A stretch of 64,000 nt of DNA from a virus (taxonomy: Duplodnaviria; Caudoviricetes). The notes beneath the pieces were generated by a model that saw only the letters and a program-made list of their open reading frames with translations, did not search any database and was not told the DNA's origin. Within the stretch, counting starts at the first letter, position 1; every line of letters starts with the position of its first letter. Shown in pieces: positions 1-64,000 of this stretch. The DNA is taken from positions 964-64,963 of the IMG/VR virus record IMGVR_UViG_2634166501_000001, one strand, 5' to 3'. Both the position numbers and the translations under genes were made by a program.

Positions 1-56
1 TGTTCAATTAACCCACCAAAACAACTGTATATACATACATATTTTAGAGCCAAAAT

Positions 57-108
57 TACCCCATTTTTGGCCCATATCGAATATTCGTGCCCCATTTCTG
101 GCCCATTT
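57..108. repeat. Putative integrase arm-type binding sites (left arm)
   Basis: TACCCCATTT/TGGCCCATA and TGCCCCATTT/TGGCCCATTT pairs at 11-bp spacing; same motif pair at 63962-63980. Confidence 0.6.
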
Positions 109-317
109 TAAGTTGCCCAACTTCATGTTGAGCTAAAGTGTTACTCTATAACAAGGATGACCAACTAAGGCCAAGAAGAATACGGGCAGTACTTTTCATT
201 GCGTCCTTCAATGATTATGAGTTCTTAATTTTGTTTATCCTATAGTAAACATGAGTTATTTCTATACATTTGGCCAGTAAACCGACGACGAGATCGCCGC
301 AACCTCAACATTCACAT

Positions 318-579
318 TTGCATTTTTTTTCAAACCAGCATATATTTCGTTTCGAGGCGTCAGAACCTCATAACATAAGCGGATCACACCAACCCCGTAA
401 GCGTTGGCTTTTTTGTGCCTGTCGTTTGAGCACAAACCCCACCATAAGTCTATCTACAGAATTATGTTGGGAGGGCGACGAATACAATACCCTTCGGGGA
501 AATAAGTCCGCGGTTTCTTATGTGCCGTTCTGAACCTCCCAGCACCTTAATTTCAGAAAAAATCATAAGGATATCCAGC
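318..579 (+). promoter_or_regulatory. C4-type antisense control cassette A (divergent type)
   Basis: TTGCAT-17-TATATT promoter; b1 TCAGAA (360), a1 CATAAG (374); terminator 389-415; b2 TCAGAA (553), a2 CATAAG (564) over the RBS. Confidence 0.7.
465..544 (+). ncRNA. C4-like antisense RNA A
   Basis: Closing stem TGTTGGGAGG/CCTCCCAGCA, TTCG hairpin, CTTATG (517) and TTCTGA (528) complementary to flanking a/b sites. Confidence 0.7.
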
Positions 580-648
580 ATGTCTACACAGCTTACCTTT
601 CAAGGCGTTTGCCTTAACCTATTGACAAAGCGCCTAGTTCGGGGCTAA
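580..648 (+). pseudogene. Stub of Bro-N-like antirepressor (MSTQLTFQGVCLN...) interrupted by cassette B
   Basis: RBS plus ATG; N-terminus resembles MTSALTFQNT of the Bro-N genes at 9103 and 39809; runs into the cassette B promoter and stops after 22 codons. Confidence 0.55.
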
Positions 649-891
649 CCTTTAAGGGCACTGGCAAAATCCAGTGCCGGACTCCTACTCCGAATATTCA
701 AAAGGCGCATGTCGCCAACTTCACGTTGGTTTTTTTATGCGTAAAATCCGCACATCTAAATTATGGTGAGCTGGATGAGGCTAGCTTCGGCTGGGCCGTT
801 TCCTTTTGAGCGGTAGTAGGATCCTTGTCCAGTTCACCACCTCAAATCCTACTGTTAGTGGTGAACTCCAAACGATCAAAAGGAGCTTCAC
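622..891 (+). promoter_or_regulatory. C4-type antisense control cassette B
   Basis: TTGACA promoter, GCACTGGCAAAATCCAGTGC hairpin, b1 TCCTACT (683), a1 TCAAAAGG (698), terminator 715-736, b2 (847), a2 (876) over the RBS. Confidence 0.85.
764..840 (+). ncRNA. C4-like antisense RNA B
   Basis: TGGTGAGCTG...CAGTTCACCA closing stem, CTTCGG hairpin, a' CCTTTTGA (802), b' AGTAGGA (815). Confidence 0.85.
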
Positions 892-1503
892 ATGACCACA
901 TTAATCAGTCCAATTGCATCAGCAAAAACATCCGATCTGGTATTTGTTTCTCAGACAAATGAATTAGTTACAGATTCTTTTCATGTTGCTAAGTATTTTG
1001 GCAAGCTTCATAAAAATGTTTTGCAAAAGCTACAGCAGCTAGAGTGCTCGCCAGAATTCACAAAGCTAAATTTTCAGCTTTGCCATAAAAACAATGAGTT
1101 ACAGAACGGAAAGCTTCAACCTTTCTACCAAATGACCAAAGACGGCTTTATGTTCTTGGTGATGGGTTTTACAGGCAAACGCGCCGCAGAAATCAAAGAG
1201 CGCTACATCAACGCCTTCAACGAAATGGAGCAGAAACTGGCAAACAACCAGAAGAAGCTACCAGAACCACAAACCCCAGTACCTTCAATGACACGAGTGA
1301 TGCTTGTTATCGAGAACGGCCAAACTGTGGAAGCAAAACACATTCCTAATGATGCCTTCGTTGTCAGTAAAAGCAGGATTGCCAACCTCATAGCAGAGCC
1401 GGGCATATTCACCATGCAAGAAATGGCGCAAATCTCAGAGGCGGTGAACAAACAAATAGTCGAGATTGCTGTAAGCGCCAGCCGATCTATTGCAAAGCAC
1501 TAA
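892..1503 (+). CDS. Rha-family regulator/antirepressor with shared C-terminal domain
   Basis: Rha motifs VAKYFGKLHKNVL and YQMTKDGFMFLVMGFTGKRAAEIKERYINAFNEME. Confidence 0.9.
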   Translation: MTTLISPIASAKTSDLVFVSQTNELVTDSFHVAKYFGKLHKNVLQKLQQLECSPEFTKLNFQLCHKNNELQNGKLQPFYQMTKDGFMFLVMGFTGKRAAEIKERYINAFNEMEQKLANNQKKLPEPQTPVPSMTRVMLVIENGQTVEAKHIPNDAFVVSKSRIANLIAEPGIFTMQEMAQISEAVNKQIVEIAVSASRSIAKH

Positions 1504-1531
1504 TACACTTCGCTTGTTTTCTTCAGAACGA

Positions 1532-1555
1532 AAAGCCCTCCAGATGGAGGGCTTT
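1532..1555. terminator. Bidirectional intrinsic terminator
   Basis: AAAGCCCTCCAGATGGAGGGCTTT between convergent genes. Confidence 0.75.
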
Positions 1556-1573
1556 AGTGCGATGCTTTAAGAA

Positions 1574-2032
1574 TTAAGCAATTTGCAGTGACTCTGTACG
1601 ATGCCACTTACCATCGCCACATTCTTGAAGTACGAGGTTTTGCTGTGAATTATCAATATCAGCATCAGCAAGAGCTTCAAGCATCAATGCGATATGACTT
1701 TCTTTGTTGATAGACTCTCTATATATAGCTCTAAGCAGTACATCTTGCGGACGCGAAATAGGCGTTTCGCCTTTTTCCCACCTTGCAATTGTCTGTCTAT
1801 CACAAAATAGTAGAGTTCCAAGAGCAGATTGAGACAAATTAAGCTCTTTCCGCAGAAATTTAAATTGTTCTTTAGATAACCATGCACTTTGCTCACATAT
1901 TGCGTTAGCAATTGCTTGATGGATACCTTCAAAGTCATCAAAGCTGACGAACTTTTCGCCATCTTCTTCTTCAATTGTGTATCCATTCTCAAGATAGACG
2001 TTATCTAAGCCACACTCGGTATAATGGTACAT
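1574..2032 (-). CDS. XRE-HTH antitoxin (HigA/MqsA-like)
   Basis: YHYTECGLDNVYLENGY N-terminus; HTH FKFLRKELNLSQSALG...TIARWEKG. Confidence 0.8.
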   Translation of the reverse strand: MYHYTECGLDNVYLENGYTIEEEDGEKFVSFDDFEGIHQAIANAICEQSAWLSKEQFKFLRKELNLSQSALGTLLFCDRQTIARWEKGETPISRPQDVLLRAIYRESINKESHIALMLEALADADIDNSQQNLVLQECGDGKWHRTESLQIA

Positions 2033-2044
2033 AGTGAGTTCTCT

Positions 2045-2401
2045 TCAAGTTACGTAGACCGTGATAGTCTTAGCCGAAGGGTCAATGTCAACAGCATTGA
2101 GCCGGAGAATTACCGTTATGGATTCACCTGCACTGACACCTCTAAGCTGGCAAGTATAATCACCTTGCTTAGCTTCTTCGTTTGGCCCTTCGACCATAGC
2201 TGTTCTTGGGCTCTTCAACACATTAAAAATATCTCGCGTTGAAATGCGTCTCTCCAGCATTCTTTCTTTTGTATGCTGACCTATCCTAATCTTTGATGGA
2301 TGTGAGGTAGCCAGTTCATTAATAAGTTTCAATGCAGTTTTAGACGTTAATGGGCGCTCTAAAACTGGTGAGATTTTTTTACTATTTGGCATATAGACCA
2401 T
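2045..2401 (-). CDS. DUF4258-like (RelE/BrnT-fold) putative toxin
   Basis: HTKERMLERRIS motif, terminal ITVYV, directly upstream of the HTH gene. Confidence 0.7.
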   Translation of the reverse strand: MVYMPNSKKISPVLERPLTSKTALKLINELATSHPSKIRIGQHTKERMLERRISTRDIFNVLKSPRTAMVEGPNEEAKQGDYTCQLRGVSAGESITVILRLNAVDIDPSAKTITVYVT

Positions 2402-2502
2402 TCCTAAATATGCCGTGTTTTCTTCTTATGTCACGGCAATGGTAAGTAAGTTGGGTTGGGTAGCATAGTTCATACACATTTCCTTCAATTCAATCTCGGT
2501 AT

Positions 2503-2550
2503 TTTCAATTACTATTTCAATTACTATTTCAATTACTATTTTCAACTACA
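2503..2550. repeat. 12-bp tandem repeat (TTTCAATTACTA x3 plus a degenerate copy)
   Basis: Read directly; lies in the leader of the TA operon. Confidence 0.9.
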
Positions 2551-2685
2551 AGCATGTGCCATCGTTCCAAGTTCAAAAAAACACTTTCTCCGAGAACACT
2601 GTATCAGCATGATACAATCGTGCACGACTGTCAAGCATGTATCATGATGATACCAGTAAACTTACTTAAACTGCCGAATGATAAC

Positions 2686-5600
2686 TCAATCAAAATAAGG
2701 ATTTACCCTCTTAACCGCCGCTGCAACGATGGCGTTTCTCTGCTCAATTTTACGGTCGATACGCTTTCGCTTTTCTTCTGCAGTCAGTTCTTTTGAACGC
2801 ATAATGAGATCGATTTGGCTATTTAGCTGCCTAACCTGTTTTTGAGTTTCCTTCAGTGGCTTCCTTGCATTGAGAATTTTCCCTCGATCTTCCATCAATT
2901 CCCTAGCCCGCTCAAAACGGCCGTCCTTTCTGTACTCGTTCACCGTTCGATACAACTCTTCTGCTTCTCGCATCATCTTATACATATCATCGAGATACTT
3001 TGTTGAGCGAGCACGATCACTTCCTTGATAAACGGATTTAATCACGAGCAAATCCTGAGCTTTTAGGGCAGGTTTTGCACCGTAATCCCCCATCTGTCTC
3101 GCTACATAATCACTCATCCATAAAGCGTAGCTACCTACCGTTCCTAAATATCCATTGAAAATGTGTTCCAGTTTTTTCGGTGACATTCCGGTAAGCTCAC
3201 CAATCTCGCGCATGGTGATCGACGTCCGCTCGTTATACCTCGCCTCTGGCATCATGCTCAAATCGGCCATATTCTCAATGGGCTGACCTCTGAACATGGA
3301 ATAATTAAAGTATGCTTCAACCAGTGGGTTTACTACCTGAGGAACAGGGTTAAGCGCGAATGTGCTCACTAGGTTTCGACCAAATGCATTGCGCAAATCT
3401 TCCATGCTATCTTCATAGAATGCTGCATTGACTATGCGCTCAGGGAAAGTGCCAAATAGCACACCAATTTCGAACGGCTTGGGAACGCGCCAATGTTGAT
3501 CGCCAAACCAGAAATGCCAGTTCATGTCCTTGTCCCAATCAGGCAGCTCTTGGTAGCGCTCATCGTTACCGTTGATAAGTACGAGAGCAACGGACGCTGC
3601 CGCAATCATACCTCCGCGCTGTGCAATCTGGACTGAGTTCGCTTTGGCCTCTCTGGCCAGTTTGCCTAGGCCCTGCAACCGCGCGTTAAAAAACGGCAGC
3701 ACATCACCTAAGAACATGGCAACTTTGCTATTCCCATGCAAAGAGAAATCCATCAAGTCTTTTGCTTCAAATACCGCTTGAGCTTTTGTTTTGCCTGCTT
3801 TAATTGCGGCTTCATAAACGGCCTCACGGCTAGCATTTTCAAGTCCTTCTCCGAACTCAATGTATTTATCCCAGCCCTTACTCAACGCTCCCATCAACTG
3901 AGATTTATCGGTGATCAACGAGTTTTGGTATTTGCGAATGTCAGCCTCACTCAACCCTTTGCGTTTTAGGGCTTTCCTTACGCTGTCTGCCATCGCCTGC
4001 GGGTCATTTCCGTTGACATAGCCGCCAAGAAATGAAGCCCCAGAGAACATCATATCTAAGGTTCCACCCTCTTTTTTAAGGGTCTTCCCTACCCCCCTGA
4101 ACGAATCAACAATTGGCGTGAAGCCATCTTTGCTGATGGCCCAAGAGGATAGCGAGTCTCGCAGGAAGTTCCTGAGCATAAAATCAGGTGACACCGTCAC
4201 TGTTGAGGTTAACAACCTTTTTGCACCTCTAGCCACCTTCATGAATGGATGATTGGTCCTCTCCATGTCGATTTGAGTCATCGCTCTGAAAAGATCGGCA
4301 TCTGCAACTTTAACCAAGTAGTCCTCTCCCTCTACTTTTACGTGCACAGCATCTGCCGCTTTAAACTGCATCAAGTTCGGCTTCGGTACCACTTCGATAA
4401 GATCGGTGTCAGCAAGGTTATAAACCACTTTCTGCATTGCCATATTCTTCATTGAGGCATCAACCAACTTACCTGTGTTAATGAAGATGTTTTCCAGAAT
4501 GTCGTTTACGTTCTTATCAGAACCCTTGAGCTTTTTGATTTGAGCACTTTGGTTTGCAATCCCTCGCCCTTTCCATGGGCCGATAACGGAATCCAGACCT
4601 TTTTCATTGGCTTTATCATCTTGTCGATAGAAAGGAACGTACCACTCACTTTCCCATTCATTGCGGCTGTCTTTATCAATCAATCCCGCGTCTTGAGCTA
4701 AATCGAGCAACGCCTTGTTCATAGCATTGTATTTTGCTTTCGCCCGCTTGAACTCATCTTGCTTACCCTCACCGAGCAGGAGTAGTTCATTGATTTCATC
4801 CTCACTGAGAAGGTTCTCCCTACCCTGTGTTTTTAACTGCTTCGCTCGATTACCTGCCATCCATGCAAGCCAATTGTGTAAATCCTTGCCTAATTCATCA
4901 AAAATACCGAGCAGACTATCTGCCTCTCCGGTATTGTCTCGTTTCTGAATGATGCCATCTTTCCATTCTGGGATCCCGTAGAGCATCACGGCTTGCATAA
5001 CCGATGACGATCCCGCGGCCAAACGCGCAGCTACATAACCACTATCTTCCGCGTTAGTAATTCCCGCCTTATCTTCCGCGTACTTAATAGGGGCTAACCC
5101 ATCAAACCAGCCAGTATTGACGCGCTTCATTCTCTCTTGAAAGAGTTCAAACCACTCCGCTTTGCTTTTGCCTACCAGTTCCTTGGTGAATTCTTTCGCA
5201 AGTTCTGCTTTGGATTTTTTTGGGCCAAGGCCAAGTTTTTCAGCGAGTTCAGGGGTCAACGTTTGCTCTTTGACTTTTCTGGAGAACTTAAGATCTTCAC
5301 CTTTGGTATTGTTCGAAACGCCTTTGACGGCTTTGTCCTCTATGGATACACTTTTATTGGCTTCCGCAACTCTGCTAGTATTGTTATCGGGTTCTAGGGG
5401 AAGTAGGCGCGGCCCTGAATCGTTGCCACCGGAAGCGATAACCTCTTCTTTACTCGGCTGTTCATTTTTTGAAAATAAAGTCTGAGAAAGTTTTGTCTCA
5501 ACATTCTGCGCCTCTGGGCGAGTTCGGTCTTTCCATTGATTAACAGATTTAATGCGGTCGCTCAGCGTTTGTACAATGTTGTACATTTCTGCCTTAGTCA

Positions 5601-8409
5601 TATCACTATGGTTCATTAAACCAACGCGACGCAAGGCGTGAGCTATCAATTCAACAATACTATCAAACCAACGCTTAATTGCTGGACGCTCAATTTCCGC
5701 AGCGTGAGCAAGCACCTCTTCGACTTGGTATAGTGGCTCAAAACCTTTGTAATTTCTTTCAACGGTATCCCACAGCTCTTTGAGATATGGTGAATTTTTA
5801 CCACGTGCGATACGCTCCATGATCTTCATGTATTCCATATCGCCAACCACCGCGCGAAGCCCGTGATGTACCAGTACTTCATGACGAAGTTTATGACGCA
5901 GATCTTTGGGGCTTTCGATGTTGTCAGCAACGACCACCGCAAGCCGTTTGGCATCACTGTAAAGCGCGCCAACCAACGCCCCTTCGAACCTTGCCCCCAT
6001 GATTGCCTCTGCCTCTGCTTGAGTTTTTACCACTTTGATATCCACACCCGCGCCGCCTTTGTAGGTTTTTAACCATTGATCGGCGGCTAGCTCCGCTTCT
6101 TTTATGGCCATTCCTTTGGCTGGCACATGAGATAAAACACTTTCTCGACTAAATGAAATGGCTTTTTCTCTAACTCCAAATTCTTCCTGCAATTGCTGGT
6201 GAGCTTGTCGGTTTATTGACTCAGGCGTATCACTGTTGAGCTGTTGATACTGTTCAAATGGTAACTGTGCCAAGGCAAGGTCGTAGTTGCTTTCATACTC
6301 GGTTTCAAGATCACTCATCGCCTTAGCGTAACCAGGCGAGCTCTCTTTTAAGCCCTTCGCTTTCGCCATCTTCTTTAAATGTTGTTTTTTTGAGGCTCTG
6401 AGTATTTCCGGCAGTTCTACTTTTTGCTCTACGGCTGGCAGGTTCTCCACATCGGATTGTAGGCTTTGCTGTAATTGAGGCTCGGTTGGTTCCAATGGTT
6501 CTGGCGGTACTGCTAGGTTTGCGTTTTCTGACTCACTTTTACCTTTTGGTTGAAGCGGTTTCGTTAATTCAGGCGTAGTCGTTTCCTCAGCATAACTATA
6601 AGCGGGCTCTCCATTTTCAATCTGATCGCCTGCTGAGGAGGCTACTGCATTCTCTCCAGCCTCCTTAGCTTGAAAAGTGGGCACATCCTCTTGCGGCAAA
6701 GCGACTTCGATTGACGAAAGGTCTGACCCTTTAGGTTCTTGCTCAGGCTGAATAGATGCCGGTTGAGGAATATCTTGGCTCATTTCATTTGGGGATTGAC
6801 TGGATGCCAATGCCCGAAATTCCTTAAGCAACTCTATTTTTTCTGTCGTTGTTGTATTTTTGCTTTTAAGGGCCTTAATGATCTGATGGCTCCGATTGGG
6901 ATCGGCTTGCTCGGCGGCATACATCATGGCTTTAAACTGTTCAGTAATGCCATCAGCCTGAGGCTCACTTGCTACCGTCTCTTGCGCGTTGAGAACTTGA
7001 TTGCCATCATCGGGTTGTGGAACCTTTACCTCTGGTTGCTGTATCGATGGATCCTGAGACAACGGCTGGCTTACTGGCGCATCTTCATCACCACGCAGTT
7101 GCGCGCCTAAGTCAGACATCACAGGGGCGATCTCTTCAGGGATTGGAGTAGCGCCTTCTGGCATAGTTTCAGAGGCATTATTTTGGGCTTCGTTAGATGA
7201 ACTTCCACGCAACTGAGAAGCAAGCTCGTTAACCACTTCGCTTTGATCGTCGGGGATAGGCATTTGTTCAGGAGCCAAATCAGAGCTCTCGTTTGCATAG
7301 TGCTTGCCTCGGTAACCACCAATAGCACCCGGTACGCCACCAACGATTGCGCCGATGGTTCCCCCCTCTGCCGCCGCCGATTTCACCCCGCTCCAAGGGT
7401 CTATATTTGTGCCAGCGACATCATTGAGAATCTGATTTTGTGAGTAAGTTTGAGTGCCGGACTCCAGTGCTTCTGTGCTTGCCTCCGTTGCCGCCCCTTT
7501 CAGTGCGCCGCCAGTGATAGATTTGCCTAGTGTGCCGGTGATTGCATTGAACAGAACCTTATCACCCAAGGCGCTCGCTGCGCTTGCTGCAATCGCTTTT
7601 GGATCACTGCTCATTTGCAAACTTGCATGGTTCGCGGTTTCTTCTTTGGCTAAATCGAATAGCTCGGTGGCACTTAAGTTTTGATTTTCTGGATGATCGG
7701 AAACTCGCATTAGTGCATCGCGAAAGAAATCAGAATTTTCGTAGAGCCAAGCAGAATCCATATTCATCACGGCGTCACGCGCATCCATACTCGCGCCGCC
7801 AAGTGAGGCACCAAACCCAGCACCAGCCGCACCAGTAGCAGCGATACGTTTAATCGCCTTATCAGCCACCGCCTGCGCAACTTCTTCCGTTAGCCCTTTT
7901 TTCATCATCGACTTGGTTATCGTACCGCGTAGAAGCGTTTTTGCTCCTGCCCCAGCGACACCACCACCTGCAAAAGTCGCAGCCCATGATCCTATAGCGT
8001 TTGCTGCCTTTATAGCCCAAACATCAATATCACCTGCGCCATTTCCCAGCCCCATCCCAAAAGGACCGTTACCATCTTCGGTGTACAGCTCTCTCGTCAT
8101 GGCTTCTTGGGCGTCAGGAGTCATGTTTTCTTGTAGGTAATCCGCACCTGAGGTTGCTACATCACGCAAGCTTTCGCCAACGCCCAAGTAATTCTCGGCA
8201 AGTTCACCTACCCCAGCAATGCTTCGTAAAGCGCCGCTGCCTGCCGCTTTTACATAATCCATTCCAGACACATCGAGATCTTTTAGAGGCTCAGACGAAT
8301 GTTTAAACGTGAAGCCTTCCGGCAAAAATGGCTCTTGGCTCATGTCGGTTTTTGCATTCACCGTCGCTTTTGAATTCATGTTTTGTCCAAGTAACTGCTT
8401 ATCTTGCAT
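2686..8409 (-). CDS. Large polyvalent internal virion/ejection protein (zincin-like domain, LPD38-like C-terminus)
   Basis: About 1900 aa; Gly/Ala-rich N-terminus, HEVLVHHGL motif, YQELPDWDKDMNWHF...RVPKPFEIG region; RBS GGAG before ATG 8409. Confidence 0.8.
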   Translation of the reverse strand: MQDKQLLGQNMNSKATVNAKTDMSQEPFLPEGFTFKHSSEPLKDLDVSGMDYVKAAGSGALRSIAGVGELAENYLGVGESLRDVATSGADYLQENMTPDAQEAMTRELYTEDGNGPFGMGLGNGAGDIDVWAIKAANAIGSWAATFAGGGVAGAGAKTLLRGTITKSMMKKGLTEEVAQAVADKAIKRIAATGAAGAGFGASLGGASMDARDAVMNMDSAWLYENSDFFRDALMRVSDHPENQNLSATELFDLAKEETANHASLQMSSDPKAIAASAASALGDKVLFNAITGTLGKSITGGALKGAATEASTEALESGTQTYSQNQILNDVAGTNIDPWSGVKSAAAEGGTIGAIVGGVPGAIGGYRGKHYANESSDLAPEQMPIPDDQSEVVNELASQLRGSSSNEAQNNASETMPEGATPIPEEIAPVMSDLGAQLRGDEDAPVSQPLSQDPSIQQPEVKVPQPDDGNQVLNAQETVASEPQADGITEQFKAMMYAAEQADPNRSHQIIKALKSKNTTTTEKIELLKEFRALASSQSPNEMSQDIPQPASIQPEQEPKGSDLSSIEVALPQEDVPTFQAKEAGENAVASSAGDQIENGEPAYSYAEETTTPELTKPLQPKGKSESENANLAVPPEPLEPTEPQLQQSLQSDVENLPAVEQKVELPEILRASKKQHLKKMAKAKGLKESSPGYAKAMSDLETEYESNYDLALAQLPFEQYQQLNSDTPESINRQAHQQLQEEFGVREKAISFSRESVLSHVPAKGMAIKEAELAADQWLKTYKGGAGVDIKVVKTQAEAEAIMGARFEGALVGALYSDAKRLAVVVADNIESPKDLRHKLRHEVLVHHGLRAVVGDMEYMKIMERIARGKNSPYLKELWDTVERNYKGFEPLYQVEEVLAHAAEIERPAIKRWFDSIVELIAHALRRVGLMNHSDMTKAEMYNIVQTLSDRIKSVNQWKDRTRPEAQNVETKLSQTLFSKNEQPSKEEVIASGGNDSGPRLLPLEPDNNTSRVAEANKSVSIEDKAVKGVSNNTKGEDLKFSRKVKEQTLTPELAEKLGLGPKKSKAELAKEFTKELVGKSKAEWFELFQERMKRVNTGWFDGLAPIKYAEDKAGITNAEDSGYVAARLAAGSSSVMQAVMLYGIPEWKDGIIQKRDNTGEADSLLGIFDELGKDLHNWLAWMAGNRAKQLKTQGRENLLSEDEINELLLLGEGKQDEFKRAKAKYNAMNKALLDLAQDAGLIDKDSRNEWESEWYVPFYRQDDKANEKGLDSVIGPWKGRGIANQSAQIKKLKGSDKNVNDILENIFINTGKLVDASMKNMAMQKVVYNLADTDLIEVVPKPNLMQFKAADAVHVKVEGEDYLVKVADADLFRAMTQIDMERTNHPFMKVARGAKRLLTSTVTVSPDFMLRNFLRDSLSSWAISKDGFTPIVDSFRGVGKTLKKEGGTLDMMFSGASFLGGYVNGNDPQAMADSVRKALKRKGLSEADIRKYQNSLITDKSQLMGALSKGWDKYIEFGEGLENASREAVYEAAIKAGKTKAQAVFEAKDLMDFSLHGNSKVAMFLGDVLPFFNARLQGLGKLAREAKANSVQIAQRGGMIAAASVALVLINGNDERYQELPDWDKDMNWHFWFGDQHWRVPKPFEIGVLFGTFPERIVNAAFYEDSMEDLRNAFGRNLVSTFALNPVPQVVNPLVEAYFNYSMFRGQPIENMADLSMMPEARYNERTSITMREIGELTGMSPKKLEHIFNGYLGTVGSYALWMSDYVARQMGDYGAKPALKAQDLLVIKSVYQGSDRARSTKYLDDMYKMMREAEELYRTVNEYRKDGRFERARELMEDRGKILNARKPLKETQKQVRQLNSQIDLIMRSKELTAEEKRKRIDRKIEQRNAIVAAAVKRVNPYFD

Positions 8410-8425
8410 GGTTTTCTCCGGGTAT

Positions 8426-8498
8426 AAAAAAAGCCCCACCCGAAAGGGTGAGGCTTGGCACTATGGGTAAATCATACCCCGATTTTTGGTGAATGCTA
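8426..8498 (-). promoter_or_regulatory. pR'-like promoter plus immediate terminator (copy 3)
   Basis: TAGCAT-16-TATGAT with CCAAAAA..GG spacer, then CCCAT and hairpin AAGCCTCACCC/GGGTGGGGCTT-T7. Confidence 0.6.
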
Positions 8499-8506
8499 TT
8501 ACTGCA

Positions 8507-9103
8507 TCAATGTGTAGAAATAGATCGGCTAGCGCTTACAGCAATCTCGACTATTTGTTTATTCACGGCTTCGGAGATTTGCGCCATTTCTTGCATAGTA
8601 AAAATGCCCGGCTCTGCAATTAGGTTGGCAATCCGGCTTTTGCTGACAACGAAGGCATCGCTAGGGATGTGTTTGGCTTCCACGGTTTGGCCGTTCTCGA
8701 TAACGAGCATGATCCGCGTCATAGAAGGAATTGGCAGTTGCGGTTCTGGTAGTGTTGGTGTGAGGGGCTGAGTTTGGCCTGATTCGGCTTCTTTATCGAG
8801 AATATCCAAAACCCACTTGCGGAATTCTTTGGCTTTTTCAGTTCTAGCGAACATGGCGATGAGATGAGCACCGCGTAGTGAGAAAATACGGGCCGTTTTC
8901 TGATAGTTTCCTGAGAGAGCCAATTTGACCTCCTCAGTCATTCCACGAGTAAACTCATCTGAATTTCTGCGGTAAATACGACTAATAGAATTCGAATTAG
9001 CATAGCCCAATGCCGTAGCTATATCTGCCGCTGCTAGCCAGATCTTGTTTTGTTTTTCGACAACATCAAAGCGAGTGTTTTGAAAAGTTAGTGCTGAAGT
9101 CAT
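8507..9103 (-). CDS. Bro-N antirepressor with shared C-terminal domain
   Basis: WLAAADIATALGY...RIFSLRGAHLIAMFARTEKAKEFRKWVLDIL. Confidence 0.9.
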   Translation of the reverse strand: MTSALTFQNTRFDVVEKQNKIWLAAADIATALGYANSNSISRIYRRNSDEFTRGMTEEVKLALSGNYQKTARIFSLRGAHLIAMFARTEKAKEFRKWVLDILDKEAESGQTQPLTPTLPEPQLPIPSMTRIMLVIENGQTVEAKHIPSDAFVVSKSRIANLIAEPGIFTMQEMAQISEAVNKQIVEIAVSASRSISTH

Positions 9104-9174
9104 ACCCACCCCCAAGCAGTGATTTCGATGGTTGATTTAAATCTAGATTGACCTATAATTACGTTGTCTTTCAT
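9100..9174 (-). CDS. 24-aa leader ORF translationally coupled to the antirepressor
   Basis: MKDNVIIGQSRFKSTIEITAWGWV; stop overlaps the next start (ATGA). Confidence 0.4.
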   Translation of the reverse strand: MKDNVIIGQSRFKSTIEITAWGWV

Positions 9175-9243
9175 AAACATTTCACTTCTGTTAGTTGAAT
9201 GGTGAGACACATAAACCTCAGTGTTGCTGCGCTGGGGTTTTTT
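9165..9243 (+). ncRNA. sar-like antisense RNA
   Basis: TTGATT-16-TATAAT promoter (9132-9159) facing the hairpin AAACCTCAGTG..CGCTGGGGTTT-T run; antisense to the arc-ant intergenic region as in P22. Confidence 0.65.
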
Positions 9244-9244
9244 C

Positions 9245-9436
9245 TTATCCAAGATCTTCACTTTCCGCATAGTACTTCCTTAAACTGACCAGTATTTCCG
9301 AATTAAGAGAGCGTCCGTTCTCTTCCGCTTTCTGTCGGATCACTTCAACAAATTCCGCTGACATTCGTAAATGTACCTGTTTTGCATTCTTTCCTCTCTG
9401 ACCTCTAAGTTGATCAATTCGCATATTTTCTAACAT
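9245..9436 (-). CDS. Arc-family ribbon-helix-helix repressor
   Basis: QVHLRMSAEFVEVIRQKAEENGRSLNSEILVSL; RBS GAGGTG. Confidence 0.85.
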   Translation of the reverse strand: MLENMRIDQLRGQRGKNAKQVHLRMSAEFVEVIRQKAEENGRSLNSEILVSLRKYYAESEDLG

Positions 9437-9461
9437 TTTCACCTCTATCATGATGATGCAT

Positions 9462-9514
9462 TGGAACCAATTTGGTTCCATTGATAATTTAGGACCAATA
9501 TGGTTCCATGTCAA
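9462..9514. promoter_or_regulatory. Two operator palindromes and leftward promoter of the arc/mnt-like switch
   Basis: TGGAACCAATTTGGTTCCA (9462-9480), TAGGACCAATATGGTTCCA (9490-9508); minus-strand TTGACA-17-TAAATT. Confidence 0.7.
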
Positions 9515-9539
9515 CACTAATTTCAATTTTGGTCGCGAC

Positions 9540-9959
9540 ATGAACAAAACACTACAATTCAAACTACGTATTGATGAGGATCTTCACGCAAAGGTTAAAG
9601 CGTCAGCAGAAGAGAACAAATGTTCCGTTAACTCTGAGCTTTTACGCCGAATTAGTGAGTCATTTTCTGAATCAATAGATATCGACTTACCAACTTCATC
9701 AAAGGCTCTAGACGAGTCCAAACAGTGTGCAAAGAATGTCTACAAATATTTCCGAGGTAAGGTCATCGAAGAAATCGACCGAAGAATCAAGCTCGGGAAA
9801 ACGGATGCTTACATCAGCTTTGAAGAACTAGAAATTGAATTTGAAGATGACCCTTTGTTAGACACCGTTATCGAGCCCATCATTAAAGAATTGACCGACA
9901 GTGGCTATTCAACCAACGATTGGGATTTAAGTGGCGTTCTTGTCATGTGGGCTGAATAG
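9540..9959 (+). CDS. Arc/Mnt-family repressor with C-terminal extension
   Basis: QFKLRIDEDLHAKVKASAEENKCSVNSELLRRI; divergent from arc. Confidence 0.8.
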   Translation: MNKTLQFKLRIDEDLHAKVKASAEENKCSVNSELLRRISESFSESIDIDLPTSSKALDESKQCAKNVYKYFRGKVIEEIDRRIKLGKTDAYISFEELEIEFEDDPLLDTVIEPIIKELTDSGYSTNDWDLSGVLVMWAE

Positions 9960-10111
9960 AAGCTCAGAAGGCGACAAGTGTTCGATTTTTGAATTTATTT
10001 ATATTTATCCGCTGTATACATAGTTGAATACCAATTGGTTGATTATGTAATCTATGCCTTATGCCAAAACGAATTGGACGGCTTGGCTAGGTTTATAAGA
10101 AAGGATAAAAA

Positions 10112-12043
10112 ATGCGAAATTCAATAAAATTAGGTGTATTAGTAGCGTCTCTTGCTGGATTGGTGGCTTGCGGTGGAGGTGGTGGCGGTGATTCTTCATC
10201 CCCTGCTAATCCAGGTGCAGATCCAACCCCAACGCCAAACACTGCGCCAGTTGCCAAGGCGGGCTTGGATAAAAACGTATCAACAGGCGCACAAGTTCAG
10301 GTTTCTGGTGCAGAAAGTACCGATGCAGACGGCGACAAACTGACCTATCAGTGGACAATGGCTTCTCGACCAGCAGGCAGTGCCGCTGCGCTGGATGATG
10401 CAACATTGACTGCGCCAAAATTTACCCCAGATGTGGACGGGAAATACGTACTGGAATTGATCGTCAGTGACGGAAAGCTACAAAGCGTTGCTGACAGTAT
10501 AACCATCACCGCTGCAACGCCAAATACTGCGCCAGTGGCGAATGCAGGCACTGACCAAAACGTAGAAACGGGAACGGAAGTTAATTTGAGTGGCGCCAAG
10601 AGCTCTGACGCGAATGGGGATCCGCTAACTTATCGCTGGTCTCTGACCAGCACTCCGGCGGGTAGCTCTGCCACACTTAGCTCTGTAAACACAGTAAGCA
10701 CTAAATTTACCGCTGATATGGATGGCGTTTATGTGGCAGAACTCATTGTAAACGACGGCAAGCTAGATAGCGCTTCTGATACGGTGAGCATTACGGCATC
10801 CACTTCCAATTCCGTTCCGGTGGCGAATGCTGGGGTTGATATTGTTGCCAACACAGGCAGCTTAATTACGCTGGATGGCTCAAAAAGCTCCGATGCAGAT
10901 GGCGATCAACTGACTTATGCTTGGTCATGGCAAAGCAAGCCCACTAATAGTGCGGCGCAGTTCTCTGATGCCAATGTTGTTTCACCAAAGTTTACTGTTG
11001 ATGTGGATGGAACCTATGTTGCGCTACTTGTGGTGAACGATGGTGAAGCAGACAGTGAGGCGGATAGCGTAACCATTACGGCTTCTACCGCTAACTCAGC
11101 ACCAGTGGCTAATGCTGGCGTCGATCAAAACATCGAAACAGGAACGCTAGTTACCCTATCAGGTGTTGCCAGCTCGGATGTGGATGGCGATCAGCTTTCT
11201 TATCGTTGGTCTATGAGCAGCGTCCCTGCCGGAAGTTCAGCAGTGCTTGACTCAACAAACACGGCGGTCACTAAGTTCACCGCCGATGTCGATGGCGTGT
11301 ATGTTGCACAACTGATTGTAAACGATGGCAAGTTAGACAGCGTGGCGGACACGGTGAGCGTTACCGCTTCGACCTCAAACTCTGCGCCAGTAGCGAACGC
11401 AGGTGCTGACCAAAATGTGAAGGTTGGCAACATTGTGTATCTCGATGGGAGCGGCAGTACGGATGCAGATAACGACGGCCTCTCTTACAATTGGTCATTC
11501 GTGTCTAAGCCTACCGGAAGTAGTGCCGATTTCGACGATAACACAGTGTCAAACCCAAGTTTCACCGCCGATATAGAAGGTGCTTACGTTATTAATTTGG
11601 CTGTAAATGATGGCTTGGAAGACAGCACAGTCGATACCGTGAAAGTGGATGCCATTCAACCACGAGTGAGGCTGTATAAAGCGCCTGATTTGTGGGGTGG
11701 CTCTTACACTGAAATTCAATTCCCATACAGCACTAACGGGGCGGTTAATGCGAGAGTAAATGGAGTACCAACACCAACTACCTACTCTTTAGGTAAGTTT
11801 AAGCTGCTGGCCGAGGGTGAGGCATTTACAATTCAAAATGTTTCCGCCACAGACAGCACAGGAACAGTAGTTCCATTCTTTAAGGGGCTGGCTGAAAACG
11901 ATGAAATTGCCGATGGTTCAGAAATCATTTTTGAACTGATCTCTCCGCTCACAAGAGGGGCAACGGTTAACGTCAATTTCACCTTTGAAATCAAAGAAAC
12001 TGCGGAAGTTTTCTCTGCTTCATATTCTTTTAAGAGCAATTAA
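10112..12043 (+). CDS. Lipoprotein with five PKD/Ig-like repeats (moron)
   Basis: Lipobox LVAC-GGGGGG; five ~95-aa repeats N(T/S)(A/V)PVA(N/K)AG...SxDxDGDxLxYxW. Confidence 0.85.
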   Translation: MRNSIKLGVLVASLAGLVACGGGGGGDSSSPANPGADPTPTPNTAPVAKAGLDKNVSTGAQVQVSGAESTDADGDKLTYQWTMASRPAGSAAALDDATLTAPKFTPDVDGKYVLELIVSDGKLQSVADSITITAATPNTAPVANAGTDQNVETGTEVNLSGAKSSDANGDPLTYRWSLTSTPAGSSATLSSVNTVSTKFTADMDGVYVAELIVNDGKLDSASDTVSITASTSNSVPVANAGVDIVANTGSLITLDGSKSSDADGDQLTYAWSWQSKPTNSAAQFSDANVVSPKFTVDVDGTYVALLVVNDGEADSEADSVTITASTANSAPVANAGVDQNIETGTLVTLSGVASSDVDGDQLSYRWSMSSVPAGSSAVLDSTNTAVTKFTADVDGVYVAQLIVNDGKLDSVADTVSVTASTSNSAPVANAGADQNVKVGNIVYLDGSGSTDADNDGLSYNWSFVSKPTGSSADFDDNTVSNPSFTADIEGAYVINLAVNDGLEDSTVDTVKVDAIQPRVRLYKAPDLWGGSYTEIQFPYSTNGAVNARVNGVPTPTTYSLGKFKLLAEGEAFTIQNVSATDSTGTVVPFFKGLAENDEIADGSEIIFELISPLTRGATVNVNFTFEIKETAEVFSASYSFKSN

Positions 12044-12070
12044 GCTCATCGGTGACCAATCACGAACAAC

Positions 12071-12098
12071 AAACCCCGCGATGCGGGGTTTGCTTTTT
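12071..12098 (+). terminator. Intrinsic terminator
   Basis: AAACCCCGCGATGCGGGGTTT followed by a T-rich tract. Confidence 0.75.
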
Positions 12099-12209
12099 AT
12101 GGCCAGCCAATAGAACAGAATAGCGGACTACATACGCAGTATGGACACTGGCGGAAACCCCAAAGATGTTATAACATTGTTCGTACACAACCTAAGCAAG
12201 GTGAACCCA

Positions 12210-12470
12210 ATGCTCAAAACGTTAACCTCTGTCGGTAACTCAACCGCACTCACGCTGCCGCAAGCGTATTTGCAGCAACTTGGGCTACACAAAGGCTCAA
12301 AAGTCAATATTACCCTCAACGAAGGGAAAATCACGATTGAGCCAGTGAAACCCAAACCACGCTTTTCAATCAAAGAGCTCATGGCTAACACCGATTTTGA
12401 CGCCATGCGAGAAGATGCAGAGCTTCAGGCTTGGCACAACAAGCCGTCTGTAGGACGTGAGCATGGCTAA
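12210..12470 (+). CDS. AbrB/MazE-family antitoxin
   Basis: VGNSTALTLP...GKITIEP; upstream palindrome ATGTTATAACAT. Confidence 0.85.
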   Translation: MLKTLTSVGNSTALTLPQAYLQQLGLHKGSKVNITLNEGKITIEPVKPKPRFSIKELMANTDFDAMREDAELQAWHNKPSVGREHG

Positions 12471-12804
12471 GTTTGTTTTCCATCAAGCGTCCATTGTCCA
12501 TCTAGACTTTGACCCACAAGCAGGCAGAGAAATGTCCGGCCCCCATTTCGCACTGGTGATCTCCAATGATGAGTTTAACCAGTCCGAAATGGCAATGGTT
12601 TGCCCCATCACGCAAGGAACCTATCACCGCGAAGGCGGCTTTACCACCTCCCTTATGGGAACCGGCACACAAACCCAAGGCGTTGTTGTCGCCAATGCAG
12701 CGCAAGTGCTCGACATGAAAGCAAGGAACGCACGCTTTGTCGAATACGTTGATAGCGATACGCTAGATATCGTGATTGCCAAAGTGCAAGCCATCATAGA
12801 GTGA
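12457..12804 (+). CDS. PemK/MazF-family toxin
   Basis: DFDPQAGREM..ALVISNDEFN...VCPIT; overlaps the antitoxin. Confidence 0.85.
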   Translation: MSMAKFVFHQASIVHLDFDPQAGREMSGPHFALVISNDEFNQSEMAMVCPITQGTYHREGGFTTSLMGTGTQTQGVVVANAAQVLDMKARNARFVEYVDSDTLDIVIAKVQAIIE

Positions 12805-12830
12805 GGCATGCGCCTCACTCTTATCTGCTT

Positions 12831-14408
12831 TTAAAATGGCCTCGGAATATTACGCAAAGTTTGCGGCTGTATGGGCTTTAGGCCATCAGCAAGGTCGCTT
12901 AGGCCTTGGCTTACTTTCTCTGGGATCTCTTTGAGAAAATCCGGCGTTGCCGCATCGTATTGATTATCTCTAATTTGCCCTAGAATACTGCGTTGCTGAT
13001 CGGGGGTTAGCCCTGCCTGTTCTACTTCTTGCTTGGCTTTAGCATAGTTGGTCTCATCCTTCAGTTTTGTCAGAAGCATTTGATAGGTCCGTTCTTTTTC
13101 GGCCGCTTCCCTCATTTTTACAGCTCTCTGAAACTCAGATTCCAACAGCTCAGGCGAAACATTTGCAATATCCTTAGGGTTGAGTTCATTAATAAACTGC
13201 TGCTTTTGCGGATCATTGCCAGCCCACTGGCTCGCAGCGTTCATGGCTTGGTTGTTGGCTCCACCTGATTCACCGCCAAGCTTGCCGTAAATCTGGTCAA
13301 TCGCTGTACCACGTTTATTGTACAGATCGTTTAGTGCCTCAATTTGTTCCGGCGCAGCGCCATTGAGCTGGTTGAGCGCCTCAGTACGGTCTTTTTCAAG
13401 TTCCGTTCGGGCAGTTCGCCACTGTTTATCTATTTCAGCGCTACTCTTATCTTTTCCCTTATTGGCATAACGCTTTTGGTAAGCCTTGGCATAGCTGGCT
13501 TTTTTGGCCTGTTTAATCTGTCCAATCAGATCTTTCATCGCGTAATCCACAGGGATGATTCTTACCGCATCATCTGGTAGACCAGTGCGATTCTCGGTAA
13601 CGGGCACGCGCACCCATTGTCCATCTCCGTAATCGACATCCAGTGACAAGACAACGCCCGGCTGATCGCCCGGTATATCTGGGTTAATATCCTGCGCAAG
13701 ATTAATCCCCCCAACCTTTGCCCGCTCGATGATCCGCCCATCTGCTGATCGGGTCCCAACGGCTTTATCCGCATTTCTCTGATACAAAGTCGCCATTGCC
13801 GAGATGACTTCGTTGTCGTTTAAAAAGTCTCTGATGCCTGCCCCCGTTTGCATCTTACGCTCAATCACAGCCGCGGCATCTTGGATATCTGGGCTTGACA
13901 TATGTCTTATGTCGTAAGAGGTGCCTTTAATCATAGGGTGATCATAGAACGACTCATCTTCATTGCCGCTCGCGCTCGCTTCCCAAGCAAGGTCGATTTT
14001 GTCCTGATTATTCTGGATGAAGATGGCCCTCTTTTGCTCCTCCGCCTGTCTTTTTAGAGCATCATTTTTTTCCTTCTCATTAGTTATCCGAAGGTCGTTC
14101 AGGGTCTTGTTCTGGTCATGATTTTCCTTCTCTTGCGCAGCTTTAGTCTGCTTATAGCCTCCTGATCTGGCTCCGTCTTCACCTTTTGTACCGAACATAA
14201 AATCGGTCTCCAGTTCACCGCGTTCAACGTCCAGATTCGCTTTTTGAAGGTTTAAGTCGCTTAACTTTGCTTGCTGTTCAAAAGCCTGCTGCCGTCGCTG
14301 TTCTTCGGCATCGCGTAACGACATAACCTGTTTCTGTTCATAATATCGGTTGCCTGTTTCAAAACCACGTAGCGCCCCATCCACAAACCCGCGTGTATCT
14401 AAAGCCAT
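12831..14408 (-). CDS. Putative ejection/internal virion protein
   Basis: 525-aa helical protein following small Gly/Ala-rich genes in the late operon. Confidence 0.55.
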   Translation of the reverse strand: MALDTRGFVDGALRGFETGNRYYEQKQVMSLRDAEEQRRQQAFEQQAKLSDLNLQKANLDVERGELETDFMFGTKGEDGARSGGYKQTKAAQEKENHDQNKTLNDLRITNEKEKNDALKRQAEEQKRAIFIQNNQDKIDLAWEASASGNEDESFYDHPMIKGTSYDIRHMSSPDIQDAAAVIERKMQTGAGIRDFLNDNEVISAMATLYQRNADKAVGTRSADGRIIERAKVGGINLAQDINPDIPGDQPGVVLSLDVDYGDGQWVRVPVTENRTGLPDDAVRIIPVDYAMKDLIGQIKQAKKASYAKAYQKRYANKGKDKSSAEIDKQWRTARTELEKDRTEALNQLNGAAPEQIEALNDLYNKRGTAIDQIYGKLGGESGGANNQAMNAASQWAGNDPQKQQFINELNPKDIANVSPELLESEFQRAVKMREAAEKERTYQMLLTKLKDETNYAKAKQEVEQAGLTPDQQRSILGQIRDNQYDAATPDFLKEIPEKVSQGLSDLADGLKPIQPQTLRNIPRPF

Positions 14409-14668
14409 CAGAATAACTCCCCAATCACAAAACCTGCTGCTGCACCGATTGCCATGCCCGCTGGGCCGCCAGCACTACCCGCTTGCATACCAGCCATCAT
14501 CCCCATAGCTGCACCCGTACCAACGGCTGACATCTTCTTCTGTTTTTCCGCTTGTTTCAGGTTTTCATTCGCTTGTTCACGCTGCTCTTCACGCGCCGCT
14601 GACTGTTGCAGCCCCGACAAAGCACGGCGGCGTGTGTCCGAACCCAATTGCAATAAGCTGTAACTCAT
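14408..14668 (-). CDS. Small Gly/Ala-rich virion protein
   Basis: C-terminal GxxxG-rich hydrophobic segment; coupled to neighbours. Confidence 0.55.
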   Translation of the reverse strand: MSYSLLQLGSDTRRRALSGLQQSAAREEQREQANENLKQAEKQKKMSAVGTGAAMGMMAGMQAGSAGGPAGMAIGAAAGFVIGELF

Positions 14669-14671
14669 GGT

Positions 14672-15139
14672 TTACCCCACATTCATTTGTGACAATTTGC
14701 CGCGAGCGCCACCACTTAGCACGCTCAACGCTCTGTCTTGTTCGTTCTCTCGCAAGCTGTTTTTGGCGGTGACTGACGCGAGCGACATCTTTGCTTGGTC
14801 ATTGCTGCTTGCATCAGCCTGAACGCCAAACCTCGCCATTTTGTTGGTGTTGGCCAACGTTGAGCTTTGCTGTGCGCTGGCAAAGTTTTCGTCCACTCGA
14901 CCTAGTTGCTGTGTGAGCAATTCACCGTTTTGCGTTTGCTCCAAAAGCTGCTTTTGATGCGGATAAAAACGCTCTAACCAGTCTTGGTACATTGAACGAG
15001 TAATGTTGGCGTAATTGGTCGCCGCCGAACCACTGGCAGAGATTGAACCTGCGGGTAACGGCCCAACAGGTTCGATTATCTGCGGAGTTTGCGTATTGGA
15101 CGTTTCGCCACGATCTGGGCGTCCCTCACCTCTTGGCAT
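14672..15139 (-). CDS. Putative ejection protein
   Basis: Gln/Ala-rich ORF in a tightly coupled operon. Confidence 0.5.
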   Translation of the reverse strand: MPRGEGRPDRGETSNTQTPQIIEPVGPLPAGSISASGSAATNYANITRSMYQDWLERFYPHQKQLLEQTQNGELLTQQLGRVDENFASAQQSSTLANTNKMARFGVQADASSNDQAKMSLASVTAKNSLRENEQDRALSVLSGGARGKLSQMNVG

Positions 15140-15804
15140 TAGCGCTCTCCTCTGTTTAATACCCAGTCTTGGTTAATCCCTGCATGGCCCTTCAACGTGT
15201 TCGCATTAGGGTTCACAAATGCAGTATTGGGCGTTTGAGTGGGTTCTCGATTCATATACATACTGGCCCCCACACCCGCCAGCGTCCCGACTGCTTGCGC
15301 GTTGGCACTGCGGCGATTGAAATCCGCATAGGCGTCATTTGTCGCGTTTTGTAGCGAAAGACGCGCCGTGTCTTCCATGCCCGCCAGCCCCTCGGCTTTT
15401 TGACCTGCGCCAATCGCGACGATATCTTGCTTGCCCACCACATACTTATCTTGCTCGTTCACTTGAGCTCGATTCACCGTGTCGCCTTGCGCGACCGCCT
15501 GGTCACTCGATAGGTTACTTAGCGTTTGCTTAAATTTGCCTGAGCTTGGGTCCACACCGGACGCAAGCAGGTTTTTCGTCACTCCGGTCCGCGCTTTGCT
15601 GTATTCTCGGTTGTAACTCAAATCAGCCGCGTTTTTGACGTCAGCCATATTCGCATCGGAATTGATACTATCGACGCGCTGCATGAATTTGTCTTCAAAC
15701 GGCTTGAGTTCTTTGTCGTAGAGCTTCCACTCTTCCAGCGCCACTTGTGAAGCCGCAATCTCTGCGGCTGTTTCTTTCACTTCGTTTTTGCCACCACCAC
15801 CCAT
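15139..15804 (-). CDS. Putative ejection protein
   Basis: MGGGGK N-terminus typical of podovirus ejection proteins. Confidence 0.55.
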   Translation of the reverse strand: MGGGGKNEVKETAAEIAASQVALEEWKLYDKELKPFEDKFMQRVDSINSDANMADVKNAADLSYNREYSKARTGVTKNLLASGVDPSSGKFKQTLSNLSSDQAVAQGDTVNRAQVNEQDKYVVGKQDIVAIGAGQKAEGLAGMEDTARLSLQNATNDAYADFNRRSANAQAVGTLAGVGASMYMNREPTQTPNTAFVNPNANTLKGHAGINQDWVLNRGER

Positions 15805-16193
15805 TAGTCGAGCTCCTTTTGCCAGGTACTAACATGTTCTTGCTGCGCGATTTTCCGGTAGCCAAGCCTCTTCACGAGCTTGGTAAACGCGCCATTCAGT
15901 GCGGTATGAAAAACAATCGACTTCGCGCCAATTTTTCTACTGAGCACTTCAATTTCCGGTTGATACTTTGCGGTCGCGCCTTGAGTAAACGAGTACGCAA
16001 ACAGCACACACACTTTGTCGCCATCGAATGGCTGCAAAGCTACAAATCCATCCTCAGACAGAAACAAAAACGCCTTACTTCTCAGTAAGGCGCGATCAAC
16101 GTTCTCTGCGAACGGATGCCGATTCTTCTCGGCGGTTTTCATTATGATGGGGAGCAGCTTGTCTCTCCACTTGGTATAAGGTTGATTTATCAT
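15804..16193 (-). CDS. Hypothetical protein, possible GNAT-like fold
   Basis: Position before ejection genes; LVKRLGY-type motif. Confidence 0.45.
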   Translation of the reverse strand: MINQPYTKWRDKLLPIIMKTAEKNRHPFAENVDRALLRSKAFLFLSEDGFVALQPFDGDKVCVLFAYSFTQGATAKYQPEIEVLSRKIGAKSIVFHTALNGAFTKLVKRLGYRKIAQQEHVSTWQKELD

Positions 16194-16272
16194 CTTCTAA
16201 CTATATCAGCTATCAAAAACTAATTTAATTGCTTACCGGACGCATGAACTAGATTGACATCTACAATTGGGC

Positions 16273-19200
16273 TTAATCAAAGGCCGCTCCATTTCGAAAT
16301 AATTGAGCAACTGCATCAGAAGATGCCCAGATTGTTCCGGTGGCATTTACCGAACTTGTCCTAACTTGGATAGAAACGCTAAATGATTGCCCAATAGGTA
16401 GCGGAACGACTGCCCCAACACCAGCGAATGAAATTGTTTCACTCGCACCCGAAGAATCGCTCGTAGATTCTGCTTTTGCCGTTGACATGCACTCAGAAAC
16501 AACACTGCCATTTACAATAACCCTAACACTCCCTTCGGCAGATCCTTTTTGCCTTGGGTTTACAGCACATCTGAGAGTTACTGTTGCACCACCGACAAAT
16601 AAGCTGGCCTCATGCTTTGTGTTGTTAATCCCAGAGAAAGAGCCAATAGTGGTCCAGTTGGCACCAATTTGATTCCTAGAAAGCACTACGGCCTTTGCTG
16701 CAACCAAGTCACCAATGATATTTTTTGCTTCGACGGTGCCAGCAAAAGTGCCTGTTGCTCCATCTAGGTGCCCTTTAATTGTGCAGGTTTCCTTAATGGT
16801 GACATTCTCCATTTCACCACTAGTTGCACGAACGTGTCCCTCAATCCACGCGTTGCGCATTGAGGCATTGCCTTGAGGATCAACATAGAAGTTATAACCG
16901 GCATAAGGCCCGCCAGCGCCAATGCGAATAATGGAACCGGTTATATCTCCCCCCTGAATCGAAGGCGAAACAATCTGAATACTCGCTCGCACAAAATCGG
17001 CGGTAATTTGCTGCGAGGTAAGAATTTGAATGGTCGCCTTCTCGATCATCGCCGTTGGGATAACCACCTTGCCTTGGTCAATCGCAAAGGTCGGAGTAAT
17101 CACTTCGGGGTTGTTCGGATCGAACACAAAAAACTGACTCGCGCTCACAGCCACTTGGCTTGTGCCGTCGGATTTTGCCACGATACCAATGCCCGCTGTA
17201 ATGTCGCCCGCTTGTACTTTTGTGCTCCATAGCGCTTTGAATGCTTCACTGCCATCCTGATTTATGGTCGCAATGGCCTGCGAGTTGGTTTGAGAGGCGG
17301 CTTTTGCCTCGTCGCCCTTTTGATTCGCCGTGTTCGCCGTTGCTTCCACGGTATCCACACGCTGGCTCATGGACGAGTTGTTGCTGGCGACTGTCTGCTG
17401 CAAAGAGGTCAAGCTGGCGTTTGTCGCCGCATCTGCCGCTTTGTAGGCAGAATCTATCCCTGTGATTTGCTGCGAGAGCGCTTGCGTCTCATCAGCCACC
17501 GTTTGCTCTAATGCCGTGATCGACGCATTGGTTTGCGCGTCTGCCGCTTTATAAGCGCTGTCTATCGAATCCACACGCTGGCTCATCGCCTGTTCATTGT
17601 CACTGACCGTTTGTGCCAAGGAGGATAAGTTCGCGTTGGTTTGGCTGTCTGCCGCCTTGTACTCGGCGCTCATGGTGTCGAGACGCTGAGACATTGCACT
17701 GTCACCACTTGCGACGGTTTGCTCTAAGGTAGACAGGTTCGAGTTCGTTGCTGCATCCGCTGCTTTGTAGGCCGAGTCCATATTATCTAAGCGCTGGCTT
17801 AACGCTTGCCCTGCAACCGTGACCACTTGTTCAAGCGAGCTCAAATTTGCATTAGTTTGGCTGTCTGCCGCTTTATAAGCCGCGTCTATCTGCGTGAGCT
17901 GCTGCGCGAGCGCTTGCGTCTCATCAGCGACCGTCTGTTCCAGGCTAGATAAGTTCGCATTGGTTTGCCCCAATTGGCTGTTAAACGTCGATTCAAGCGC
18001 GGTGATTTGCTCGACCAACGCTTGTTCAGCGTCAGCAAGCGCCTTGCGAGACTCAGTAAACTTCGCTTCACTGACCGCCGTTTCCCCTTCGCTCACCGCA
18101 CCATACGCCGCGTTTAGCTGCTGGATCTGCATGGCCATCACCTTGGCCGCATTTGCCACGGTTTGATTGAGCGCTTGCAGCATAGCCAAGTTCTTGGCAT
18201 CCCCTGCTTCAACGCTCGATTCCATATCAGTGATCTGCTGCGAAAGAGCTTCATCTGCGTTGCTGGTCACTTGTTCAAGCTCGGACAGGGCTGCATTGGT
18301 AGCGACATCGGCGGCTTTATAGGCCGCATCGAGATTGGTGATCTGCTGTGCGAGCGCTTGTGTCTCATCAGCGACCGTTTGTTCCAGGCTGGATAAGTTC
18401 GCATTGGTCGCAGCATCTGCAGCTTTGTAAGCGACATCGAGCGAATCTATCCGCTCACTCAGTGCCGAATCGCCATCACTCACGCTCTTAGCCAAAGTGG
18501 TTACGGTCGCGTTGGTCGCGGCGTCTGCCGCTTTGTATGCTGTATCGAGCGAGCTGATCTGCTCGGCAAGCGCACTGTTGTTATCCGACACCGTTTTACT
18601 AAGCGTCGTTAACGTGGCGTTGGTTTCGGCGTCTGCGGCCTTATAAGCCGTATCGAGATTGTTGATCTGCTGCGCTAGGGCGCTATCGCCATCGGAGACA
18701 GTTTGCGACAACGTATCGATCGACGCATTAGTCGCCGCGTCCGCCGCTTTGTAAGCGCTATCGAGGCTGTTGATTTGCTGCGCAAGCGCCTGTGTTTCAT
18801 CAGCGACTGTTTGTTCCAGGCTGGATAAGTTCGCATTGGTCGCGGCATCGGCGGCTTTGTAAGCGACGTCGAGCGAATCTATCCGCTCGCTGAGTGCCGA
18901 ATCGCCATCACTCACGCTCTTGGCCAAGTTAGTTACGGTCGCGTTCGTCGCGGCATCTGCCGCTTTGTATGCCGTATCGAGCGAGCTGATCTGCTCGGCA
19001 AGCGCACTGTTGTTATCCGACACCGTTTTACTGAGCGTCGTTAACGTGGCGTTGGTTTCGGCGTCTGCGGCCTTATAAGCCGTATCGAGATTGTTGATCT
19101 GCTGCGCCAGTGCGCTGTCGCCATCAGAGACAGTTTGCGACAACGTATCGAGAGACGCATTCGTGGCCGCGTCTGCCGCTTTATATGCAGTATCAAGACT

Positions 19201-20982
19201 GCTGATCTGTTGCGCGAGCGCTTGTGTCTCGTCAATCACAACTTGTTCTAGGTTGGCAATACTGCCCGTTAGCAGCGCATCGGCGGCTTGATAATCCGCC
19301 TCTAGGCTGTCGGCCCTCTGCGCTAAAGCTCCGGTTTCCGTCGCTAAGGTCTGCTCAAGGGCGCTAACTTTGGCGTTGGTTTGGCTGTCTGCCGCTTTGT
19401 AGTCCGACTCTAAACCGTCTACACGCTGGCTCATGGCCTGATTTGCATCGGCAACGGTTTGGCTCAATGCCGTTAAGCTGGCGTTGGTTTCGGTATCTGC
19501 GGCCTTATAAGCACTGTCTAACGCATCGACGCGTTGACTCATCGCCTGATTACTGTCGCTGACCGTTTGTTCCAGAGACGACAAGCTGGCGTTTGTCGCT
19601 GAGTCTGCCGCTTTATACGCGGTATCGAGCTCGGTGACTCGTTGTGACAACGCCTCGTTTTCACTGACTACCGTTTGTTCAAGCGTCGTCAGCTTGGCGT
19701 TAATCTCGATGTCGCTCGCTTTCATCGACGCTTCAAGGCCCGTGACGATCTCCGCTAAAGCGTGATCGGCTTCGGCCAGTACACGTTTGGCCTCGGTAAT
19801 TTGTGCGGACGTTTCGGCGGCTTGCGCGGCGTTTTGCGTCGTGTATGCGGCGTTAAGCTGTGACACTTGCATCGCGAGCACTTTGCTTGTGTCTGCCAGT
19901 ACCTTTTCAAGCTGCTTTACGTTGGCATACGCGCTGGCATCTGCCGATTGGTACTCGGCCTCAATTCGTGCCAGCTCGCCATCGATGGCGGCTTTGGCAT
20001 TAGTGAGCGCCTGATCTAAATCGACATCAGCTTGAGATAGTGCTGCTTTCGCCTCTGACAGAGCGCTGTTCGTCGCGTCTATCGCTTGCGATAAAGTGGC
20101 GTCGGCTTGTTCCAGATCACTTTTGGCCGTTTCTATCTCTTGACGTGCCTGGTCGATACCGGCTTGCAGTGTCGCGTCCGCTTGAGATAACTCCGCCTTC
20201 GCCGTACTGAGCTCTTGCTGAGTCTGGCCAAGGCTCGTTTGCAACGCATCATTTGCCAATTCCAGATCGGCTTTGGCTTGGACCAATGCTAGATTCGCGT
20301 CATCGATACCAGCTTGCAGCGTCGCGTCTACTTGTTCGAGGTCAGACTTTGCTTGCGCTAAATCCTGCTGCGCTTTGGCAATGTCGGCGTTTGCCTGGTC
20401 GAGCTGCGCCTTGGTTGCTTTGGTGTCGATATCGCTTTGCAGCGCCTTAAACACCTCAGAGTTACTAAGCTGCTCCGCCAGTTCATCAATGATGTCGCCA
20501 ATGTCCGGCGAAGTCTGCGCTAGAACGCCGTTCACATCCTGATACGGTCCCGCGATGTTGTTCTTATTGATAAAGCGGATCCAGTAGTAAAACGTACTAC
20601 CGGTATTCACCACATCGGAAAACACGTTGGCGGGCGTGGTGGCAATCTGCACCGCTTGAGACAAGTTATTTTCCGTCGCTCGCCACACCTCGGCATAGGC
20701 ATAGCCTTTGAACGTTGGGTTATCCCATTGCACTAAGATGGCCGAAAAGCCCCCGAACGCTTGCACGTTTTGCGGGGCGTGAGGCACTTCAACAATGTCA
20801 CCACCACTGCCGCCGGAGTTACTGCCAACGACAATTTTATTCACTGTGCCCTTAATCGCGGCGACGTCTTTCTCGGTCACGGCTTTATACAGCCCGTTCC
20901 CGCGTTGTCCTGTGAGAATTTCTACGTTTTCATATAAGACATCGAGCGAGCGTCCCGCCCGAAAAGGAGATTTCTTAGCCAT
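16273..20982 (-). CDS. Long coiled-coil tail fibre/host-specificity protein (FN3-like N-terminus, DUF1983-like C-terminus)
   Basis: YAEVWRA...YYWIRFIN; 36-aa YKAAD repeats; AGIGIV...ASQFFVFDP...FAIDQGKVVI. Confidence 0.8.
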   Translation of the reverse strand: MAKKSPFRAGRSLDVLYENVEILTGQRGNGLYKAVTEKDVAAIKGTVNKIVVGSNSGGSGGDIVEVPHAPQNVQAFGGFSAILVQWDNPTFKGYAYAEVWRATENNLSQAVQIATTPANVFSDVVNTGSTFYYWIRFINKNNIAGPYQDVNGVLAQTSPDIGDIIDELAEQLSNSEVFKALQSDIDTKATKAQLDQANADIAKAQQDLAQAKSDLEQVDATLQAGIDDANLALVQAKADLELANDALQTSLGQTQQELSTAKAELSQADATLQAGIDQARQEIETAKSDLEQADATLSQAIDATNSALSEAKAALSQADVDLDQALTNAKAAIDGELARIEAEYQSADASAYANVKQLEKVLADTSKVLAMQVSQLNAAYTTQNAAQAAETSAQITEAKRVLAEADHALAEIVTGLEASMKASDIEINAKLTTLEQTVVSENEALSQRVTELDTAYKAADSATNASLSSLEQTVSDSNQAMSQRVDALDSAYKAADTETNASLTALSQTVADANQAMSQRVDGLESDYKAADSQTNAKVSALEQTLATETGALAQRADSLEADYQAADALLTGSIANLEQVVIDETQALAQQISSLDTAYKAADAATNASLDTLSQTVSDGDSALAQQINNLDTAYKAADAETNATLTTLSKTVSDNNSALAEQISSLDTAYKAADAATNATVTNLAKSVSDGDSALSERIDSLDVAYKAADAATNANLSSLEQTVADETQALAQQINSLDSAYKAADAATNASIDTLSQTVSDGDSALAQQINNLDTAYKAADAETNATLTTLSKTVSDNNSALAEQISSLDTAYKAADAATNATVTTLAKSVSDGDSALSERIDSLDVAYKAADAATNANLSSLEQTVADETQALAQQITNLDAAYKAADVATNAALSELEQVTSNADEALSQQITDMESSVEAGDAKNLAMLQALNQTVANAAKVMAMQIQQLNAAYGAVSEGETAVSEAKFTESRKALADAEQALVEQITALESTFNSQLGQTNANLSSLEQTVADETQALAQQLTQIDAAYKAADSQTNANLSSLEQVVTVAGQALSQRLDNMDSAYKAADAATNSNLSTLEQTVASGDSAMSQRLDTMSAEYKAADSQTNANLSSLAQTVSDNEQAMSQRVDSIDSAYKAADAQTNASITALEQTVADETQALSQQITGIDSAYKAADAATNASLTSLQQTVASNNSSMSQRVDTVEATANTANQKGDEAKAASQTNSQAIATINQDGSEAFKALWSTKVQAGDITAGIGIVAKSDGTSQVAVSASQFFVFDPNNPEVITPTFAIDQGKVVIPTAMIEKATIQILTSQQITADFVRASIQIVSPSIQGGDITGSIIRIGAGGPYAGYNFYVDPQGNASMRNAWIEGHVRATSGEMENVTIKETCTIKGHLDGATGTFAGTVEAKNIIGDLVAAKAVVLSRNQIGANWTTIGSFSGINNTKHEASLFVGGATVTLRCAVNPRQKGSAEGSVRVIVNGSVVSECMSTAKAESTSDSSGASETISFAGVGAVVPLPIGQSFSVSIQVRTSSVNATGTIWASSDAVAQLFRNGAAFD
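18330..19200 (-). repeat. Near-identical 432-bp tandem duplication in the fibre gene
   Basis: Sequence at 18542 recurs at 18974 (four 36-aa units); boundaries approximate. Confidence 0.85.
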
Positions 20983-22595
20983 TAGTACAGCTCCGACAAA
21001 GAATCGGCTAACAAGATCCGCTCTACTTTGCTCGGCCCCTCAATGCGCACTTGCCATTTGGCAGCGCGTACCGGCGGCAAGCGAAAAGGATCATGGTTAA
21101 GTTCGCCAGCCGCCAAAGTGAAAATCACTTCACCGTCAGCAATAAACGTCACACTCAACTCCTGCGGGAATTCCGCTTGGATGCGAGCGCAAGTTAACGA
21201 CGCGTTTTGCGCGATAAGAAAGGTTTTGCTTTGCCAAGTCATCGGCACCAGTGCTGCGCCGCGACGCCAAGCTTTTAACGCGGTGCCATTGGCAATAAAC
21301 AGGGTGTCTTCGTTCAGGTAGTGATAAGCCGCATCCCAAGAGGCAGACAAGCGGGTAAAGCTTTGTGTGCTTGGGTCAAAGATGAACGCGCCGCCGTCAT
21401 ACTGCGCGATATACTGCCCTTCATTGGCCCATGCTTTGATGGTTTCTGGCTTGAAGCTTTGCCAGCTATCACGGTCGATGAGCCCTTCCGTCACCACCAC
21501 TGCGCTCGATGTCGAGATAGCAACCAAGCCATCCGGTGAGGCATAAAGCGCCATGCCATTAATCACAACAAGCGATTGTGCACTGACACACGCTTGCTCG
21601 ACGTTGAGGCGCATGCCGGTGATCATTTCCGGTGTCACACCAGAAAACAGATACGGCTTCCCTTTGGTTGCCACAACCAACGAAGTTTCAATCGGGGCGA
21701 TGGCCACAATGTCATCATCCGTGGTGCCACGGTTCGCTTTGTTCCAGGCATACGGCAGATACGCTTCGGAAAACATCACCTCGTTACCGGCGAACCCTGC
21801 ACAAATGCCGTTCGCCATCGCGCATAGCCCCTGCATGGTCGCGTCCGGCATGTCGTAGTCCCACGTTTCTAGCGCCGGACCGTTCACCTCTCGCGCTGAA
21901 TCGATGTATTGCGTTTGGCTAATTGGCAATTCCGCGACAAGCAAATAATCCCCTTCACCGCTGGATGTCACCGAGCGATATAAGCGGGTATGGGTGATGT
22001 TGTGCGTGTTCACGCCTGGCGCGGCAAGTCGGACCGTCACCGTTGAACCAGGCTTTTCAATCAAGGTGGGTTCACTGGCCTCCCCTGGTGCGCCTTCTTC
22101 CCCAAAGCGCGTGACATAGGTTTGGATGTACAGTCGGTCTTCATCGTCGTAAGCGGGCAGCTCGCCTTCTGGCGGTTCTTCACCCGTCGCAACGCTCACG
22201 CTGGTCACAATCGGCTTGCTGCTTGGTCTGGGTACGCCGAGGTCATACCAAGCGGCAGGCATAGTGCCCGCGCCAGTGGCGATGTCTTGCGCGGTGACTT
22301 TAGGCTTGTCTTGCCCCGTCCAGTACACGCGTTGATATGGGTCTTGCGCCATCGGATTGGCAATCACACTAACGGGCTGACTGAACGTAAACCAATGCGT
22401 ATGCGCGTAGAGAAACAGCGAGTCGGGCGAGTTTGGCAGCGTCGCTTTGTCTAAATCCGAACGAATTGGCGCAACAATGCCGCGTGTAAAGGTGCAATCT
22501 TGCGCGAATGTCGCGGTGTCATCGGGGAGTAAATGAGGCTCAAGGCGAGGCACCTCGCCCTTCATTGTGGAGATATCAATTCGCATTTGTCTCAT
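20982..22595 (-). CDS. Tail tubular/nozzle-type structural protein
   Basis: 537 aa; GEVPRLEPHLLP, FSEAYLPYAW; position between fibre genes. Confidence 0.65.
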   Translation of the reverse strand: MRQMRIDISTMKGEVPRLEPHLLPDDTATFAQDCTFTRGIVAPIRSDLDKATLPNSPDSLFLYAHTHWFTFSQPVSVIANPMAQDPYQRVYWTGQDKPKVTAQDIATGAGTMPAAWYDLGVPRPSSKPIVTSVSVATGEEPPEGELPAYDDEDRLYIQTYVTRFGEEGAPGEASEPTLIEKPGSTVTVRLAAPGVNTHNITHTRLYRSVTSSGEGDYLLVAELPISQTQYIDSAREVNGPALETWDYDMPDATMQGLCAMANGICAGFAGNEVMFSEAYLPYAWNKANRGTTDDDIVAIAPIETSLVVATKGKPYLFSGVTPEMITGMRLNVEQACVSAQSLVVINGMALYASPDGLVAISTSSAVVVTEGLIDRDSWQSFKPETIKAWANEGQYIAQYDGGAFIFDPSTQSFTRLSASWDAAYHYLNEDTLFIANGTALKAWRRGAALVPMTWQSKTFLIAQNASLTCARIQAEFPQELSVTFIADGEVIFTLAAGELNHDPFRLPPVRAAKWQVRIEGPSKVERILLADSLSELY

Positions 22596-22654
22596 CCTGC
22601 AAAGACAAAAAAAGCGGCCAACTGGCCGCTTGATGAGTTGGGGTTAGTGTGTGG

Positions 22655-23452
22655 CTAGATAGTCACTTTAAAAGGGGTGAGCCGGTCGCCACTGCGCCAC
22701 TGGTTGTAAGCAGTGAAGATGGCTTGTTCGCGGTCATAAAAAGCGTTAACGATGGCGCGAACGTCTTCATAAGTTAGAGAAACTATCTCGTTAGATTTGG
22801 CAATCCAGCCGATAGACTCCTGCGCTTTATCTGGATTCGCCGCCACCGCCGCAATGCGTTTGTTGAAATTATCAATGCCAAACAAACCATCTTTGCCTTG
22901 GCCCATCTGATACAACTTACCGTGGTACTCGATATCACTGAACGTTGCAGACTTGCGAGTTTGAATCGCTAAGTCAGCATGATAGGCCGCAATGTCACGC
23001 ATCAAATCGTCGGTAAAAGCTTCCTGCTTGGCCACATCCACCACCGGACGATCTGGCGCGGGGATAATTGTCTCGATGTATTCTTGCTGTTCTTCATCCC
23101 AAACTGGCTCTGTAGGTTGCTCTTTCTCCCACAATGATAGGGCGTACAACCAGTCGAGGTACTGGTTGTGATTTACGCTGAACGCTTCCCAAGCAATGGC
23201 TCTTTCAAGCTCCGGCTTGATAACGCTATCCCAAGGCTTACGCTCACTCTTACGAAGCTGCACATCTTGGTAAGTGACTTTATCCGGCTGGTTAAGGACC
23301 ACCACAATGTAAGGCTCTACGATAGGAGAGCTTTCGCCCTCCTCGTTCGGTTCCGTATACCCAACCACACGTTCGCGAGTATCTTCTGCGTAATAGTGAC
23401 GTATGTTTTCATCCACCTCAGCAAGCGAGGCGTAGTTTGTATCAATCATCAT
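22655..23452 (-). CDS. Tail-fibre-associated protein (assembly/chaperone-like)
   Basis: ATGA overlap with the fibre gene stop; C-terminal WIAKSNEIVSLT. Confidence 0.55.
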   Translation of the reverse strand: MMIDTNYASLAEVDENIRHYYAEDTRERVVGYTEPNEEGESSPIVEPYIVVVLNQPDKVTYQDVQLRKSERKPWDSVIKPELERAIAWEAFSVNHNQYLDWLYALSLWEKEQPTEPVWDEEQQEYIETIIPAPDRPVVDVAKQEAFTDDLMRDIAAYHADLAIQTRKSATFSDIEYHGKLYQMGQGKDGLFGIDNFNKRIAAVAANPDKAQESIGWIAKSNEIVSLTYEDVRAIVNAFYDREQAIFTAYNQWRSGDRLTPFKVTI

Positions 23453-26400
23453 AAATCCACTCCTGGCACTTGCGCCCCAAACCTTGCGTGGTTGTCTACC
23501 CAGCCGATTGGCAAGGCCAACACAGCGTAGCCGTACAAGCATGATTGCTCGTTGAGGTTGTTGTAGATTCCGGTACCACCAATGACACGCATAGAGCTAT
23601 CATCCCCCCAACCAGCACCATTGTGTTTCAGCTCGTTCCAGACAAAACCAAGGGTGGCTTGGCCATTTTCTGACGTAGCATGAGGCAAAATTTTAATCGA
23701 GGGGGAGGAGTTGGCTGGCTGACTCATCGTTATTGGTTGGTGCTCTGGGAGATACCCAGCTACGTTGTATAGCAGGCCGTCGTGCCCAACCAAATCACTA
23801 GTGAGCGGACAACTGCCGTAACGTTTACCGGACGCATTGGACGTAAGCACTTGACCCATTAGAGACTCAGCCAGTAGTGACCCCTTCTCAGTACGGTAAT
23901 CTTGGGTTGTGATGACAGAACCTAACCCTTTTTTGTAGCCATACACTTTTGACGCAGATGACGGTTTGGTCACTTTCGCGGCAGCGGTGTATTGGTAAAG
24001 ATTTACTACATCTGCCCCCCACGTAGTGATAGTGGTATTAGTCTCAGGATAGAATGTTGAGGGGCTTTGTGTCCAAGATACCCCGAGGTCAGAAGTAAAC
24101 AATCGCGTTATATTTCCTGATTGCAAGTTCTTTCTCGTAAGCTGCCAAGTACCTTTAACCCCATCTGGAATACCCAACCAACTTCCCGCCCAACCGCCTT
24201 TCAACGCATCGACTTTCAGTATATTGGCAGGGTGGCCAGAGACGTCGGTTTGCAGGAAGTTCCCGGAGACTGAGAGGTTTATTGGTCGTTTAGGCACAAC
24301 AAAGCATTTACCTGTTATATCAACGCTAGTTGATGAAACACCATAAGCTCTGGTGAGATACACATAGTCATTACTTGAATCCCCAGCCACCTTAGAAATA
24401 GGGTAGATAGTTCCACTTGCATCAATAAAATGTCCGCCAACAGTCGTAGAGGCGCGATCTTCTGTATAGGCATTGAAAAACTTAGAGTGAACTGTGCCTT
24501 TTGGTAAGTTGATGTGTACAAAATCAGGTTGTATCCCCTTGCTTAATGGCACACCGCAGTCAAATACGGCTGTTTCTGATAGTGACTCCATCCCCCGCAT
24601 AGTCCCATTCTCAGCTTTTGCCATCGCTTTGAAATAGTCTTCCATTGTGATTGGGAATGCCGACAGTCTGCGGTCAATCACGCCGCCTTCGCCGTCGGGG
24701 TAGATTGCGTCGTAGAACTTGCCATCGGGTCGGCCTAGAGCGGTGTCAGAAGCAATCGATCCCCCAAGATTAGTGTTGAATGGTGTACCAACTCCATCAA
24801 TAGTGGTCGCTTTTTTGAACGCGTCAGCTTTTGTAGTCGGCTTAACAACTCCTGGCATCCAATACTTCTCTCCCCAACCATCCGTTTTATTCCATGGCTG
24901 AGCACCAAGGGGGTTCCATTCGTGATACGCCCCCTGATTGAGCCGCAAAACAGTGGCTAAGACGTAGAAGTAGCATTCGCCGTTGTAAGCTCTTCCTGTA
25001 GGGATATATCCGTAACCTGCGCTAGCTTTATAAACGCCTTTGTCTCTAAAATTTGGATCACCCCACATTGTAGAAGACGTTTGTCTAGGGCAGTACAGCA
25101 CACTACCAACACTGGAAGATCTTAATGGCTCAACTGTATCTTGGTTTCCTTGGGCATTAACGTACATTGGACTCTCGCCAGCGCCATCCCTGAAAGTCAG
25201 GTATAAGTTTTCAGCGCTATTTATTCGCTCCCAATCCCCATTCCCAGCCCCAGCAATCGTTCTTGGGCGAACTCTGAACTGCACCAACTTCCCATCAATG
25301 ACATAAACATGATGGTACGGGTTCTGCAAAATCGTCAGCAGTTGCGCATCGGTTAAGTCGTTCAAATTCCAACCACGGCCACGCGAGGTTGTATCACCAG
25401 TGAAGTTGGCAAAATAGGTGATTGGTCGAACGTTATCGACCGTTGTAGCAATGCCGTCAACACTGGTTGCTTGGTTGTTAATGCCGCCGTAAGGGTAGAT
25501 GTACGGTTTGGCTGGCGTAATTTCTTCTAAGTAGCCTTCGAGACCAGAGAGGTCTACGCGTTCAGTGACGACTTCTTCTGTGATTGGGCGGATGTAGATA
25601 TACTCTATTTCAATTTGTGCGTTCGCCCCGCCACCAGATATATTAAATACTGAGCCATTTTTCCCACTTATGACTTTCCTGACTTCTGAACCATTCCCAG
25701 TAGGGAACACCTCTGACCCTACGTAATTCTGGTTTAACCTTACTGTTATTCCTTGGTTTGACCAATATTTAATAACGACTTCATACTGATTAGTTTCAGA
25801 GAAGAACAGATTATTTTGGTATAGCAGAGTGTTGCTTGTAGATGGGCTTACCGCTCTTAATTTTCCGTCAACTAGGGTAACAGTACTGCCAGATATAGTT
25901 GACCAGCCACTAGTACCATTTCTTAGATCCCCATTCTTAACCATCCCCTCAAACGCCCTCGCCACCGCCTCATTCACGTTCGGCGCGACATCCCCATACT
26001 TAGGGTCAACTTCGGTTAGCAGGTTCAGCGTAGGCTTGCCCGTACCACGACAGTTGCCAGAGCTGTCGTAGATATCGGTGCCGTCTGGGGCTTGGGGGAA
26101 TTTCAGCTGGCACTGGGCTGTGAGTGTGATGTTGACTGCCCTAAGTGAGATGGGAAACCCAGCGATGTTAAACACAGGGTAGTCTGTCTCTGAACTGCCT
26201 AAGTGCCCTGATGAAATTCCAGATTTACCGACAATAAGTAGGTTAGGCGTTGCTCTATCTGACCACATACCTTCATTGACATTATTGGTGCTATGCCCAA
26301 TACCCGCATGAATCATCCCACTCGCCGCGCACTGACGATTAACCGACGCTCTCATTGCGTCCATGTCTGCTTTAGTACGTGCGAACGCGAGTGCAGTAAG

Positions 26401-26709
26401 CCAGCCTGAACTAATCTTACCCTGTGAATTCGCCAGCGGAATTTTGCCCGGTGAAGGGTCAATGGTTGCGGTCCCTCCGGTGACGATAGCAGCAGCGTTT
26501 TGTTCGGATACCTTGGCTTCGGCGGCTTTTTGGGTGGCAATATTCGCCTGGTTGACTGAATTTGTTTCCGACGCTTTGGCAGCGGCGGCAGAGCTGGCCG
26601 CATCACTGGCGCTGTTTTGCAGCACGGTGTTGCCCTTCACATACTCTTGGAGTAGTGCCGACGTCTCATCTGTCAGCTTGTTAACGCTATTTACCAGCTC
26701 TTGACTCAT
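23449..26709 (-). CDS. Tail fibre/tailspike receptor-binding protein
   Basis: 1086 aa; Ala/Ser-rich anchor, PGKIPLANSQGKI motif, beta-rich body with NGDL...GW carbohydrate-binding-like segment. Confidence 0.7.
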   Translation of the reverse strand: MSQELVNSVNKLTDETSALLQEYVKGNTVLQNSASDAASSAAAAKASETNSVNQANIATQKAAEAKVSEQNAAAIVTGGTATIDPSPGKIPLANSQGKISSGWLTALAFARTKADMDAMRASVNRQCAASGMIHAGIGHSTNNVNEGMWSDRATPNLLIVGKSGISSGHLGSSETDYPVFNIAGFPISLRAVNITLTAQCQLKFPQAPDGTDIYDSSGNCRGTGKPTLNLLTEVDPKYGDVAPNVNEAVARAFEGMVKNGDLRNGTSGWSTISGSTVTLVDGKLRAVSPSTSNTLLYQNNLFFSETNQYEVVIKYWSNQGITVRLNQNYVGSEVFPTGNGSEVRKVISGKNGSVFNISGGGANAQIEIEYIYIRPITEEVVTERVDLSGLEGYLEEITPAKPYIYPYGGINNQATSVDGIATTVDNVRPITYFANFTGDTTSRGRGWNLNDLTDAQLLTILQNPYHHVYVIDGKLVQFRVRPRTIAGAGNGDWERINSAENLYLTFRDGAGESPMYVNAQGNQDTVEPLRSSSVGSVLYCPRQTSSTMWGDPNFRDKGVYKASAGYGYIPTGRAYNGECYFYVLATVLRLNQGAYHEWNPLGAQPWNKTDGWGEKYWMPGVVKPTTKADAFKKATTIDGVGTPFNTNLGGSIASDTALGRPDGKFYDAIYPDGEGGVIDRRLSAFPITMEDYFKAMAKAENGTMRGMESLSETAVFDCGVPLSKGIQPDFVHINLPKGTVHSKFFNAYTEDRASTTVGGHFIDASGTIYPISKVAGDSSNDYVYLTRAYGVSSTSVDITGKCFVVPKRPINLSVSGNFLQTDVSGHPANILKVDALKGGWAGSWLGIPDGVKGTWQLTRKNLQSGNITRLFTSDLGVSWTQSPSTFYPETNTTITTWGADVVNLYQYTAAAKVTKPSSASKVYGYKKGLGSVITTQDYRTEKGSLLAESLMGQVLTSNASGKRYGSCPLTSDLVGHDGLLYNVAGYLPEHQPITMSQPANSSPSIKILPHATSENGQATLGFVWNELKHNGAGWGDDSSMRVIGGTGIYNNLNEQSCLYGYAVLALPIGWVDNHARFGAQVPGVDL

Positions 26710-27338
26710 TACCGCGCCCCTTCACTTTGGTTAATCATTTGTGCTTTGGCGTTATCCGTGGCGGTTTTATCACCAAGCGCCGTGGCAAACGCTTGCAAGT
26801 GAAGCTGTGCCTTCTGCCCTTCTGCCGGATTTAACGAATCTTTGTTGTAGGCGCGATACATCACAAAGTCAGCGACAACGCCCTCATAGACTTCTGAGAG
26901 CGGAAACGCCGCACTTTCATCTGTGACTTTTAGTGTGCGGGAGTAGACCACCTCCACATTCACTTGCTCTTGTGGCGCTGGATATAGAAACAGTGTGGTT
27001 TCATCGAGCTCATTGCGCGTCCAGCACACCGGTGCGCCTACCGTCGTGCGCCATTCTGGATAGAGCTGATTAAGCTTGTTGATGCTAACAAACGTCGCGG
27101 CAACGTTATCGATGTGGTTCACAGCAAGGATTTGATACGCATCGGCGGGCAACGCCACCGTATTCGATGACGTCGCGACAGCCGCCGTAGCACGGCTCAA
27201 ATCAGGACGACGAATGACAATCGCGGCAATGGCGTCGTTCATAAAGTCGATCAGTTCAGGGCGCGACCAACGCACATTGCGAAGATCGATTAAGTCCCGC
27301 GAAATGCGGTCAATCAGGTTTTTAACGGTGATGGGCAT
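26709..27338 (-). CDS. Head-tail adaptor-type structural protein
   Basis: RWSRPELIDFMNDA...YRAYNKD motifs; position after capsid genes. Confidence 0.65.
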   Translation of the reverse strand: MPITVKNLIDRISRDLIDLRNVRWSRPELIDFMNDAIAAIVIRRPDLSRATAAVATSSNTVALPADAYQILAVNHIDNVAATFVSINKLNQLYPEWRTTVGAPVCWTRNELDETTLFLYPAPQEQVNVEVVYSRTLKVTDESAAFPLSEVYEGVVADFVMYRAYNKDSLNPAEGQKAQLHLQAFATALGDKTATDNAKAQMINQSEGAR

Positions 27339-27934
27339 TAGAAGAACTCCCGTTTGCGGATCGGGTTAGAAAAGGCTTGCGGCTCGCCAGATTCCAAAGC
27401 AAAGCGCTTCGCGCTACGCATCGCTTCAACAAACCATTGACGGTACTCATTACCGAGCGATGGGTTATGCCAATCGCTGTCGGGTTGAAGCATCAGGCGA
27501 TGGGCAGCACCGTAACAAATGGCTTGCGCGTACTCATCGAGCAACAGCTTCGGCAAGGTTTTAGAGTTGACACCAGGCTCGACACTGCAATGCACGTAGA
27601 CAACCGGATTCGAAACGATAAACGACATCACATCGCGGCTCATTTGGCGGTAGTGTTCACCTTTAGTCAGTGCCGCGTGTTCTGCGTCAGTCACGCTAAT
27701 CATTTCGCTGGCAATGTAACTGCCTGAGTCGCTGTTCAGGTCCGAGCTTCCCACCACGGCAATCACATCGCCCGCCGCCACGTTTTCCAGCGTTCGTGAG
27801 TAACGAACCACACCGCTCTCGCGGCAAAACTCCTGCGCTGCTTGAACCAGTGCCGAGTGCATAAGCGGCGGCAAAGTCACATTGACGAGCTGGCGAAGCT
27901 TAGGCGTAAACAAATCGACTGAGACAGTTTCCAT
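27338..27934 (-). CDS. Structural protein (adaptor-like)
   Basis: AAQEFCRES...AICYGA..RLMLQP..W. Confidence 0.55.
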   Translation of the reverse strand: METVSVDLFTPKLRQLVNVTLPPLMHSALVQAAQEFCRESGVVRYSRTLENVAAGDVIAVVGSSDLNSDSGSYIASEMISVTDAEHAALTKGEHYRQMSRDVMSFIVSNPVVYVHCSVEPGVNSKTLPKLLLDEYAQAICYGAAHRLMLQPDSDWHNPSLGNEYRQWFVEAMRSAKRFALESGEPQAFSNPIRKREFF

Positions 27935-27937
27935 GGT

Positions 27938-28363
27938 TTACCCTTTTAACTCGGAGCGAACACGCTTGCGGTAATCATCCGCACTTTCACCAGATTGCTG
28001 GCCTTTGATATCCAGACCAGCAGCAACGATATACGTATGAATTTTCGCAGCGGCTAACTTAGAAATATCAACTTCTTCACCGCCAATGCTGACCAAGAAC
28101 GAAGCTTGTTCTGCTTCTAGCTCAGCTTGCTTTTTACGTTCTTCTTCTAACGCTGCTTTATGGGCTTCGGCTTCTTTCTGCTCTTTGATTTTGCTTTCAA
28201 GCTTATCAACATGAACAAATGTATTTTCAAAACGAAGTAGGATTGCCGCTGCCTCTTCGGTCACTTCAATTGGCTTTAAACGTGGGAACACCTGACGACT
28301 TCCAGTGATGGTGTCACGCTTACGCTCTTTAGGTCCGATGTAAACAATTTGGACTTTTGACAT
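27938..28363 (-). CDS. Hypothetical phage protein
   Basis: ORF with RBS in the head gene cluster. Confidence 0.55.
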   Translation of the reverse strand: MSKVQIVYIGPKERKRDTITGSRQVFPRLKPIEVTEEAAAILLRFENTFVHVDKLESKIKEQKEAEAHKAALEEERKKQAELEAEQASFLVSIGGEEVDISKLAAAKIHTYIVAAGLDIKGQQSGESADDYRKRVRSELKG

Positions 28364-28419
28364 GTCTTTTCTCCAAATAAAAAAGGCGGACCATGCCGCC
28401 TTTCCTTTGACTGGGTTGG

Positions 28420-28800
28420 TTAGTAGCCTTCGGCTAGATATTCCACGCCAAGGGTTACCGTGCCGTTTGCTTCAGCACCTTTGATAACGAGTGCCAGTGG
28501 CTGCTTGCTTTCTGTGTATTCAGTAGGGATCAGAATGCTTTCTGCCTTAGCACCAGAGAGTGCAATACCAGCTTTAACGACTTTTTCACCAACTTTGATG
28601 TCAGCAGTAACGCCAGCGCCAATACCAGTGGTGATTACACGAAATCCGGTGATCTTCATGCCGATTTCAAGTTCAATTACTTGAATCTCATCATTGGCGG
28701 CAATGGCAGATAACTGGACATTAACCAGTGCCAATGCAACGTTACCGTGGGTGCCTACATAAATCCGGTCTCGCATGGATGGTGCTTCATGAATTGCCAT
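28420..28800 (-). CDS. Putative capsid decoration protein
   Basis: Small beta-rich protein right after the major capsid gene. Confidence 0.55.
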   Translation of the reverse strand: MAIHEAPSMRDRIYVGTHGNVALALVNVQLSAIAANDEIQVIELEIGMKITGFRVITTGIGAGVTADIKVGEKVVKAGIALSGAKAESILIPTEYTESKQPLALVIKGAEANGTVTLGVEYLAEGY

Positions 28801-28835
28801 GTTTGTTTCTCCAAGGGGCACTTAGCCCCCTCTAA

Positions 28836-30056
28836 TTAAAAGCCGAGCTTCACCGCCGTATCGAGAACGATGATGCCGTGATCGTTGACGCGTCCAGTTT
28901 TGTCAGCGAAACGGATTTTCTTAACGCCATTCATCCAGCCGATAGTGATTTCGGTTCGGTTCCCGGCGTCCGTTTTTTCTTCGACGATGGAGAAAGAGTT
29001 ACCCGATTGAGTTTTGCCCCACGCTGTAGCTAGAGCTTGACCGCCCATCAACATAGCGCGATCAATAGTCGTCCCCGCGGTTTTCTGTGAAACCGTAGCC
29101 AACTTATCGTTGTTCGATACCTTGACTGTGGAACCGGCATTGAAGCGAATCGGCATCCCTTTGTACTTACGCACAAGAATGTTGCCCATCATCGCGCACT
29201 CACCAGAGAACACCGGATGCTTGAAATTGCGGCCTCGGTTCAATGCTGATGCGACCAACATCTGCCAATCTTTGTAGCTAGAAGTTTTTTTCCAGCTATC
29301 CCACTGACGAGGCGTTACGTTTAATAGATAGAACGGTTCATCACCTGCCAGTTCGTCTCCATTAAAGCGGATTGGCTGAATCGGGTTCGCCATCTCTTCA
29401 ATGAACAAGTTCAAATTGTCCACCGACTCCATAGAGAAAACATCAGCTTCGTCCAGCTCTTCGAAGCTATTGGCATCACCGCCGAAGAAATGGCGATCAT
29501 GAGTTGGCGGCAACACATCGTTTACCATGATCTCTGCGTACTCTTCGTGAGACTCTTGCGGCACGATGCTGTCTATCGCGAAATGGTCGCCACGCGCACC
29601 AGCAGCATGGATAATCGACACTTGATCTTGAAGATTGTTGAAGTACGGGCCAAGCAGCGTTCGTGCGGTCTTGCGTAGATCATGAGTCGTACGCTGTTGC
29701 GTCATTTTACCGCCAGCATCGACTTGGTGACGGCCTTGGTTGATACCAAGCTCGAAGCTGGTGAAATCGATTGATTCACCACGCCCCGCAATTTTCTTAT
29801 CACCCATTGTCGGACGTTTGTTCAAGTGATGGACAATCTGCATATCCACCGTATCGCCGCCGCCTTTAGAAAGGTCAGTCACACGCACAATAGGAGCGTG
29901 GGAGCTGGTTTGACGCTCCATGCCTTTCTTATCTGGCATGGCTTCTTTGGGGAGTTCTTCGGTCAACATATTGACAAGAGAACGGGCACGAAGCGTAGAG
30001 GTAAATAAGCCAACCTCTTGAATTTTCCGTGCTTGTTGTTTGGTAATGGTAGTCAT
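28836..30056 (-). CDS. Major capsid protein (N4-gp56/DUF4043 type)
   Basis: PIVRVTDLSKGGGDTV, MTQQRTTHDLR, DHGIIVLDTA. Confidence 0.88.
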   Translation of the reverse strand: MTTITKQQARKIQEVGLFTSTLRARSLVNMLTEELPKEAMPDKKGMERQTSSHAPIVRVTDLSKGGGDTVDMQIVHHLNKRPTMGDKKIAGRGESIDFTSFELGINQGRHQVDAGGKMTQQRTTHDLRKTARTLLGPYFNNLQDQVSIIHAAGARGDHFAIDSIVPQESHEEYAEIMVNDVLPPTHDRHFFGGDANSFEELDEADVFSMESVDNLNLFIEEMANPIQPIRFNGDELAGDEPFYLLNVTPRQWDSWKKTSSYKDWQMLVASALNRGRNFKHPVFSGECAMMGNILVRKYKGMPIRFNAGSTVKVSNNDKLATVSQKTAGTTIDRAMLMGGQALATAWGKTQSGNSFSIVEEKTDAGNRTEITIGWMNGVKKIRFADKTGRVNDHGIIVLDTAVKLGF

Positions 30057-30074
30057 TTGTCAAACTCCAGACAT

Positions 30075-30105
30075 AAAAAAACCCCGCTCTTTCGAACGGG
30101 GTTGG
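30075..30105 (-). terminator. Intrinsic terminator before the capsid gene
   Basis: AACCCCG...CGGGGTT hairpin with T-run on the minus strand. Confidence 0.6.
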
Positions 30106-30121
30106 TTATTTGCTGCGGCGT

Positions 30122-31129
30122 CTACACGCCTGCCATTTCAAGTAGTGCTTCAATTTCTGCTGTGCTCTTACCTTGCATCATCGCCATCAAGCCTTCGGCA
30201 TCTGCGTTTGCCATCTTTTCCAGCTCAGAGGGCTGATGCTTACTAGTAGAGCCAACAGCGCTAGGCGAAGAAGGCAGAGAGTTTTTCACTTGGCTCTCCA
30301 CCTCTTCAGCTTTAGCTTTTATGTCTTGCTCAGTGATCTGCGACGCAGGCGCAGGTTCTGGCACCGACATTTCGGCTTTGGTCAGATTAACCACTTCGGC
30401 AAAGCGCTCTGCCAGTGGCTTGTTTGCCCAATTTGGATCGGCACTTAAACGGTCATCAATCTCACACGCCTTTTGCCATTGCTCTCCACCTTTCTCGCGC
30501 CAAGAAGATAGATCAGCATTCCCTTGAAGCGCTTCAAAGATGGGGTCAACGTTAGGTTTCTGTGTTTCCTGTGGCGATGTATCGGCTTGCTTCGCCGCAC
30601 CATTGGTTTTCGCAACGACGACCTTCAAGATTTTACCAATCTCTGGATAGTCATCCATTAGAGCGTCAAGCTGTTCATCGGAAATTGACAAGTTCTCTGG
30701 TAAGTCCTCAGGTTCAACGCCGAGCTTTTCCAACTGCTTATTGCGAATTTCAAGTAAGCGCTCATTCTGGCTAAGCTTTTCACGATCTTTTTCAAGCTCT
30801 TCGAGCTTAGCTTTCAGTTGCTTGTTAGTCTCACGTTCACGCTCAAGCGTTTCGTAAGGGATAACGTGCTCACCATCTTTCGCTACAATGCCAATTGGCT
30901 TTTGTTCCGCTACCTGCTGCTCTTTAACTTGTGCGGGTGCCGAGTCCGCAGCATCACTATCGGCAATGTCAGTATCCGAGCTACCATCCAGAGTCGTGTC
31001 ACCAAGCTCAATGGGTTCATCGTCGTCATGCTCTGGATCGTCATCCAACACGCCATCAATGCTATCAAGCAAGGCTTCAAGCTCTTCGGGGGTTTCACTA
31101 CCAGTTAAATTGTCTAGATTGATTCCCAT
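30122..31129 (-). CDS. Scaffolding protein
   Basis: Acidic, coiled-coil, KDGEHVIPYE motif, upstream of the capsid gene. Confidence 0.7.
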   Translation of the reverse strand: MGINLDNLTGSETPEELEALLDSIDGVLDDDPEHDDDEPIELGDTTLDGSSDTDIADSDAADSAPAQVKEQQVAEQKPIGIVAKDGEHVIPYETLERERETNKQLKAKLEELEKDREKLSQNERLLEIRNKQLEKLGVEPEDLPENLSISDEQLDALMDDYPEIGKILKVVVAKTNGAAKQADTSPQETQKPNVDPIFEALQGNADLSSWREKGGEQWQKACEIDDRLSADPNWANKPLAERFAEVVNLTKAEMSVPEPAPASQITEQDIKAKAEEVESQVKNSLPSSPSAVGSTSKHQPSELEKMANADAEGLMAMMQGKSTAEIEALLEMAGV

Positions 31130-31388
31130 TTGTACTTCTCCTGTGTAGACGTATCGCTGTCTGTGCGCGTAAGCACTCTGTTAAAAAATGCTTACGAGCT
31201 CAGGCAAGCAATATCAAATTCGGTGGGTTGAGCGGTTTTAATGCAAGCGCATGTAAGAAGTTGGGCGTCTTGCTCTGGGTAGTCGGTGATCACAGCCTTG
31301 CCAATAGGCACTGAGCGAAAACCTTGGTCGCATAAAAAAACCGATAGCCCTTGAGCCATCGGTTCTGTGTAGCATTCGAGTTTGAGCA

Positions 31389-31988
31389 TTAGATGTAGTT
31401 TCGCTGTTCGAAAACACTGCGGCGAACGTGGTAGATATCTTTCTCATCCAAGAAGCAAACGAAGTCGCCAGCATTAACAGGCTCGAAATGGGCAAACTGG
31501 TAGCACTCACCACCAATCGCAATCTCACTCAAGCATGGACCACCTGATTCTGCTTGTTTGAGTGGGATAATTACTTCATCTGGTTTCACTTCATAGGCAA
31601 TGCGCTCTATGGCCTTGCCCTGATAAACCTTGAATTCATTCAAAACGGCATGAGGTTTTGGTTTGTTAGTATTTGCACAGGCATTTCCGGTACTTGGATC
31701 GCCAAAGCGATCACTCGTTTTGCCCGTCACTTTCAGCAAGTAGCCTTCAAGCTCCCATAGTTTGTTAACTGCCGACTGTACGCAACGCTCTTTCGCGTAC
31801 TTGCAGCCGTCTTCCCATTTGTAGTTTTCCGGATCGACACAAGCTGATTCGCCGTAAGCCACTTGAAAACCATTGGGCAGAAAAGCCCAACATCCTGTTA
31901 CCGTTGTGTTCTCAACTCGAGCAAACTTGAATTCAAGCTGGTCAACCAAGTTAAGGATGTGTTCCTTTTGCACTTTCATCTTTTGCAC
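31389..31988 (-). CDS. Gp49/Sf6-gp66 family protein (Acb4-like sponge) fused to a second domain
   Basis: TxCxxxLPNGFQV..GESACVDPENY...KLWELEGYLL signature. Confidence 0.7.
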   Translation of the reverse strand: MQKMKVQKEHILNLVDQLEFKFARVENTTVTGCWAFLPNGFQVAYGESACVDPENYKWEDGCKYAKERCVQSAVNKLWELEGYLLKVTGKTSDRFGDPSTGNACANTNKPKPHAVLNEFKVYQGKAIERIAYEVKPDEVIIPLKQAESGGPCLSEIAIGGECYQFAHFEPVNAGDFVCFLDEKDIYHVRRSVFEQRNYI

Positions 31989-32004
31989 CCAAATTTCGCC
32001 AAAT

Positions 32005-32079
32005 AAAAAAGCCCCGACCAGTTAAGGGCGAGGCTTTGCATGATGGGAGAAATGTACCCCACATTTTGGCGCCGTTCAA
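32005..32079 (-). promoter_or_regulatory. pR'-like promoter plus immediate terminator (copy 2)
   Basis: TTGAAC-17-TACATT with CCAAAA..GG spacer, CCCATCATG, then hairpin and T6. Confidence 0.6.
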
Positions 32080-34152
32080 TTACAACGTCAGAGCTTCCAA
32101 TTGCTGCTCAATCATATTGGCCCATTGAGCTCGGATTTGCTGCAACTCTTGATTCATTCGCTCTACTTCCTGCAGAAGCTTGCCCGTTTCAGCTTGTGTC
32201 TTGGCATCGTTGTATCGCGCTGAATTTGCGGCCGCTCTCTCTTTCTCTGCAGCAGCAATGGCCCTCTCAACTTCGGCTTCGAGTTTCTTCACTTTCGCTT
32301 CCATCTCACGCATCGCCAATTGCATCTGAGCTTCCTGCTGTTGCTGCTGAGCCTGAATAGCCGCTAACTCTTCCTCGCTCATCTCCTCTTGAGGCTTCTG
32401 AATACCAATCGCATCGCGAACCCGATCAATAAACTCGGCTTTGTTTGGAATATCGGTCAGTTCAGCCACAAGGTCTATTACGGCAACTTGAACCTCTGGC
32501 GGCATCTGGGCGGTAATTTGCATCATGCGATCTGCAAGCTGCTGTTTATAAGCCGCGGTCTGTTGGACTGGTGCCAACGCAATGTGTGCTCGTAGCTTCG
32601 TGATGTCGTTGCTTAAACCTTCATCCGTTTCTTGGTTAATCATCACATGCTTGCGCTTACGTCTGTCTTCACGATTAATCGTTACTGGTACGTTTCTGCG
32701 TCCCTTGAGGTCCGTAATTAAGTAACCAAGGATCAACTCTCCGAGTAGCTGGCAAGAGTAGCGATAGTTATCATTGATTTCAGCGAGTGTCGTGGCTCCT
32801 TGTTCGACCAGATTTGCGATTGCAACACCACTCGCTGCATTGGACTCTTGACCTAGAAAAGCCCCATATACGCCCATGGTATCTTGAATCAACTTCATTG
32901 ATTCTTGCATGACCGCAAATTGCTGTTGAGCAATGGCAAAATCCTGCTCAACTTTGAACGCATCTGATACCGATTTTTTGTTGCGCCGTTCCGGGTTGAG
33001 CTCAATGTAGCCATCAGCGCGCTCTATCTCTGTCAACACACTCTCACGGCTCATGTTTGTCGCATCTTGGTCGGCGATGACACGTTTGGCTTGCAGTAAC
33101 CAAGTCAGCTTGATACGTCTAAAGTTCACTTCATCCTGTGCAGGAATTGCTCGAGCAATCAACCCATACGGTTCACCGTTCGCATCTTTGCGGTAACCAA
33201 AGAAAGGAACAAGCGGAAACAACCCCTGAGGCGCATCACACTCTTTATCGCCGAGATGGTGCGGCCCTGCGTACCAACTCTCAATGATTCGGCTGACTTG
33301 AGCCATTCGCACATTTGCCTTACCGAGTGCTGCTGCAGTCGCATGCACCAAGTTATTTTTATCGAACTCAATCACTCGTCCATTTTGCAACTCGATTACC
33401 GGCTTTCTCTCCATCGTCCGGTAGTAAATCACCTGCAGACGAATACGTTTTCGGTTTTGGGATAGCCACTCGGTTTGCTTACGACTGTAGCCTTTGTACT
33501 CTTCATAGGCATTGACCAGATTAGATTCCATGCCCTCAACCAGTTCTGTTTCAACAAACCCATGCCAACCATTGGCCGCGTTCTCTAAGATGTCAGCCTT
33601 GTGCGGCACCAATGTCATCAGCTCATCAACGTCAATCCAGCGACAGCGCATTACCCATCTTGCATCGGACCAGTCAGGTTCTTTTGATAACCAGTCCCAA
33701 TACACTTCATCGCGAGGAACACTTTGAATCTTATACTTAGGACCAAAGAGGTTTTCATTTCGAAAGACTTCGACGACACCAAAGCCGCATTTTATTTGAG
33801 ATGAGTAAGCATCAGAGCGGGCTTTATCCAACTTACTAAGACGACAAATGTCCTTGAACTGCTCGTTGATTGCCTCTGCGAGTTCATCAAACTCTTTGCT
33901 TGGGTCATCGGCCATCACAACTAGGTCAGTGCGAGTCTTTGCCTCCATGCCAAGCACACCGTCAACGGTTGGCGCAATCAGGTTGTGCATTGTCATCGGT
34001 TGATCGCGTTCTTTAAGCACTTCAATGACTTTCGGTGCAAGCTGGTCGCCGTCGTAGTAAGCGCAGGCCTTGTTCGCGTTGGTTCTCCATCCGGGTTGTC
34101 CGTCGATATCAGACATGATCTCTAGGAGTTTTTGTTGCTCGATTTTTTTCAT
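32080..34152 (-). CDS. Portal protein
   Basis: YYDGDQL, NLIAPTVDGVLGME, QDEVNFRR; follows the terminase. Confidence 0.9.
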   Translation of the reverse strand: MKKIEQQKLLEIMSDIDGQPGWRTNANKACAYYDGDQLAPKVIEVLKERDQPMTMHNLIAPTVDGVLGMEAKTRTDLVVMADDPSKEFDELAEAINEQFKDICRLSKLDKARSDAYSSQIKCGFGVVEVFRNENLFGPKYKIQSVPRDEVYWDWLSKEPDWSDARWVMRCRWIDVDELMTLVPHKADILENAANGWHGFVETELVEGMESNLVNAYEEYKGYSRKQTEWLSQNRKRIRLQVIYYRTMERKPVIELQNGRVIEFDKNNLVHATAAALGKANVRMAQVSRIIESWYAGPHHLGDKECDAPQGLFPLVPFFGYRKDANGEPYGLIARAIPAQDEVNFRRIKLTWLLQAKRVIADQDATNMSRESVLTEIERADGYIELNPERRNKKSVSDAFKVEQDFAIAQQQFAVMQESMKLIQDTMGVYGAFLGQESNAASGVAIANLVEQGATTLAEINDNYRYSCQLLGELILGYLITDLKGRRNVPVTINREDRRKRKHVMINQETDEGLSNDITKLRAHIALAPVQQTAAYKQQLADRMMQITAQMPPEVQVAVIDLVAELTDIPNKAEFIDRVRDAIGIQKPQEEMSEEELAAIQAQQQQQEAQMQLAMREMEAKVKKLEAEVERAIAAAEKERAAANSARYNDAKTQAETGKLLQEVERMNQELQQIRAQWANMIEQQLEALTL

Positions 34153-35828
34153 TAGTGCGCCATCCAGTGCTTGGGTTCGCGTTTAATTGGAGAGGATTTG
34201 TGTGTGATTGGCATTCTTGCCCGCATTTCTTGGGCGATGGCGTAGCTCATGACTTGATCGTCAAAGCAGCCCTCTTGAGCGTTCATTGAGCCGTTTTTTT
34301 GATAGACGTAAGTGGTTATTTCGCTAATCGTGCCAATCCAGCGGATGCCAGATTGCCTATTGCGAAGCAGGGTCTTTAATCCCTCGGTTAAAATTGGCTT
34401 GCTGTATTTATTGGTGAGCCAGCCAAGTTTCACCGTTTCATCTTCATCGGCCCTATCAATATATTGCTCAGAGTAAATTCGGCTGAGTTTGTAATGCTTT
34501 TTAAACTCAAGAATGAAAGCGTGGCCATGGTTATTGCGCTCTGGCCCTGCATAAGCCCAGTTGTAAAGCTTGCCGATGTGCGCTGCCAACTGAGCAAAAA
34601 GCTCTACATCCAAATGCCCGTACCAATGAGCCACTTGCTCGCCAGTGCTTCGCTTAACGACATCAAGACTGCAGCGGTCACCGTGTTCAAGTCCTTCTGC
34701 AATATCGATACCCATCGCATAATCTTCATCTTTCTCGGGCAGTTCCCAAACCAGCAGCATGTTCATCACTGAGTTCTGCCCCTGCTCATCCATTGTTTCT
34801 GGTTTATTAGCTCTGGCCATGTTCCCGGTTACGGGTTCAACGTCATAGACAATGAGCGGATTCATCGTTTCGCCTTCAGCTTGCATGGTACTGAGCGAGT
34901 CAAAGACGCGACGGCCAGAAGTAAGAAATGCTTCAAGCGGCGTAGACGGAAACTCCTGCTTCATCTCATCGCGTTGTTCCGCTTCTTTCAACACGTACCA
35001 TTGGCGCTGCTCATCATCGATTTCGCAATTCATCGCATCCTCGATAGCGTCAAAGTACTCTCTCTGGGTTTTACTTATCACAAGCCCAGTTTCAGGCACT
35101 TTGGCGCGATACTTCGGATCTTGCCACCACGCGAAAAAATGAAACTTCCAGTCGAGCTGAGTTAGCGGCTTTTCAATGCGACTCATCTCTAGCGACTTCA
35201 TCGTCATGTTGTAGAAATCACCGCCAACGCCCTCGGCAGTGGATTCGATGAATGCAATACATCCAGGATGGACGGCGTTAAGCGTCCCTGTTCGAACCTC
35301 TTTCGCTTTCGCAGGATACTTAGCGCAGATTTTGCCATGCTCTGAAACGTGCAAGCGGTGAACGGTACCAGAACGAAACGACGTCGCTACTTGAATGCTT
35401 GAACCATGTTCAAAAACAATGTAGCCGCCAGTTGAACCAGAGCGCCTGCTTTTAACTTTAAATCGCGTCTTGAGCCAAGCTGGCAAGTTATCAAACGGTA
35501 CCTCAATCTTGGTTCGATAAATTTCACCTGACGCGGATTGGTCTTGTGCGATAATCCCGCACTTTAAGTTATTGTTAAAAAGCGCTTCATCGAGCAGGTA
35601 GATATCAATAGCCGTTGAGAAACCAAGCTGCCGCGCTTTTAAGATAATGTTGAGATACCACATCATCTCAAAGAGCAAACGCTGAGCGGGTCGAAGCCGG
35701 AAGCGAACTAACTGCCCCTGCTCGTTCTCGATCATGTAGAGATTATCGAGACGCCACCATTTATCGCTGAGTTTGTCCTCAATCTCGAGGAGTTCAGCAT
35801 CGGAGATTTCTTCAAACTGATGTGTCAT
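34152..35828 (-). CDS. terL: Terminase large subunit
   Basis: ILKARQLGFST, LHVSEHG, ESTAEG, GIDIAEG, DDQVMS. Confidence 0.95.
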   Translation of the reverse strand: MTHQFEEISDAELLEIEDKLSDKWWRLDNLYMIENEQGQLVRFRLRPAQRLLFEMMWYLNIILKARQLGFSTAIDIYLLDEALFNNNLKCGIIAQDQSASGEIYRTKIEVPFDNLPAWLKTRFKVKSRRSGSTGGYIVFEHGSSIQVATSFRSGTVHRLHVSEHGKICAKYPAKAKEVRTGTLNAVHPGCIAFIESTAEGVGGDFYNMTMKSLEMSRIEKPLTQLDWKFHFFAWWQDPKYRAKVPETGLVISKTQREYFDAIEDAMNCEIDDEQRQWYVLKEAEQRDEMKQEFPSTPLEAFLTSGRRVFDSLSTMQAEGETMNPLIVYDVEPVTGNMARANKPETMDEQGQNSVMNMLLVWELPEKDEDYAMGIDIAEGLEHGDRCSLDVVKRSTGEQVAHWYGHLDVELFAQLAAHIGKLYNWAYAGPERNNHGHAFILEFKKHYKLSRIYSEQYIDRADEDETVKLGWLTNKYSKPILTEGLKTLLRNRQSGIRWIGTISEITTYVYQKNGSMNAQEGCFDDQVMSYAIAQEMRARMPITHKSSPIKREPKHWMAH

Positions 35829-36712
35829 TGCGTCTTGCTCATCAAGCCATCGCCGCCCATGGCGCGAATATCATCAAGAATCTTGGAAACTGGCGTGTCG
35901 TCGCCTTTGCCCTCTTTACTGATTTTGTCAGCTTCTAGGCCAAGTTTGCGCGCTGCGTTTTCAACTCGCTTAGTATCAGCAACGATGTGTGGCACTTTGA
36001 CTGTATCGATTTTCAAAGCGGAAAGCGTTCGAGTAATCGACTCAATACGGCTAGTCAACGAGCCCAATCCATTTTCAATTCGATAGTAGGATTCATACAG
36101 CGAAACGCGGTCCTCGATGCTATTTGCGTTTTTAATGTCGTCCATGCATTGAGAAAGCGCCTCCGCGCCAGATTGAAGACGAACACGACAAAGCTCCAAT
36201 TCATCTTGCAAGTCTGCAATGGCCGCAGCATCAAACTTCTCAAGCTCGTTTTCTTTGAAGTACCTAGCGTAGATGCCATGTTTTCTGGCCCTAGAGTTGC
36301 CTGGCTCTGCGGAATTGCTTGGATTGGGATTGCCAGCGTTGCCAACAGAGATTTTATGACCGGGAAGAAAACGCCCGCTTTCATCTCGTTCGCTTTGTCC
36401 CATGTCATGTTCGTTACTGGGCTCTAAAGCCTCTGACTGCTTGTGATTTTGTTTGTGACCATTTTTTCGTGTCACTTTTTTCTTATCTGCTTTTTGCGCA
36501 CATTGCGCACTTCGACTTTGCGCAGAGTGTTTTTGCGCATTTTGCGCAGTGCGATGCGCAGATTCATCATGCGCAGTGTTACGCACTTTGATATATCGCC
36601 GAGCGGTCTGATAGTTGAGCCCTTCGCTCTCACACCACTCCTTTGCAGAAATGCCAGTTCTCGCGTGGGCAACTTCGAATTTCTTTTGTAATAGTTCCCA
36701 TTTGTTCGACAT
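35825..36712 (-). CDS. terS: Terminase small subunit
   Basis: N-terminal HTH, GNSRARKHGIY motif, overlaps terL. Confidence 0.8.
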   Translation of the reverse strand: MSNKWELLQKKFEVAHARTGISAKEWCESEGLNYQTARRYIKVRNTAHDESAHRTAQNAQKHSAQSRSAQCAQKADKKKVTRKNGHKQNHKQSEALEPSNEHDMGQSERDESGRFLPGHKISVGNAGNPNPSNSAEPGNSRARKHGIYARYFKENELEKFDAAAIADLQDELELCRVRLQSGAEALSQCMDDIKNANSIEDRVSLYESYYRIENGLGSLTSRIESITRTLSALKIDTVKVPHIVADTKRVENAARKLGLEADKISKEGKGDDTPVSKILDDIRAMGGDGLMSKTQ

Positions 36713-36724
36713 GTTTTTCTCTTA

Positions 36725-36916
36725 CTACTTTCTCATAAGCTCGTTGGAGAGTTCCCCTTCCACTACCCAATCCCCGATAACGGGGCGATGGGTAGTTGGG
36801 ATGCAAATGCGTTCACCCGAAGAGAGGTAAACCCGAGCCGATTTGCCGTTATACCCGATAACGCCCTTAATCTTTCCTGTCCGATTTGGTTGACTGACTT
36901 CAGTGAGCTTTTTCAT
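36725..36916 (-). CDS. Small hypothetical protein
   Basis: 63-aa ORF in operon orientation. Confidence 0.45.
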   Translation of the reverse strand: MKKLTEVSQPNRTGKIKGVIGYNGKSARVYLSSGERICIPTTHRPVIGDWVVEGELSNELMRK

Positions 36917-37002
36917 TTGGGCATTCCACTACAAACATAATTGGAGCCACTGCGGTGAGTGGCTCCTGTTATGGCTATGGTGTTATCGGTGAGAGAAGTG
37001 AG

Positions 37003-37290
37003 CTAACCCGGCTTGTTCTTTTGAGTACGCCATTGGAGATACTCGTCGGCTTGGGCTGCGCATTCACTAAGCGCCGCTTTCAACCGCGGGATGTCTTGAG
37101 TAACGATTTGCGGCCAGGTACCGATGACTTGAGGCTTATAACAGGGAACGATAAGCCCCTCGGGAGGGAGAATGTATTCAGTTACTACGATGGGTTCAGG
37201 TTTAGTAGGGCTGGCGCAACTGCTCAGTAACGGTATCAGGGATAGCGCAGCGACTATCCGCCACTTGCTGCTCAAGAAACTGGATGTCAT
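37003..37290 (-). CDS. o-spanin (Rz1-like)
   Basis: Lipobox LSSC, Pro-rich, overlaps the i-spanin. Confidence 0.8.
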   Translation of the reverse strand: MTSSFLSSKWRIVAALSLIPLLSSCASPTKPEPIVVTEYILPPEGLIVPCYKPQVIGTWPQIVTQDIPRLKAALSECAAQADEYLQWRTQKNKPG

Positions 37291-37534
37291 GGCGAAGCTT
37301 TTCCTCCTGCTTTGCGTTTCTGTTGGCTCTTTCGATAAGTAAGGTGTTCATGCGCTCGCGTTCGTTACTGACTTGCTCAAGAAGTGTTTTGCGCATCAGG
37401 CTCGTTGCATTGGCGCTGGCCAGTTGCTCACGTAACAGCGAGTTTTCAGCCTTTTGAGCTTTGATGTGCATAGCCATCCCAAAGAGCGTGGCAATGAGAA
37501 GAGCGGCGACTACCGCTTTACTAGCGAAGCTCAT
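37202..37534 (-). CDS. i-spanin (Rz-like)
   Basis: N-terminal transmembrane helix plus coiled coil after the endolysin. Confidence 0.8.
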   Translation of the reverse strand: MSFASKAVVAALLIATLFGMAMHIKAQKAENSLLREQLASANATSLMRKTLLEQVSNERERMNTLLIERANRNAKQEEKLRHDIQFLEQQVADSRCAIPDTVTEQLRQPY

Positions 37535-38072
37535 TGATAATTTCCGTATCGGTTGGAAGCTGGCCCAGTTGGAGCAGTGCGTCGTAAACAGAGATTTGCC
37601 CGAGACAGAGCTGGGTTTCGATTTCCCGCCTAGAGACTATTCCTCGGCATTGCCACTGCGGATCCCGACAGTCTCTTGGTTCTCCGCCTATCGTGACATA
37701 ACGCCAACGGTTGAACTGATAACAGGCGTATTGGATTTGGCCACGCTGCAGATGACGATAGAGCGTAGAGTTTTCGAGTGCTCCGACTCCGACGTTGTAA
37801 GCAAAGTCCAGCGTAGCGATGTGAACATTGGGCGGGAGTTGATAGGTAAGCTTTTCAAGCGGCTGATTATGCTTTTCTAGAGATTTAGCCAGCATTTCCG
37901 CGCATTGCGCATCAGTGTACTTATCACCCTGTTTAACGCCGTTGGTTTCGCCGTTACAAACGGTCCACACTCCGCCAACGTCCTGATATGCCACATTCTC
38001 TTTGCCCTCGAAAGCAGCCGTCAACGCAACTGCCCCGACAAGCGTTGCACCGATTAGTCTGTTGTACCGCAT
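37521..38072 (-). CDS. GH24 lysozyme (SAR-type endolysin)
   Basis: E-x8-D-x5-T triad in FEGKENVAYQDVGGVWT; FAYNVGVGA; hydrophobic N-terminus. Confidence 0.92.
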   Translation of the reverse strand: MRYNRLIGATLVGAVALTAAFEGKENVAYQDVGGVWTVCNGETNGVKQGDKYTDAQCAEMLAKSLEKHNQPLEKLTYQLPPNVHIATLDFAYNVGVGALENSTLYRHLQRGQIQYACYQFNRWRYVTIGGEPRDCRDPQWQCRGIVSRREIETQLCLGQISVYDALLQLGQLPTDTEIINELR

Positions 38073-38362
38073 TGTTCATGCTTCTGGATGGGAGATTTAG
38101 GATACAGCCATCGAGCGGCCGTTAGCGCGATACCCAAAATAGACAGCGAGGTACCGACCACAAAGGCAATGTCGCTGCCATACCAGGTAAAATTACCCGC
38201 AATGATGTCTGCAAAGCTCGAATTGAGCATGGATTGGTAGTTCTCTACCCCTTTAGCGACACCAACGCCGACGGTTGTGCCGCTACCCACCGCGATAGAC
38301 ATGGTGGCTTTGTCGGTAAGAACGGGGCTGGATGTCTTACCGATGGAAAAGAAGAAGCTCAT
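38054..38362 (-). CDS. Putative holin
   Basis: Small membrane protein directly upstream of the endolysin. Confidence 0.65.
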   Translation of the reverse strand: MSFFFSIGKTSSPVLTDKATMSIAVGSGTTVGVGVAKGVENYQSMLNSSFADIIAGNFTWYGSDIAFVVGTSLSILGIALTAARWLYPKSPIQKHEQCGTTD

Positions 38363-38380
38363 TAATAGTCCCCGGAAACG

Positions 38381-38451
38381 AAAAAACCCCGCCGAAAAGG
38401 CGAGGTTCTACATCATGGGTAATAATTTACCGAACTTTTTGGTTCAGTCAA
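38381..38451 (-). promoter_or_regulatory. Late promoter pR'-like plus tR'-like terminator (copy 1)
   Basis: TTGACT-16-TAAATT with CCAAAAA..GG spacer, CCCATGATG, hairpin and T6, just upstream of the holin. Confidence 0.7.
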
Positions 38452-38501
38452 TGACAGCATAGCCACAGGCTTTAGTTGATTTTCTGGCGGCGATGGTTAT
38501 T

Positions 38502-38861
38502 TCAACGATTTAATCCATCGACTAACTCTGGATGAACACGCGCAATTTTTTCACGAATCGCATTGCAGACGAACGCATTCAAACTCTCACCTTCTGCCGC
38601 AATAACGGCGGCACGATGCAAGTTCTCTCCGGTTCTCACGTTAAAGGAACCTTTGCACGGCTTATTAGGTTCGCGCCCAAGCTCCGCACATGAAGCCAAG
38701 TACTCATCAACAGAGTATTGAAACTCTCGCTCTAGCTCCTTAATCGTGCTGGCTTCATAAGTCACCACGTCGCGAATAAAAGCCAGCTTTCCAAACAGCG
38801 TATTAGTCTCTAGCTCTGGCTCAATTGTGCCAATGTAGCCCTTATACCTTAAGTAAGTCAT
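38502..38861 (-). CDS. hicB: HicB antitoxin
   Basis: YKGYIGTIE...SVDEYL...KGSFNVR...SLNAFV. Confidence 0.9.
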   Translation of the reverse strand: MTYLRYKGYIGTIEPELETNTLFGKLAFIRDVVTYEASTIKELEREFQYSVDEYLASCAELGREPNKPCKGSFNVRTGENLHRAAVIAAEGESLNAFVCNAIREKIARVHPELVDGLNR

Positions 38862-39106
38862 AGAATGCCCTCTTGTTTCAGGTGCATGATTACCGATTTA
38901 AGCGCACCACCTTTAATTTCGTTCTCAGGGTGAGGCTTATGCAGCAATAACAACGCATCAGTTTCAGCATTGAAGAAACGCACGCGAGAACCTGCCATTT
39001 CTTTCTTCTCATATCCTAATTGAGCGAGTAGCGTAACCAAATCACTCCAAGGGAATACACGTTTTGCGTTTTGTAGCTTCGCCAGAAGCTTTTCTTGCTT
39101 TCCCAT
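38858..39106 (-). CDS. hicA: HicA toxin
   Basis: GSRVRF...LHKPHP; upstream palindrome CATTTGCAACT-N6-AGTTGCAAATG (39150-39177). Confidence 0.9.
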   Translation of the reverse strand: MGKQEKLLAKLQNAKRVFPWSDLVTLLAQLGYEKKEMAGSRVRFFNAETDALLLLHKPHPENEIKGGALKSVIMHLKQEGIL

Positions 39107-39212
39107 TACCACTCCTTGCTCTATACGCAAAGTATAAACAGGAACAACACATTTGCAACTATATTAAGTTGCAAATGACAAATGAACCGCGAAATGACTC
39201 CGCCCCGATAAG

Positions 39213-39809
39213 TTAGTGTTTCGCGGCAGATTTACTGGCGGTGATGGCTATTTCAACCATTTTCTTGTTCACCGCTTCGGCGATCTGCGCCATTTCTTGC
39301 ATGGTAAAAATACCTGGCTCTGCAATTAGGTTGGCGATCCGGCTTTTGCTGACAACAAAGGCATCATTAGGGATGTGTTTTGCTTCCACGGTTTGACCGT
39401 TCTCGATAACGAGCATGATCCGCGTCATAGAAGGAATTGGGAGCTGAGGTTCTGGTAGTGCTTGGGTGAGGGGCTGAGTTTGGGCTGATTCGGTCTCTTT
39501 ATCGAGCACATCCAAAACCCATTTGCGGAATTCTTTGGCTCTTTCCGTTCTAGATAGCATAGCAATAAGATGAGCGCCGCGAAGGGAGAAAATGCGAGAA
39601 GATTTAGTCAAGTTTCCCGAGAGGGTCAAATTGACCTCTTCGGTCATTGCGCTTGAAAACTCATCTTTGTTCCGAGCATAAACTCGGCTAATTGAGTTTG
39701 AATTTGCATAACCAAGAGCCTTTGCAATATCGGATGCTGATAACCAGATCTGGTTGCATTTCTCGATTACATCAAAGCGAGTATTTTGGAAAGTAAGTGC
39801 TGAAGTCAT
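39213..39809 (-). CDS. Bro-N antirepressor with shared C-terminal domain
   Basis: Close paralog of 8507-9103. Confidence 0.9.
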   Translation of the reverse strand: MTSALTFQNTRFDVIEKCNQIWLSASDIAKALGYANSNSISRVYARNKDEFSSAMTEEVNLTLSGNLTKSSRIFSLRGAHLIAMLSRTERAKEFRKWVLDVLDKETESAQTQPLTQALPEPQLPIPSMTRIMLVIENGQTVEAKHIPNDAFVVSKSRIANLIAEPGIFTMQEMAQIAEAVNKKMVEIAITASKSAAKH

Positions 39810-40090
39810 AGTGAACTCCTTGAGTATGATACATAAATCACCACACAAAGGTTCCTAATCAATGGGTGGTGAACTGAACGAGGTTAGGAACTACCGTACT
39901 CAAGGAAACGGCGCGCCGAAGCGCCCTCATCCAGCCCACCATAATTCTATAGGTGTGCCGAAGCCACACACAAAAAAACCAGCAAAACGCTGGCACTTGT
40001 GTGCCTTGAGTTACAATGCGGGGTTCCTACGCCCGACACTGGATTTTGCCAGTGCGAGGTAAAAATAGCTCGGTACATATTGACTGTCAA
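39810..40090 (-). promoter_or_regulatory. C4-type antisense control cassette C
   Basis: Minus-strand TTGACA, CACTGGCAAAATCCAGTG hairpin, b1/b2 TAGGAAC, a1/a2 ACTCAAGG. Confidence 0.85.
39866..39941 (-). ncRNA. C4-like antisense RNA C
   Basis: TGGTGGGCTG...CAGTTCACCA stem; a' CCTTGAGT, b' GTTCCTA. Confidence 0.85.
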
Positions 40091-40173
40091 GCCGATAAAC
40101 TTTAAGTGTTGCTTGTTTCGCCATCTAATGGCACCCGAAAAAGGAGATCGGCCACAGCTTTCCATTCTGTTAC

Positions 40174-40950
40174 TCATCCCCCAAATACCCCAAACTTCTC
40201 CAATCTCAACCGCTTTTCCAATGCATCTGCGGCGATGATCTCCTGCCTGCAATAGCCACTTACAAGCTCAGTGATTACCGGGAGGAAGTTGCGCGCAAAA
40301 TCCTCTTCTGAAATGCGCACGCCGAGCTGACGAAACTCCGCGTATATTTGCTCTCTTGTTGGGCGAAGCATCCCTACACCACCGCATTCGTTGCACAAGC
40401 GAAGCAGGTAGTTACCTGAACCATGACATTTGGGGCAATTGAGTGAGTCACCCGCTTTCATCTGCGCATGTTCGTGTAACCTCGCTTTCTCAAGTTCTAT
40501 GTCCTGCTGGTGTTTCTCTATCAATGGTTGCATGGAAAGATTGCCGGACTTTTCCATCGACTTGATGCGCAATTTCCATGTCTCGATAAGCTTCAGAGAG
40601 CGCTTCGAACGTGCGTCGTATTTCTTATACAAACTGCGCAGTTTAACTCGCTGTGAACGCAGAGGAACTTGCAGTACTAGGTTGGCAACAATATCGGCTA
40701 CCGCGCTCACATGGTTTACCTTCTCCTGCGCGACAGTTGCGCGCACATGGTCAATGAAGGTCAGGCGTGCAGCTTCATCCCCCAAATAGCGGGCCTCGAT
40801 AATGGTTCGCCCTACCGGGTGATGCAACAGCTCAGCCGAGAACGCAGCCAGTATGACATCTGGCGTTAATCGTCTGCGCCCTACTTTCGATTCCACAATC
40901 ATTGCCTTTGGTGCATGGAGCTTTGCCAACATTTCCACTGCTTGATTCAT
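40174..40950 (-). CDS. Q-like late antitermination protein
   Basis: CPKCHGSG...CNECGGVG zinc finger; last early gene before the lysis region. Confidence 0.7.
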   Translation of the reverse strand: MNQAVEMLAKLHAPKAMIVESKVGRRRLTPDVILAAFSAELLHHPVGRTIIEARYLGDEAARLTFIDHVRATVAQEKVNHVSAVADIVANLVLQVPLRSQRVKLRSLYKKYDARSKRSLKLIETWKLRIKSMEKSGNLSMQPLIEKHQQDIELEKARLHEHAQMKAGDSLNCPKCHGSGNYLLRLCNECGGVGMLRPTREQIYAEFRQLGVRISEEDFARNFLPVITELVSGYCRQEIIAADALEKRLRLEKFGVFGG

Positions 40951-41393
40951 AGTTCACCCGCCATATAGTTGATTATTATTTGTTTTGCTTCGTCAAAGCC
41001 TTTAGGGAAGACCACCAAGTAACCCTGCTGGCACAACTTGTCACCTAGCTCACTTTGCGCATTTGAAATTACAGAGCGATAAGGCGCTGGCGCTTTCATT
41101 TCAATGCGCAAGCCGTGATAGCCACATCTGGCCACATCAAAGACGTAGTCCATGTAGCCGGATGTCCCGCCCATCTCGATGAAATCCTTTCGCGCTTTAG
41201 GCCCACGCTTTCCTTCATTGGGAATGTGAGTGAGATAGTCGGCGATATTCAGCCCGTCAATGACAGTGTGCTTGGCCCACTGATACAGCGCTTTGCATTC
41301 GGCCAGTTCGATTTCTCTTACCTTTCGCTTGGCCTTGTCACCGCTCATAGAGACATGCTTCCCTGCAAGCCTTTCGATTTCATAGGGGTTCAT
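40947..41393 (-). CDS. VRR-NUC-type nuclease/resolvase
   Basis: HIPNEGKR...D...GLRIEMK...SNAQ. Confidence 0.8.
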   Translation of the reverse strand: MNPYEIERLAGKHVSMSGDKAKRKVREIELAECKALYQWAKHTVIDGLNIADYLTHIPNEGKRGPKARKDFIEMGGTSGYMDYVFDVARCGYHGLRIEMKAPAPYRSVISNAQSELGDKLCQQGYLVVFPKGFDEAKQIIINYMAGEL

Positions 41394-41680
41394 GCAAACG
41401 TCAGTATCCCTTCTTCCACAAAGCTTTCTTGAGTCTCTTCTACCGCTCGGAGTTTATCGGCGGCATACGCTTCGCGACCGCAGCGATCAATCTCTGCATG
41501 GCAGGCTGAACATGCATAAACCACCATGTTATCGCCTGCTTTAATGCCCATCCCACGGCGTAAGCCAACATGCGCCGCCACCGTCGTTTCTGGGTCAAAG
41601 TTACAAATGCCGACTAAGCGCAATGTGCATGCTTTACCGCGAGCCGACTTCATGATTTTTTTACTGCGAACGAGCGTCAT
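41390..41680 (-). CDS. DUF1364 (YbcO-like) protein
   Basis: SARGKACTLRLVGIC..ETTVAAH..ACSACH. Confidence 0.85.
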   Translation of the reverse strand: MTLVRSKKIMKSARGKACTLRLVGICNFDPETTVAAHVGLRRGMGIKAGDNMVVYACSACHAEIDRCGREAYAADKLRAVEETQESFVEEGILTFA

Positions 41681-42273
41681 ACATACCCCAACATCTGGTT
41701 AATGACATTCTCCATTTCGGCTTCATTTCTTAGATAGCCACCTGGTCGAACGATTTGATTCCAAACCACATTGAATGAAGCGCGATATAACTCCTGAAAC
41801 TCGTGCTCCTGCATGTTGGCAAAACTGATTGACTTAGGCTCTTTACGAAGAGCCCCATTAGGCAGTGTCACAATGCTAAAAAATCCCGCTTCCACCACAA
41901 CCCAACGGCGGTAAGAGAGAAAACTCTTTTCAACGGCGTAAGTGGTTCGCTTGTGTATGAGCTGGTTGAGAAATGCCGATTCGAACTCGAGCAAAACGTC
42001 TTCCTCTCCAACATGCTTCACTAAGAACTTCACAAAGTTATCCAACAAATGACGCTCGTTCGGACACACGGCCCCGCCAGTGGGTTGCCAATAATCAAAC
42101 CCAAGTTTAAGCAGTGCCATATACTTGCGGTGAAACATTGGATTGCGCACTTTGCTTGGCAGCTTGGGGAACTCAATCACTTCGCCGATGGCGTAGCGAC
42201 GTAAAACCTCATCATCTTCTGGAGACAGAGGGGCTAACCCCCCTGTTTTGCAGCGAACAAGGGATAAGCTCAT
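41677..42273 (-). CDS. DUF1367 family protein
   Basis: RNPMFHRKYMALLKLGFDYW, KSISFANM..EF. Confidence 0.85.
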   Translation of the reverse strand: MSLSLVRCKTGGLAPLSPEDDEVLRRYAIGEVIEFPKLPSKVRNPMFHRKYMALLKLGFDYWQPTGGAVCPNERHLLDNFVKFLVKHVGEEDVLLEFESAFLNQLIHKRTTYAVEKSFLSYRRWVVVEAGFFSIVTLPNGALRKEPKSISFANMQEHEFQELYRASFNVVWNQIVRPGGYLRNEAEMENVINQMLGYV

Positions 42274-42554
42274 TGCAGATCCCCTTGGTCGTCTTTAAGC
42301 AGGCTCAGAATACGATCATTCGAATTGCTGAAGTTCTCGTAATCTTGTGTCTCACACTCGTCCCAGCGCTCGATTTCTTCGCGCTTTGCTTCACCGGAAA
42401 TGCAGTAAAAAACATACGTCACCACACACGCGCACGCGTAAGCAAACAGCGCCTTTTCTTCAGGCTCGAATGACGTCAAAGAAATAAAGTAGCCAGCCGC
42501 AATCGCAATACAAACCGCGACAAACATCATGGAGATTGATTGAATAGATTTCAT
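42270..42554 (-). CDS. Small membrane protein
   Basis: Two hydrophobic segments; ATGA overlaps on both sides. Confidence 0.55.
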   Translation of the reverse strand: MKSIQSISMMFVAVCIAIAAGYFISLTSFEPEEKALFAYACACVVTYVFYCISGEAKREEIERWDECETQDYENFSNSNDRILSLLKDDQGDLQ

Positions 42555-42898
42555 GAGTTCACCTTCATCCCTATTCGTTTCGCCACCTCTTTCACTGGCA
42601 GAGACGGCACAAGGCGATAGCGCCAAACTTGTTTCTTGTTCACAACTTCCATTTTGCGTTGCTTAACCAAGCCATGCCGTGAGGGGCTGACTTCACGAAG
42701 CCTTGCAGAAATAGCCGCTTGCGTATCGCGATCTGGAAAATGAGCGTGGATCATCGCTTCAATCTCGCGCAGAGTATGCCAACCGTTATTCGACACCATC
42801 ACCGCAATCACTCGGCCAATCTGTGAAGTGTTGAAATTGATCTGCTCTGGATACTTGCTGCGCTTCCACGCCTCGATGGATGTCATCATTTCCGTCAT
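42551..42898 (-). CDS. Winged-HTH-like hypothetical protein
   Basis: WHTLREI...AAISARLR...WRYRL. Confidence 0.6.
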   Translation of the reverse strand: MTEMMTSIEAWKRSKYPEQINFNTSQIGRVIAVMVSNNGWHTLREIEAMIHAHFPDRDTQAAISARLREVSPSRHGLVKQRKMEVVNKKQVWRYRLVPSLPVKEVAKRIGMKVNS

Positions 42899-43272
42899 GC
42901 AACACGCTCCGATTTCAGGGCCATTTCCCAATGCTTAAACATTTGCTTGGTCGGCGGTAAATGCTTGTCTGCTTCAAAGCAGTACATCAGCCATTGGTGC
43001 ACAATGGCCCGTGTAGGACGAAACTGGTGCAAATACATCTTCACGCCGTATTCTTTGGCAAGATCAGCGAGGATAACCGCGTGTTTTCTTGGTATACCCT
43101 GCTTTTCCCAATCTCGAACAGCGCCGTAACTCAGATCATCACAGCGACGAGCGATCATAAAAATTGCGTCCCCCCGCTCCATCGGCAGCTTGCGAAGCAG
43201 TGAGAGAAACGCATACGCACTCAGCTCATCACGCATGGCTATAAATTCACGTTTGGTAAAATGGATATTCAT
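42895..43272 (-). CDS. Hypothetical protein (HTH-like)
   Basis: RBS plus GTAACGACCA linker; LSYGAVRDWEKQGIP. Confidence 0.55.
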   Translation of the reverse strand: MNIHFTKREFIAMRDELSAYAFLSLLRKLPMERGDAIFMIARRCDDLSYGAVRDWEKQGIPRKHAVILADLAKEYGVKMYLHQFRPTRAIVHQWLMYCFEADKHLPPTKQMFKHWEMALKSERVA

Positions 43273-43278
43273 TGGTCG

Positions 43279-43917
43279 TTACCTCTTTTGGGCCAATTGC
43301 ATTTGCACAACGTTGGATTGACTTACCAGTGCCACTGGCGCTTTCTGAGTCGCATCACCGCCACGATACACAAGCTTGCATTGCTCCCTATCGCCTACAC
43401 TCAACGGCGGGTCGATAGCAAAGCCCGAAGCCGCGTTCTCCGTTTCAGATACACCAGCCAACACTCTGGGATAGCTGCTCGGCGGATTGAACAGATACGT
43501 GCGATAGCGGTTCTCAAAGTCCTTTTGGCGAAATGTCAGCTCTTCCTCGCTTCCGTGACAAAGCGCTGGCCATCCCCCCATATCACTCACCACCGCATGG
43601 ATCAGCGCATCGTCAAACACCACAGAGGTGTAAGAACCAACACTGCCTATCGCCTTTTTGGTTTTGTTCCAAGCCAAGATCGCCCGATCTTTCGAGGTAC
43701 CGCCAAGCAAGCGCACAATGTCTGCCGGCTTTGGCGCAAACTGGCCGTTATCTGGGTTGCGGCGGTGCATGGATAAAGCCTGTTTCACCGCGGCAAGGTC
43801 AAAGATACTCAAGTCTTCCCAATACACGCTGAGCAGTGCGGGGGTCAGTTCCATCCGGTAAATACTCAGCGTGGCCGCAAGTGTTTCTGCAAATTCTGGT
43901 CGTTGATTAGGTGTCAT
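43279..43917 (-). CDS. Replication-associated protein (DUF6475-like)
   Basis: GQFAPKPADI, SVVFDDALIHAVVSDMGGW; follows the initiator gene. Confidence 0.7.
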   Translation of the reverse strand: MTPNQRPEFAETLAATLSIYRMELTPALLSVYWEDLSIFDLAAVKQALSMHRRNPDNGQFAPKPADIVRLLGGTSKDRAILAWNKTKKAIGSVGSYTSVVFDDALIHAVVSDMGGWPALCHGSEEELTFRQKDFENRYRTYLFNPPSSYPRVLAGVSETENAASGFAIDPPLSVGDREQCKLVYRGGDATQKAPVALVSQSNVVQMQLAQKR

Positions 43918-43922
43918 GGTCG

Positions 43923-44789
43923 TTACTCTCCGTGTTCGAAGGTGTTTCCTGTGCTTGTGGTCGTTCCTAGCCATTGGTCAATGGCGCTCTGGTTCCTCGC
44001 TTCCAGCGCGGATTGACGCCCTTGAGGTGGCGCAGAGATTGGCGCATGTGAACGGGCCAAGTGGTTTTCCAGCCACTCAACCTCAAACCCTTGCCAGCCT
44101 CTCTCCACGCAAATCCCCAGCACATCGTCGGCGGTCAGCCCTAGTTTCTGCTGTGCAAGTTCAAGTTTGGGTCGCAGACGGTTGATCGCCGTTTGCGTCA
44201 GAGGGGCGCGTTTCTTGTTGCGGATTAGTTGCCAATCACTCAGCACCTGATCGCTTGGTTGTGTCGGCCAGTTTGAAAAATCCAAAGCCTGCGCTTTTTT
44301 TGGTTTACTTTTTTTCTCTTGTTTAAATTCAGTATTTGTTAAGTGATCAGTACTTATTAAAAGATCAGTATTTATTAGTGTCGGCTCAGCCGGATACGGT
44401 TCGGCCGTTTCCGGTTCAGCCGTATCCGGCTCATCCACCGCTTCCGTGTTATCCGTATCCGGTTTAGGCGTATCCGGTTTTTCTAGTGGTTCATCAAAGA
44501 CCACATAGTCCACACCCGACATTCGGCCAGAGCCATTACGCCGTTGTCTGCGTTCCACAAACCCTTTCTCAACCAGTTCTGTAATGGTTGCGTAAACAGC
44601 GTCACGCCCAATAGGAGCAGCGGTATCACTAAAACACTTGACCAACTGAGCAGGAGACACTTCCCAGTTGTCCGGCTTGCTCAAGAGGTACGTCAGCACT
44701 CCGATAGCGCGTGGGGACAAACCGCTATCAAAAATGGCGTTATTGATAATCGTAAAACCGACCTTTCTGGCGCTACGGATGATGCTCAT
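43923..44789 (-). CDS. Phage replication initiator
   Basis: N-terminal wHTH LSPRAIGVLTYLLSKPDNW; internal iterons; C-terminal RGWQGF. Confidence 0.85.
   Translation of the reverse strand: MSIIRSARKVGFTIINNAIFDSGLSPRAIGVLTYLLSKPDNWEVSPAQLVKCFSDTAAPIGRDAVYATITELVEKGFVERRQRRNGSGRMSGVDYVVFDEPLEKPDTPKPDTDNTEAVDEPDTAEPETAEPYPAEPTLINTDLLISTDHLTNTEFKQEKKSKPKKAQALDFSNWPTQPSDQVLSDWQLIRNKKRAPLTQTAINRLRPKLELAQQKLGLTADDVLGICVERGWQGFEVEWLENHLARSHAPISAPPQGRQSALEARNQSAIDQWLGTTTSTGNTFEHGE
44328..44477. repeat. Replication origin: iterons plus AT-rich repeats
   Basis: CCGTATCCGG-like units at 44405, 44420, 44438, 44453, 44468 and an inverted copy at 44390; adjacent TCAGTA(T/C)TT repeats at 18-bp spacing. Confidence 0.75.
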
Positions 44790-44998
44790 TAGTGAACTCC
44801 TTCCGCTTTCTTACTGAAATCAAAGGGATTATCAGTCCCCGCCCCTAACATATGCGCAATCAAACGGCCACGAACTTGATCGCGGCGCTCGCCTGAATAC
44901 TCAGCAGCCTGAGTGATCACCAATTCAACAAACGCAGACTCCGAACTGCATGGAGTGTGAGCGGGGTTGGTCCCCCGCCCTTTTTTAGTTGTGTTCAT
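44789..44998 (-). CDS. Small hypothetical protein
   Basis: Coupled ORF in the pR operon. Confidence 0.45.
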   Translation of the reverse strand: MNTTKKGRGTNPAHTPCSSESAFVELVITQAAEYSGERRDQVRGRLIAHMLGAGTDNPFDFSKKAEGVH

Positions 44999-45000
44999 GT

Positions 45001-45387
45001 TTATCGGGCCTCTTGTTGTGGCGAGCGAGAGGAAGGCGTAAGAACATCAAACTCCCCCTCAACGGTGAATGGTTTGTGATTTTCGATCTCATCAAAGAAA
45101 TCAAGTCGCTCTCCCCCTTGTCGCTCCCAAGCAAGCAGCACTTGGTCTCGTAACTCGGGTTCACTCTTCAAAAGAGCGATCACCGCTTGGATGATCAGCA
45201 CATTGCAAAGAACGGCCTTTTGCGCGTCTACTTCATTTGCCAGCAAGGAAAGAAACTCGCTTTCATCCAACGTGAATCGGGCTTTCACCTGAGACGTTCG
45301 CACCTTGTCGAAGGGCAAGCCCTCCATGCCAACGGTTCGGTTTTGCTTGAGCTGTTCAATTTTCTGATTGATTTTGGTCATTTTCAT
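45001..45387 (-). CDS. Hypothetical regulator in the cII position
   Basis: After cro; RHH-like VKARFTLDE segment. Confidence 0.5.
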   Translation of the reverse strand: MKMTKINQKIEQLKQNRTVGMEGLPFDKVRTSQVKARFTLDESEFLSLLANEVDAQKAVLCNVLIIQAVIALLKSEPELRDQVLLAWERQGGERLDFFDEIENHKPFTVEGEFDVLTPSSRSPQQEAR

Positions 45388-45440
45388 TTGGTCGTTACCT
45401 CGTTAGGGGCCATTTCATTACCCATTTACTGTTAGTCTCA

Positions 45441-45650
45441 CTACGAGTGGGGTTCAGGGAACACATCACTGAAAGTGCAATTAGCATTTAAGCCATTGAG
45501 AGCCTTTACGATTTTCCAAGCGGTAGAAACATTTAGATTTCGCTCACCGCTTTCATATCGGTCAATGGTGCTTTGGCCGACACCAATGGCTTCGCCCAAA
45601 TCTTTTTGAGTTGCTCTAACGGCATTTCTGTAGTGTCTGATCTTGTTCAT
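45441..45650 (-). CDS. cro: Cro-like repressor
   Basis: 69-aa HTH TQKDLGEAIGVGQSTIDRYESG, divergent from cI. Confidence 0.9.
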   Translation of the reverse strand: MNKIRHYRNAVRATQKDLGEAIGVGQSTIDRYESGERNLNVSTAWKIVKALNGLNANCTFSDVFPEPHS

Positions 45651-45671
45651 AACACCTCCAAATTGGGATTT

Positions 45672-45744
45672 ATACCATAACGGAATACCAGCAACAACAT
45701 GGATATACCAATAAGGCCATTTTAACTACATTCCGATATGGCAT
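45672..45744. promoter_or_regulatory. OR operators (ATWCC-N5-GGWAT-like x3)
   Basis: ATACCATAACGGAAT (45672), ATACCAATAAGGCCA (45705), ATTCCGATATGGCAT (45730). Confidence 0.75.
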
Positions 45745-45753
45745 AATCTGGGA

Positions 45754-46419
45754 ATGAAAATGAATTGGAACGATCTGGTTAAAGCCAGAATGAAAGAAAT
45801 TGGCATGACACAGGATGCTCTTGCCGAAAAGATGGGTCTTGCGCAGGCTTCGATAGCCCGTTACCTAAATAAAAAACGAGAGCCAGATATTGATACAATC
45901 GCCAAGATTATGAAGTGTGTAGGTCTTGATCAATTGATGTTGAGCTCTGATGGTTATGTTGAATACCCTGACGAAGTATTGGCGAACGTTTCGAGAGTTA
46001 AGGTTCAACCAAAATACCAGAATTCTTTCCCCCTATTGAGTTCTGTTCAAGCCGGCGCTTGGTCTGAAGCCGTAGAACCCTATCGGCTTGATGAAATAAG
46101 CCACTGGTACGAAACCACAGAAAGAGCCAGCAAACGCAGCTTTTGGTTGGAAGTAGAGGGCGACTCAATGACATCCGCAACAGGTGTGAGCTTCCCAGAA
46201 GGCACGCTAGTGTTGGTAGATACAGAAAAAGATTACCAAAACGGTTCACTCGTCGTCGCTAAGTTAACCGATGTAAACAACGCAACCTTTAAAAAGTTGG
46301 TGATCGATGCAGGGCAAAAGTATCTCAAGCCCCTTAACACCGCTTATCAAATGATGCCAATTAATGGCAACTGTCGCATTATAGGCGTGGTGATCGATGC
46401 AAAATTAAAATTATTCTAA
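45754..46419 (+). CDS. cI: CI repressor (HTH plus S24 peptidase)
   Basis: VQAG cleavage site, LEVEGDSM, ATFKKL, LKPLN. Confidence 0.95.
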   Translation: MKMNWNDLVKARMKEIGMTQDALAEKMGLAQASIARYLNKKREPDIDTIAKIMKCVGLDQLMLSSDGYVEYPDEVLANVSRVKVQPKYQNSFPLLSSVQAGAWSEAVEPYRLDEISHWYETTERASKRSFWLEVEGDSMTSATGVSFPEGTLVLVDTEKDYQNGSLVVAKLTDVNNATFKKLVIDAGQKYLKPLNTAYQMMPINGNCRIIGVVIDAKLKLF

Positions 46420-46429
46420 GGATGGAAAA

Positions 46430-48289
46430 ATGTCTTATTTCTTTGACACTGCTGTTAATATTGAAGGAAATAAAAAACTAAGGTCACCTCAAATTGAGGC
46501 ATACATAAAAATAAAAGAGTATTTTAATAGCAAACCTATAAATAGAGAAGCGCTAGTTGTTTTGCCAACTGGTACTGGGAAAAGTGGTCTAATATCTATA
46601 TCTCCGTTTGGTGTGGCAGAGAAGCGAGTTCTTATCATTACTCCGGGATTAATTACCAAAAATAGTATTCGTCAAACACAGGAAGCGCTTAAAGACAACT
46701 TCTGGATAAACTATGACATAATTTTTAGTGGAAAGGATATACCAATAGTAAGTGAGTACCTTCCAGAATTGTCAGACGAACACCTCAATCAAAGTCAAAT
46801 TGTTTACACCAATATCCAACGAATTTCCTCCTCAAGAAGCAACGGCCTGTTGAGTCGAGTTCCACCAGATTTTTTTGATTTTATTATTGTTGATGAGGCA
46901 CATCACTCCCCTGCACAAAGTTGGAAGGAGGCATTGACGTATTTTCACAACGCAAAAGTGCTACATGTAACAGGCACACCATACCGTGGTGATAATATTG
47001 ATTTGCCAGGTGAAAAAATCCACGAAACTCCTTTATCTGAAGTAATGCGCGACAGATATGTGAAATGGCTCAGAAAAGATACTGTAAATGCCCATGAACT
47101 TTATTTTACAACTCCTGACAAACCTGGAATAAAGTTAAGTAAAGAAGCAGTCCTTGAATTCAAAGATAAAGAGTGGATTGAAAAAAGTATTGCACTTTCT
47201 AAAGGTTGTTCTTTAGACGTTATTGAACACAGCCTAAACAAACTAGATGAACTGAAGTCTGCCTCACCCAACGTTCCCCATAAAATACTAGCAGTTGGAT
47301 GCAGTATAGCTCACGCAGAAGATCTGCTGAGTTGGTATAAGGAAAAAGATAAGAAACCTGTCATTGTCCATAGTAAAATGGAGCCTAGTGAACTTCACGA
47401 AGCACTTCAGAAAATAGAGCTTAATCAGTGTGATGTTGTAATATCTGTAAATATGCTTATGGAGGGTTACGACCACAAATATCTTACTGTTTTAGCAATT
47501 TTTAGACCTTATAGAAGTTTAAATGCTTTTGCGCAAGTAGTTGGCAGAATACTGAGGACAATTCCTGAAAACGAGATAACCCACTTTGACATTGATAACA
47601 ATGGAATTGTGATCTTCCATGAGGAAATCGGCCTTAACTCCATGTGGGAGAGTTTTCAGAAAGAAGTGGAGAAAGCTCGCCGAGTTAGAGAATACACTTA
47701 CACCGAACGTGATTATGAGGAACGAGAGCATACATTAGCGGGAGTTGAAAGCGATATCTCTTACGTTAGTGACAGTGACTCTTACCTACATGATATTGAT
47801 TTTAACGATCTTTTTAATCGAAAACGCCAAGAGATTAATGCCTCCGTAGAAACAAAACTTAACCAAATCAAGCAGTCTGGCGTGGATATCCCTGATGACA
47901 TACTAGAAAATTTACGCAAACAACTAGCGGAGAATGAAACTCAAAAAGCGGCAGAAGAGTTTATCGATCCAGAGTTGATTTCCAAGCGCCCTCATATCGC
48001 GAGAACAAAACTGAGGCAAACGCTAAAAGAACGCACCCAAGATATGGCTTCTAACATATTGATTGATAATGGTATCGGTGAAAAGAGCTCCGAACTGTAT
48101 CATAATTTCAGAAATCACATAGTTCCGCTACGTGAAACTGACGCAAATGATGGTATGATTGTAAGATACGTTAACATGAAACTTTACAATATGTTTGGGC
48201 CCATAAAAGACCGAGATAACCATACTTTGGTTGCGTCTATTAATAGCTTGGAGAATATATTCAGAGAGATTGAGAGGATGATTAGATGA
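46430..48289 (+). CDS. SF2 DEAH helicase-like protein (putative defence)
   Basis: LPTGTGKS, IIVDEAHH, TGTPYR, MLMEGYD, QVVGRILR; AT-rich; 10 bp after cI. Confidence 0.85.
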   Translation: MSYFFDTAVNIEGNKKLRSPQIEAYIKIKEYFNSKPINREALVVLPTGTGKSGLISISPFGVAEKRVLIITPGLITKNSIRQTQEALKDNFWINYDIIFSGKDIPIVSEYLPELSDEHLNQSQIVYTNIQRISSSRSNGLLSRVPPDFFDFIIVDEAHHSPAQSWKEALTYFHNAKVLHVTGTPYRGDNIDLPGEKIHETPLSEVMRDRYVKWLRKDTVNAHELYFTTPDKPGIKLSKEAVLEFKDKEWIEKSIALSKGCSLDVIEHSLNKLDELKSASPNVPHKILAVGCSIAHAEDLLSWYKEKDKKPVIVHSKMEPSELHEALQKIELNQCDVVISVNMLMEGYDHKYLTVLAIFRPYRSLNAFAQVVGRILRTIPENEITHFDIDNNGIVIFHEEIGLNSMWESFQKEVEKARRVREYTYTERDYEEREHTLAGVESDISYVSDSDSYLHDIDFNDLFNRKRQEINASVETKLNQIKQSGVDIPDDILENLRKQLAENETQKAAEEFIDPELISKRPHIARTKLRQTLKERTQDMASNILIDNGIGEKSSELYHNFRNHIVPLRETDANDGMIVRYVNMKLYNMFGPIKDRDNHTLVASINSLENIFREIERMIR

Positions 48290-48708
48290 ATAACGCTTTG
48301 ATTATGAAAGAAATTAACAAAATTATATCATTCTGTATGGTCAAAGGTGTCCAACCTAGTGAACTCGCTGCTTCAATTTTTGAAAGTGAATATCACCACA
48401 TTGAATCATATAAGGAAGGTGATAAGGTTGTTTTTGTACTCAGCTTTATTGATAGAAGCGAAGATGACGTTAGCAATATTAAAATGAAGTATGTTTACAA
48501 TGAAAGTCAGCAGTTAATCTCAGTTAATCAAAAAGTTAACTCCGGTCCTTATAAGATTCAGTGGGATAGAAATCAAAAACTTACCGACATGCTAAAATCT
48601 CTCGCCCAAATGGTACCTGGCGATACCGCATTGATCGACAAGTTAAAAGACGCAATCCCTAATGAATTCAAAGACATACTATACCCACACTTAAAGTTAG
48701 TAAGTTAA
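48286..48708 (+). CDS. Hypothetical partner of the helicase
   Basis: ATGA overlap with the helicase; AT-rich. Confidence 0.7.
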   Translation: MNNALIMKEINKIISFCMVKGVQPSELAASIFESEYHHIESYKEGDKVVFVLSFIDRSEDDVSNIKMKYVYNESQQLISVNQKVNSGPYKIQWDRNQKLTDMLKSLAQMVPGDTALIDKLKDAIPNEFKDILYPHLKLVS

Positions 48709-48722
48709 TAAATTTCCACATC

Positions 48723-48752
48723 AAAAAAGCCACTACACTAGTGGCTTTTTTT
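48723..48752. terminator. Terminator closing the cI-helicase operon
   Basis: AAAAAAGCCACTACACTAGTGGCTTTTTT. Confidence 0.8.
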
Positions 48753-48854
48753 GCTTCTTAGCATCTCACCACTACCCTTTGTAAGCAGCCCTACTTTGCC
48801 TCTCAAACTCCAAAATGTAATACAGATCACATTCCTCGTATCCCCAAAAATTTA

Positions 48855-48935
48855 ATTCCATTTTGGTATTGACAATAAAATACCATTTCGGAATACTATT
48901 TATACCAAAGGCAAACAGCCTTACGCTCTTTAACA
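48855..48935 (+). promoter_or_regulatory. pL-like promoter, OL operators and boxA
   Basis: TTGACA-17-AATACT overlapped by ATTCCATTTTGGTAT and ATACCATTTCGGAAT; CGCTCTTTAACA at 48924. Confidence 0.85.
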
Positions 48936-49310
48936 ACATGAACCATGAACGATAACTACCCTCTCCGCTTGTAGGTGAGAGTAGAGGTCAGCCCAAGATC
49001 CACGAATGGGCGACATGAATTTCGTGAAACAGACTTGTGTGCCTCTTGCGGCGACCGGATGTTGGCCCCTATGGATAACGGGAAAAGCTTGGAAGAACCA
49101 AGCCGCTAACATTGCTGGAATGGCTTAACCGAGTGGATGACCCGCAATGCACACAACCCCGCCTAGTTTCGGCGGTGAGGTAGAAACGCAAATCGGCTTT
49201 GGTAACAGAGCCAATTTGAAACCCCTTTTTTGGTCGGACAGCGGCGTTAGGAAAGGCCGACAAAGCCTAACAAAACTGCATTAGAGGGGTTTCAAATAGA
49301 AGGAGGATTT

Positions 49311-49874
49311 ATGCTTGAGCAGCGATTCATTTTCACTAAGCCAATGCCGTTCATTGCTTATCGCCATTTTGACCGATTGATGGCCGATATTAACGGCCTA
49401 ATGAAATCACAAACTCATACCGATATGTTACGGCTCACTCTCTGCTTGGTTGCGAGTAATGGGCAGATCACTGTTGCGGGCTTTACGACATTCGCAAAAC
49501 TTGCCGAACGCAAAAATGTTGCCGTTCATTTTCAACTGCCGTCCATAGTTGATGCATATAACTTACGCGGCATTCCAGAACATGACCATAACGTAACGTT
49601 CACTATGTTAGGAATTGAGCTGCTCTCTGGGTCGATAGAAGCAATTACCGATCTGATTACCACCTATGAAGGAAAAATGTGCTTTTTGAATTTCTCAAGC
49701 GACATCACTCAACGAGCAATGTCGCCAGATTCTTTTGAACATTGGCTCAAAGATGAACTCTCTATTTCACCACCCCTAAACGCAACTTTGCGCCCAGTTC
49801 AAGTAGACGTTGATGGGTTGCCTCTTCCTCAATTAGCTCGAAGCGTTCTAGATATTTTTGATACCTATTCTTAA
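49311..49874 (+). CDS. Hypothetical protein (paralog 1)
   Basis: Strong RBS; distant similarity to the next gene. Confidence 0.65.
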   Translation: MLEQRFIFTKPMPFIAYRHFDRLMADINGLMKSQTHTDMLRLTLCLVASNGQITVAGFTTFAKLAERKNVAVHFQLPSIVDAYNLRGIPEHDHNVTFTMLGIELLSGSIEAITDLITTYEGKMCFLNFSSDITQRAMSPDSFEHWLKDELSISPPLNATLRPVQVDVDGLPLPQLARSVLDIFDTYS

Positions 49875-49968
49875 TGCTTTCTGACACTCAGTAACTCGGG
49901 CGCGAGCTATAAAAAACAAGCAGTCACTCTTGTGTTTGGGGAAAGGGTTTCAAATAGAAGGAGGTTCT

Positions 49969-50559
49969 GTGTCAGATCTTGTCAGAAAAGGGCTGGTTTT
50001 CCCCAGCTATCGGCCTTCACTTAGGTATAACGAGGCATACAACGTTTTCAACGTTTTGCGCGATGAATGCTGTAAAGGCCTTTACCCAAATCAAAACTTT
50101 GTTGTCATGCTCAGTTTCATCTGCCGATTCAAAGATTTTACGTTGGGAGCCAACGTCAGCTTTATGCAAGCCGGAAACGAGGTTCGCACCGATTGCTCTC
50201 AGGTTGGCCTCTTTGACCACGGAGTTGTCCCAGATGGCATATGTAAAACAAATGGTTGGGAAAACACTTTAGCCTTAGAGCTCGTTGGCATTGATTCCCT
50301 TATAACCACGCGCAAGAGTAATCTTGCCGAGTTATTTAAAGCGTTTTGGGAATCAAACGAGCGCTTCTATCACCTTACAGGCGACATCAATAAAAACCTG
50401 ATGCCACCCAACAGTGAGTTCGAACAATGGCTGAATGGAAAACTTATCTCATTTTCTCAGGAAGCGCACTTTTCGCTCCAATCTCTTGAAGATAATCAAG
50501 GGAAACATCCACAGGCGTTAATTTGTAGCGTTTTAGAAAGTCTGGATACATGGCAATAG
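49969..50559 (+). CDS. Hypothetical protein (paralog 2)
   Basis: Same 20-nt leader, GTG start; FEQWL/FEHWL and SVLESLDT/SVLDIFDT matches. Confidence 0.65.
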   Translation: MSDLVRKGLVFPSYRPSLRYNEAYNVFNVLRDECCKGLYPNQNFVVMLSFICRFKDFTLGANVSFMQAGNEVRTDCSQVGLFDHGVVPDGICKTNGWENTLALELVGIDSLITTRKSNLAELFKAFWESNERFYHLTGDINKNLMPPNSEFEQWLNGKLISFSQEAHFSLQSLEDNQGKHPQALICSVLESLDTWQ

Positions 50560-50725
50560 CATCTTCAGTTACCCAGTAATCTTGCTTGCCGTACTCGTCA
50601 GGATTTTTATTGTAAATCAGCAAATTAACATTCAGGTCTATCGCAAGCTGCTCTTCAAGTGAACCAAAATGCCAAGGTGGCAAATTTGTACAATCAGGTT
50701 CGAACACAAAATGGAAAAACTTCAT
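50444..50725 (-). CDS. Convergently overlapping hypothetical protein or remnant
   Basis: Has a stop-interrupted paralog antisense to about 49763-49923. Confidence 0.45.
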   Translation of the reverse strand: MKFFHFVFEPDCTNLPPWHFGSLEEQLAIDLNVNLLIYNKNPDEYGKQDYWVTEDAIAMYPDFLKRYKLTPVDVSLDYLQEIGAKSALPEKMR

Positions 50726-51332
50726 AGATTTTAGCGCCTTCGTTTACATGAAATGTTGGGGAACATGATTGTAGCTTGGGCGCTAGATCCAAAACACCAG
50801 TAGCCATTTTTGTGTTTTAGGAAAGCTATAGAGATCACGCTCTGGGTGTGATGCAACAAACCAACCTGCTTTGGTGAGCGACTGTTTTTCTTCAACTTTT
50901 GACTGTCGGTGTTAAATTTTTGAAGGTCGCTCAACCAAAGCAAGTGAAAGCGTGACTACAAGGTGTGTCAGCTAGTAGTGCAAATCCTTGGCTCGATGTT
51001 CCTAACATCGAGTTGCCGCAGCCGGGGCAGAACCGGACGTTGAATTAGCGGTAAAAACACTAGCATTGCAGGGGCTAGGCCTCCAAAAGCCTGACTGCAT
51101 GGACACCGGGAAAGACTGGCGAGTGACTGCCGAACGTAGTCATTTTGAAAGCGGTCTGGCGCGAGAGACGCGAGACTCATATGGAATTCAAATAGGAAAA
51201 GCTAACTCAAGTCATCGAGGCCACTAGTGTGAAACTGAGAAGATTGATCACTAAGCCCGTTTCAATATCGAAGCCTGTTAGCCAATCCAGACCGCTTTCA
51301 AAAACAAATAATACGGTTTTATGAGGCGAATC

Positions 51333-51779
51333 ATGAACGTTGATTGGAAATATTTTAGCCAAACCAAAGGCTACAAATCTCTGAAAGAAGCGTACATGAG
51401 TGACGCTAGAAGGGCCGGAAAAGAAGCGCGACCAATGCGCAGTAAAGGCGAATTGTATGAAAAATTTCAGTGGGTAATAAGCCGTTGTTTTCATTACGCG
51501 CAATCATTGAATAAACAGCCTTGGGACGTTCTGGATGAATGGGAATCTAAGCGTGATTTCTGGTGGTTGAACTACTACCAAGAATCAAGACAGCCAAAGA
51601 TTCGCCCTGAATCCATATCCAGAAAGCCAATGCACATCCGAGGCATTAAGAAGTATTACAAGAGTGGTCGTTTCCGTGACTCAAACACAAGAGTCAACTC
51701 AAGGATTGGCGATTATCTTAGAAATCAAAGAACCAAGAAGCCTAGATGGACCGCAAAGCGAAAAAGTCTAGGTTATTAA
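51333..51779 (+). CDS. Basic hypothetical phage protein
   Basis: RBS GAGG; Trp/Arg-rich ORF. Confidence 0.65.
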   Translation: MNVDWKYFSQTKGYKSLKEAYMSDARRAGKEARPMRSKGELYEKFQWVISRCFHYAQSLNKQPWDVLDEWESKRDFWWLNYYQESRQPKIRPESISRKPMHIRGIKKYYKSGRFRDSNTRVNSRIGDYLRNQRTKKPRWTAKRKSLGY

Positions 51780-52421
51780 CCGAGTCTGTAAGTTAGAACC
51801 TCGAAGGGAAAGCGCTCATTTGGATGAACAGGTAGAGCTAAGTAATCCTGTTGTGAGTAAGTACCAGATTGGCTGGGGAAAAGCATCTGAACTCTAATAA
51901 CGATGTGCAATATCCGCCTTGTGTAGACCGAGCAAACCGATACCAGAACACACCTTCTCGCGCTAACGTGACAACAGTTGTTCTAACAGGGTGCTGGTAT
52001 CACCTATTTTTAAAGCAAGCTTAGATAGCTGACATTTACCGAAGTATCGGGGTCTGGGGAACGAAAGCTTGCTTTCAAACCAACTGGTTGGATTTGGTGT
52101 TTTTAGCACCTCCAGCGCCAGTGGCGGATAGTGTAACCGCATGACAGCTCGGAAAGACGGCAACTTCCGTTACCAATATTCTATAAGCTCTAGAAATTTG
52201 GCCCTAGTCGGGTGACGACAAAAAACTAAAGTCTGGCTGTGACGAGACCTTCCGAAATGAAGTAAAACTACAGCCATTTAATAAAGTCTTTTGCAAGTGT
52301 TGAGCTTAAGCGGTGTGAATCACTAGAGCAGGTGAGGTGAAAGCCCTCACAACATGCAAAACAAGTTGAATCGCTAGCCCTGTGAGATTCAGGGCAACTC
52401 GCAAAACACTTTTCAAAATAC

Positions 52422-52506
52422 GCCCCGTATGCCAGCACCGGCCTTCTAAGCCGGTACGTAAAAAGCTGGAAGGACGTGAGAGGTTCGATTCCTCTACGGG
52501 GTGCCA
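52422..52506 (+). tRNA. Atypical tRNA-Arg(TCT)-like element lacking a canonical D arm
   Basis: Acceptor GCCCCGT/ACGGGGT-G-CCA; anticodon arm ACCGGC-CTTCTAA-GCCGGT; T arm AGAGG-TTCGATT-CCTCT. Confidence 0.65.
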
Positions 52507-52574
52507 CATTCTACCAACGACCAAACAACCCGCCACTGTGCGGGTTTTATTTCACCAGATAGAAGGTAACGACG

Positions 52575-52877
52575 ATGAGCCAATGTAATTGCTTTGATGA
52601 AATGCTTAAAAGAGTAAAAGTGTCCGTAAAAGAACAGATTAAAGATACACCGATGGTTGAAGATTCTCTTAAAGTTGACTGGCAGAATCGCGTGTTCTTT
52701 CTTGACGGGAAACCCTCTGCGCCTGTTGCTCTTTATGTTAACGCTGAGTATCGACCACTTAAGAAAAACAGCGAACCTGCAAAGAATGTGAGGCACTTGC
52801 AACACGGATTCAAAATGTCTCACTGCCCTTTCTGTGGCAATAAATACGACAGCGAAGAAACCAAAAAGCCCGACTAA
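52575..52877 (+). CDS. Small Zn-binding hypothetical protein
   Basis: CNC ... HCPFCG. Confidence 0.7.
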   Translation: MSQCNCFDEMLKRVKVSVKEQIKDTPMVEDSLKVDWQNRVFFLDGKPSAPVALYVNAEYRPLKKNSEPAKNVRHLQHGFKMSHCPFCGNKYDSEETKKPD

Positions 52878-53047
52878 TGCCGGGCTATTGGGGAGTGCAT
52901 AACGACCAAGAAACGCACTCCAAACCGCCGAGGCGGTCAAGGTAACGACCAATAGACAACCACATCGCAGACTCATCCACATTGCAAAGGCCTATTGGCA
53001 GCTAAGGCAACGACCAAGAAGCCCTAACCGTTTGGGAGAATAACAAA

Positions 53048-53434
53048 GTGAATATCCTAAATCTAGTACCAGAAAATCAAGAAGCTGCGTTCAGCCACTT
53101 CATTGACAACGGCATCAGCCGCATTAAAGCCAATCGTGAATTTTGCGGCTTAACCCTGAGCAGTTTTGTTGAATGGATGCTTGAGCAAGATATGCCCTTT
53201 CGCATGATGACAGGCCTCGTCCGCAATATTCTCTCCATCCAGTTTGAACCCATGATGAGTAGCCACAAACTCATCGAGCTTGAAACCTTCCAAGAGCACT
53301 TTAATGAGCTTTTAGAAAAGTACGTGGATGCCAACCGGAACGTTGTTCTTAAAGGCTACCGCGAACTCAAAAACGACCAAATCCAAGAGCAGAAAGTGAC
53401 TCAGTTTGAGCAACAGCAGCTCTCTAACTTTTAA
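53048..53434 (+). CDS. Hypothetical protein
   Basis: RBS GGAG, GTG start, upstream of bet. Confidence 0.6.
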   Translation: MNILNLVPENQEAAFSHFIDNGISRIKANREFCGLTLSSFVEWMLEQDMPFRMMTGLVRNILSIQFEPMMSSHKLIELETFQEHFNELLEKYVDANRNVVLKGYRELKNDQIQEQKVTQFEQQQLSNF

Positions 53435-53442
53435 TCGAGGTA

Positions 53443-54300
53443 ATGATAATGACCAATATTGTGCCATTTGAGGAGCGTCACCCACTTGTCGCACAACGCG
53501 GGATAGACGAGGCCACCTGGTCTGCACTGCAAAACAGTGTTTATCCGGGTGCGAAGGAAGAATCTATCTTGATGGTGACGGATTACTGCCGCGCCCGTCA
53601 CTTAGACCCGCTTCTTAAGCCCGTTCATATCGTGCCAATGAACGTGAAGAACTCACAAACCAACAACTACGAATGGCGTGATGTGGTGATGCCCGGCATT
53701 GGCATGTATCGCATTCAAGCAGATCGCAGTGGTAGCTACGCTGGCTCAACAGACCCAGAGTTCGGCCCACTGATTGCCATGGAGTTTAAAGGTGAAAATA
53801 ACTATTCGGAAATCATCAACATTCCAGAATGGTGCAAAATCACAGTCCATAAACTGATCAATGGCACCTTAGTCGCCTTCTCGGCAAAAGAAATGTGGTT
53901 GGAGAACTACGCAACTGCAGGGAAAAACACCCAAATTCCCAACGCGATGTGGAAAAAACGGCCATACGCACAGTTAGCAAAATGCGCCGAGGCTCAAGCC
54001 CTTCGCAAAGCATGGCCTGAAATCGGACAGCAAGCGACTGCTGAAGAAATGGAAGGTAAAGAGCTCATCATCGAGCACGATGTTACGCCAGCTCGCAATA
54101 CCATCACCGTCAAGCAGTACCCCGCTCAAGACTTCGAAAAGAACTTCCCTTCTTGGCAAAAGAAAATCGAATCAGGCCGCAACACACCTGAACGCATCAT
54201 CGCCATGGTTGAAGCCAAGGGAGCACTAACCGAAGACATGAAACAGCGCCTTTTAAGCATCAGTACCACTCAGGGAGAAACCAATCATGCAAGTCACTAA
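53443..54300 (+). CDS. bet: Single-strand annealing protein (Bet/RecT family)
   Basis: YCRARHLDPL, GIGMYRIQADRSG, MWKKRPYAQLAKCAEAQALRKAWP. Confidence 0.92.
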   Translation: MIMTNIVPFEERHPLVAQRGIDEATWSALQNSVYPGAKEESILMVTDYCRARHLDPLLKPVHIVPMNVKNSQTNNYEWRDVVMPGIGMYRIQADRSGSYAGSTDPEFGPLIAMEFKGENNYSEIINIPEWCKITVHKLINGTLVAFSAKEMWLENYATAGKNTQIPNAMWKKRPYAQLAKCAEAQALRKAWPEIGQQATAEEMEGKELIIEHDVTPARNTITVKQYPAQDFEKNFPSWQKKIESGRNTPERIIAMVEAKGALTEDMKQRLLSISTTQGETNHASH

Positions 54301-56020
54301 CATCCAGTTCCACAACGTTCAGCAAGGCACCGATGAATGGCATGCATTGCGTGAAACCGTCGATTTTACCGCTTCTGAAGTTTCTGCCGCGCTAGGGTGC
54401 TCACCTTATAAAACCCGCGATCAGCTCATGCACGAGAAAGCGACGGGCATTAAGCCAGAAATCAGTAGCTATCAAGAGAAAATCTTCGCCGATGGCCACC
54501 GCTTTGAAGAAATGGCGCGCCCTATCTTGGAAAGTAATCTTGGTGAAGAGCTCTATCCGGCCACCATTACTGGCGAATGCGAAGGGCTTACTCTACTCGC
54601 TTCGCTTGATGGCTTAACAATGGATGGCGACATTGCATTCGAACACAAATCGCCTAATGGAAAGCTTGTTGCCCGAATCGCTGAACGCAACTTAGACACT
54701 CATTATGTTGTGCAGATGGAGCAACAGTTACTTCTCTCTGGCGCGGCAGTCTGCAAGTTTGTAGCAAGTGATGGCACTGAACAAAACTGGCACGAAATGG
54801 ACTACTACCCCGACGAATCAGTACAAAGCTGGATTATTTCAGGCTTAAGGCAATTCAAGTCTGACTTAGCGGAGTACAAGCAAAAACTGGCAAACGGCGA
54901 AATCGCTCAGGAAAGCAAGCCAGTGGTCACCGCCGAGGTAATTCAAGATTTACCCGCCGTCACCTACAAAATGAACGGCCTTGCGATTGTCAGTAACCTA
55001 GACGAGTACAAGGTTAAGGCGTTAGAACTGGTTGAGCAATCCAAAAAGAAACTGGAAACAGACCAAGACTTTGCCAACGCAGAAAGCATGGTGAAGGTGT
55101 TCAAATCCGCCGAAGATAAACTCGGCCTAATGTCACAACAAGTTCTCGGGGAAGTGGAAAGCATTGATACCTTTGTGAAAGACCTTGGCTTTATCAGCGA
55201 AAACATTCGCCAAGCGCGCCTCGCGCTAGATAAACAGGTCAAGTCTCGCAAAGAAGAGATCAAGACTGAACTGGTTATGAAGGCAAAGACTGAAATTCAA
55301 GCCTTAGTTGCTGACATGTCCCAAAAATATAATGTCGGTTTTAACGTTAAGCATGACTTTGCTGCGGCCATTAAAGGCAAGCGCAACATTGAAAGCATGC
55401 AAAGTGCAATCAATGACGAACTGGCCAAGGCAAAAATTGCACTGTCTGAGCTAAAAGATATCGCGCAAACCAACCTAGATACCGTTAATCAGCATAGCGA
55501 ATACCGCTTCTTATTTAACGACTGGGGGCAAATCGCCTTTAAAGCACCGGAAGACTTCGCAACGCTCGTTAAACTGCGTATTGCCGAGCACAAAGATGCT
55601 GAAGAGAAACGCCTTCAAGCAGATCGCGACCGCATCCGCAAGGAAGAAGAAGCTAAAGCGCAAGCCGAAGCCGAGCAAAAAGCAGATGCATTACGTAAAG
55701 AGCAGGAAGCCGAAGATCGCCGCAAAGCGCAAGAGCTTGCAAAGAGCCAAGCCAAAGAGAACGCGGTTGAACAAGCAATGCAGGACATCCCTACCCCTGC
55801 AGACCCAAATCGTATAGCGCATGCTCGCCAGGTATTAGCAACGGCCGAAACCGCCGAAGTGAAACCGTTCACCGTTGCGAACAAAGCGGTTATCACCATC
55901 CCAACCGACGAATACAACGAACTGTTACGCAAAGCCGATTTGCTTGAAGCGCTCTACGCATCGGGGGTCGATAATTGGGACGGATACGGCGAAGCCATCG
56001 CCATGTTAAAAGCGTCTTAA
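54287..56020 (+). CDS. YqaJ/lambda-exo-type exonuclease with long coiled-coil tail
   Basis: QQGTDEWHALR, TASE, ASLDG, FEHK, QMEQQL. Confidence 0.9.
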   Translation: MQVTNIQFHNVQQGTDEWHALRETVDFTASEVSAALGCSPYKTRDQLMHEKATGIKPEISSYQEKIFADGHRFEEMARPILESNLGEELYPATITGECEGLTLLASLDGLTMDGDIAFEHKSPNGKLVARIAERNLDTHYVVQMEQQLLLSGAAVCKFVASDGTEQNWHEMDYYPDESVQSWIISGLRQFKSDLAEYKQKLANGEIAQESKPVVTAEVIQDLPAVTYKMNGLAIVSNLDEYKVKALELVEQSKKKLETDQDFANAESMVKVFKSAEDKLGLMSQQVLGEVESIDTFVKDLGFISENIRQARLALDKQVKSRKEEIKTELVMKAKTEIQALVADMSQKYNVGFNVKHDFAAAIKGKRNIESMQSAINDELAKAKIALSELKDIAQTNLDTVNQHSEYRFLFNDWGQIAFKAPEDFATLVKLRIAEHKDAEEKRLQADRDRIRKEEEAKAQAEAEQKADALRKEQEAEDRRKAQELAKSQAKENAVEQAMQDIPTPADPNRIAHARQVLATAETAEVKPFTVANKAVITIPTDEYNELLRKADLLEALYASGVDNWDGYGEAIAMLKAS

Positions 56021-56032
56021 GCCTTGAAGCTA

Positions 56033-56302
56033 TTGACAAAGCGCCTAGTTCGGGGCTAACCTTTACGTGCACTGGCAAAATCCAGTGCCGGACGTGGAAA
56101 TCCGAATTGCAAGGCGCATAGTCGCCAACACATGTTGGTTTTTTTATGCGTAAAATCCGCACATCTAAATTATGGTGAGCTGGATGAGGCTGGCTTCGGC
56201 TAGGCCGTTCCCTTGTAGCGGTATTTCCACACCTCGTTCAGTTCACCACCCAATCGTGGAAAGTTGAGTGGTGAACTCCTAAAAAATACAAGGAGCCTCA
56301 TC
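56033..56302 (+). promoter_or_regulatory. C4-type antisense control cassette D
   Basis: Same promoter and hairpin as B; b1/b2 GTGGAAA (56094, 56256), a1 TGCAAGG (56108), a2 TACAAGG (56287). Confidence 0.85.
56173..56249 (+). ncRNA. C4-like antisense RNA D
   Basis: a' CCTTGTA (56211), b' ATTTCCAC (56223) in the conserved scaffold. Confidence 0.85.
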
Positions 56303-56911
56303 ATGAACACAGTTTCTACAGCTATCGCATCTGCTAAACCATCCGATCTTGTTTTCGCATCTCAAACAAATCAGCTCGTTACCAATTCAATGAAAGTTGC
56401 TGAATACTTTGGCAAGCAACATCGTAACGTATTAGCAAAGTTAAGATCATTGGAATGTTCCGGCGAGTTTAGGTCTGCTAACTTTTTAGCATACCACCAC
56501 AAGAACGAACAAAACGGTGAAGTTTACCAAGCCTACCAAATGACCAAAGACGGCTTTATGTTCTTGGTGATGGGCTTTACAGGCAAACGCGCCGCAGAAA
56601 TCAAAGAGCGCTACATCAACGCCTTCAACGAAATGGAGCAGAAACTGGCAAACAACCAGAAGAAGCTACCAGAACCACAAACCCCAGTACCTTCAATGAC
56701 ACGAGTGATGCTTGTTATCGAGAACGGCCAAACCGTGGAAGCCAAGCACATTCCTAACGATGCATTCGTTGTCAGCAAAAGCAGAATCGCCAACCTCATA
56801 GCAGAGCCGGGCATCTTCACCATGCAAGAAATGGCGCAGATCGCCGAAGCGGTGAACAAGAAAATGGTTGAAATAGCCATTACCGCCAGCAAATCTGCCG
56901 CGAAACACTAA
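56303..56911 (+). CDS. Rha-family regulator/antirepressor with shared C-terminal domain
   Basis: Close paralog of 892-1503. Confidence 0.9.
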   Translation: MNTVSTAIASAKPSDLVFASQTNQLVTNSMKVAEYFGKQHRNVLAKLRSLECSGEFRSANFLAYHHKNEQNGEVYQAYQMTKDGFMFLVMGFTGKRAAEIKERYINAFNEMEQKLANNQKKLPEPQTPVPSMTRVMLVIENGQTVEAKHIPNDAFVVSKSRIANLIAEPGIFTMQEMAQIAEAVNKKMVEIAITASKSAAKH

Positions 56912-56989
56912 CCCCACAAAGCCACTTTCGAGTGGCTTTCTTTTTAAATCAACTCAGGGGCTAGCCCCTGAGAATCAAGGTAACGACCA

Positions 56990-57232
56990 ATGAAGAAGCA
57001 CATTTCATTTATTGCTTACGGCCCCGTAAGCATAGATCCACGCGATGGCGAGACCGAAGCCACCGCAAAAATCGAAGACGTTCTCGGTAACTTCACTGCA
57101 GAGGAAATCGCTGAACACTTTAACACCGAAGAATTGCTAAGTGAGATTGGCAAAGCCAAGGCGATTGAATGGCTACTCAGCCAAATGGGAACTGATGAGC
57201 TGATTAGTCTATTGATGCTTAAAGCTGCATAG
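56990..57232 (+). CDS. Small acidic hypothetical protein
   Basis: AGGTAACGACCA leader. Confidence 0.6.
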   Translation: MKKHISFIAYGPVSIDPRDGETEATAKIEDVLGNFTAEEIAEHFNTEELLSEIGKAKAIEWLLSQMGTDELISLLMLKAA

Positions 57233-57272
57233 ATCGACATAAAGATATAGCTAACTAAACGAGGGCATTGAC

Positions 57273-57668
57273 ATGTCAAAAACAGAAGCAGGAAACCTCA
57301 GTATTGAGGACCGCACCACCAACTTTCCAAAACTCATGCAAGAACTTGACGGCGGCGTTATCTCCAATGTTATTGGATTGGCTCTCTCGAATGTAGCTCG
57401 CGCAGCCTCATACAGCGATAAACAGGGCAGCGTGAAGATTGATCTAAAACTAAAGCCAATGGGCACAAACAATGAAATGGTCGAGATCACTGCCAACATG
57501 TCGGTTAAAGAACCTAAAGCCGGCTTTGGAACCAAAAACGAAGACTTTCAATACACTTCAATCGCTTTCGTTGGCAAAGGCGGGAAACTCACTTACGACC
57601 GCCCTAAAGAAGATATCCGCGGGCAACTAATTATCGACGATTCTAAACAGTTGCGCGAAGTACGCTAA
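57273..57668 (+). CDS. YfdP-like phage protein
   Basis: ELDGG...KQGSV...GGKLT; upstream of the DUF2303 gene. Confidence 0.65.
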   Translation: MSKTEAGNLSIEDRTTNFPKLMQELDGGVISNVIGLALSNVARAASYSDKQGSVKIDLKLKPMGTNNEMVEITANMSVKEPKAGFGTKNEDFQYTSIAFVGKGGKLTYDRPKEDIRGQLIIDDSKQLREVR

Positions 57669-57701
57669 TTCATTCACCAATCACATTTGAGAGAAACAGC
57701 T

Positions 57702-58526
57702 ATGAGTATGGACAAATCTGCTATTCAACAAATTCAAGAATCCGGCAATGCCAAAGATTTTCTAAACCAGCTAGTAAATACTGGTTTCCCTGTCGCAGCA
57801 CTGCCAAGTTCGTTCGATTTACACGATCTGGAATCATACATGCCACACCGCAATATGTTTCGCGGTGTTATGGAAACGAGCCATATTGATGAGTTTGTAC
57901 GTTATCACGAAGAGTATCAAACCGAAGGTATTCAGTGTTTCATCAGCACAGAACGTATGTCAGCCACAACAATTTTTGATATCGGTACGATGATGAAGCC
58001 AGGCCACTGTAGACATAAGGCTAAACTCGCGCTTCGGCAAACGGCATCATATCGAGCCCTTTTAGAGATCAACGGCGAGCGCCTAAATCAGAAGAAACTC
58101 TCGGATTGGATTGAAGACTACAGCACATCCATTCAAGTATTCTCCACCACAGGTGAGTTAATCGAGAACTCCATAGCTTCTGCTGCAGTACGCAATATGA
58201 AATTTGAATCCAAAGCGGGCCGAGAATCGAACGTGGATGATTTTAGTCATCAACAATCAGAATACGAGTCGATAGCCGTACGTACCAAAGAAGAATTTCC
58301 AATGCCAGCAGTTTTCAAGTTCACCTGCCAACCATATCTCGGACTTTCAGAGAGAGAGTTCGAGCTGCGAATGAGCACCATTGGAAACGAAATTCTAGTA
58401 CTACGAATCAAGCGACTCGAACAGCACGAGGAAGAAATGAGTGAAGAGTTTAAAGACAACTTAGGAAGAGGATTTATCTCTGAAAATATCGAGATCAACA
58501 CTTTTATCGGCACATTCACTTCTTAA
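57702..58526 (+). CDS. DUF2303 (YfdQ-like) protein
   Basis: MDKSAIQQI, DLESY..R..FRG, F.C.PY.GL..R, terminal FIGTF. Confidence 0.85.
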   Translation: MSMDKSAIQQIQESGNAKDFLNQLVNTGFPVAALPSSFDLHDLESYMPHRNMFRGVMETSHIDEFVRYHEEYQTEGIQCFISTERMSATTIFDIGTMMKPGHCRHKAKLALRQTASYRALLEINGERLNQKKLSDWIEDYSTSIQVFSTTGELIENSIASAAVRNMKFESKAGRESNVDDFSHQQSEYESIAVRTKEEFPMPAVFKFTCQPYLGLSEREFELRMSTIGNEILVLRIKRLEQHEEEMSEEFKDNLGRGFISENIEINTFIGTFTS

Positions 58527-58584
58527 CCGCTTATCTTCACTTTTCTTTAAGCCCTCACCCGAGGGCTTTTTAAGGTAACGACCA

Positions 58585-59241
58585 ATGAACCACTACGCAC
58601 AAAAGCTGCTAGAAACACAGCAGCAACCGAGCCATAAACTGAAAGAAATCGGCGACCAATGGCAGACTCCAAAAGCCATTGCTTGGGGGCTATTTAGCAC
58701 CTTCAACGCTCGTCTTGGCTCCATCGTCATCGATATATTTGCCGATGATTGCAATACCCTACTTCCAAGCTACTACACCGCTGCCGACAACGCCTTAACC
58801 AAAAACCTAGCGGCAGACCTACGTAAGATCGGTGGCAGTGCAGCTTATGGCAACCCGCCATATTCAAGAGCCAGTTTTGATGACGAGAATAACGCCATCA
58901 CAGGCATGGAGCACATCATTGAATGGTGTCGAAATCAGCGTAATGAAGGCGCAAAAATCCTCTTGCTCATCAAAGCGGCCACCTCTGAAACATGGTGGCC
59001 AGAGGATGCAGATTTCATCCAGTTCATCAAAGGCCGCGTTGGCTTTGAAGCACCCGACTGGTTTGTACCTGCCACGCCCAAAGACAAGCCAAGCTCTGCA
59101 GGCTTCCCTTCCGCAGTCGTCATCTTCGATAAATCGTGGGCATGGGAACGCCGACCAACTGAGCGCTTAAATCGAGATGACCTTATCGCCCAAGGTAACG
59201 TCATTTTAAACATGATGGCAAAGCAGAAGGAGGCAGCATGA
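58585..59241 (+). CDS. Phage N6-adenine DNA methyltransferase (Dam family)
   Basis: DQWQTP, GNPPYS, AATSETWWP, GRVGF. Confidence 0.92.
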   Translation: MNHYAQKLLETQQQPSHKLKEIGDQWQTPKAIAWGLFSTFNARLGSIVIDIFADDCNTLLPSYYTAADNALTKNLAADLRKIGGSAAYGNPPYSRASFDDENNAITGMEHIIEWCRNQRNEGAKILLLIKAATSETWWPEDADFIQFIKGRVGFEAPDWFVPATPKDKPSSAGFPSAVVIFDKSWAWERRPTERLNRDDLIAQGNVILNMMAKQKEAA

Positions 59242-59420
59242 AGATACGAATGCTTCCAAAAAGCAAAGCCGCCGATGCTGCAGAAATTAGCTTTAAGCGA
59301 AATCTAATTTTCGAACACAACGGCAAAGCTTACTTCGTCAAATCACTTAGCAAAATCGGCACTGGGCCAGATTCAAGGTTAGTCGCTGAGTTAGAGCCTG
59401 CCTTCAACCCCATTCATTGA
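59238..59420 (+). CDS. Small hypothetical protein
   Basis: ATGA overlap, RBS GGAGG. Confidence 0.55.
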   Translation: MKIRMLPKSKAADAAEISFKRNLIFEHNGKAYFVKSLSKIGTGPDSRLVAELEPAFNPIH

Positions 59421-59427
59421 GGTACCC

Positions 59428-59652
59428 ATGGGAAACATTGTAAAACTTACCGATATTGGCGAGAACGAAACGCTGATTGATTATGCGGTTCGCAAAGAAG
59501 AAGAATGCAACGAGCACCGTATTACCATTGCGAGCCTACGTGATTGGATCCACCAAATCGCCGTTAACTCAGGTAACGAACAATTCATCATTGACGCGAC
59601 AGGAGCTGCACTCTCAGGAGAAGAGTGCAACCAGCAAACTGAGTTTAACTAA
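59428..59652 (+). CDS. Small hypothetical protein
   Basis: RBS GAGG. Confidence 0.55.
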   Translation: MGNIVKLTDIGENETLIDYAVRKEEECNEHRITIASLRDWIHQIAVNSGNEQFIIDATGAALSGEECNQQTEFN

Positions 59653-59690
59653 CCCAGCTTAAAAGGCATAAAACAAAGCAAGGGGTCCGA

Positions 59691-60146
59691 ATGAATACAC
59701 TTAACATTCCAACCACCAAAGGCCGTGCAGATGTTCCGGCCTTTTTTGTTGATGGCGTTAGCGCATTAGCAATCACTATGACGAACTTTGGTCTTTTTGA
59801 AGTTACGCACATCAAATCTGGGCACAAGATCATCGGTGGTTTTGAGCGCTTTGCCAATGCAGTTGTTGAAATGCTCTCACTACACCTAGCGATGCACGAA
59901 GCGGGGATCGACTTTGACGCTGAGCACGACGAGTTCAAGCGCCAAGTTAAAGAGTCGTCAATCAAAAGTGAGCACATTTCTGGGCTAACTCTGGTCGAGC
60001 ATCTTCAAATCATGCGCCCAATCATGGGCTTTTCTGGAGAATTCCCGTGGGAAGGCGAGGAAGAAAGCCCGCACACAAAAGCTTCTCGGCTCATTGCAAA
60101 AATTAATGAGCTTAATGGTGTTAAGCGGGTTAATGAGCAAGCATAA
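59691..60146 (+). CDS. Hypothetical protein
   Basis: 151-aa ORF in the early operon. Confidence 0.6.
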   Translation: MNTLNIPTTKGRADVPAFFVDGVSALAITMTNFGLFEVTHIKSGHKIIGGFERFANAVVEMLSLHLAMHEAGIDFDAEHDEFKRQVKESSIKSEHISGLTLVEHLQIMRPIMGFSGEFPWEGEEESPHTKASRLIAKINELNGVKRVNEQA

Positions 60147-60258
60147 GCAACACCGACGCCCAAGCAGAGATCAATTTAAGCGCATGCCAAAAATAGGCAA
60201 AGACAGTGACGGAATGATCGTCGTTCGATGCAACAACTTCGACAGAGTGTGAACGCCA

Positions 60259-60957
60259 ATGAGCAAGAAAAGACAATTAATCTGGAGTAAATCCGGAGGA
60301 AAGTGCTGGTACTGCGGATGCGATCTACCACAAAAAGGATGGCACGCCGATCACTATTATCCGATAGTAAGAAAGCTTGAAGAGAACAAGAACAAGCACG
60401 GTATGGTTATTGGGTATAAAACTGGTAAAGAGTGTTTATACCCAGAGTTGGACTGTGTAGAAAACCTAGTTCCTGCATGTGCTCCATGCAACAGCTTTAA
60501 ATCATCACTACCACCAGAGGCTTATCGCTCTCTAATTCAAGATCAATTTGTAAATACCATTAAGTACTCTACAGGACTAAGACAGTTAAATCGGCTTGGT
60601 CTAGCTGACTTATCTCCTAAGCCAGTTGTTTTTTGGTTTGAAAAGCAAGGCATTGCAATGCCAGCTCAATGGGATTTGATGGGGATATCTGATGAAGCAT
60701 TATCCATCGAATGGTGCATAGACAAATCAGAGCCAGACTATTACCACCAGTGGATTCGCGGGAGGATGATAACACTACGCCGTATTAGCAATTACTGGCT
60801 AATTATCGCAATAGAAACTAGTTGGGACTCGTCAAATAGAACAGAAATACCAAACGTTTCTGTTGATAAAGCCAAAGCTCAGGCTGCTGAGTGGGCAATT
60901 AGACTGGATAACCAGTTGAAAGAGCAAGAAAGAGAGGCCAAATCAAATGCCAGTTAA
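60259..60957 (+). CDS. HNH endonuclease-domain protein
   Basis: CWYCG...DH...NLVPACAPCN. Confidence 0.88.
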   Translation: MSKKRQLIWSKSGGKCWYCGCDLPQKGWHADHYYPIVRKLEENKNKHGMVIGYKTGKECLYPELDCVENLVPACAPCNSFKSSLPPEAYRSLIQDQFVNTIKYSTGLRQLNRLGLADLSPKPVVFWFEKQGIAMPAQWDLMGISDEALSIEWCIDKSEPDYYHQWIRGRMITLRRISNYWLIIAIETSWDSSNRTEIPNVSVDKAKAQAAEWAIRLDNQLKEQEREAKSNAS

Positions 60958-61126
60958 CACTAAAACCCCATTTTCATCACCTAAGCCATTTTTACCCGTG
61001 ATCAGCTTTAAAGAAGAAAACCCATACCCTCAAGCGAAGAAAGTTCGCCAGGCGGACAGAATCGCAGCTTACGCAAAATCAACGGAGTTGGTTGGCAGCT
61101 TCCTAGAAGGGCTGAAGCACTCTTAA
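60947..61126 (+). CDS. 59-aa hypothetical protein (not in the ORF track)
   Basis: RBS GAGG; MPVNTKTPFSSPKPFLP...EGLKHS. Confidence 0.4.
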   Translation: MPVNTKTPFSSPKPFLPVISFKEENPYPQAKKVRQADRIAAYAKSTELVGSFLEGLKHS

Positions 61127-61138
61127 GCCCTTAACCTA

Positions 61139-61413
61139 TTGACAAAGCGCCTAGTTCGGGACTAACCTTTACGGGCACTGGCAAAATCCAGTGTCGGGAT
61201 TGGTCTCCCGCAATTTTCCAAGGCGCATAGTTGCCAGCTTCTCGCTGGTTTTTTTATGCGCGCGATTCAGCACACCCAAATTATGGTGGGCTGGGTGGGA
61301 GCGCCTCGGCGCGCCGTCCCTTGGAGCGGTAAGACCAATCTCACTCAGTTCACCACCCAATGGTTGGTCTCATTGACGTGGTGATTTACTCATTGCGTTC
61401 CAAGGAGGCTTCT
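61139..61413 (+). promoter_or_regulatory. C4-type antisense control cassette E
   Basis: Same promoter and hairpin; b1/b2 TTGGTCT (61200, 61364), a1/a2 TCCAAGG (61217, 61399). Confidence 0.85.
61284..61356 (+). ncRNA. C4-like antisense RNA E
   Basis: a' CCTTGGA (61319), b' AGACCAAT (61332). Confidence 0.85.
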
Positions 61414-62013
61414 ATGCCTAATCAAATCAAAGTCCCTTTTCACGGCTCAAATCTTTTTATTGTCGATCGCAACGGTGAGCCATATACACCGATGAAACCT
61501 ATTGTTGAAGGAATGGGACTGGCTTGGCAAAGTCAGCACAAAAAGCTAACAAGTAATTCAGAACGATGGGGTATCACCATGATGGTGATACCATCTGTAG
61601 ATCCACACAACTCAGTAACTTGCATCCCTCTTCGTAAACTCTTCGGCTGGCTCCAAACACTTCAACCTAACCGCATTCGTGAAGATATCCGCGACAAAGT
61701 GATTCAGTACCAAAACGAATGTGATGATGTGTTGTGGAAATACTGGACTGATGCGCAAGTTATTCAAACGCCGGAACCACCGCTCCCAGTACCTTCCATG
61801 ACGCGGATCATGCTAGTTATTGAAAACGGCCAAACCGTGGAAGCCAAACATATCCCAAATGATGCCTTCGTTGTCAGCAAAAGTAGAATCGCAAACCTCA
61901 TAGCAGAACCGGGCATTTTCACGATGCAGGAAATGGCGCAAATATCAGAGGCGGTGAACAAACAAATCGTCGATATTGCTTTAACCGCTGGCAAGGCCAT
62001 AGCTAAACACTAA
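61414..62013 (+). CDS. P22 Ant N-terminal-type antirepressor with shared C-terminal domain
   Basis: VPFHG...PMKPIVEGMGLAWQSQ...YQNECDDVLWKYW. Confidence 0.9.
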   Translation: MPNQIKVPFHGSNLFIVDRNGEPYTPMKPIVEGMGLAWQSQHKKLTSNSERWGITMMVIPSVDPHNSVTCIPLRKLFGWLQTLQPNRIREDIRDKVIQYQNECDDVLWKYWTDAQVIQTPEPPLPVPSMTRIMLVIENGQTVEAKHIPNDAFVVSKSRIANLIAEPGIFTMQEMAQISEAVNKQIVDIALTAGKAIAKH

Positions 62014-62121
62014 TCCAGTAAGGCCACTTGTGTGGCTTTTCTTTTGGGCAAATCACAGGGCTAGCCCCTCTGCTAAAAGATCAAACGCGCTACATTGCAA
62101 CAAACACAGGGAGTAATCTCA

Positions 62122-62490
62122 ATGCAATGTAGCCGCTGCGACCAACCCGCCATTGTTTCCAAACCAAAGCCTCTTTGCGAAAGCTGCGCACTAGACACGG
62201 CTTTGGGCCTGCTCGCCGCTTCTAGACTCAGCGAGCAATCCATTCAAGCACTCATTCAATCTGGCTTTGACATGCCTGTCATAACCGAGCGTCACTATTC
62301 CGCGACCGATCTTGCCAAGGAGTTTGGCATATCGGCGCAGAAGATAGGCAAGTTGGCGAATGCGAACAACCTAAAGCAAGCGCCATTCGGTCAATGGCGG
62401 TTAACCAAAGCCGCTAACAACCCCAAACAGATCGAATCCTTCTTTTATAACGAAGAAGGACGAGACCAAATCAAGCAATTATTAAGGTAA
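62122..62490 (+). CDS. Zn-finger plus HTH protein resembling antirepressor C-termini
   Basis: CSRC...LCESC; YSATDLAKEFGISAQKIGKLANANNLK. Confidence 0.6.
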   Translation: MQCSRCDQPAIVSKPKPLCESCALDTALGLLAASRLSEQSIQALIQSGFDMPVITERHYSATDLAKEFGISAQKIGKLANANNLKQAPFGQWRLTKAANNPKQIESFFYNEEGRDQIKQLLR

Positions 62491-62495
62491 CGACC

Positions 62496-62741
62496 ATGCC
62501 ACAAAAAGAAACCACTAATGTAGAACCTATTTTCATTGCACCAAATGAATGGGTTGAAGATACCCTACTTTCAAAAATAACCGGAATGACTGAAGGGCAA
62601 ATTAAAAATTATCGTCAGTATCGTTGGGTTGAAGGCATACACTATAAACGAGCTTCTTCATGCAATTCGAGTAGAGGTAGTACTTATAAATACAACCGTA
62701 TCGCAATTGATCAATTTTCTTCACAAGAGAAGGTGGCATGA
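62496..62741 (+). CDS. xis: Excisionase
   Basis: PNEWVED.LL..ITG...WVEGIHY...YN..AID; overlaps int. Confidence 0.8.
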   Translation: MPQKETTNVEPIFIAPNEWVEDTLLSKITGMTEGQIKNYRQYRWVEGIHYKRASSCNSSRGSTYKYNRIAIDQFSSQEKVA

Positions 62742-64000
62742 TGAAGCTTCCAGAAGGCGTTGAAGTACGCGGGAACTCGATTCGTATCCGCTTTACATAT
62801 AAAGAAATCCGATGTGGTGAAACGCTGAAGGGTTGGGAAGTTACTAAGAGTAACATTAAAAAAGCTGGGCAATTGCGAGCCGTTATTCTATCGGAAATCA
62901 ATGACGGCACATTTAATTACATTCGCAGATTTCCAAACTCAAAAAAAGCAAAAGAACTGTCCTCCCCTAGCACCCTAGGATCAGAAATGACCGTACAGCA
63001 GCTACTAGATACATATTACGAGTTCAAAGTAAAAAAACTTTCATCCCAGACTCAATACGTAATGAAAGGGACCATTGAACGCTGTCAAATGTTACTAGAA
63101 AATATAAAAGTAAAGGATTTCAACCATCTACATGCTTTGGAGTTTCAGAAATTCCTAGTCGAGAAACCTACTATTCGTGGTAAAGCACGAAGCCCGAAGA
63201 CAACAAACAACCACACTAAGCTTATGCGAAGAGCATTCGATTTAGCCGTCAAATCTAAATTTATTGACTCCAATCCATTCGCAGATCTTCAACTTGTTAG
63301 AAACAAGCCATCTGAACCTGACCCGTTAGAGCGAGATGAGTTTGAAAAATTACTTAAAGCAACACCTAATGAACGATGGGCAAACATGTTTACCGTCGCA
63401 GTTTATACTGGTCTACGAACCGGGGAACTATGTGCCTTAGCGTGGGAGGACATTGATCTAGAAAAAGGCATCATCAACGTCAGGCGCAACATTGGTGTGA
63501 AAAGAGTATTTACAACTCCCAAAACTCACCGTTCGACTAGGACTGTACATTTGCTAAAACCAGCCTTAGAGGCTCTACGTTCACAGATGAAATATACCTA
63601 CTCGCTTACTGCGAAAGATATTGAAGTTGAGGTAAAGAATACCAGTGAAGTTCGTCGCGAATCTGTTAGATTTGTATTTGTTCCTATGAATTGTTTGCAG
63701 AAGACCGAACTAACCTACAAGACAACCACCTACAATCGTTTGTGGACTCGCAGGTTGAAGGCGGCGGGCATTCGCCACAGATGCTCCTACCAATCACGCC
63801 ACACCTACGCATGTTGGTTGATAAGCAACAATGCAAACCTATCATTTATAGCAGAGCAAATGGGTCACGTAGGGACGTCTATGCTAGAAAGAGTATATGG
63901 CCGATTTATGAAGTCACATGCTAGCAATCAAATAGACATTTTGAATAAAGTAATTTCCAATTGGCCCACCAGTGCCCCATCAGAAAATCCTATCGAATAG
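62738..64000 (+). CDS. int: Tyrosine integrase
   Basis: Arm-binding N-terminus GVEVRGNSIRIRF; TGLRTGEL, YQSRHTYA, QMGH...VYG. Confidence 0.95.
   Translation: MMKLPEGVEVRGNSIRIRFTYKEIRCGETLKGWEVTKSNIKKAGQLRAVILSEINDGTFNYIRRFPNSKKAKELSSPSTLGSEMTVQQLLDTYYEFKVKKLSSQTQYVMKGTIERCQMLLENIKVKDFNHLHALEFQKFLVEKPTIRGKARSPKTTNNHTKLMRRAFDLAVKSKFIDSNPFADLQLVRNKPSEPDPLERDEFEKLLKATPNERWANMFTVAVYTGLRTGELCALAWEDIDLEKGIINVRRNIGVKRVFTTPKTHRSTRTVHLLKPALEALRSQMKYTYSLTAKDIEVEVKNTSEVRRESVRFVFVPMNCLQKTELTYKTTTYNRLWTRRLKAAGIRHRCSYQSRHTYACWLISNNANLSFIAEQMGHVGTSMLERVYGRFMKSHASNQIDILNKVISNWPTSAPSENPIE
63962..63980. repeat. Putative integrase arm-type sites (right arm)
   Basis: TGGCCCA and TGCCCCAT at 11-bp spacing, matching 57-108. 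Confidence 0.55.

Follow-up and report, generated by a model that had tools for sequence, protein, structure and literature searches.

The c4 antisense RNA of phages P1 and P7 is said to control icd-ant in their immI region, a result ascribed to Citron and Schuster in 1990. The Rfam families for this region are RF01695 and RF03163 (c4-a1b1). In P1/P7, small differences between recognition words define heteroimmunity, according to the sections on these phages in PMC5320573 and PMC12197685. Hershko-Shalev et al. (2016, PMC4825925) describe how, in Gifsy-1, the antirepressor operon becomes translated when the short RNA IsrK acts in trans on the long transcript; the same locus yields a stable RNA further downstream whose production requires the isrK promoter. 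The sections of that paper on the locus present IsrK as an activator and leave the role of the C4-like RNA open. The role of the sar RNA in P22 is summarised in a section of PMC12197685. According to the sections of PMC5320573 on Acinetobacter baumannii AB5075, the C4-like sRNAs of this strain are expressed, and a GGW site appears to mark where they are processed.

Here we report a prophage with five IsrK/C4 riboregulatory switches, four of them intact and self-contained and the fifth an orphan. The stretch of DNA analyzed (the window, 64,000 nucleotides) is spanned entirely by a single lambdoid element of 65 kb, rated 100% complete by CheckV, with only one set of terminase, portal, capsid, tail, CI, Cro, O-like, Q-like and integrase genes. 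Based on this single set of structural and regulatory genes and on the CheckV rating, we read the window as one phage. Close protein relatives of the provirus are named as Vibrio navarrensis or V. vulnificus.

The original prediction had placed five C4-type cassettes in this DNA. Rfam searches (gathering cut-offs of 45 bits for C4, RF01695; 50 for isrK, RF01394; and 53 for sRNA-Xcc1, RF02221) found all five where they had been predicted, four of them intact and the fifth an orphan whose target ORF has only 22 codons. The four C4 matches, in cassettes 1 to 4, scored 60.6-68.6 bits. Those for isrK exceeded the cut-off in cassettes 2, 3 and 4, and a fourth, at 658-735 (+) in cassette 1, scored 48.3 bits, 1.7 bits short of it. 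The fifth RNA (466-551, +) matched the integron-associated sRNA-Xcc1 with 64.8 bits. The hairpin CACTGGCAAAATCCAGTG is present in 4 exact copies, with 0.06 expected, and at least 4 copies were reached in 0 of 100 shuffles. The components are as follows.

317..579 (+): cassette 5 (orphan lock); promoter-like site 317-346; sRNA-Xcc1-type RNA 466-551
Cassette 5 words: a1 360-365 TCAGAA (hairpin loop); b1 374-379 CATAAG; a2 553-558; b2 564-569 over the RBS
About 391-418 (+): cassette 5 intrinsic terminator, from sequence reading
581..649 (+): cassette 5 target ORF, truncated, 22 codons, MSTQLTFQGVCLN..., entering the cassette 1 promoter
622..891 (+): cassette 1; -35 TTGACA 622-627; IsrK-type a1b1 RNA 658-735; terminator 714-737
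Cassette 1 words (+): a1 683-689 TCCTACT; b1 698-705 TCAAAAGG; a2 847-853; b2 876-883 over the RBS
759-844 (+): cassette 1 C4 RNA (Rfam)
39810..40090 (-): cassette 2; -35 TTGACA 40090-40085; IsrK-type RNA 40055-39973; C4 39946-39862
Cassette 2 words (-): a1 40029-40023 TAGGAAC; b1 40011-40004 ACTCAAGG; a2 39857-39851; b2 39825-39818
56033..56302 (+): cassette 3; -35 56033-56038; IsrK-type RNA 56069-56144; C4 56168-56253
Cassette 3 words (+): a1 56094-56100 GTGGAAA; b1 56108-56114 TGCAAGG; a2 56256-56262; b2 56287-56293 TACAAGG
61139..61413 (+): cassette 4; -35 61139-61144; IsrK-type RNA 61175-61254; C4 61279-61360
Cassette 4 words (+): a1 61200-61206 TTGGTCT; b1 61217-61223 TCCAAGG; a2 61364-61370; b2 61399-61405

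The cassettes run from a sigma-70-type promoter through a short terminated a1b1 RNA, the C4 RNA and a2b2 to the gene. In the short RNA, which is of the IsrK / c4-a1b1 type, a1 lies in a hairpin loop and is followed by b1. The C4 RNA is tRNA-like, 73-77 nt long (81 nt in the orphan), sits in the read-through segment and displays a' and b'. Downstream, the C4 stem contributes its 3' strand to a further hairpin, with a2 in the loop; b2 covers the Shine-Dalgarno sequence of the gene. The C4/IsrK type and the P1/P7 architecture that had been predicted, with a1b1, an RNA and a2b2 on the RBS, were thus borne out by Rfam; the order proposed within them (b before a, with a2 over the RBS) was wrong, as a precedes b and it is b that covers the RBS. 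The promoters of cassettes 1, 3 and 4 are nearly identical. Cassette 2 lies immediately downstream of a Q-like gene (40174-40950, -), and the first 13 residues of the cassette 5 ORF match the N-terminus of P0015 (260 aa; Bro-N, ORF6C, shared C-domain).

Sequence reading and a script found each a+b word pair at exactly three sites per cassette: the a1b1 site upstream, the antisense copy within the RNA, and the a2b2 site, whose end falls on the Shine-Dalgarno. Outside the cassettes, a search of the window found a single 6-mer a+b pair match, for cassette 5, at 25667-25689. In cassette 3, b1 makes one G-U pair with the RNA and differs from b2 (TGCAAGG and TACAAGG). The diagonal dominates in a 5x5 matrix of a'+b' duplexes, with -18.6 to -23.4 kcal/mol for cognate pairs (-13.9 for cassette 5) and -5.1 to -16.5 kcal/mol for non-cognate pairs. 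Notable cross-pairs were those of cassette 2 RNA on the leaders of cassette 3 (-16.5 kcal/mol) and cassette 1 (-14.7 kcal/mol). Since some cross-pairs are not weak and an AAGG core is present in all b words, the locks may be less than fully orthogonal. In the closest cassettes, 1 and 3, identity reaches 93% in the scaffold columns but only 62% in the word columns (Fisher p = 5e-7); for cassettes 3 and 2, or 4 and 2, the difference was not significant. The three-site words, the matrix and the contrast between cassettes 1 and 3 agree with the prediction that words differ among cassettes and co-vary inside each. Predicted folds of the read-through RNAs place a2 in a hairpin loop and, for cassettes 1, 3 and 4, pair a1/b1 with a'/b' in cis.

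We estimated how often such cassettes multiply in 151 Vibrio genomes with 99 C4 loci. Fourteen loci were double and nine triple (23/99), and none of the 99 held four or more cassettes; some of the genomes hold 13-23 C4 copies. Among 100 sampled IMG/VR records, none had more than two cassettes. Four C4 cassettes lie within 39 kb in a Marinomonas region, although one scores 44.8 bits, marginally below the cut-off. Their four word pairs are all distinct, and the genes they precede are AntA-like, Rha, KilA-N and Rha; these gated genes share 35-57% identity in their C parts, as against 18-29% in N parts between classes. The fourth Marinomonas cassette lies beyond an integrase gene and so may belong to a neighbouring element. 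The number of cassettes in our phage is therefore unusual, as had been expected from sequence, with 0/100 IMG/VR records above two and 0/99 Vibrio loci above three. The accompanying view that such phages carry one locus each fails as a general rule, given the 23 multiple Vibrio loci and the Marinomonas region: multi-cassette loci are common, and in both genera their words differ, the opposite of the invariant words that would have counted against the original prediction. The arrangement is apparently an undescribed, extreme multi-lock form of the known C4/IsrK switch.

Pfam and PHROG searches placed antirepressor-family genes behind all four intact cassettes, as anticipated. These genes, a fifth paralogue and other genes relevant to immunity are as follows.

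892..1503 (+): Rha-family antirepressor-like gene, 203 aa, shared C-domain; PF09669 1.4e-28; after cassette 1
39213..39809 (-): Bro-N antirepressor-like gene, 198 aa, shared C-domain; PF02498 7.7e-15, phrog_5060 Ant 1.7e-44; cassette 2
56303..56911 (+): Rha-family antirepressor-like gene, 202 aa, shared C-domain; PF09669 4.2e-29; after cassette 3
61414..62013 (+): P22_AR_N antirepressor-like gene, 199 aa, shared C-domain; PF10547 1.1e-37; after cassette 4
8510..9103 (-): fifth paralogue, Bro-N (Pfam), 198 aa, shared C-domain; 100% identical to P0011 (tblastn)
9245-9562 (-) and 9450-9959 (+): two Arc-like (ribbon-helix-helix) genes, overlapping and divergent; PF03869 1.1e-8 and 6.2e-9, PHROG Arc-like
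45754..46419 (+): CI-type repressor, HTH plus S24 peptidase, 221 aa; phrog_4 2.8e-52

One 82-residue C-terminal domain is common to the four locked genes and the fifth paralogue. Over the last 75 residues the five proteins are 84-97% identical, whereas their N parts share 19-23% between classes; within classes, the heads are 75% (two Rha) and 79% (two Bro-N) identical. This domain is under strong purifying selection: among the four locked copies its dN/dS is 0.04-0.08 at a dS of 0.55-2.1, and this low ratio at high dS marks them as old, maintained paralogues. The fifth paralogue has no C4 cassette and no Rfam match at its position; its C-domain is 84% identical to that of the cassette 3 gene (tblastn), and the Arc-like pair lies upstream of it in an arrangement resembling P22 immI. 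Three stops past the cassette 4 gene and in the same frame, the ORF at 62095-62490 resembles an antirepressor C-terminal part (phrog_1726). The shared domain was found in only 13 clusters among 5.8 billion proteins and in 12 representatives among 1.84 billion. The representatives checked have KilA-N, Bro-N, P22_AR_N or Rha heads, except for one with an Ig domain and two short stand-alone forms. The domain is thus lineage-specific, known only from a few Vibrio proteins. A fold search of the PDB with the tail gave nothing significant. The CI-type repressor, whose C-terminal part is LexA/UmuD-like, has 2026 homologues, mostly in Vibrio; with CI so widespread and the tail so rare, the two are not co-distributed. 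The window contains no CTGT-N8-ACAG (LexA) box, which together with the S24 domain of CI means that SOS induction need not run via the antirepressor genes.

Our combined findings suggest, at about even odds (roughly 55%), that the shared tail provides one common activity behind several independent locks, and hence multipartite immunity. This activity would most likely be inactivation of the phage's own CI-type repressor, its presumed target, such that the phage would hold a single dangerous activity behind several locks. By analogy with P1/P7 c4 and Gifsy-1 IsrK, C4 is probably released by processing from the read-through transcript and, once freed, would pair in trans with a2 and b2 and block translation. 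The a1b1 segment, as a short RNA or in cis, probably competes for C4, allowing the lock to open. Each lock should respond solely to its own RNA, given that the cassettes use different words. A resident prophage would then silence an incoming relative only if it had the matching factor for every lock, and an incoming phage differing at any single lock would express antirepressor activity. Orphan cassette 5 may be an immunity-only relic, whose RNA would silence incoming genes keyed by TCAGAA/CATAAG. The combinatorial immunity or kin-recognition code of the original prediction is a plausible hypothesis. Points against our reading are that one of the five paralogues has no RNA lock and that CI homologues and the tail domain differ so much in distribution.

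Alternatively, each head (Rha, Bro-N or P22_AR_N) might have a recognition target of its own, be it a repressor (such as those of other resident prophages), a DNA site or a host factor, with the tail merely an oligomerisation or stability module and the separate locks serving release under different conditions rather than a code. We regard this as possible, though considerably less probable. The heads come from different Pfam families, and Vibrio and Marinomonas Rha heads are 39-45% identical (tails, 17-21%), a conservation across genera that is consistent with the heads having independent functions. An AlphaFold2 model of the cassette 3 Rha protein (mean pLDDT 80.6) has separate head and tail domains, with residues 121-130 forming a disordered linker between them, and the abstract of PMC3121763 describes antirepressors that act in trans and cross-induce other prophages. 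However, the same head types recur, Rha twice behind cassettes and Bro-N in two paralogues, so that heads are repeated whereas locks differ. Moreover, the tail is the most constrained part and is element-specific, as expected of a part recognising a phage-specific partner, and, with nearly identical promoters in cassettes 1, 3 and 4, separate regulatory sites were not apparent.

Neutral mosaic accretion, in which mobile cassette-gene modules were gained by recombination at conserved promoter and tail sequences, their multiplicity having no collective function and some copies heading for loss, appears unlikely. Mosaicism itself is evident, as the leaders of cassettes 1 and 3 are 93% identical and their head-coding DNA 74%. 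The gene of cassette 5 was overwritten by cassette 1, and the junction sequence is found ahead of cassettes 3 and 4 as well; the C-terminal half that the cassette 4 gene originally had seems to have been displaced into a separate ORF; and the cassettes occupy moron-like positions (the prophage end, after Q, the early-left operon). Nonetheless, none of the four locked genes is disrupted, and purifying selection on them is strong while their synonymous divergence is near saturation; every cassette, including the orphan, has kept its six word sites matched, and the design recurs in Marinomonas and as doubles and triples in Vibrio. Regulation chiefly of host or other unlinked transcripts in trans, with the local a/b sites secondary, is most improbable: it draws on the differing a' loops and suggested bacterial targets of the expressed A. 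baumannii family (in a section of PMC5320573) and on the high C4 copy numbers of some Vibrio genomes, yet for every RNA there are two local targets in perfect position, one of them on the next gene's RBS, and the one further a+b pair in the provirus is a chance 6-mer match.

Like P1/P7 immI, as outlined in the sections of PMC5320573 and PMC12197685 on these phages, the cassettes combine a tRNA-like RNA of about 77 nt bearing a' and b', a1b1 upstream, a2b2 downstream with b2 on the RBS, and a gated antirepressor. Unlike P1/P7, they have an intrinsic terminator between a1b1 and C4 and no icd-like leader ORF, so that b2 covers the antirepressor gene's own RBS. P1/P7 are plasmid prophages with C1 and have one unit, whereas here four units and an orphan lie in a lambdoid phage with a CI/S24 repressor. 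The cassette 5 RNA, which matches sRNA-Xcc1, shares its layout of a stem, two hairpins and a ...CACC 3' end with C4; unlike sRNA-Xcc1, it belongs to a prophage cassette that has all of a1b1, RNA and a2b2, and the Bro-N ORF that follows is truncated.

Gifsy-1 isrK - STnc1160/orf45 - anrP, as the isrK sections of PMC4825925 present it, shares a short terminated RNA, read-through to a stable RNA and an antirepressor-like gene, and, like cassette 2, lies directly behind the gene of a Q-like antiterminator. It differs in being single-copy and in its 45-codon leader ORF with translational coupling, for which our cassettes have no counterpart. The genome of A. baumannii AB5075 likewise encodes numerous C4-type RNAs whose a' loops differ; in the account given in PMC5320573 these are chromosome-wide and without assigned targets, whereas ours belong to complete cassettes with cis-linked targets in one phage. 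As in P22 immI (mnt-arc-ant, sar antisense RNA), a second immunity region gates an antirepressor in a lambdoid phage with an SOS-cleavable main repressor, and the fifth paralogue adjoins two Arc-like genes; whereas P22 relies on one ant gene with one cis-antisense RNA, our phage has four more paralogues with C4-type trans-acting RNAs. On our reading, the design would amount to multipartite immunity of the P22 immI and P1 immI kind, multiplied.

We searched the window with Rfam covariance models and found four matches to the C4 RNA family (RF01695), each covering the full model (positions 1-87) at 60.6-68.6 bits, against a gathering cut-off of 45 bits. Three matches to IsrK (RF01394), at 55.9, 59.6 and 66.8 bits (cut-off 50 bits), each lay directly upstream of a C4. 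A scan at relaxed thresholds added a fourth IsrK at 658-735, slightly below the cut-off at 48.3 bits, as well as matches to c4-a1b1 (RF03163) in three cassettes at 41.4-44.8 bits, below its cut-off of 46.7. The original prediction had read five C4-type cassettes from the DNA and proposed a covariance search with C4 models as a check; this search returned four C4 RNAs, in the intact IsrK/C4 units that we call cassettes 1-4, and one RNA of the sRNA-Xcc1 type, in a unit at 317-579 (+) that we call cassette 5. No C4-like element beyond these five was found in the window at relaxed thresholds. The RNAs, and the genes that follow cassettes 1-4, are:

466-551, plus strand: RNA of cassette 5, sRNA-Xcc1 type (RF02221, not RF01695)
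759-844, plus strand: C4 RNA of cassette 1, above the Rfam gathering threshold
892-1503: Rha gene behind cassette 1 (Pfam PF09669)
39213-39809, minus strand: Bro-N gene behind cassette 2 (Pfam PF02498)
39862-39946, minus strand: C4 RNA of cassette 2, above the Rfam gathering threshold
56168-56253, plus strand: C4 RNA of cassette 3, above the Rfam gathering threshold
56303-56911: Rha gene behind cassette 3 (Pfam PF09669)
61279-61360, plus strand: C4 RNA of cassette 4, above the Rfam gathering threshold
61414-62013: P22_AR_N gene behind cassette 4 (Pfam PF10547)

The 18-nt hairpin singled out at the outset occurs in four exact copies, where 0.06 would be expected. All IsrK-type RNAs carry intrinsic terminator hairpins with T-runs, of which a terminator scan picked up that of cassette 1, and the C4 RNAs begin with GG and end with CACCACC. 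Antirepressor-family reading frames begin 47-53 nt after the C4 RNA and have the downstream b2 word on their own ribosome-binding site. The heads of the antirepressor-family proteins score above the Pfam cut-off (PF09669, 99.7 and 101.4 bits; PF02498, 55.7 and 54.3 bits; PF10547, 129.1 bits), and it is from this family annotation that the gated proteins are considered putative antirepressors. Together, the cassettes are very probably translational locks of the C4/IsrK type on antirepressor-family genes. Elsewhere, the stretch 52421-52503 gave a weak tRNA-Sec-like Rfam match (37.8 bits; cut-off 47), and ARAGORN called no tRNA gene anywhere in the window.

The count of five cassettes held in that all five have their word sets, but the reading frame behind cassette 5 is only 22 codons long. 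We infer that cassette 5 is an orphan lock whose gene was overwritten, because this frame runs into the promoter of cassette 1 and its start matches a database protein, P0015 (260 aa, with Bro-N, ORF6C and tail), its first 13 residues being the N-terminus of that protein. At the other end of the window, the frame of the cassette-4 gene runs on past its stop (62014-62490), through three stops, into an ORF (62095-62490) that matches the C-terminal part of the antirepressor PHROGs phrog_1726 and phrog_7940; judging by this remnant, the tail shared by the gated genes seems to have displaced the original C-terminal half.

Reading of the sequence together with a script confirmed that each cassette has its own co-varying words, which stand at three places: a1b1 upstream of the RNA, their reverse complement (b', a') within it, and a2b2 downstream. 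The words stand in the order a, then b; the labels had originally been assigned the other way round. All five cassettes have the a1/b1 copy upstream of the RNA, exact 6-8-nt complements between a'/b' and a2/b2, and a b2 word that lies on the Shine-Dalgarno sequence, ends in AAGG(A) and stands 6-10 nt before the ATG. Computed duplex energies, summed over a' and b', were -18.6 to -23.4 kcal/mol for cognate pairs (-13.9 for cassette 5) and -5.1 to -16.5 kcal/mol when each RNA was set against each non-cognate leader, the nearest cross pair being the cassette-2 RNA on the cassette-3 leader (-16.5 kcal/mol). By their sequences the locks are likely to be orthogonal, and no more than likely because an AAGG core is common to all b words. 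In the most similar cassettes, 1 and 3, the scaffold is 93% identical versus 62% for the word columns (Fisher p = 5e-7), a contrast that fades in more distant pairs (cassettes 3 and 2, p = 0.69; cassettes 4 and 2, p = 0.18). Predicted minimum-free-energy folds of read-through transcripts place a2 in the loop of a hairpin built from the 3' strand of the C4 stem, and in those of cassettes 1, 3 and 4 a1/b1 is paired in cis with a'/b', which fits a possible role of the upstream segment as a decoy.

Could so many cassettes reflect two fused prophages? The window holds a single set of terminase, portal, major head and tail-fibre genes, one CI-type repressor gene with HTH and S24 domains (45754-46419), a Cro-like gene, O-like and Q-like genes, RecT, RecE with a gp5.9-like domain and an integrase at the right end, and the source record, a 64,963-bp IMG/VR provirus of which the window covers 964-64963, is rated 100% complete by CheckV. 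With one structural and regulatory gene set, this is therefore one phage and not two, and fusion was ruled out as the source of the multiplicity. LexA control was also ruled out, the LexA box consensus CTGT-N8-ACAG being absent from the window. Within the prophage, cassettes 5 and 1 occupy the left end, cassettes 3 and 4 the early-left operon, and cassette 2 the place directly after the Q-like gene, which is where isrK lies in Gifsy-1 according to the passages on that locus in PMC4825925.

Several other features of the element were recorded. The first ~950 bases of the record, left of the window, encode an integron integrase (TIGR02249, 438 bits, profile positions 3-297 of 315) whose 3' end, the last ~18 codons, is replaced at the prophage junction (record ~950, window 1-320); the prophage seems to have inserted in the 3' end of intI. 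Two toxin-antitoxin-like pairs occupy moron positions: HicA (38858-39130, -) with HicB (38502-38861, -), and an MqsA-family HTH protein (1574-2032, -) beside a DUF4258 protein (2045-2401, -). At 54287-56020, a RecE-like exonuclease with a YqaJ domain is joined to a C-terminal T7 gp5.9-like RecBCD-inhibitor domain (residues 535-572), a fusion of recombinase and anti-RecBCD modules. A gene at 10112-12043, on the opposite strand inside the tail gene block, encodes a protein of 643 aa that has five PKD/Ig-like repeats and, at its C-terminus, a piece resembling a cellulose-binding protein. The 1917-aa product of 2686-8439 looks virion-associated; over its C-terminal 1100 residues it matches PHROGs, among them phrog_15406, which is annotated as a DNA methyltransferase.

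We then estimated how common multi-cassette loci are, from samples of the listed matches. In 50 of the 80 IMG/VR loci listed with the exact IsrK hairpin, 46 records had one C4, four had two and none had more; in 50 of 79 listed with a portal 49-88% identical to that of this phage, 40 records had no C4 and 10 had one. Among Vibrio species genomes, 35/151 carried C4, and the 131 hits, obtained with stricter Infernal filters, fell into 99 loci of at most 65 kb, of which 76 held one C4, 14 held two and 9 held three; no locus held four or more. Some genomes had 13-23 C4 copies. One Marinomonas chromosome had four C4 in a 39-kb stretch, one barely under the cut-off at 44.8 bits, before antirepressor-family genes (AntA-like, Rha, KilA-N and Rha) and with a different word pair in each. 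Identity among these gated proteins is 35-57% in the C parts and, between classes, 18-29% in the N parts. The region contains tail, tape-measure and terminase genes and two integrases, and the fourth cassette, beyond the first integrase, may belong to a neighbouring element.

Words differed widely among 32 cassettes parsed from other genomes. The parser required exact words of at least 6 nt and missed some cassettes (e.g., Marinomonas 3702364, recovered by coordinates), so that these word lists are minimum sets. TAGGAAC and TTGGTCT, the a words of cassettes 2 and 4, recurred there, joined to other b words. Loci with several cassettes and differing words are thus a recurring pattern, seen in the Vibrio and Marinomonas surveys and in the parsed cassettes, and not the commonplace of invariant words that would have spoken against a recognition code. 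Among the cases surveyed, this phage is the richest. Vibrio sp. 99-8-1, a genome with 23 C4 copies, has a tandem array of three C4 cassettes spanning no more than 3 kb, each preceding a 55-73-aa ORF with the same ...PDFYQQVEDFILCAVADNS... sequence; these small ORFs are paralogous targets of another sort, again behind locks with different keys. Cassette 3 was found by blastn in 20 records, at one place in each, and a megablast of 40000-62000 for close relatives among cultured phages gave no more than a match of 184 bp to Vibrio anguillarum phages. In the part of the open literature that was searched, we found no paper on several C4/IsrK cassettes in one phage or on tail-sharing paralogous antirepressors; supplements such as Weinberg 2010 Additional File 1, on c4, may bear on the point.

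Alignment of the four locked proteins revealed an almost identical 82-residue C-terminal domain, the tail, behind unrelated N-terminal heads. A tblastn search located a fifth tail at 8510-8752 (-), in a Bro-N gene (8510-9103) whose product is 100% identical to the database protein P0011. This paralogue has no C4 cassette and adjoins two Arc-like genes, forming a module (8510-9959) arranged like immI of P22. Across the five paralogues, identity over the final 75 residues is 84-97%, compared with 75-79% for heads of one class and 19-23% for heads of different classes. The tails are old copies under strong purifying selection and not recent duplicates, because tail dS is 0.55-2.1 and dN/dS, over the tail, is 0.04-0.08; tail DNA is only 79-88% identical.

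In an AlphaFold2 model of the Rha paralogue (mean pLDDT 80.6), the tail forms a beta-hairpin and two helices after a disordered linker; Foldseek gave no match to this fold in the PDB at E <= 0.001, only weak winged-helix-like rows. The tail is rare. Among 5.8 billion proteins it occurred in 13 clusters, from V. navarrensis or V. vulnificus, with Rha, Bro-N, P22_AR_N or KilA-N heads. Among 1.84 billion it had 12 representatives, and of the 10 compared with Pfam, seven had heads of these types, two stood alone at 70-76 aa and one, with an Ig domain, probably matched by chance. Neither GTDB species genomes nor IMG/VR yielded the tail (IMG/VR gave one weak head-only match), in searches that may omit the window's own or very near genomes.

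Our combined findings suggest, with a probability of about 0.45-0.5, that the tail provides a single shared activity, probably directed at the repressor of the phage itself, behind several independent locks, resulting in multipartite immunity. We favor this reading because the tail is the most constrained part of these proteins and is element-specific, because the heads are generic across genera (Rha heads are 39-45% identical between Vibrio and Marinomonas, tails 17-21%), because head types are duplicated while locks differ, and because the orphan lock has stayed intact. The chief alternative is an arsenal of antirepressors aimed at different targets, in which the tail would be a common oligomerisation domain. 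Neutral mosaic accretion and host-directed sRNA roles of the C4-type RNAs are both less likely.

The reading of one activity behind many locks may extend, more tentatively, to a multipartite RNA-encoded immunity code in temperate phages of marine gammaproteobacteria, with one phage-specific tail activity on interchangeable heads and an orthogonal IsrK/C4 lock, sometimes a protein lock, on each copy. Under such a code, relatives would be immune to one another only if every lock matched, an arms race between related phages would multiply the locks and diversify their words, and orphan locks would be retained purely to defend against incoming relatives. The window, which has four RNA locks, an Arc-type lock and an orphan, would be its richest example so far.

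C4 and IsrK are textbook examples of single-locus switches. Should several orthogonal copies in one phage gate one shared antirepressor activity, superinfection immunity would be set by the combination of short RNA words and not by the repressor alone, which would explain the rapid heteroimmunity of close relatives and the retention of orphan RNAs. The cassettes would also offer a naturally evolved collection of compact translational repressors that are orthogonal to one another and follow known target rules, and the very rare, unusually constrained tail is a candidate for an undescribed repressor-binding module.

The proposed mechanism draws on P1/P7 c4, as described in parts of PMC5320573 and PMC12197685, and on Gifsy-1 IsrK, as described in part of PMC4825925. 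By analogy, C4 would be released from a longer precursor RNA through processing by RNase P and would repress antirepressor synthesis in trans. The cassettes share with P1/P7 c4 the layout of a'/b' against a2/b2, with b2 over the ribosome-binding site, and the upstream a1/b1 copy. However, P1/P7 c4 has the leader ORF icd between the RNA and ant, and Gifsy-1 IsrK activates the leader ORF orf45, which is translationally coupled to the antirepressor gene, whereas the cassettes in the window have no icd-type ORF and no leader ORF after C4. A second difference is the terminator that these cassettes carry between a1b1 and C4.
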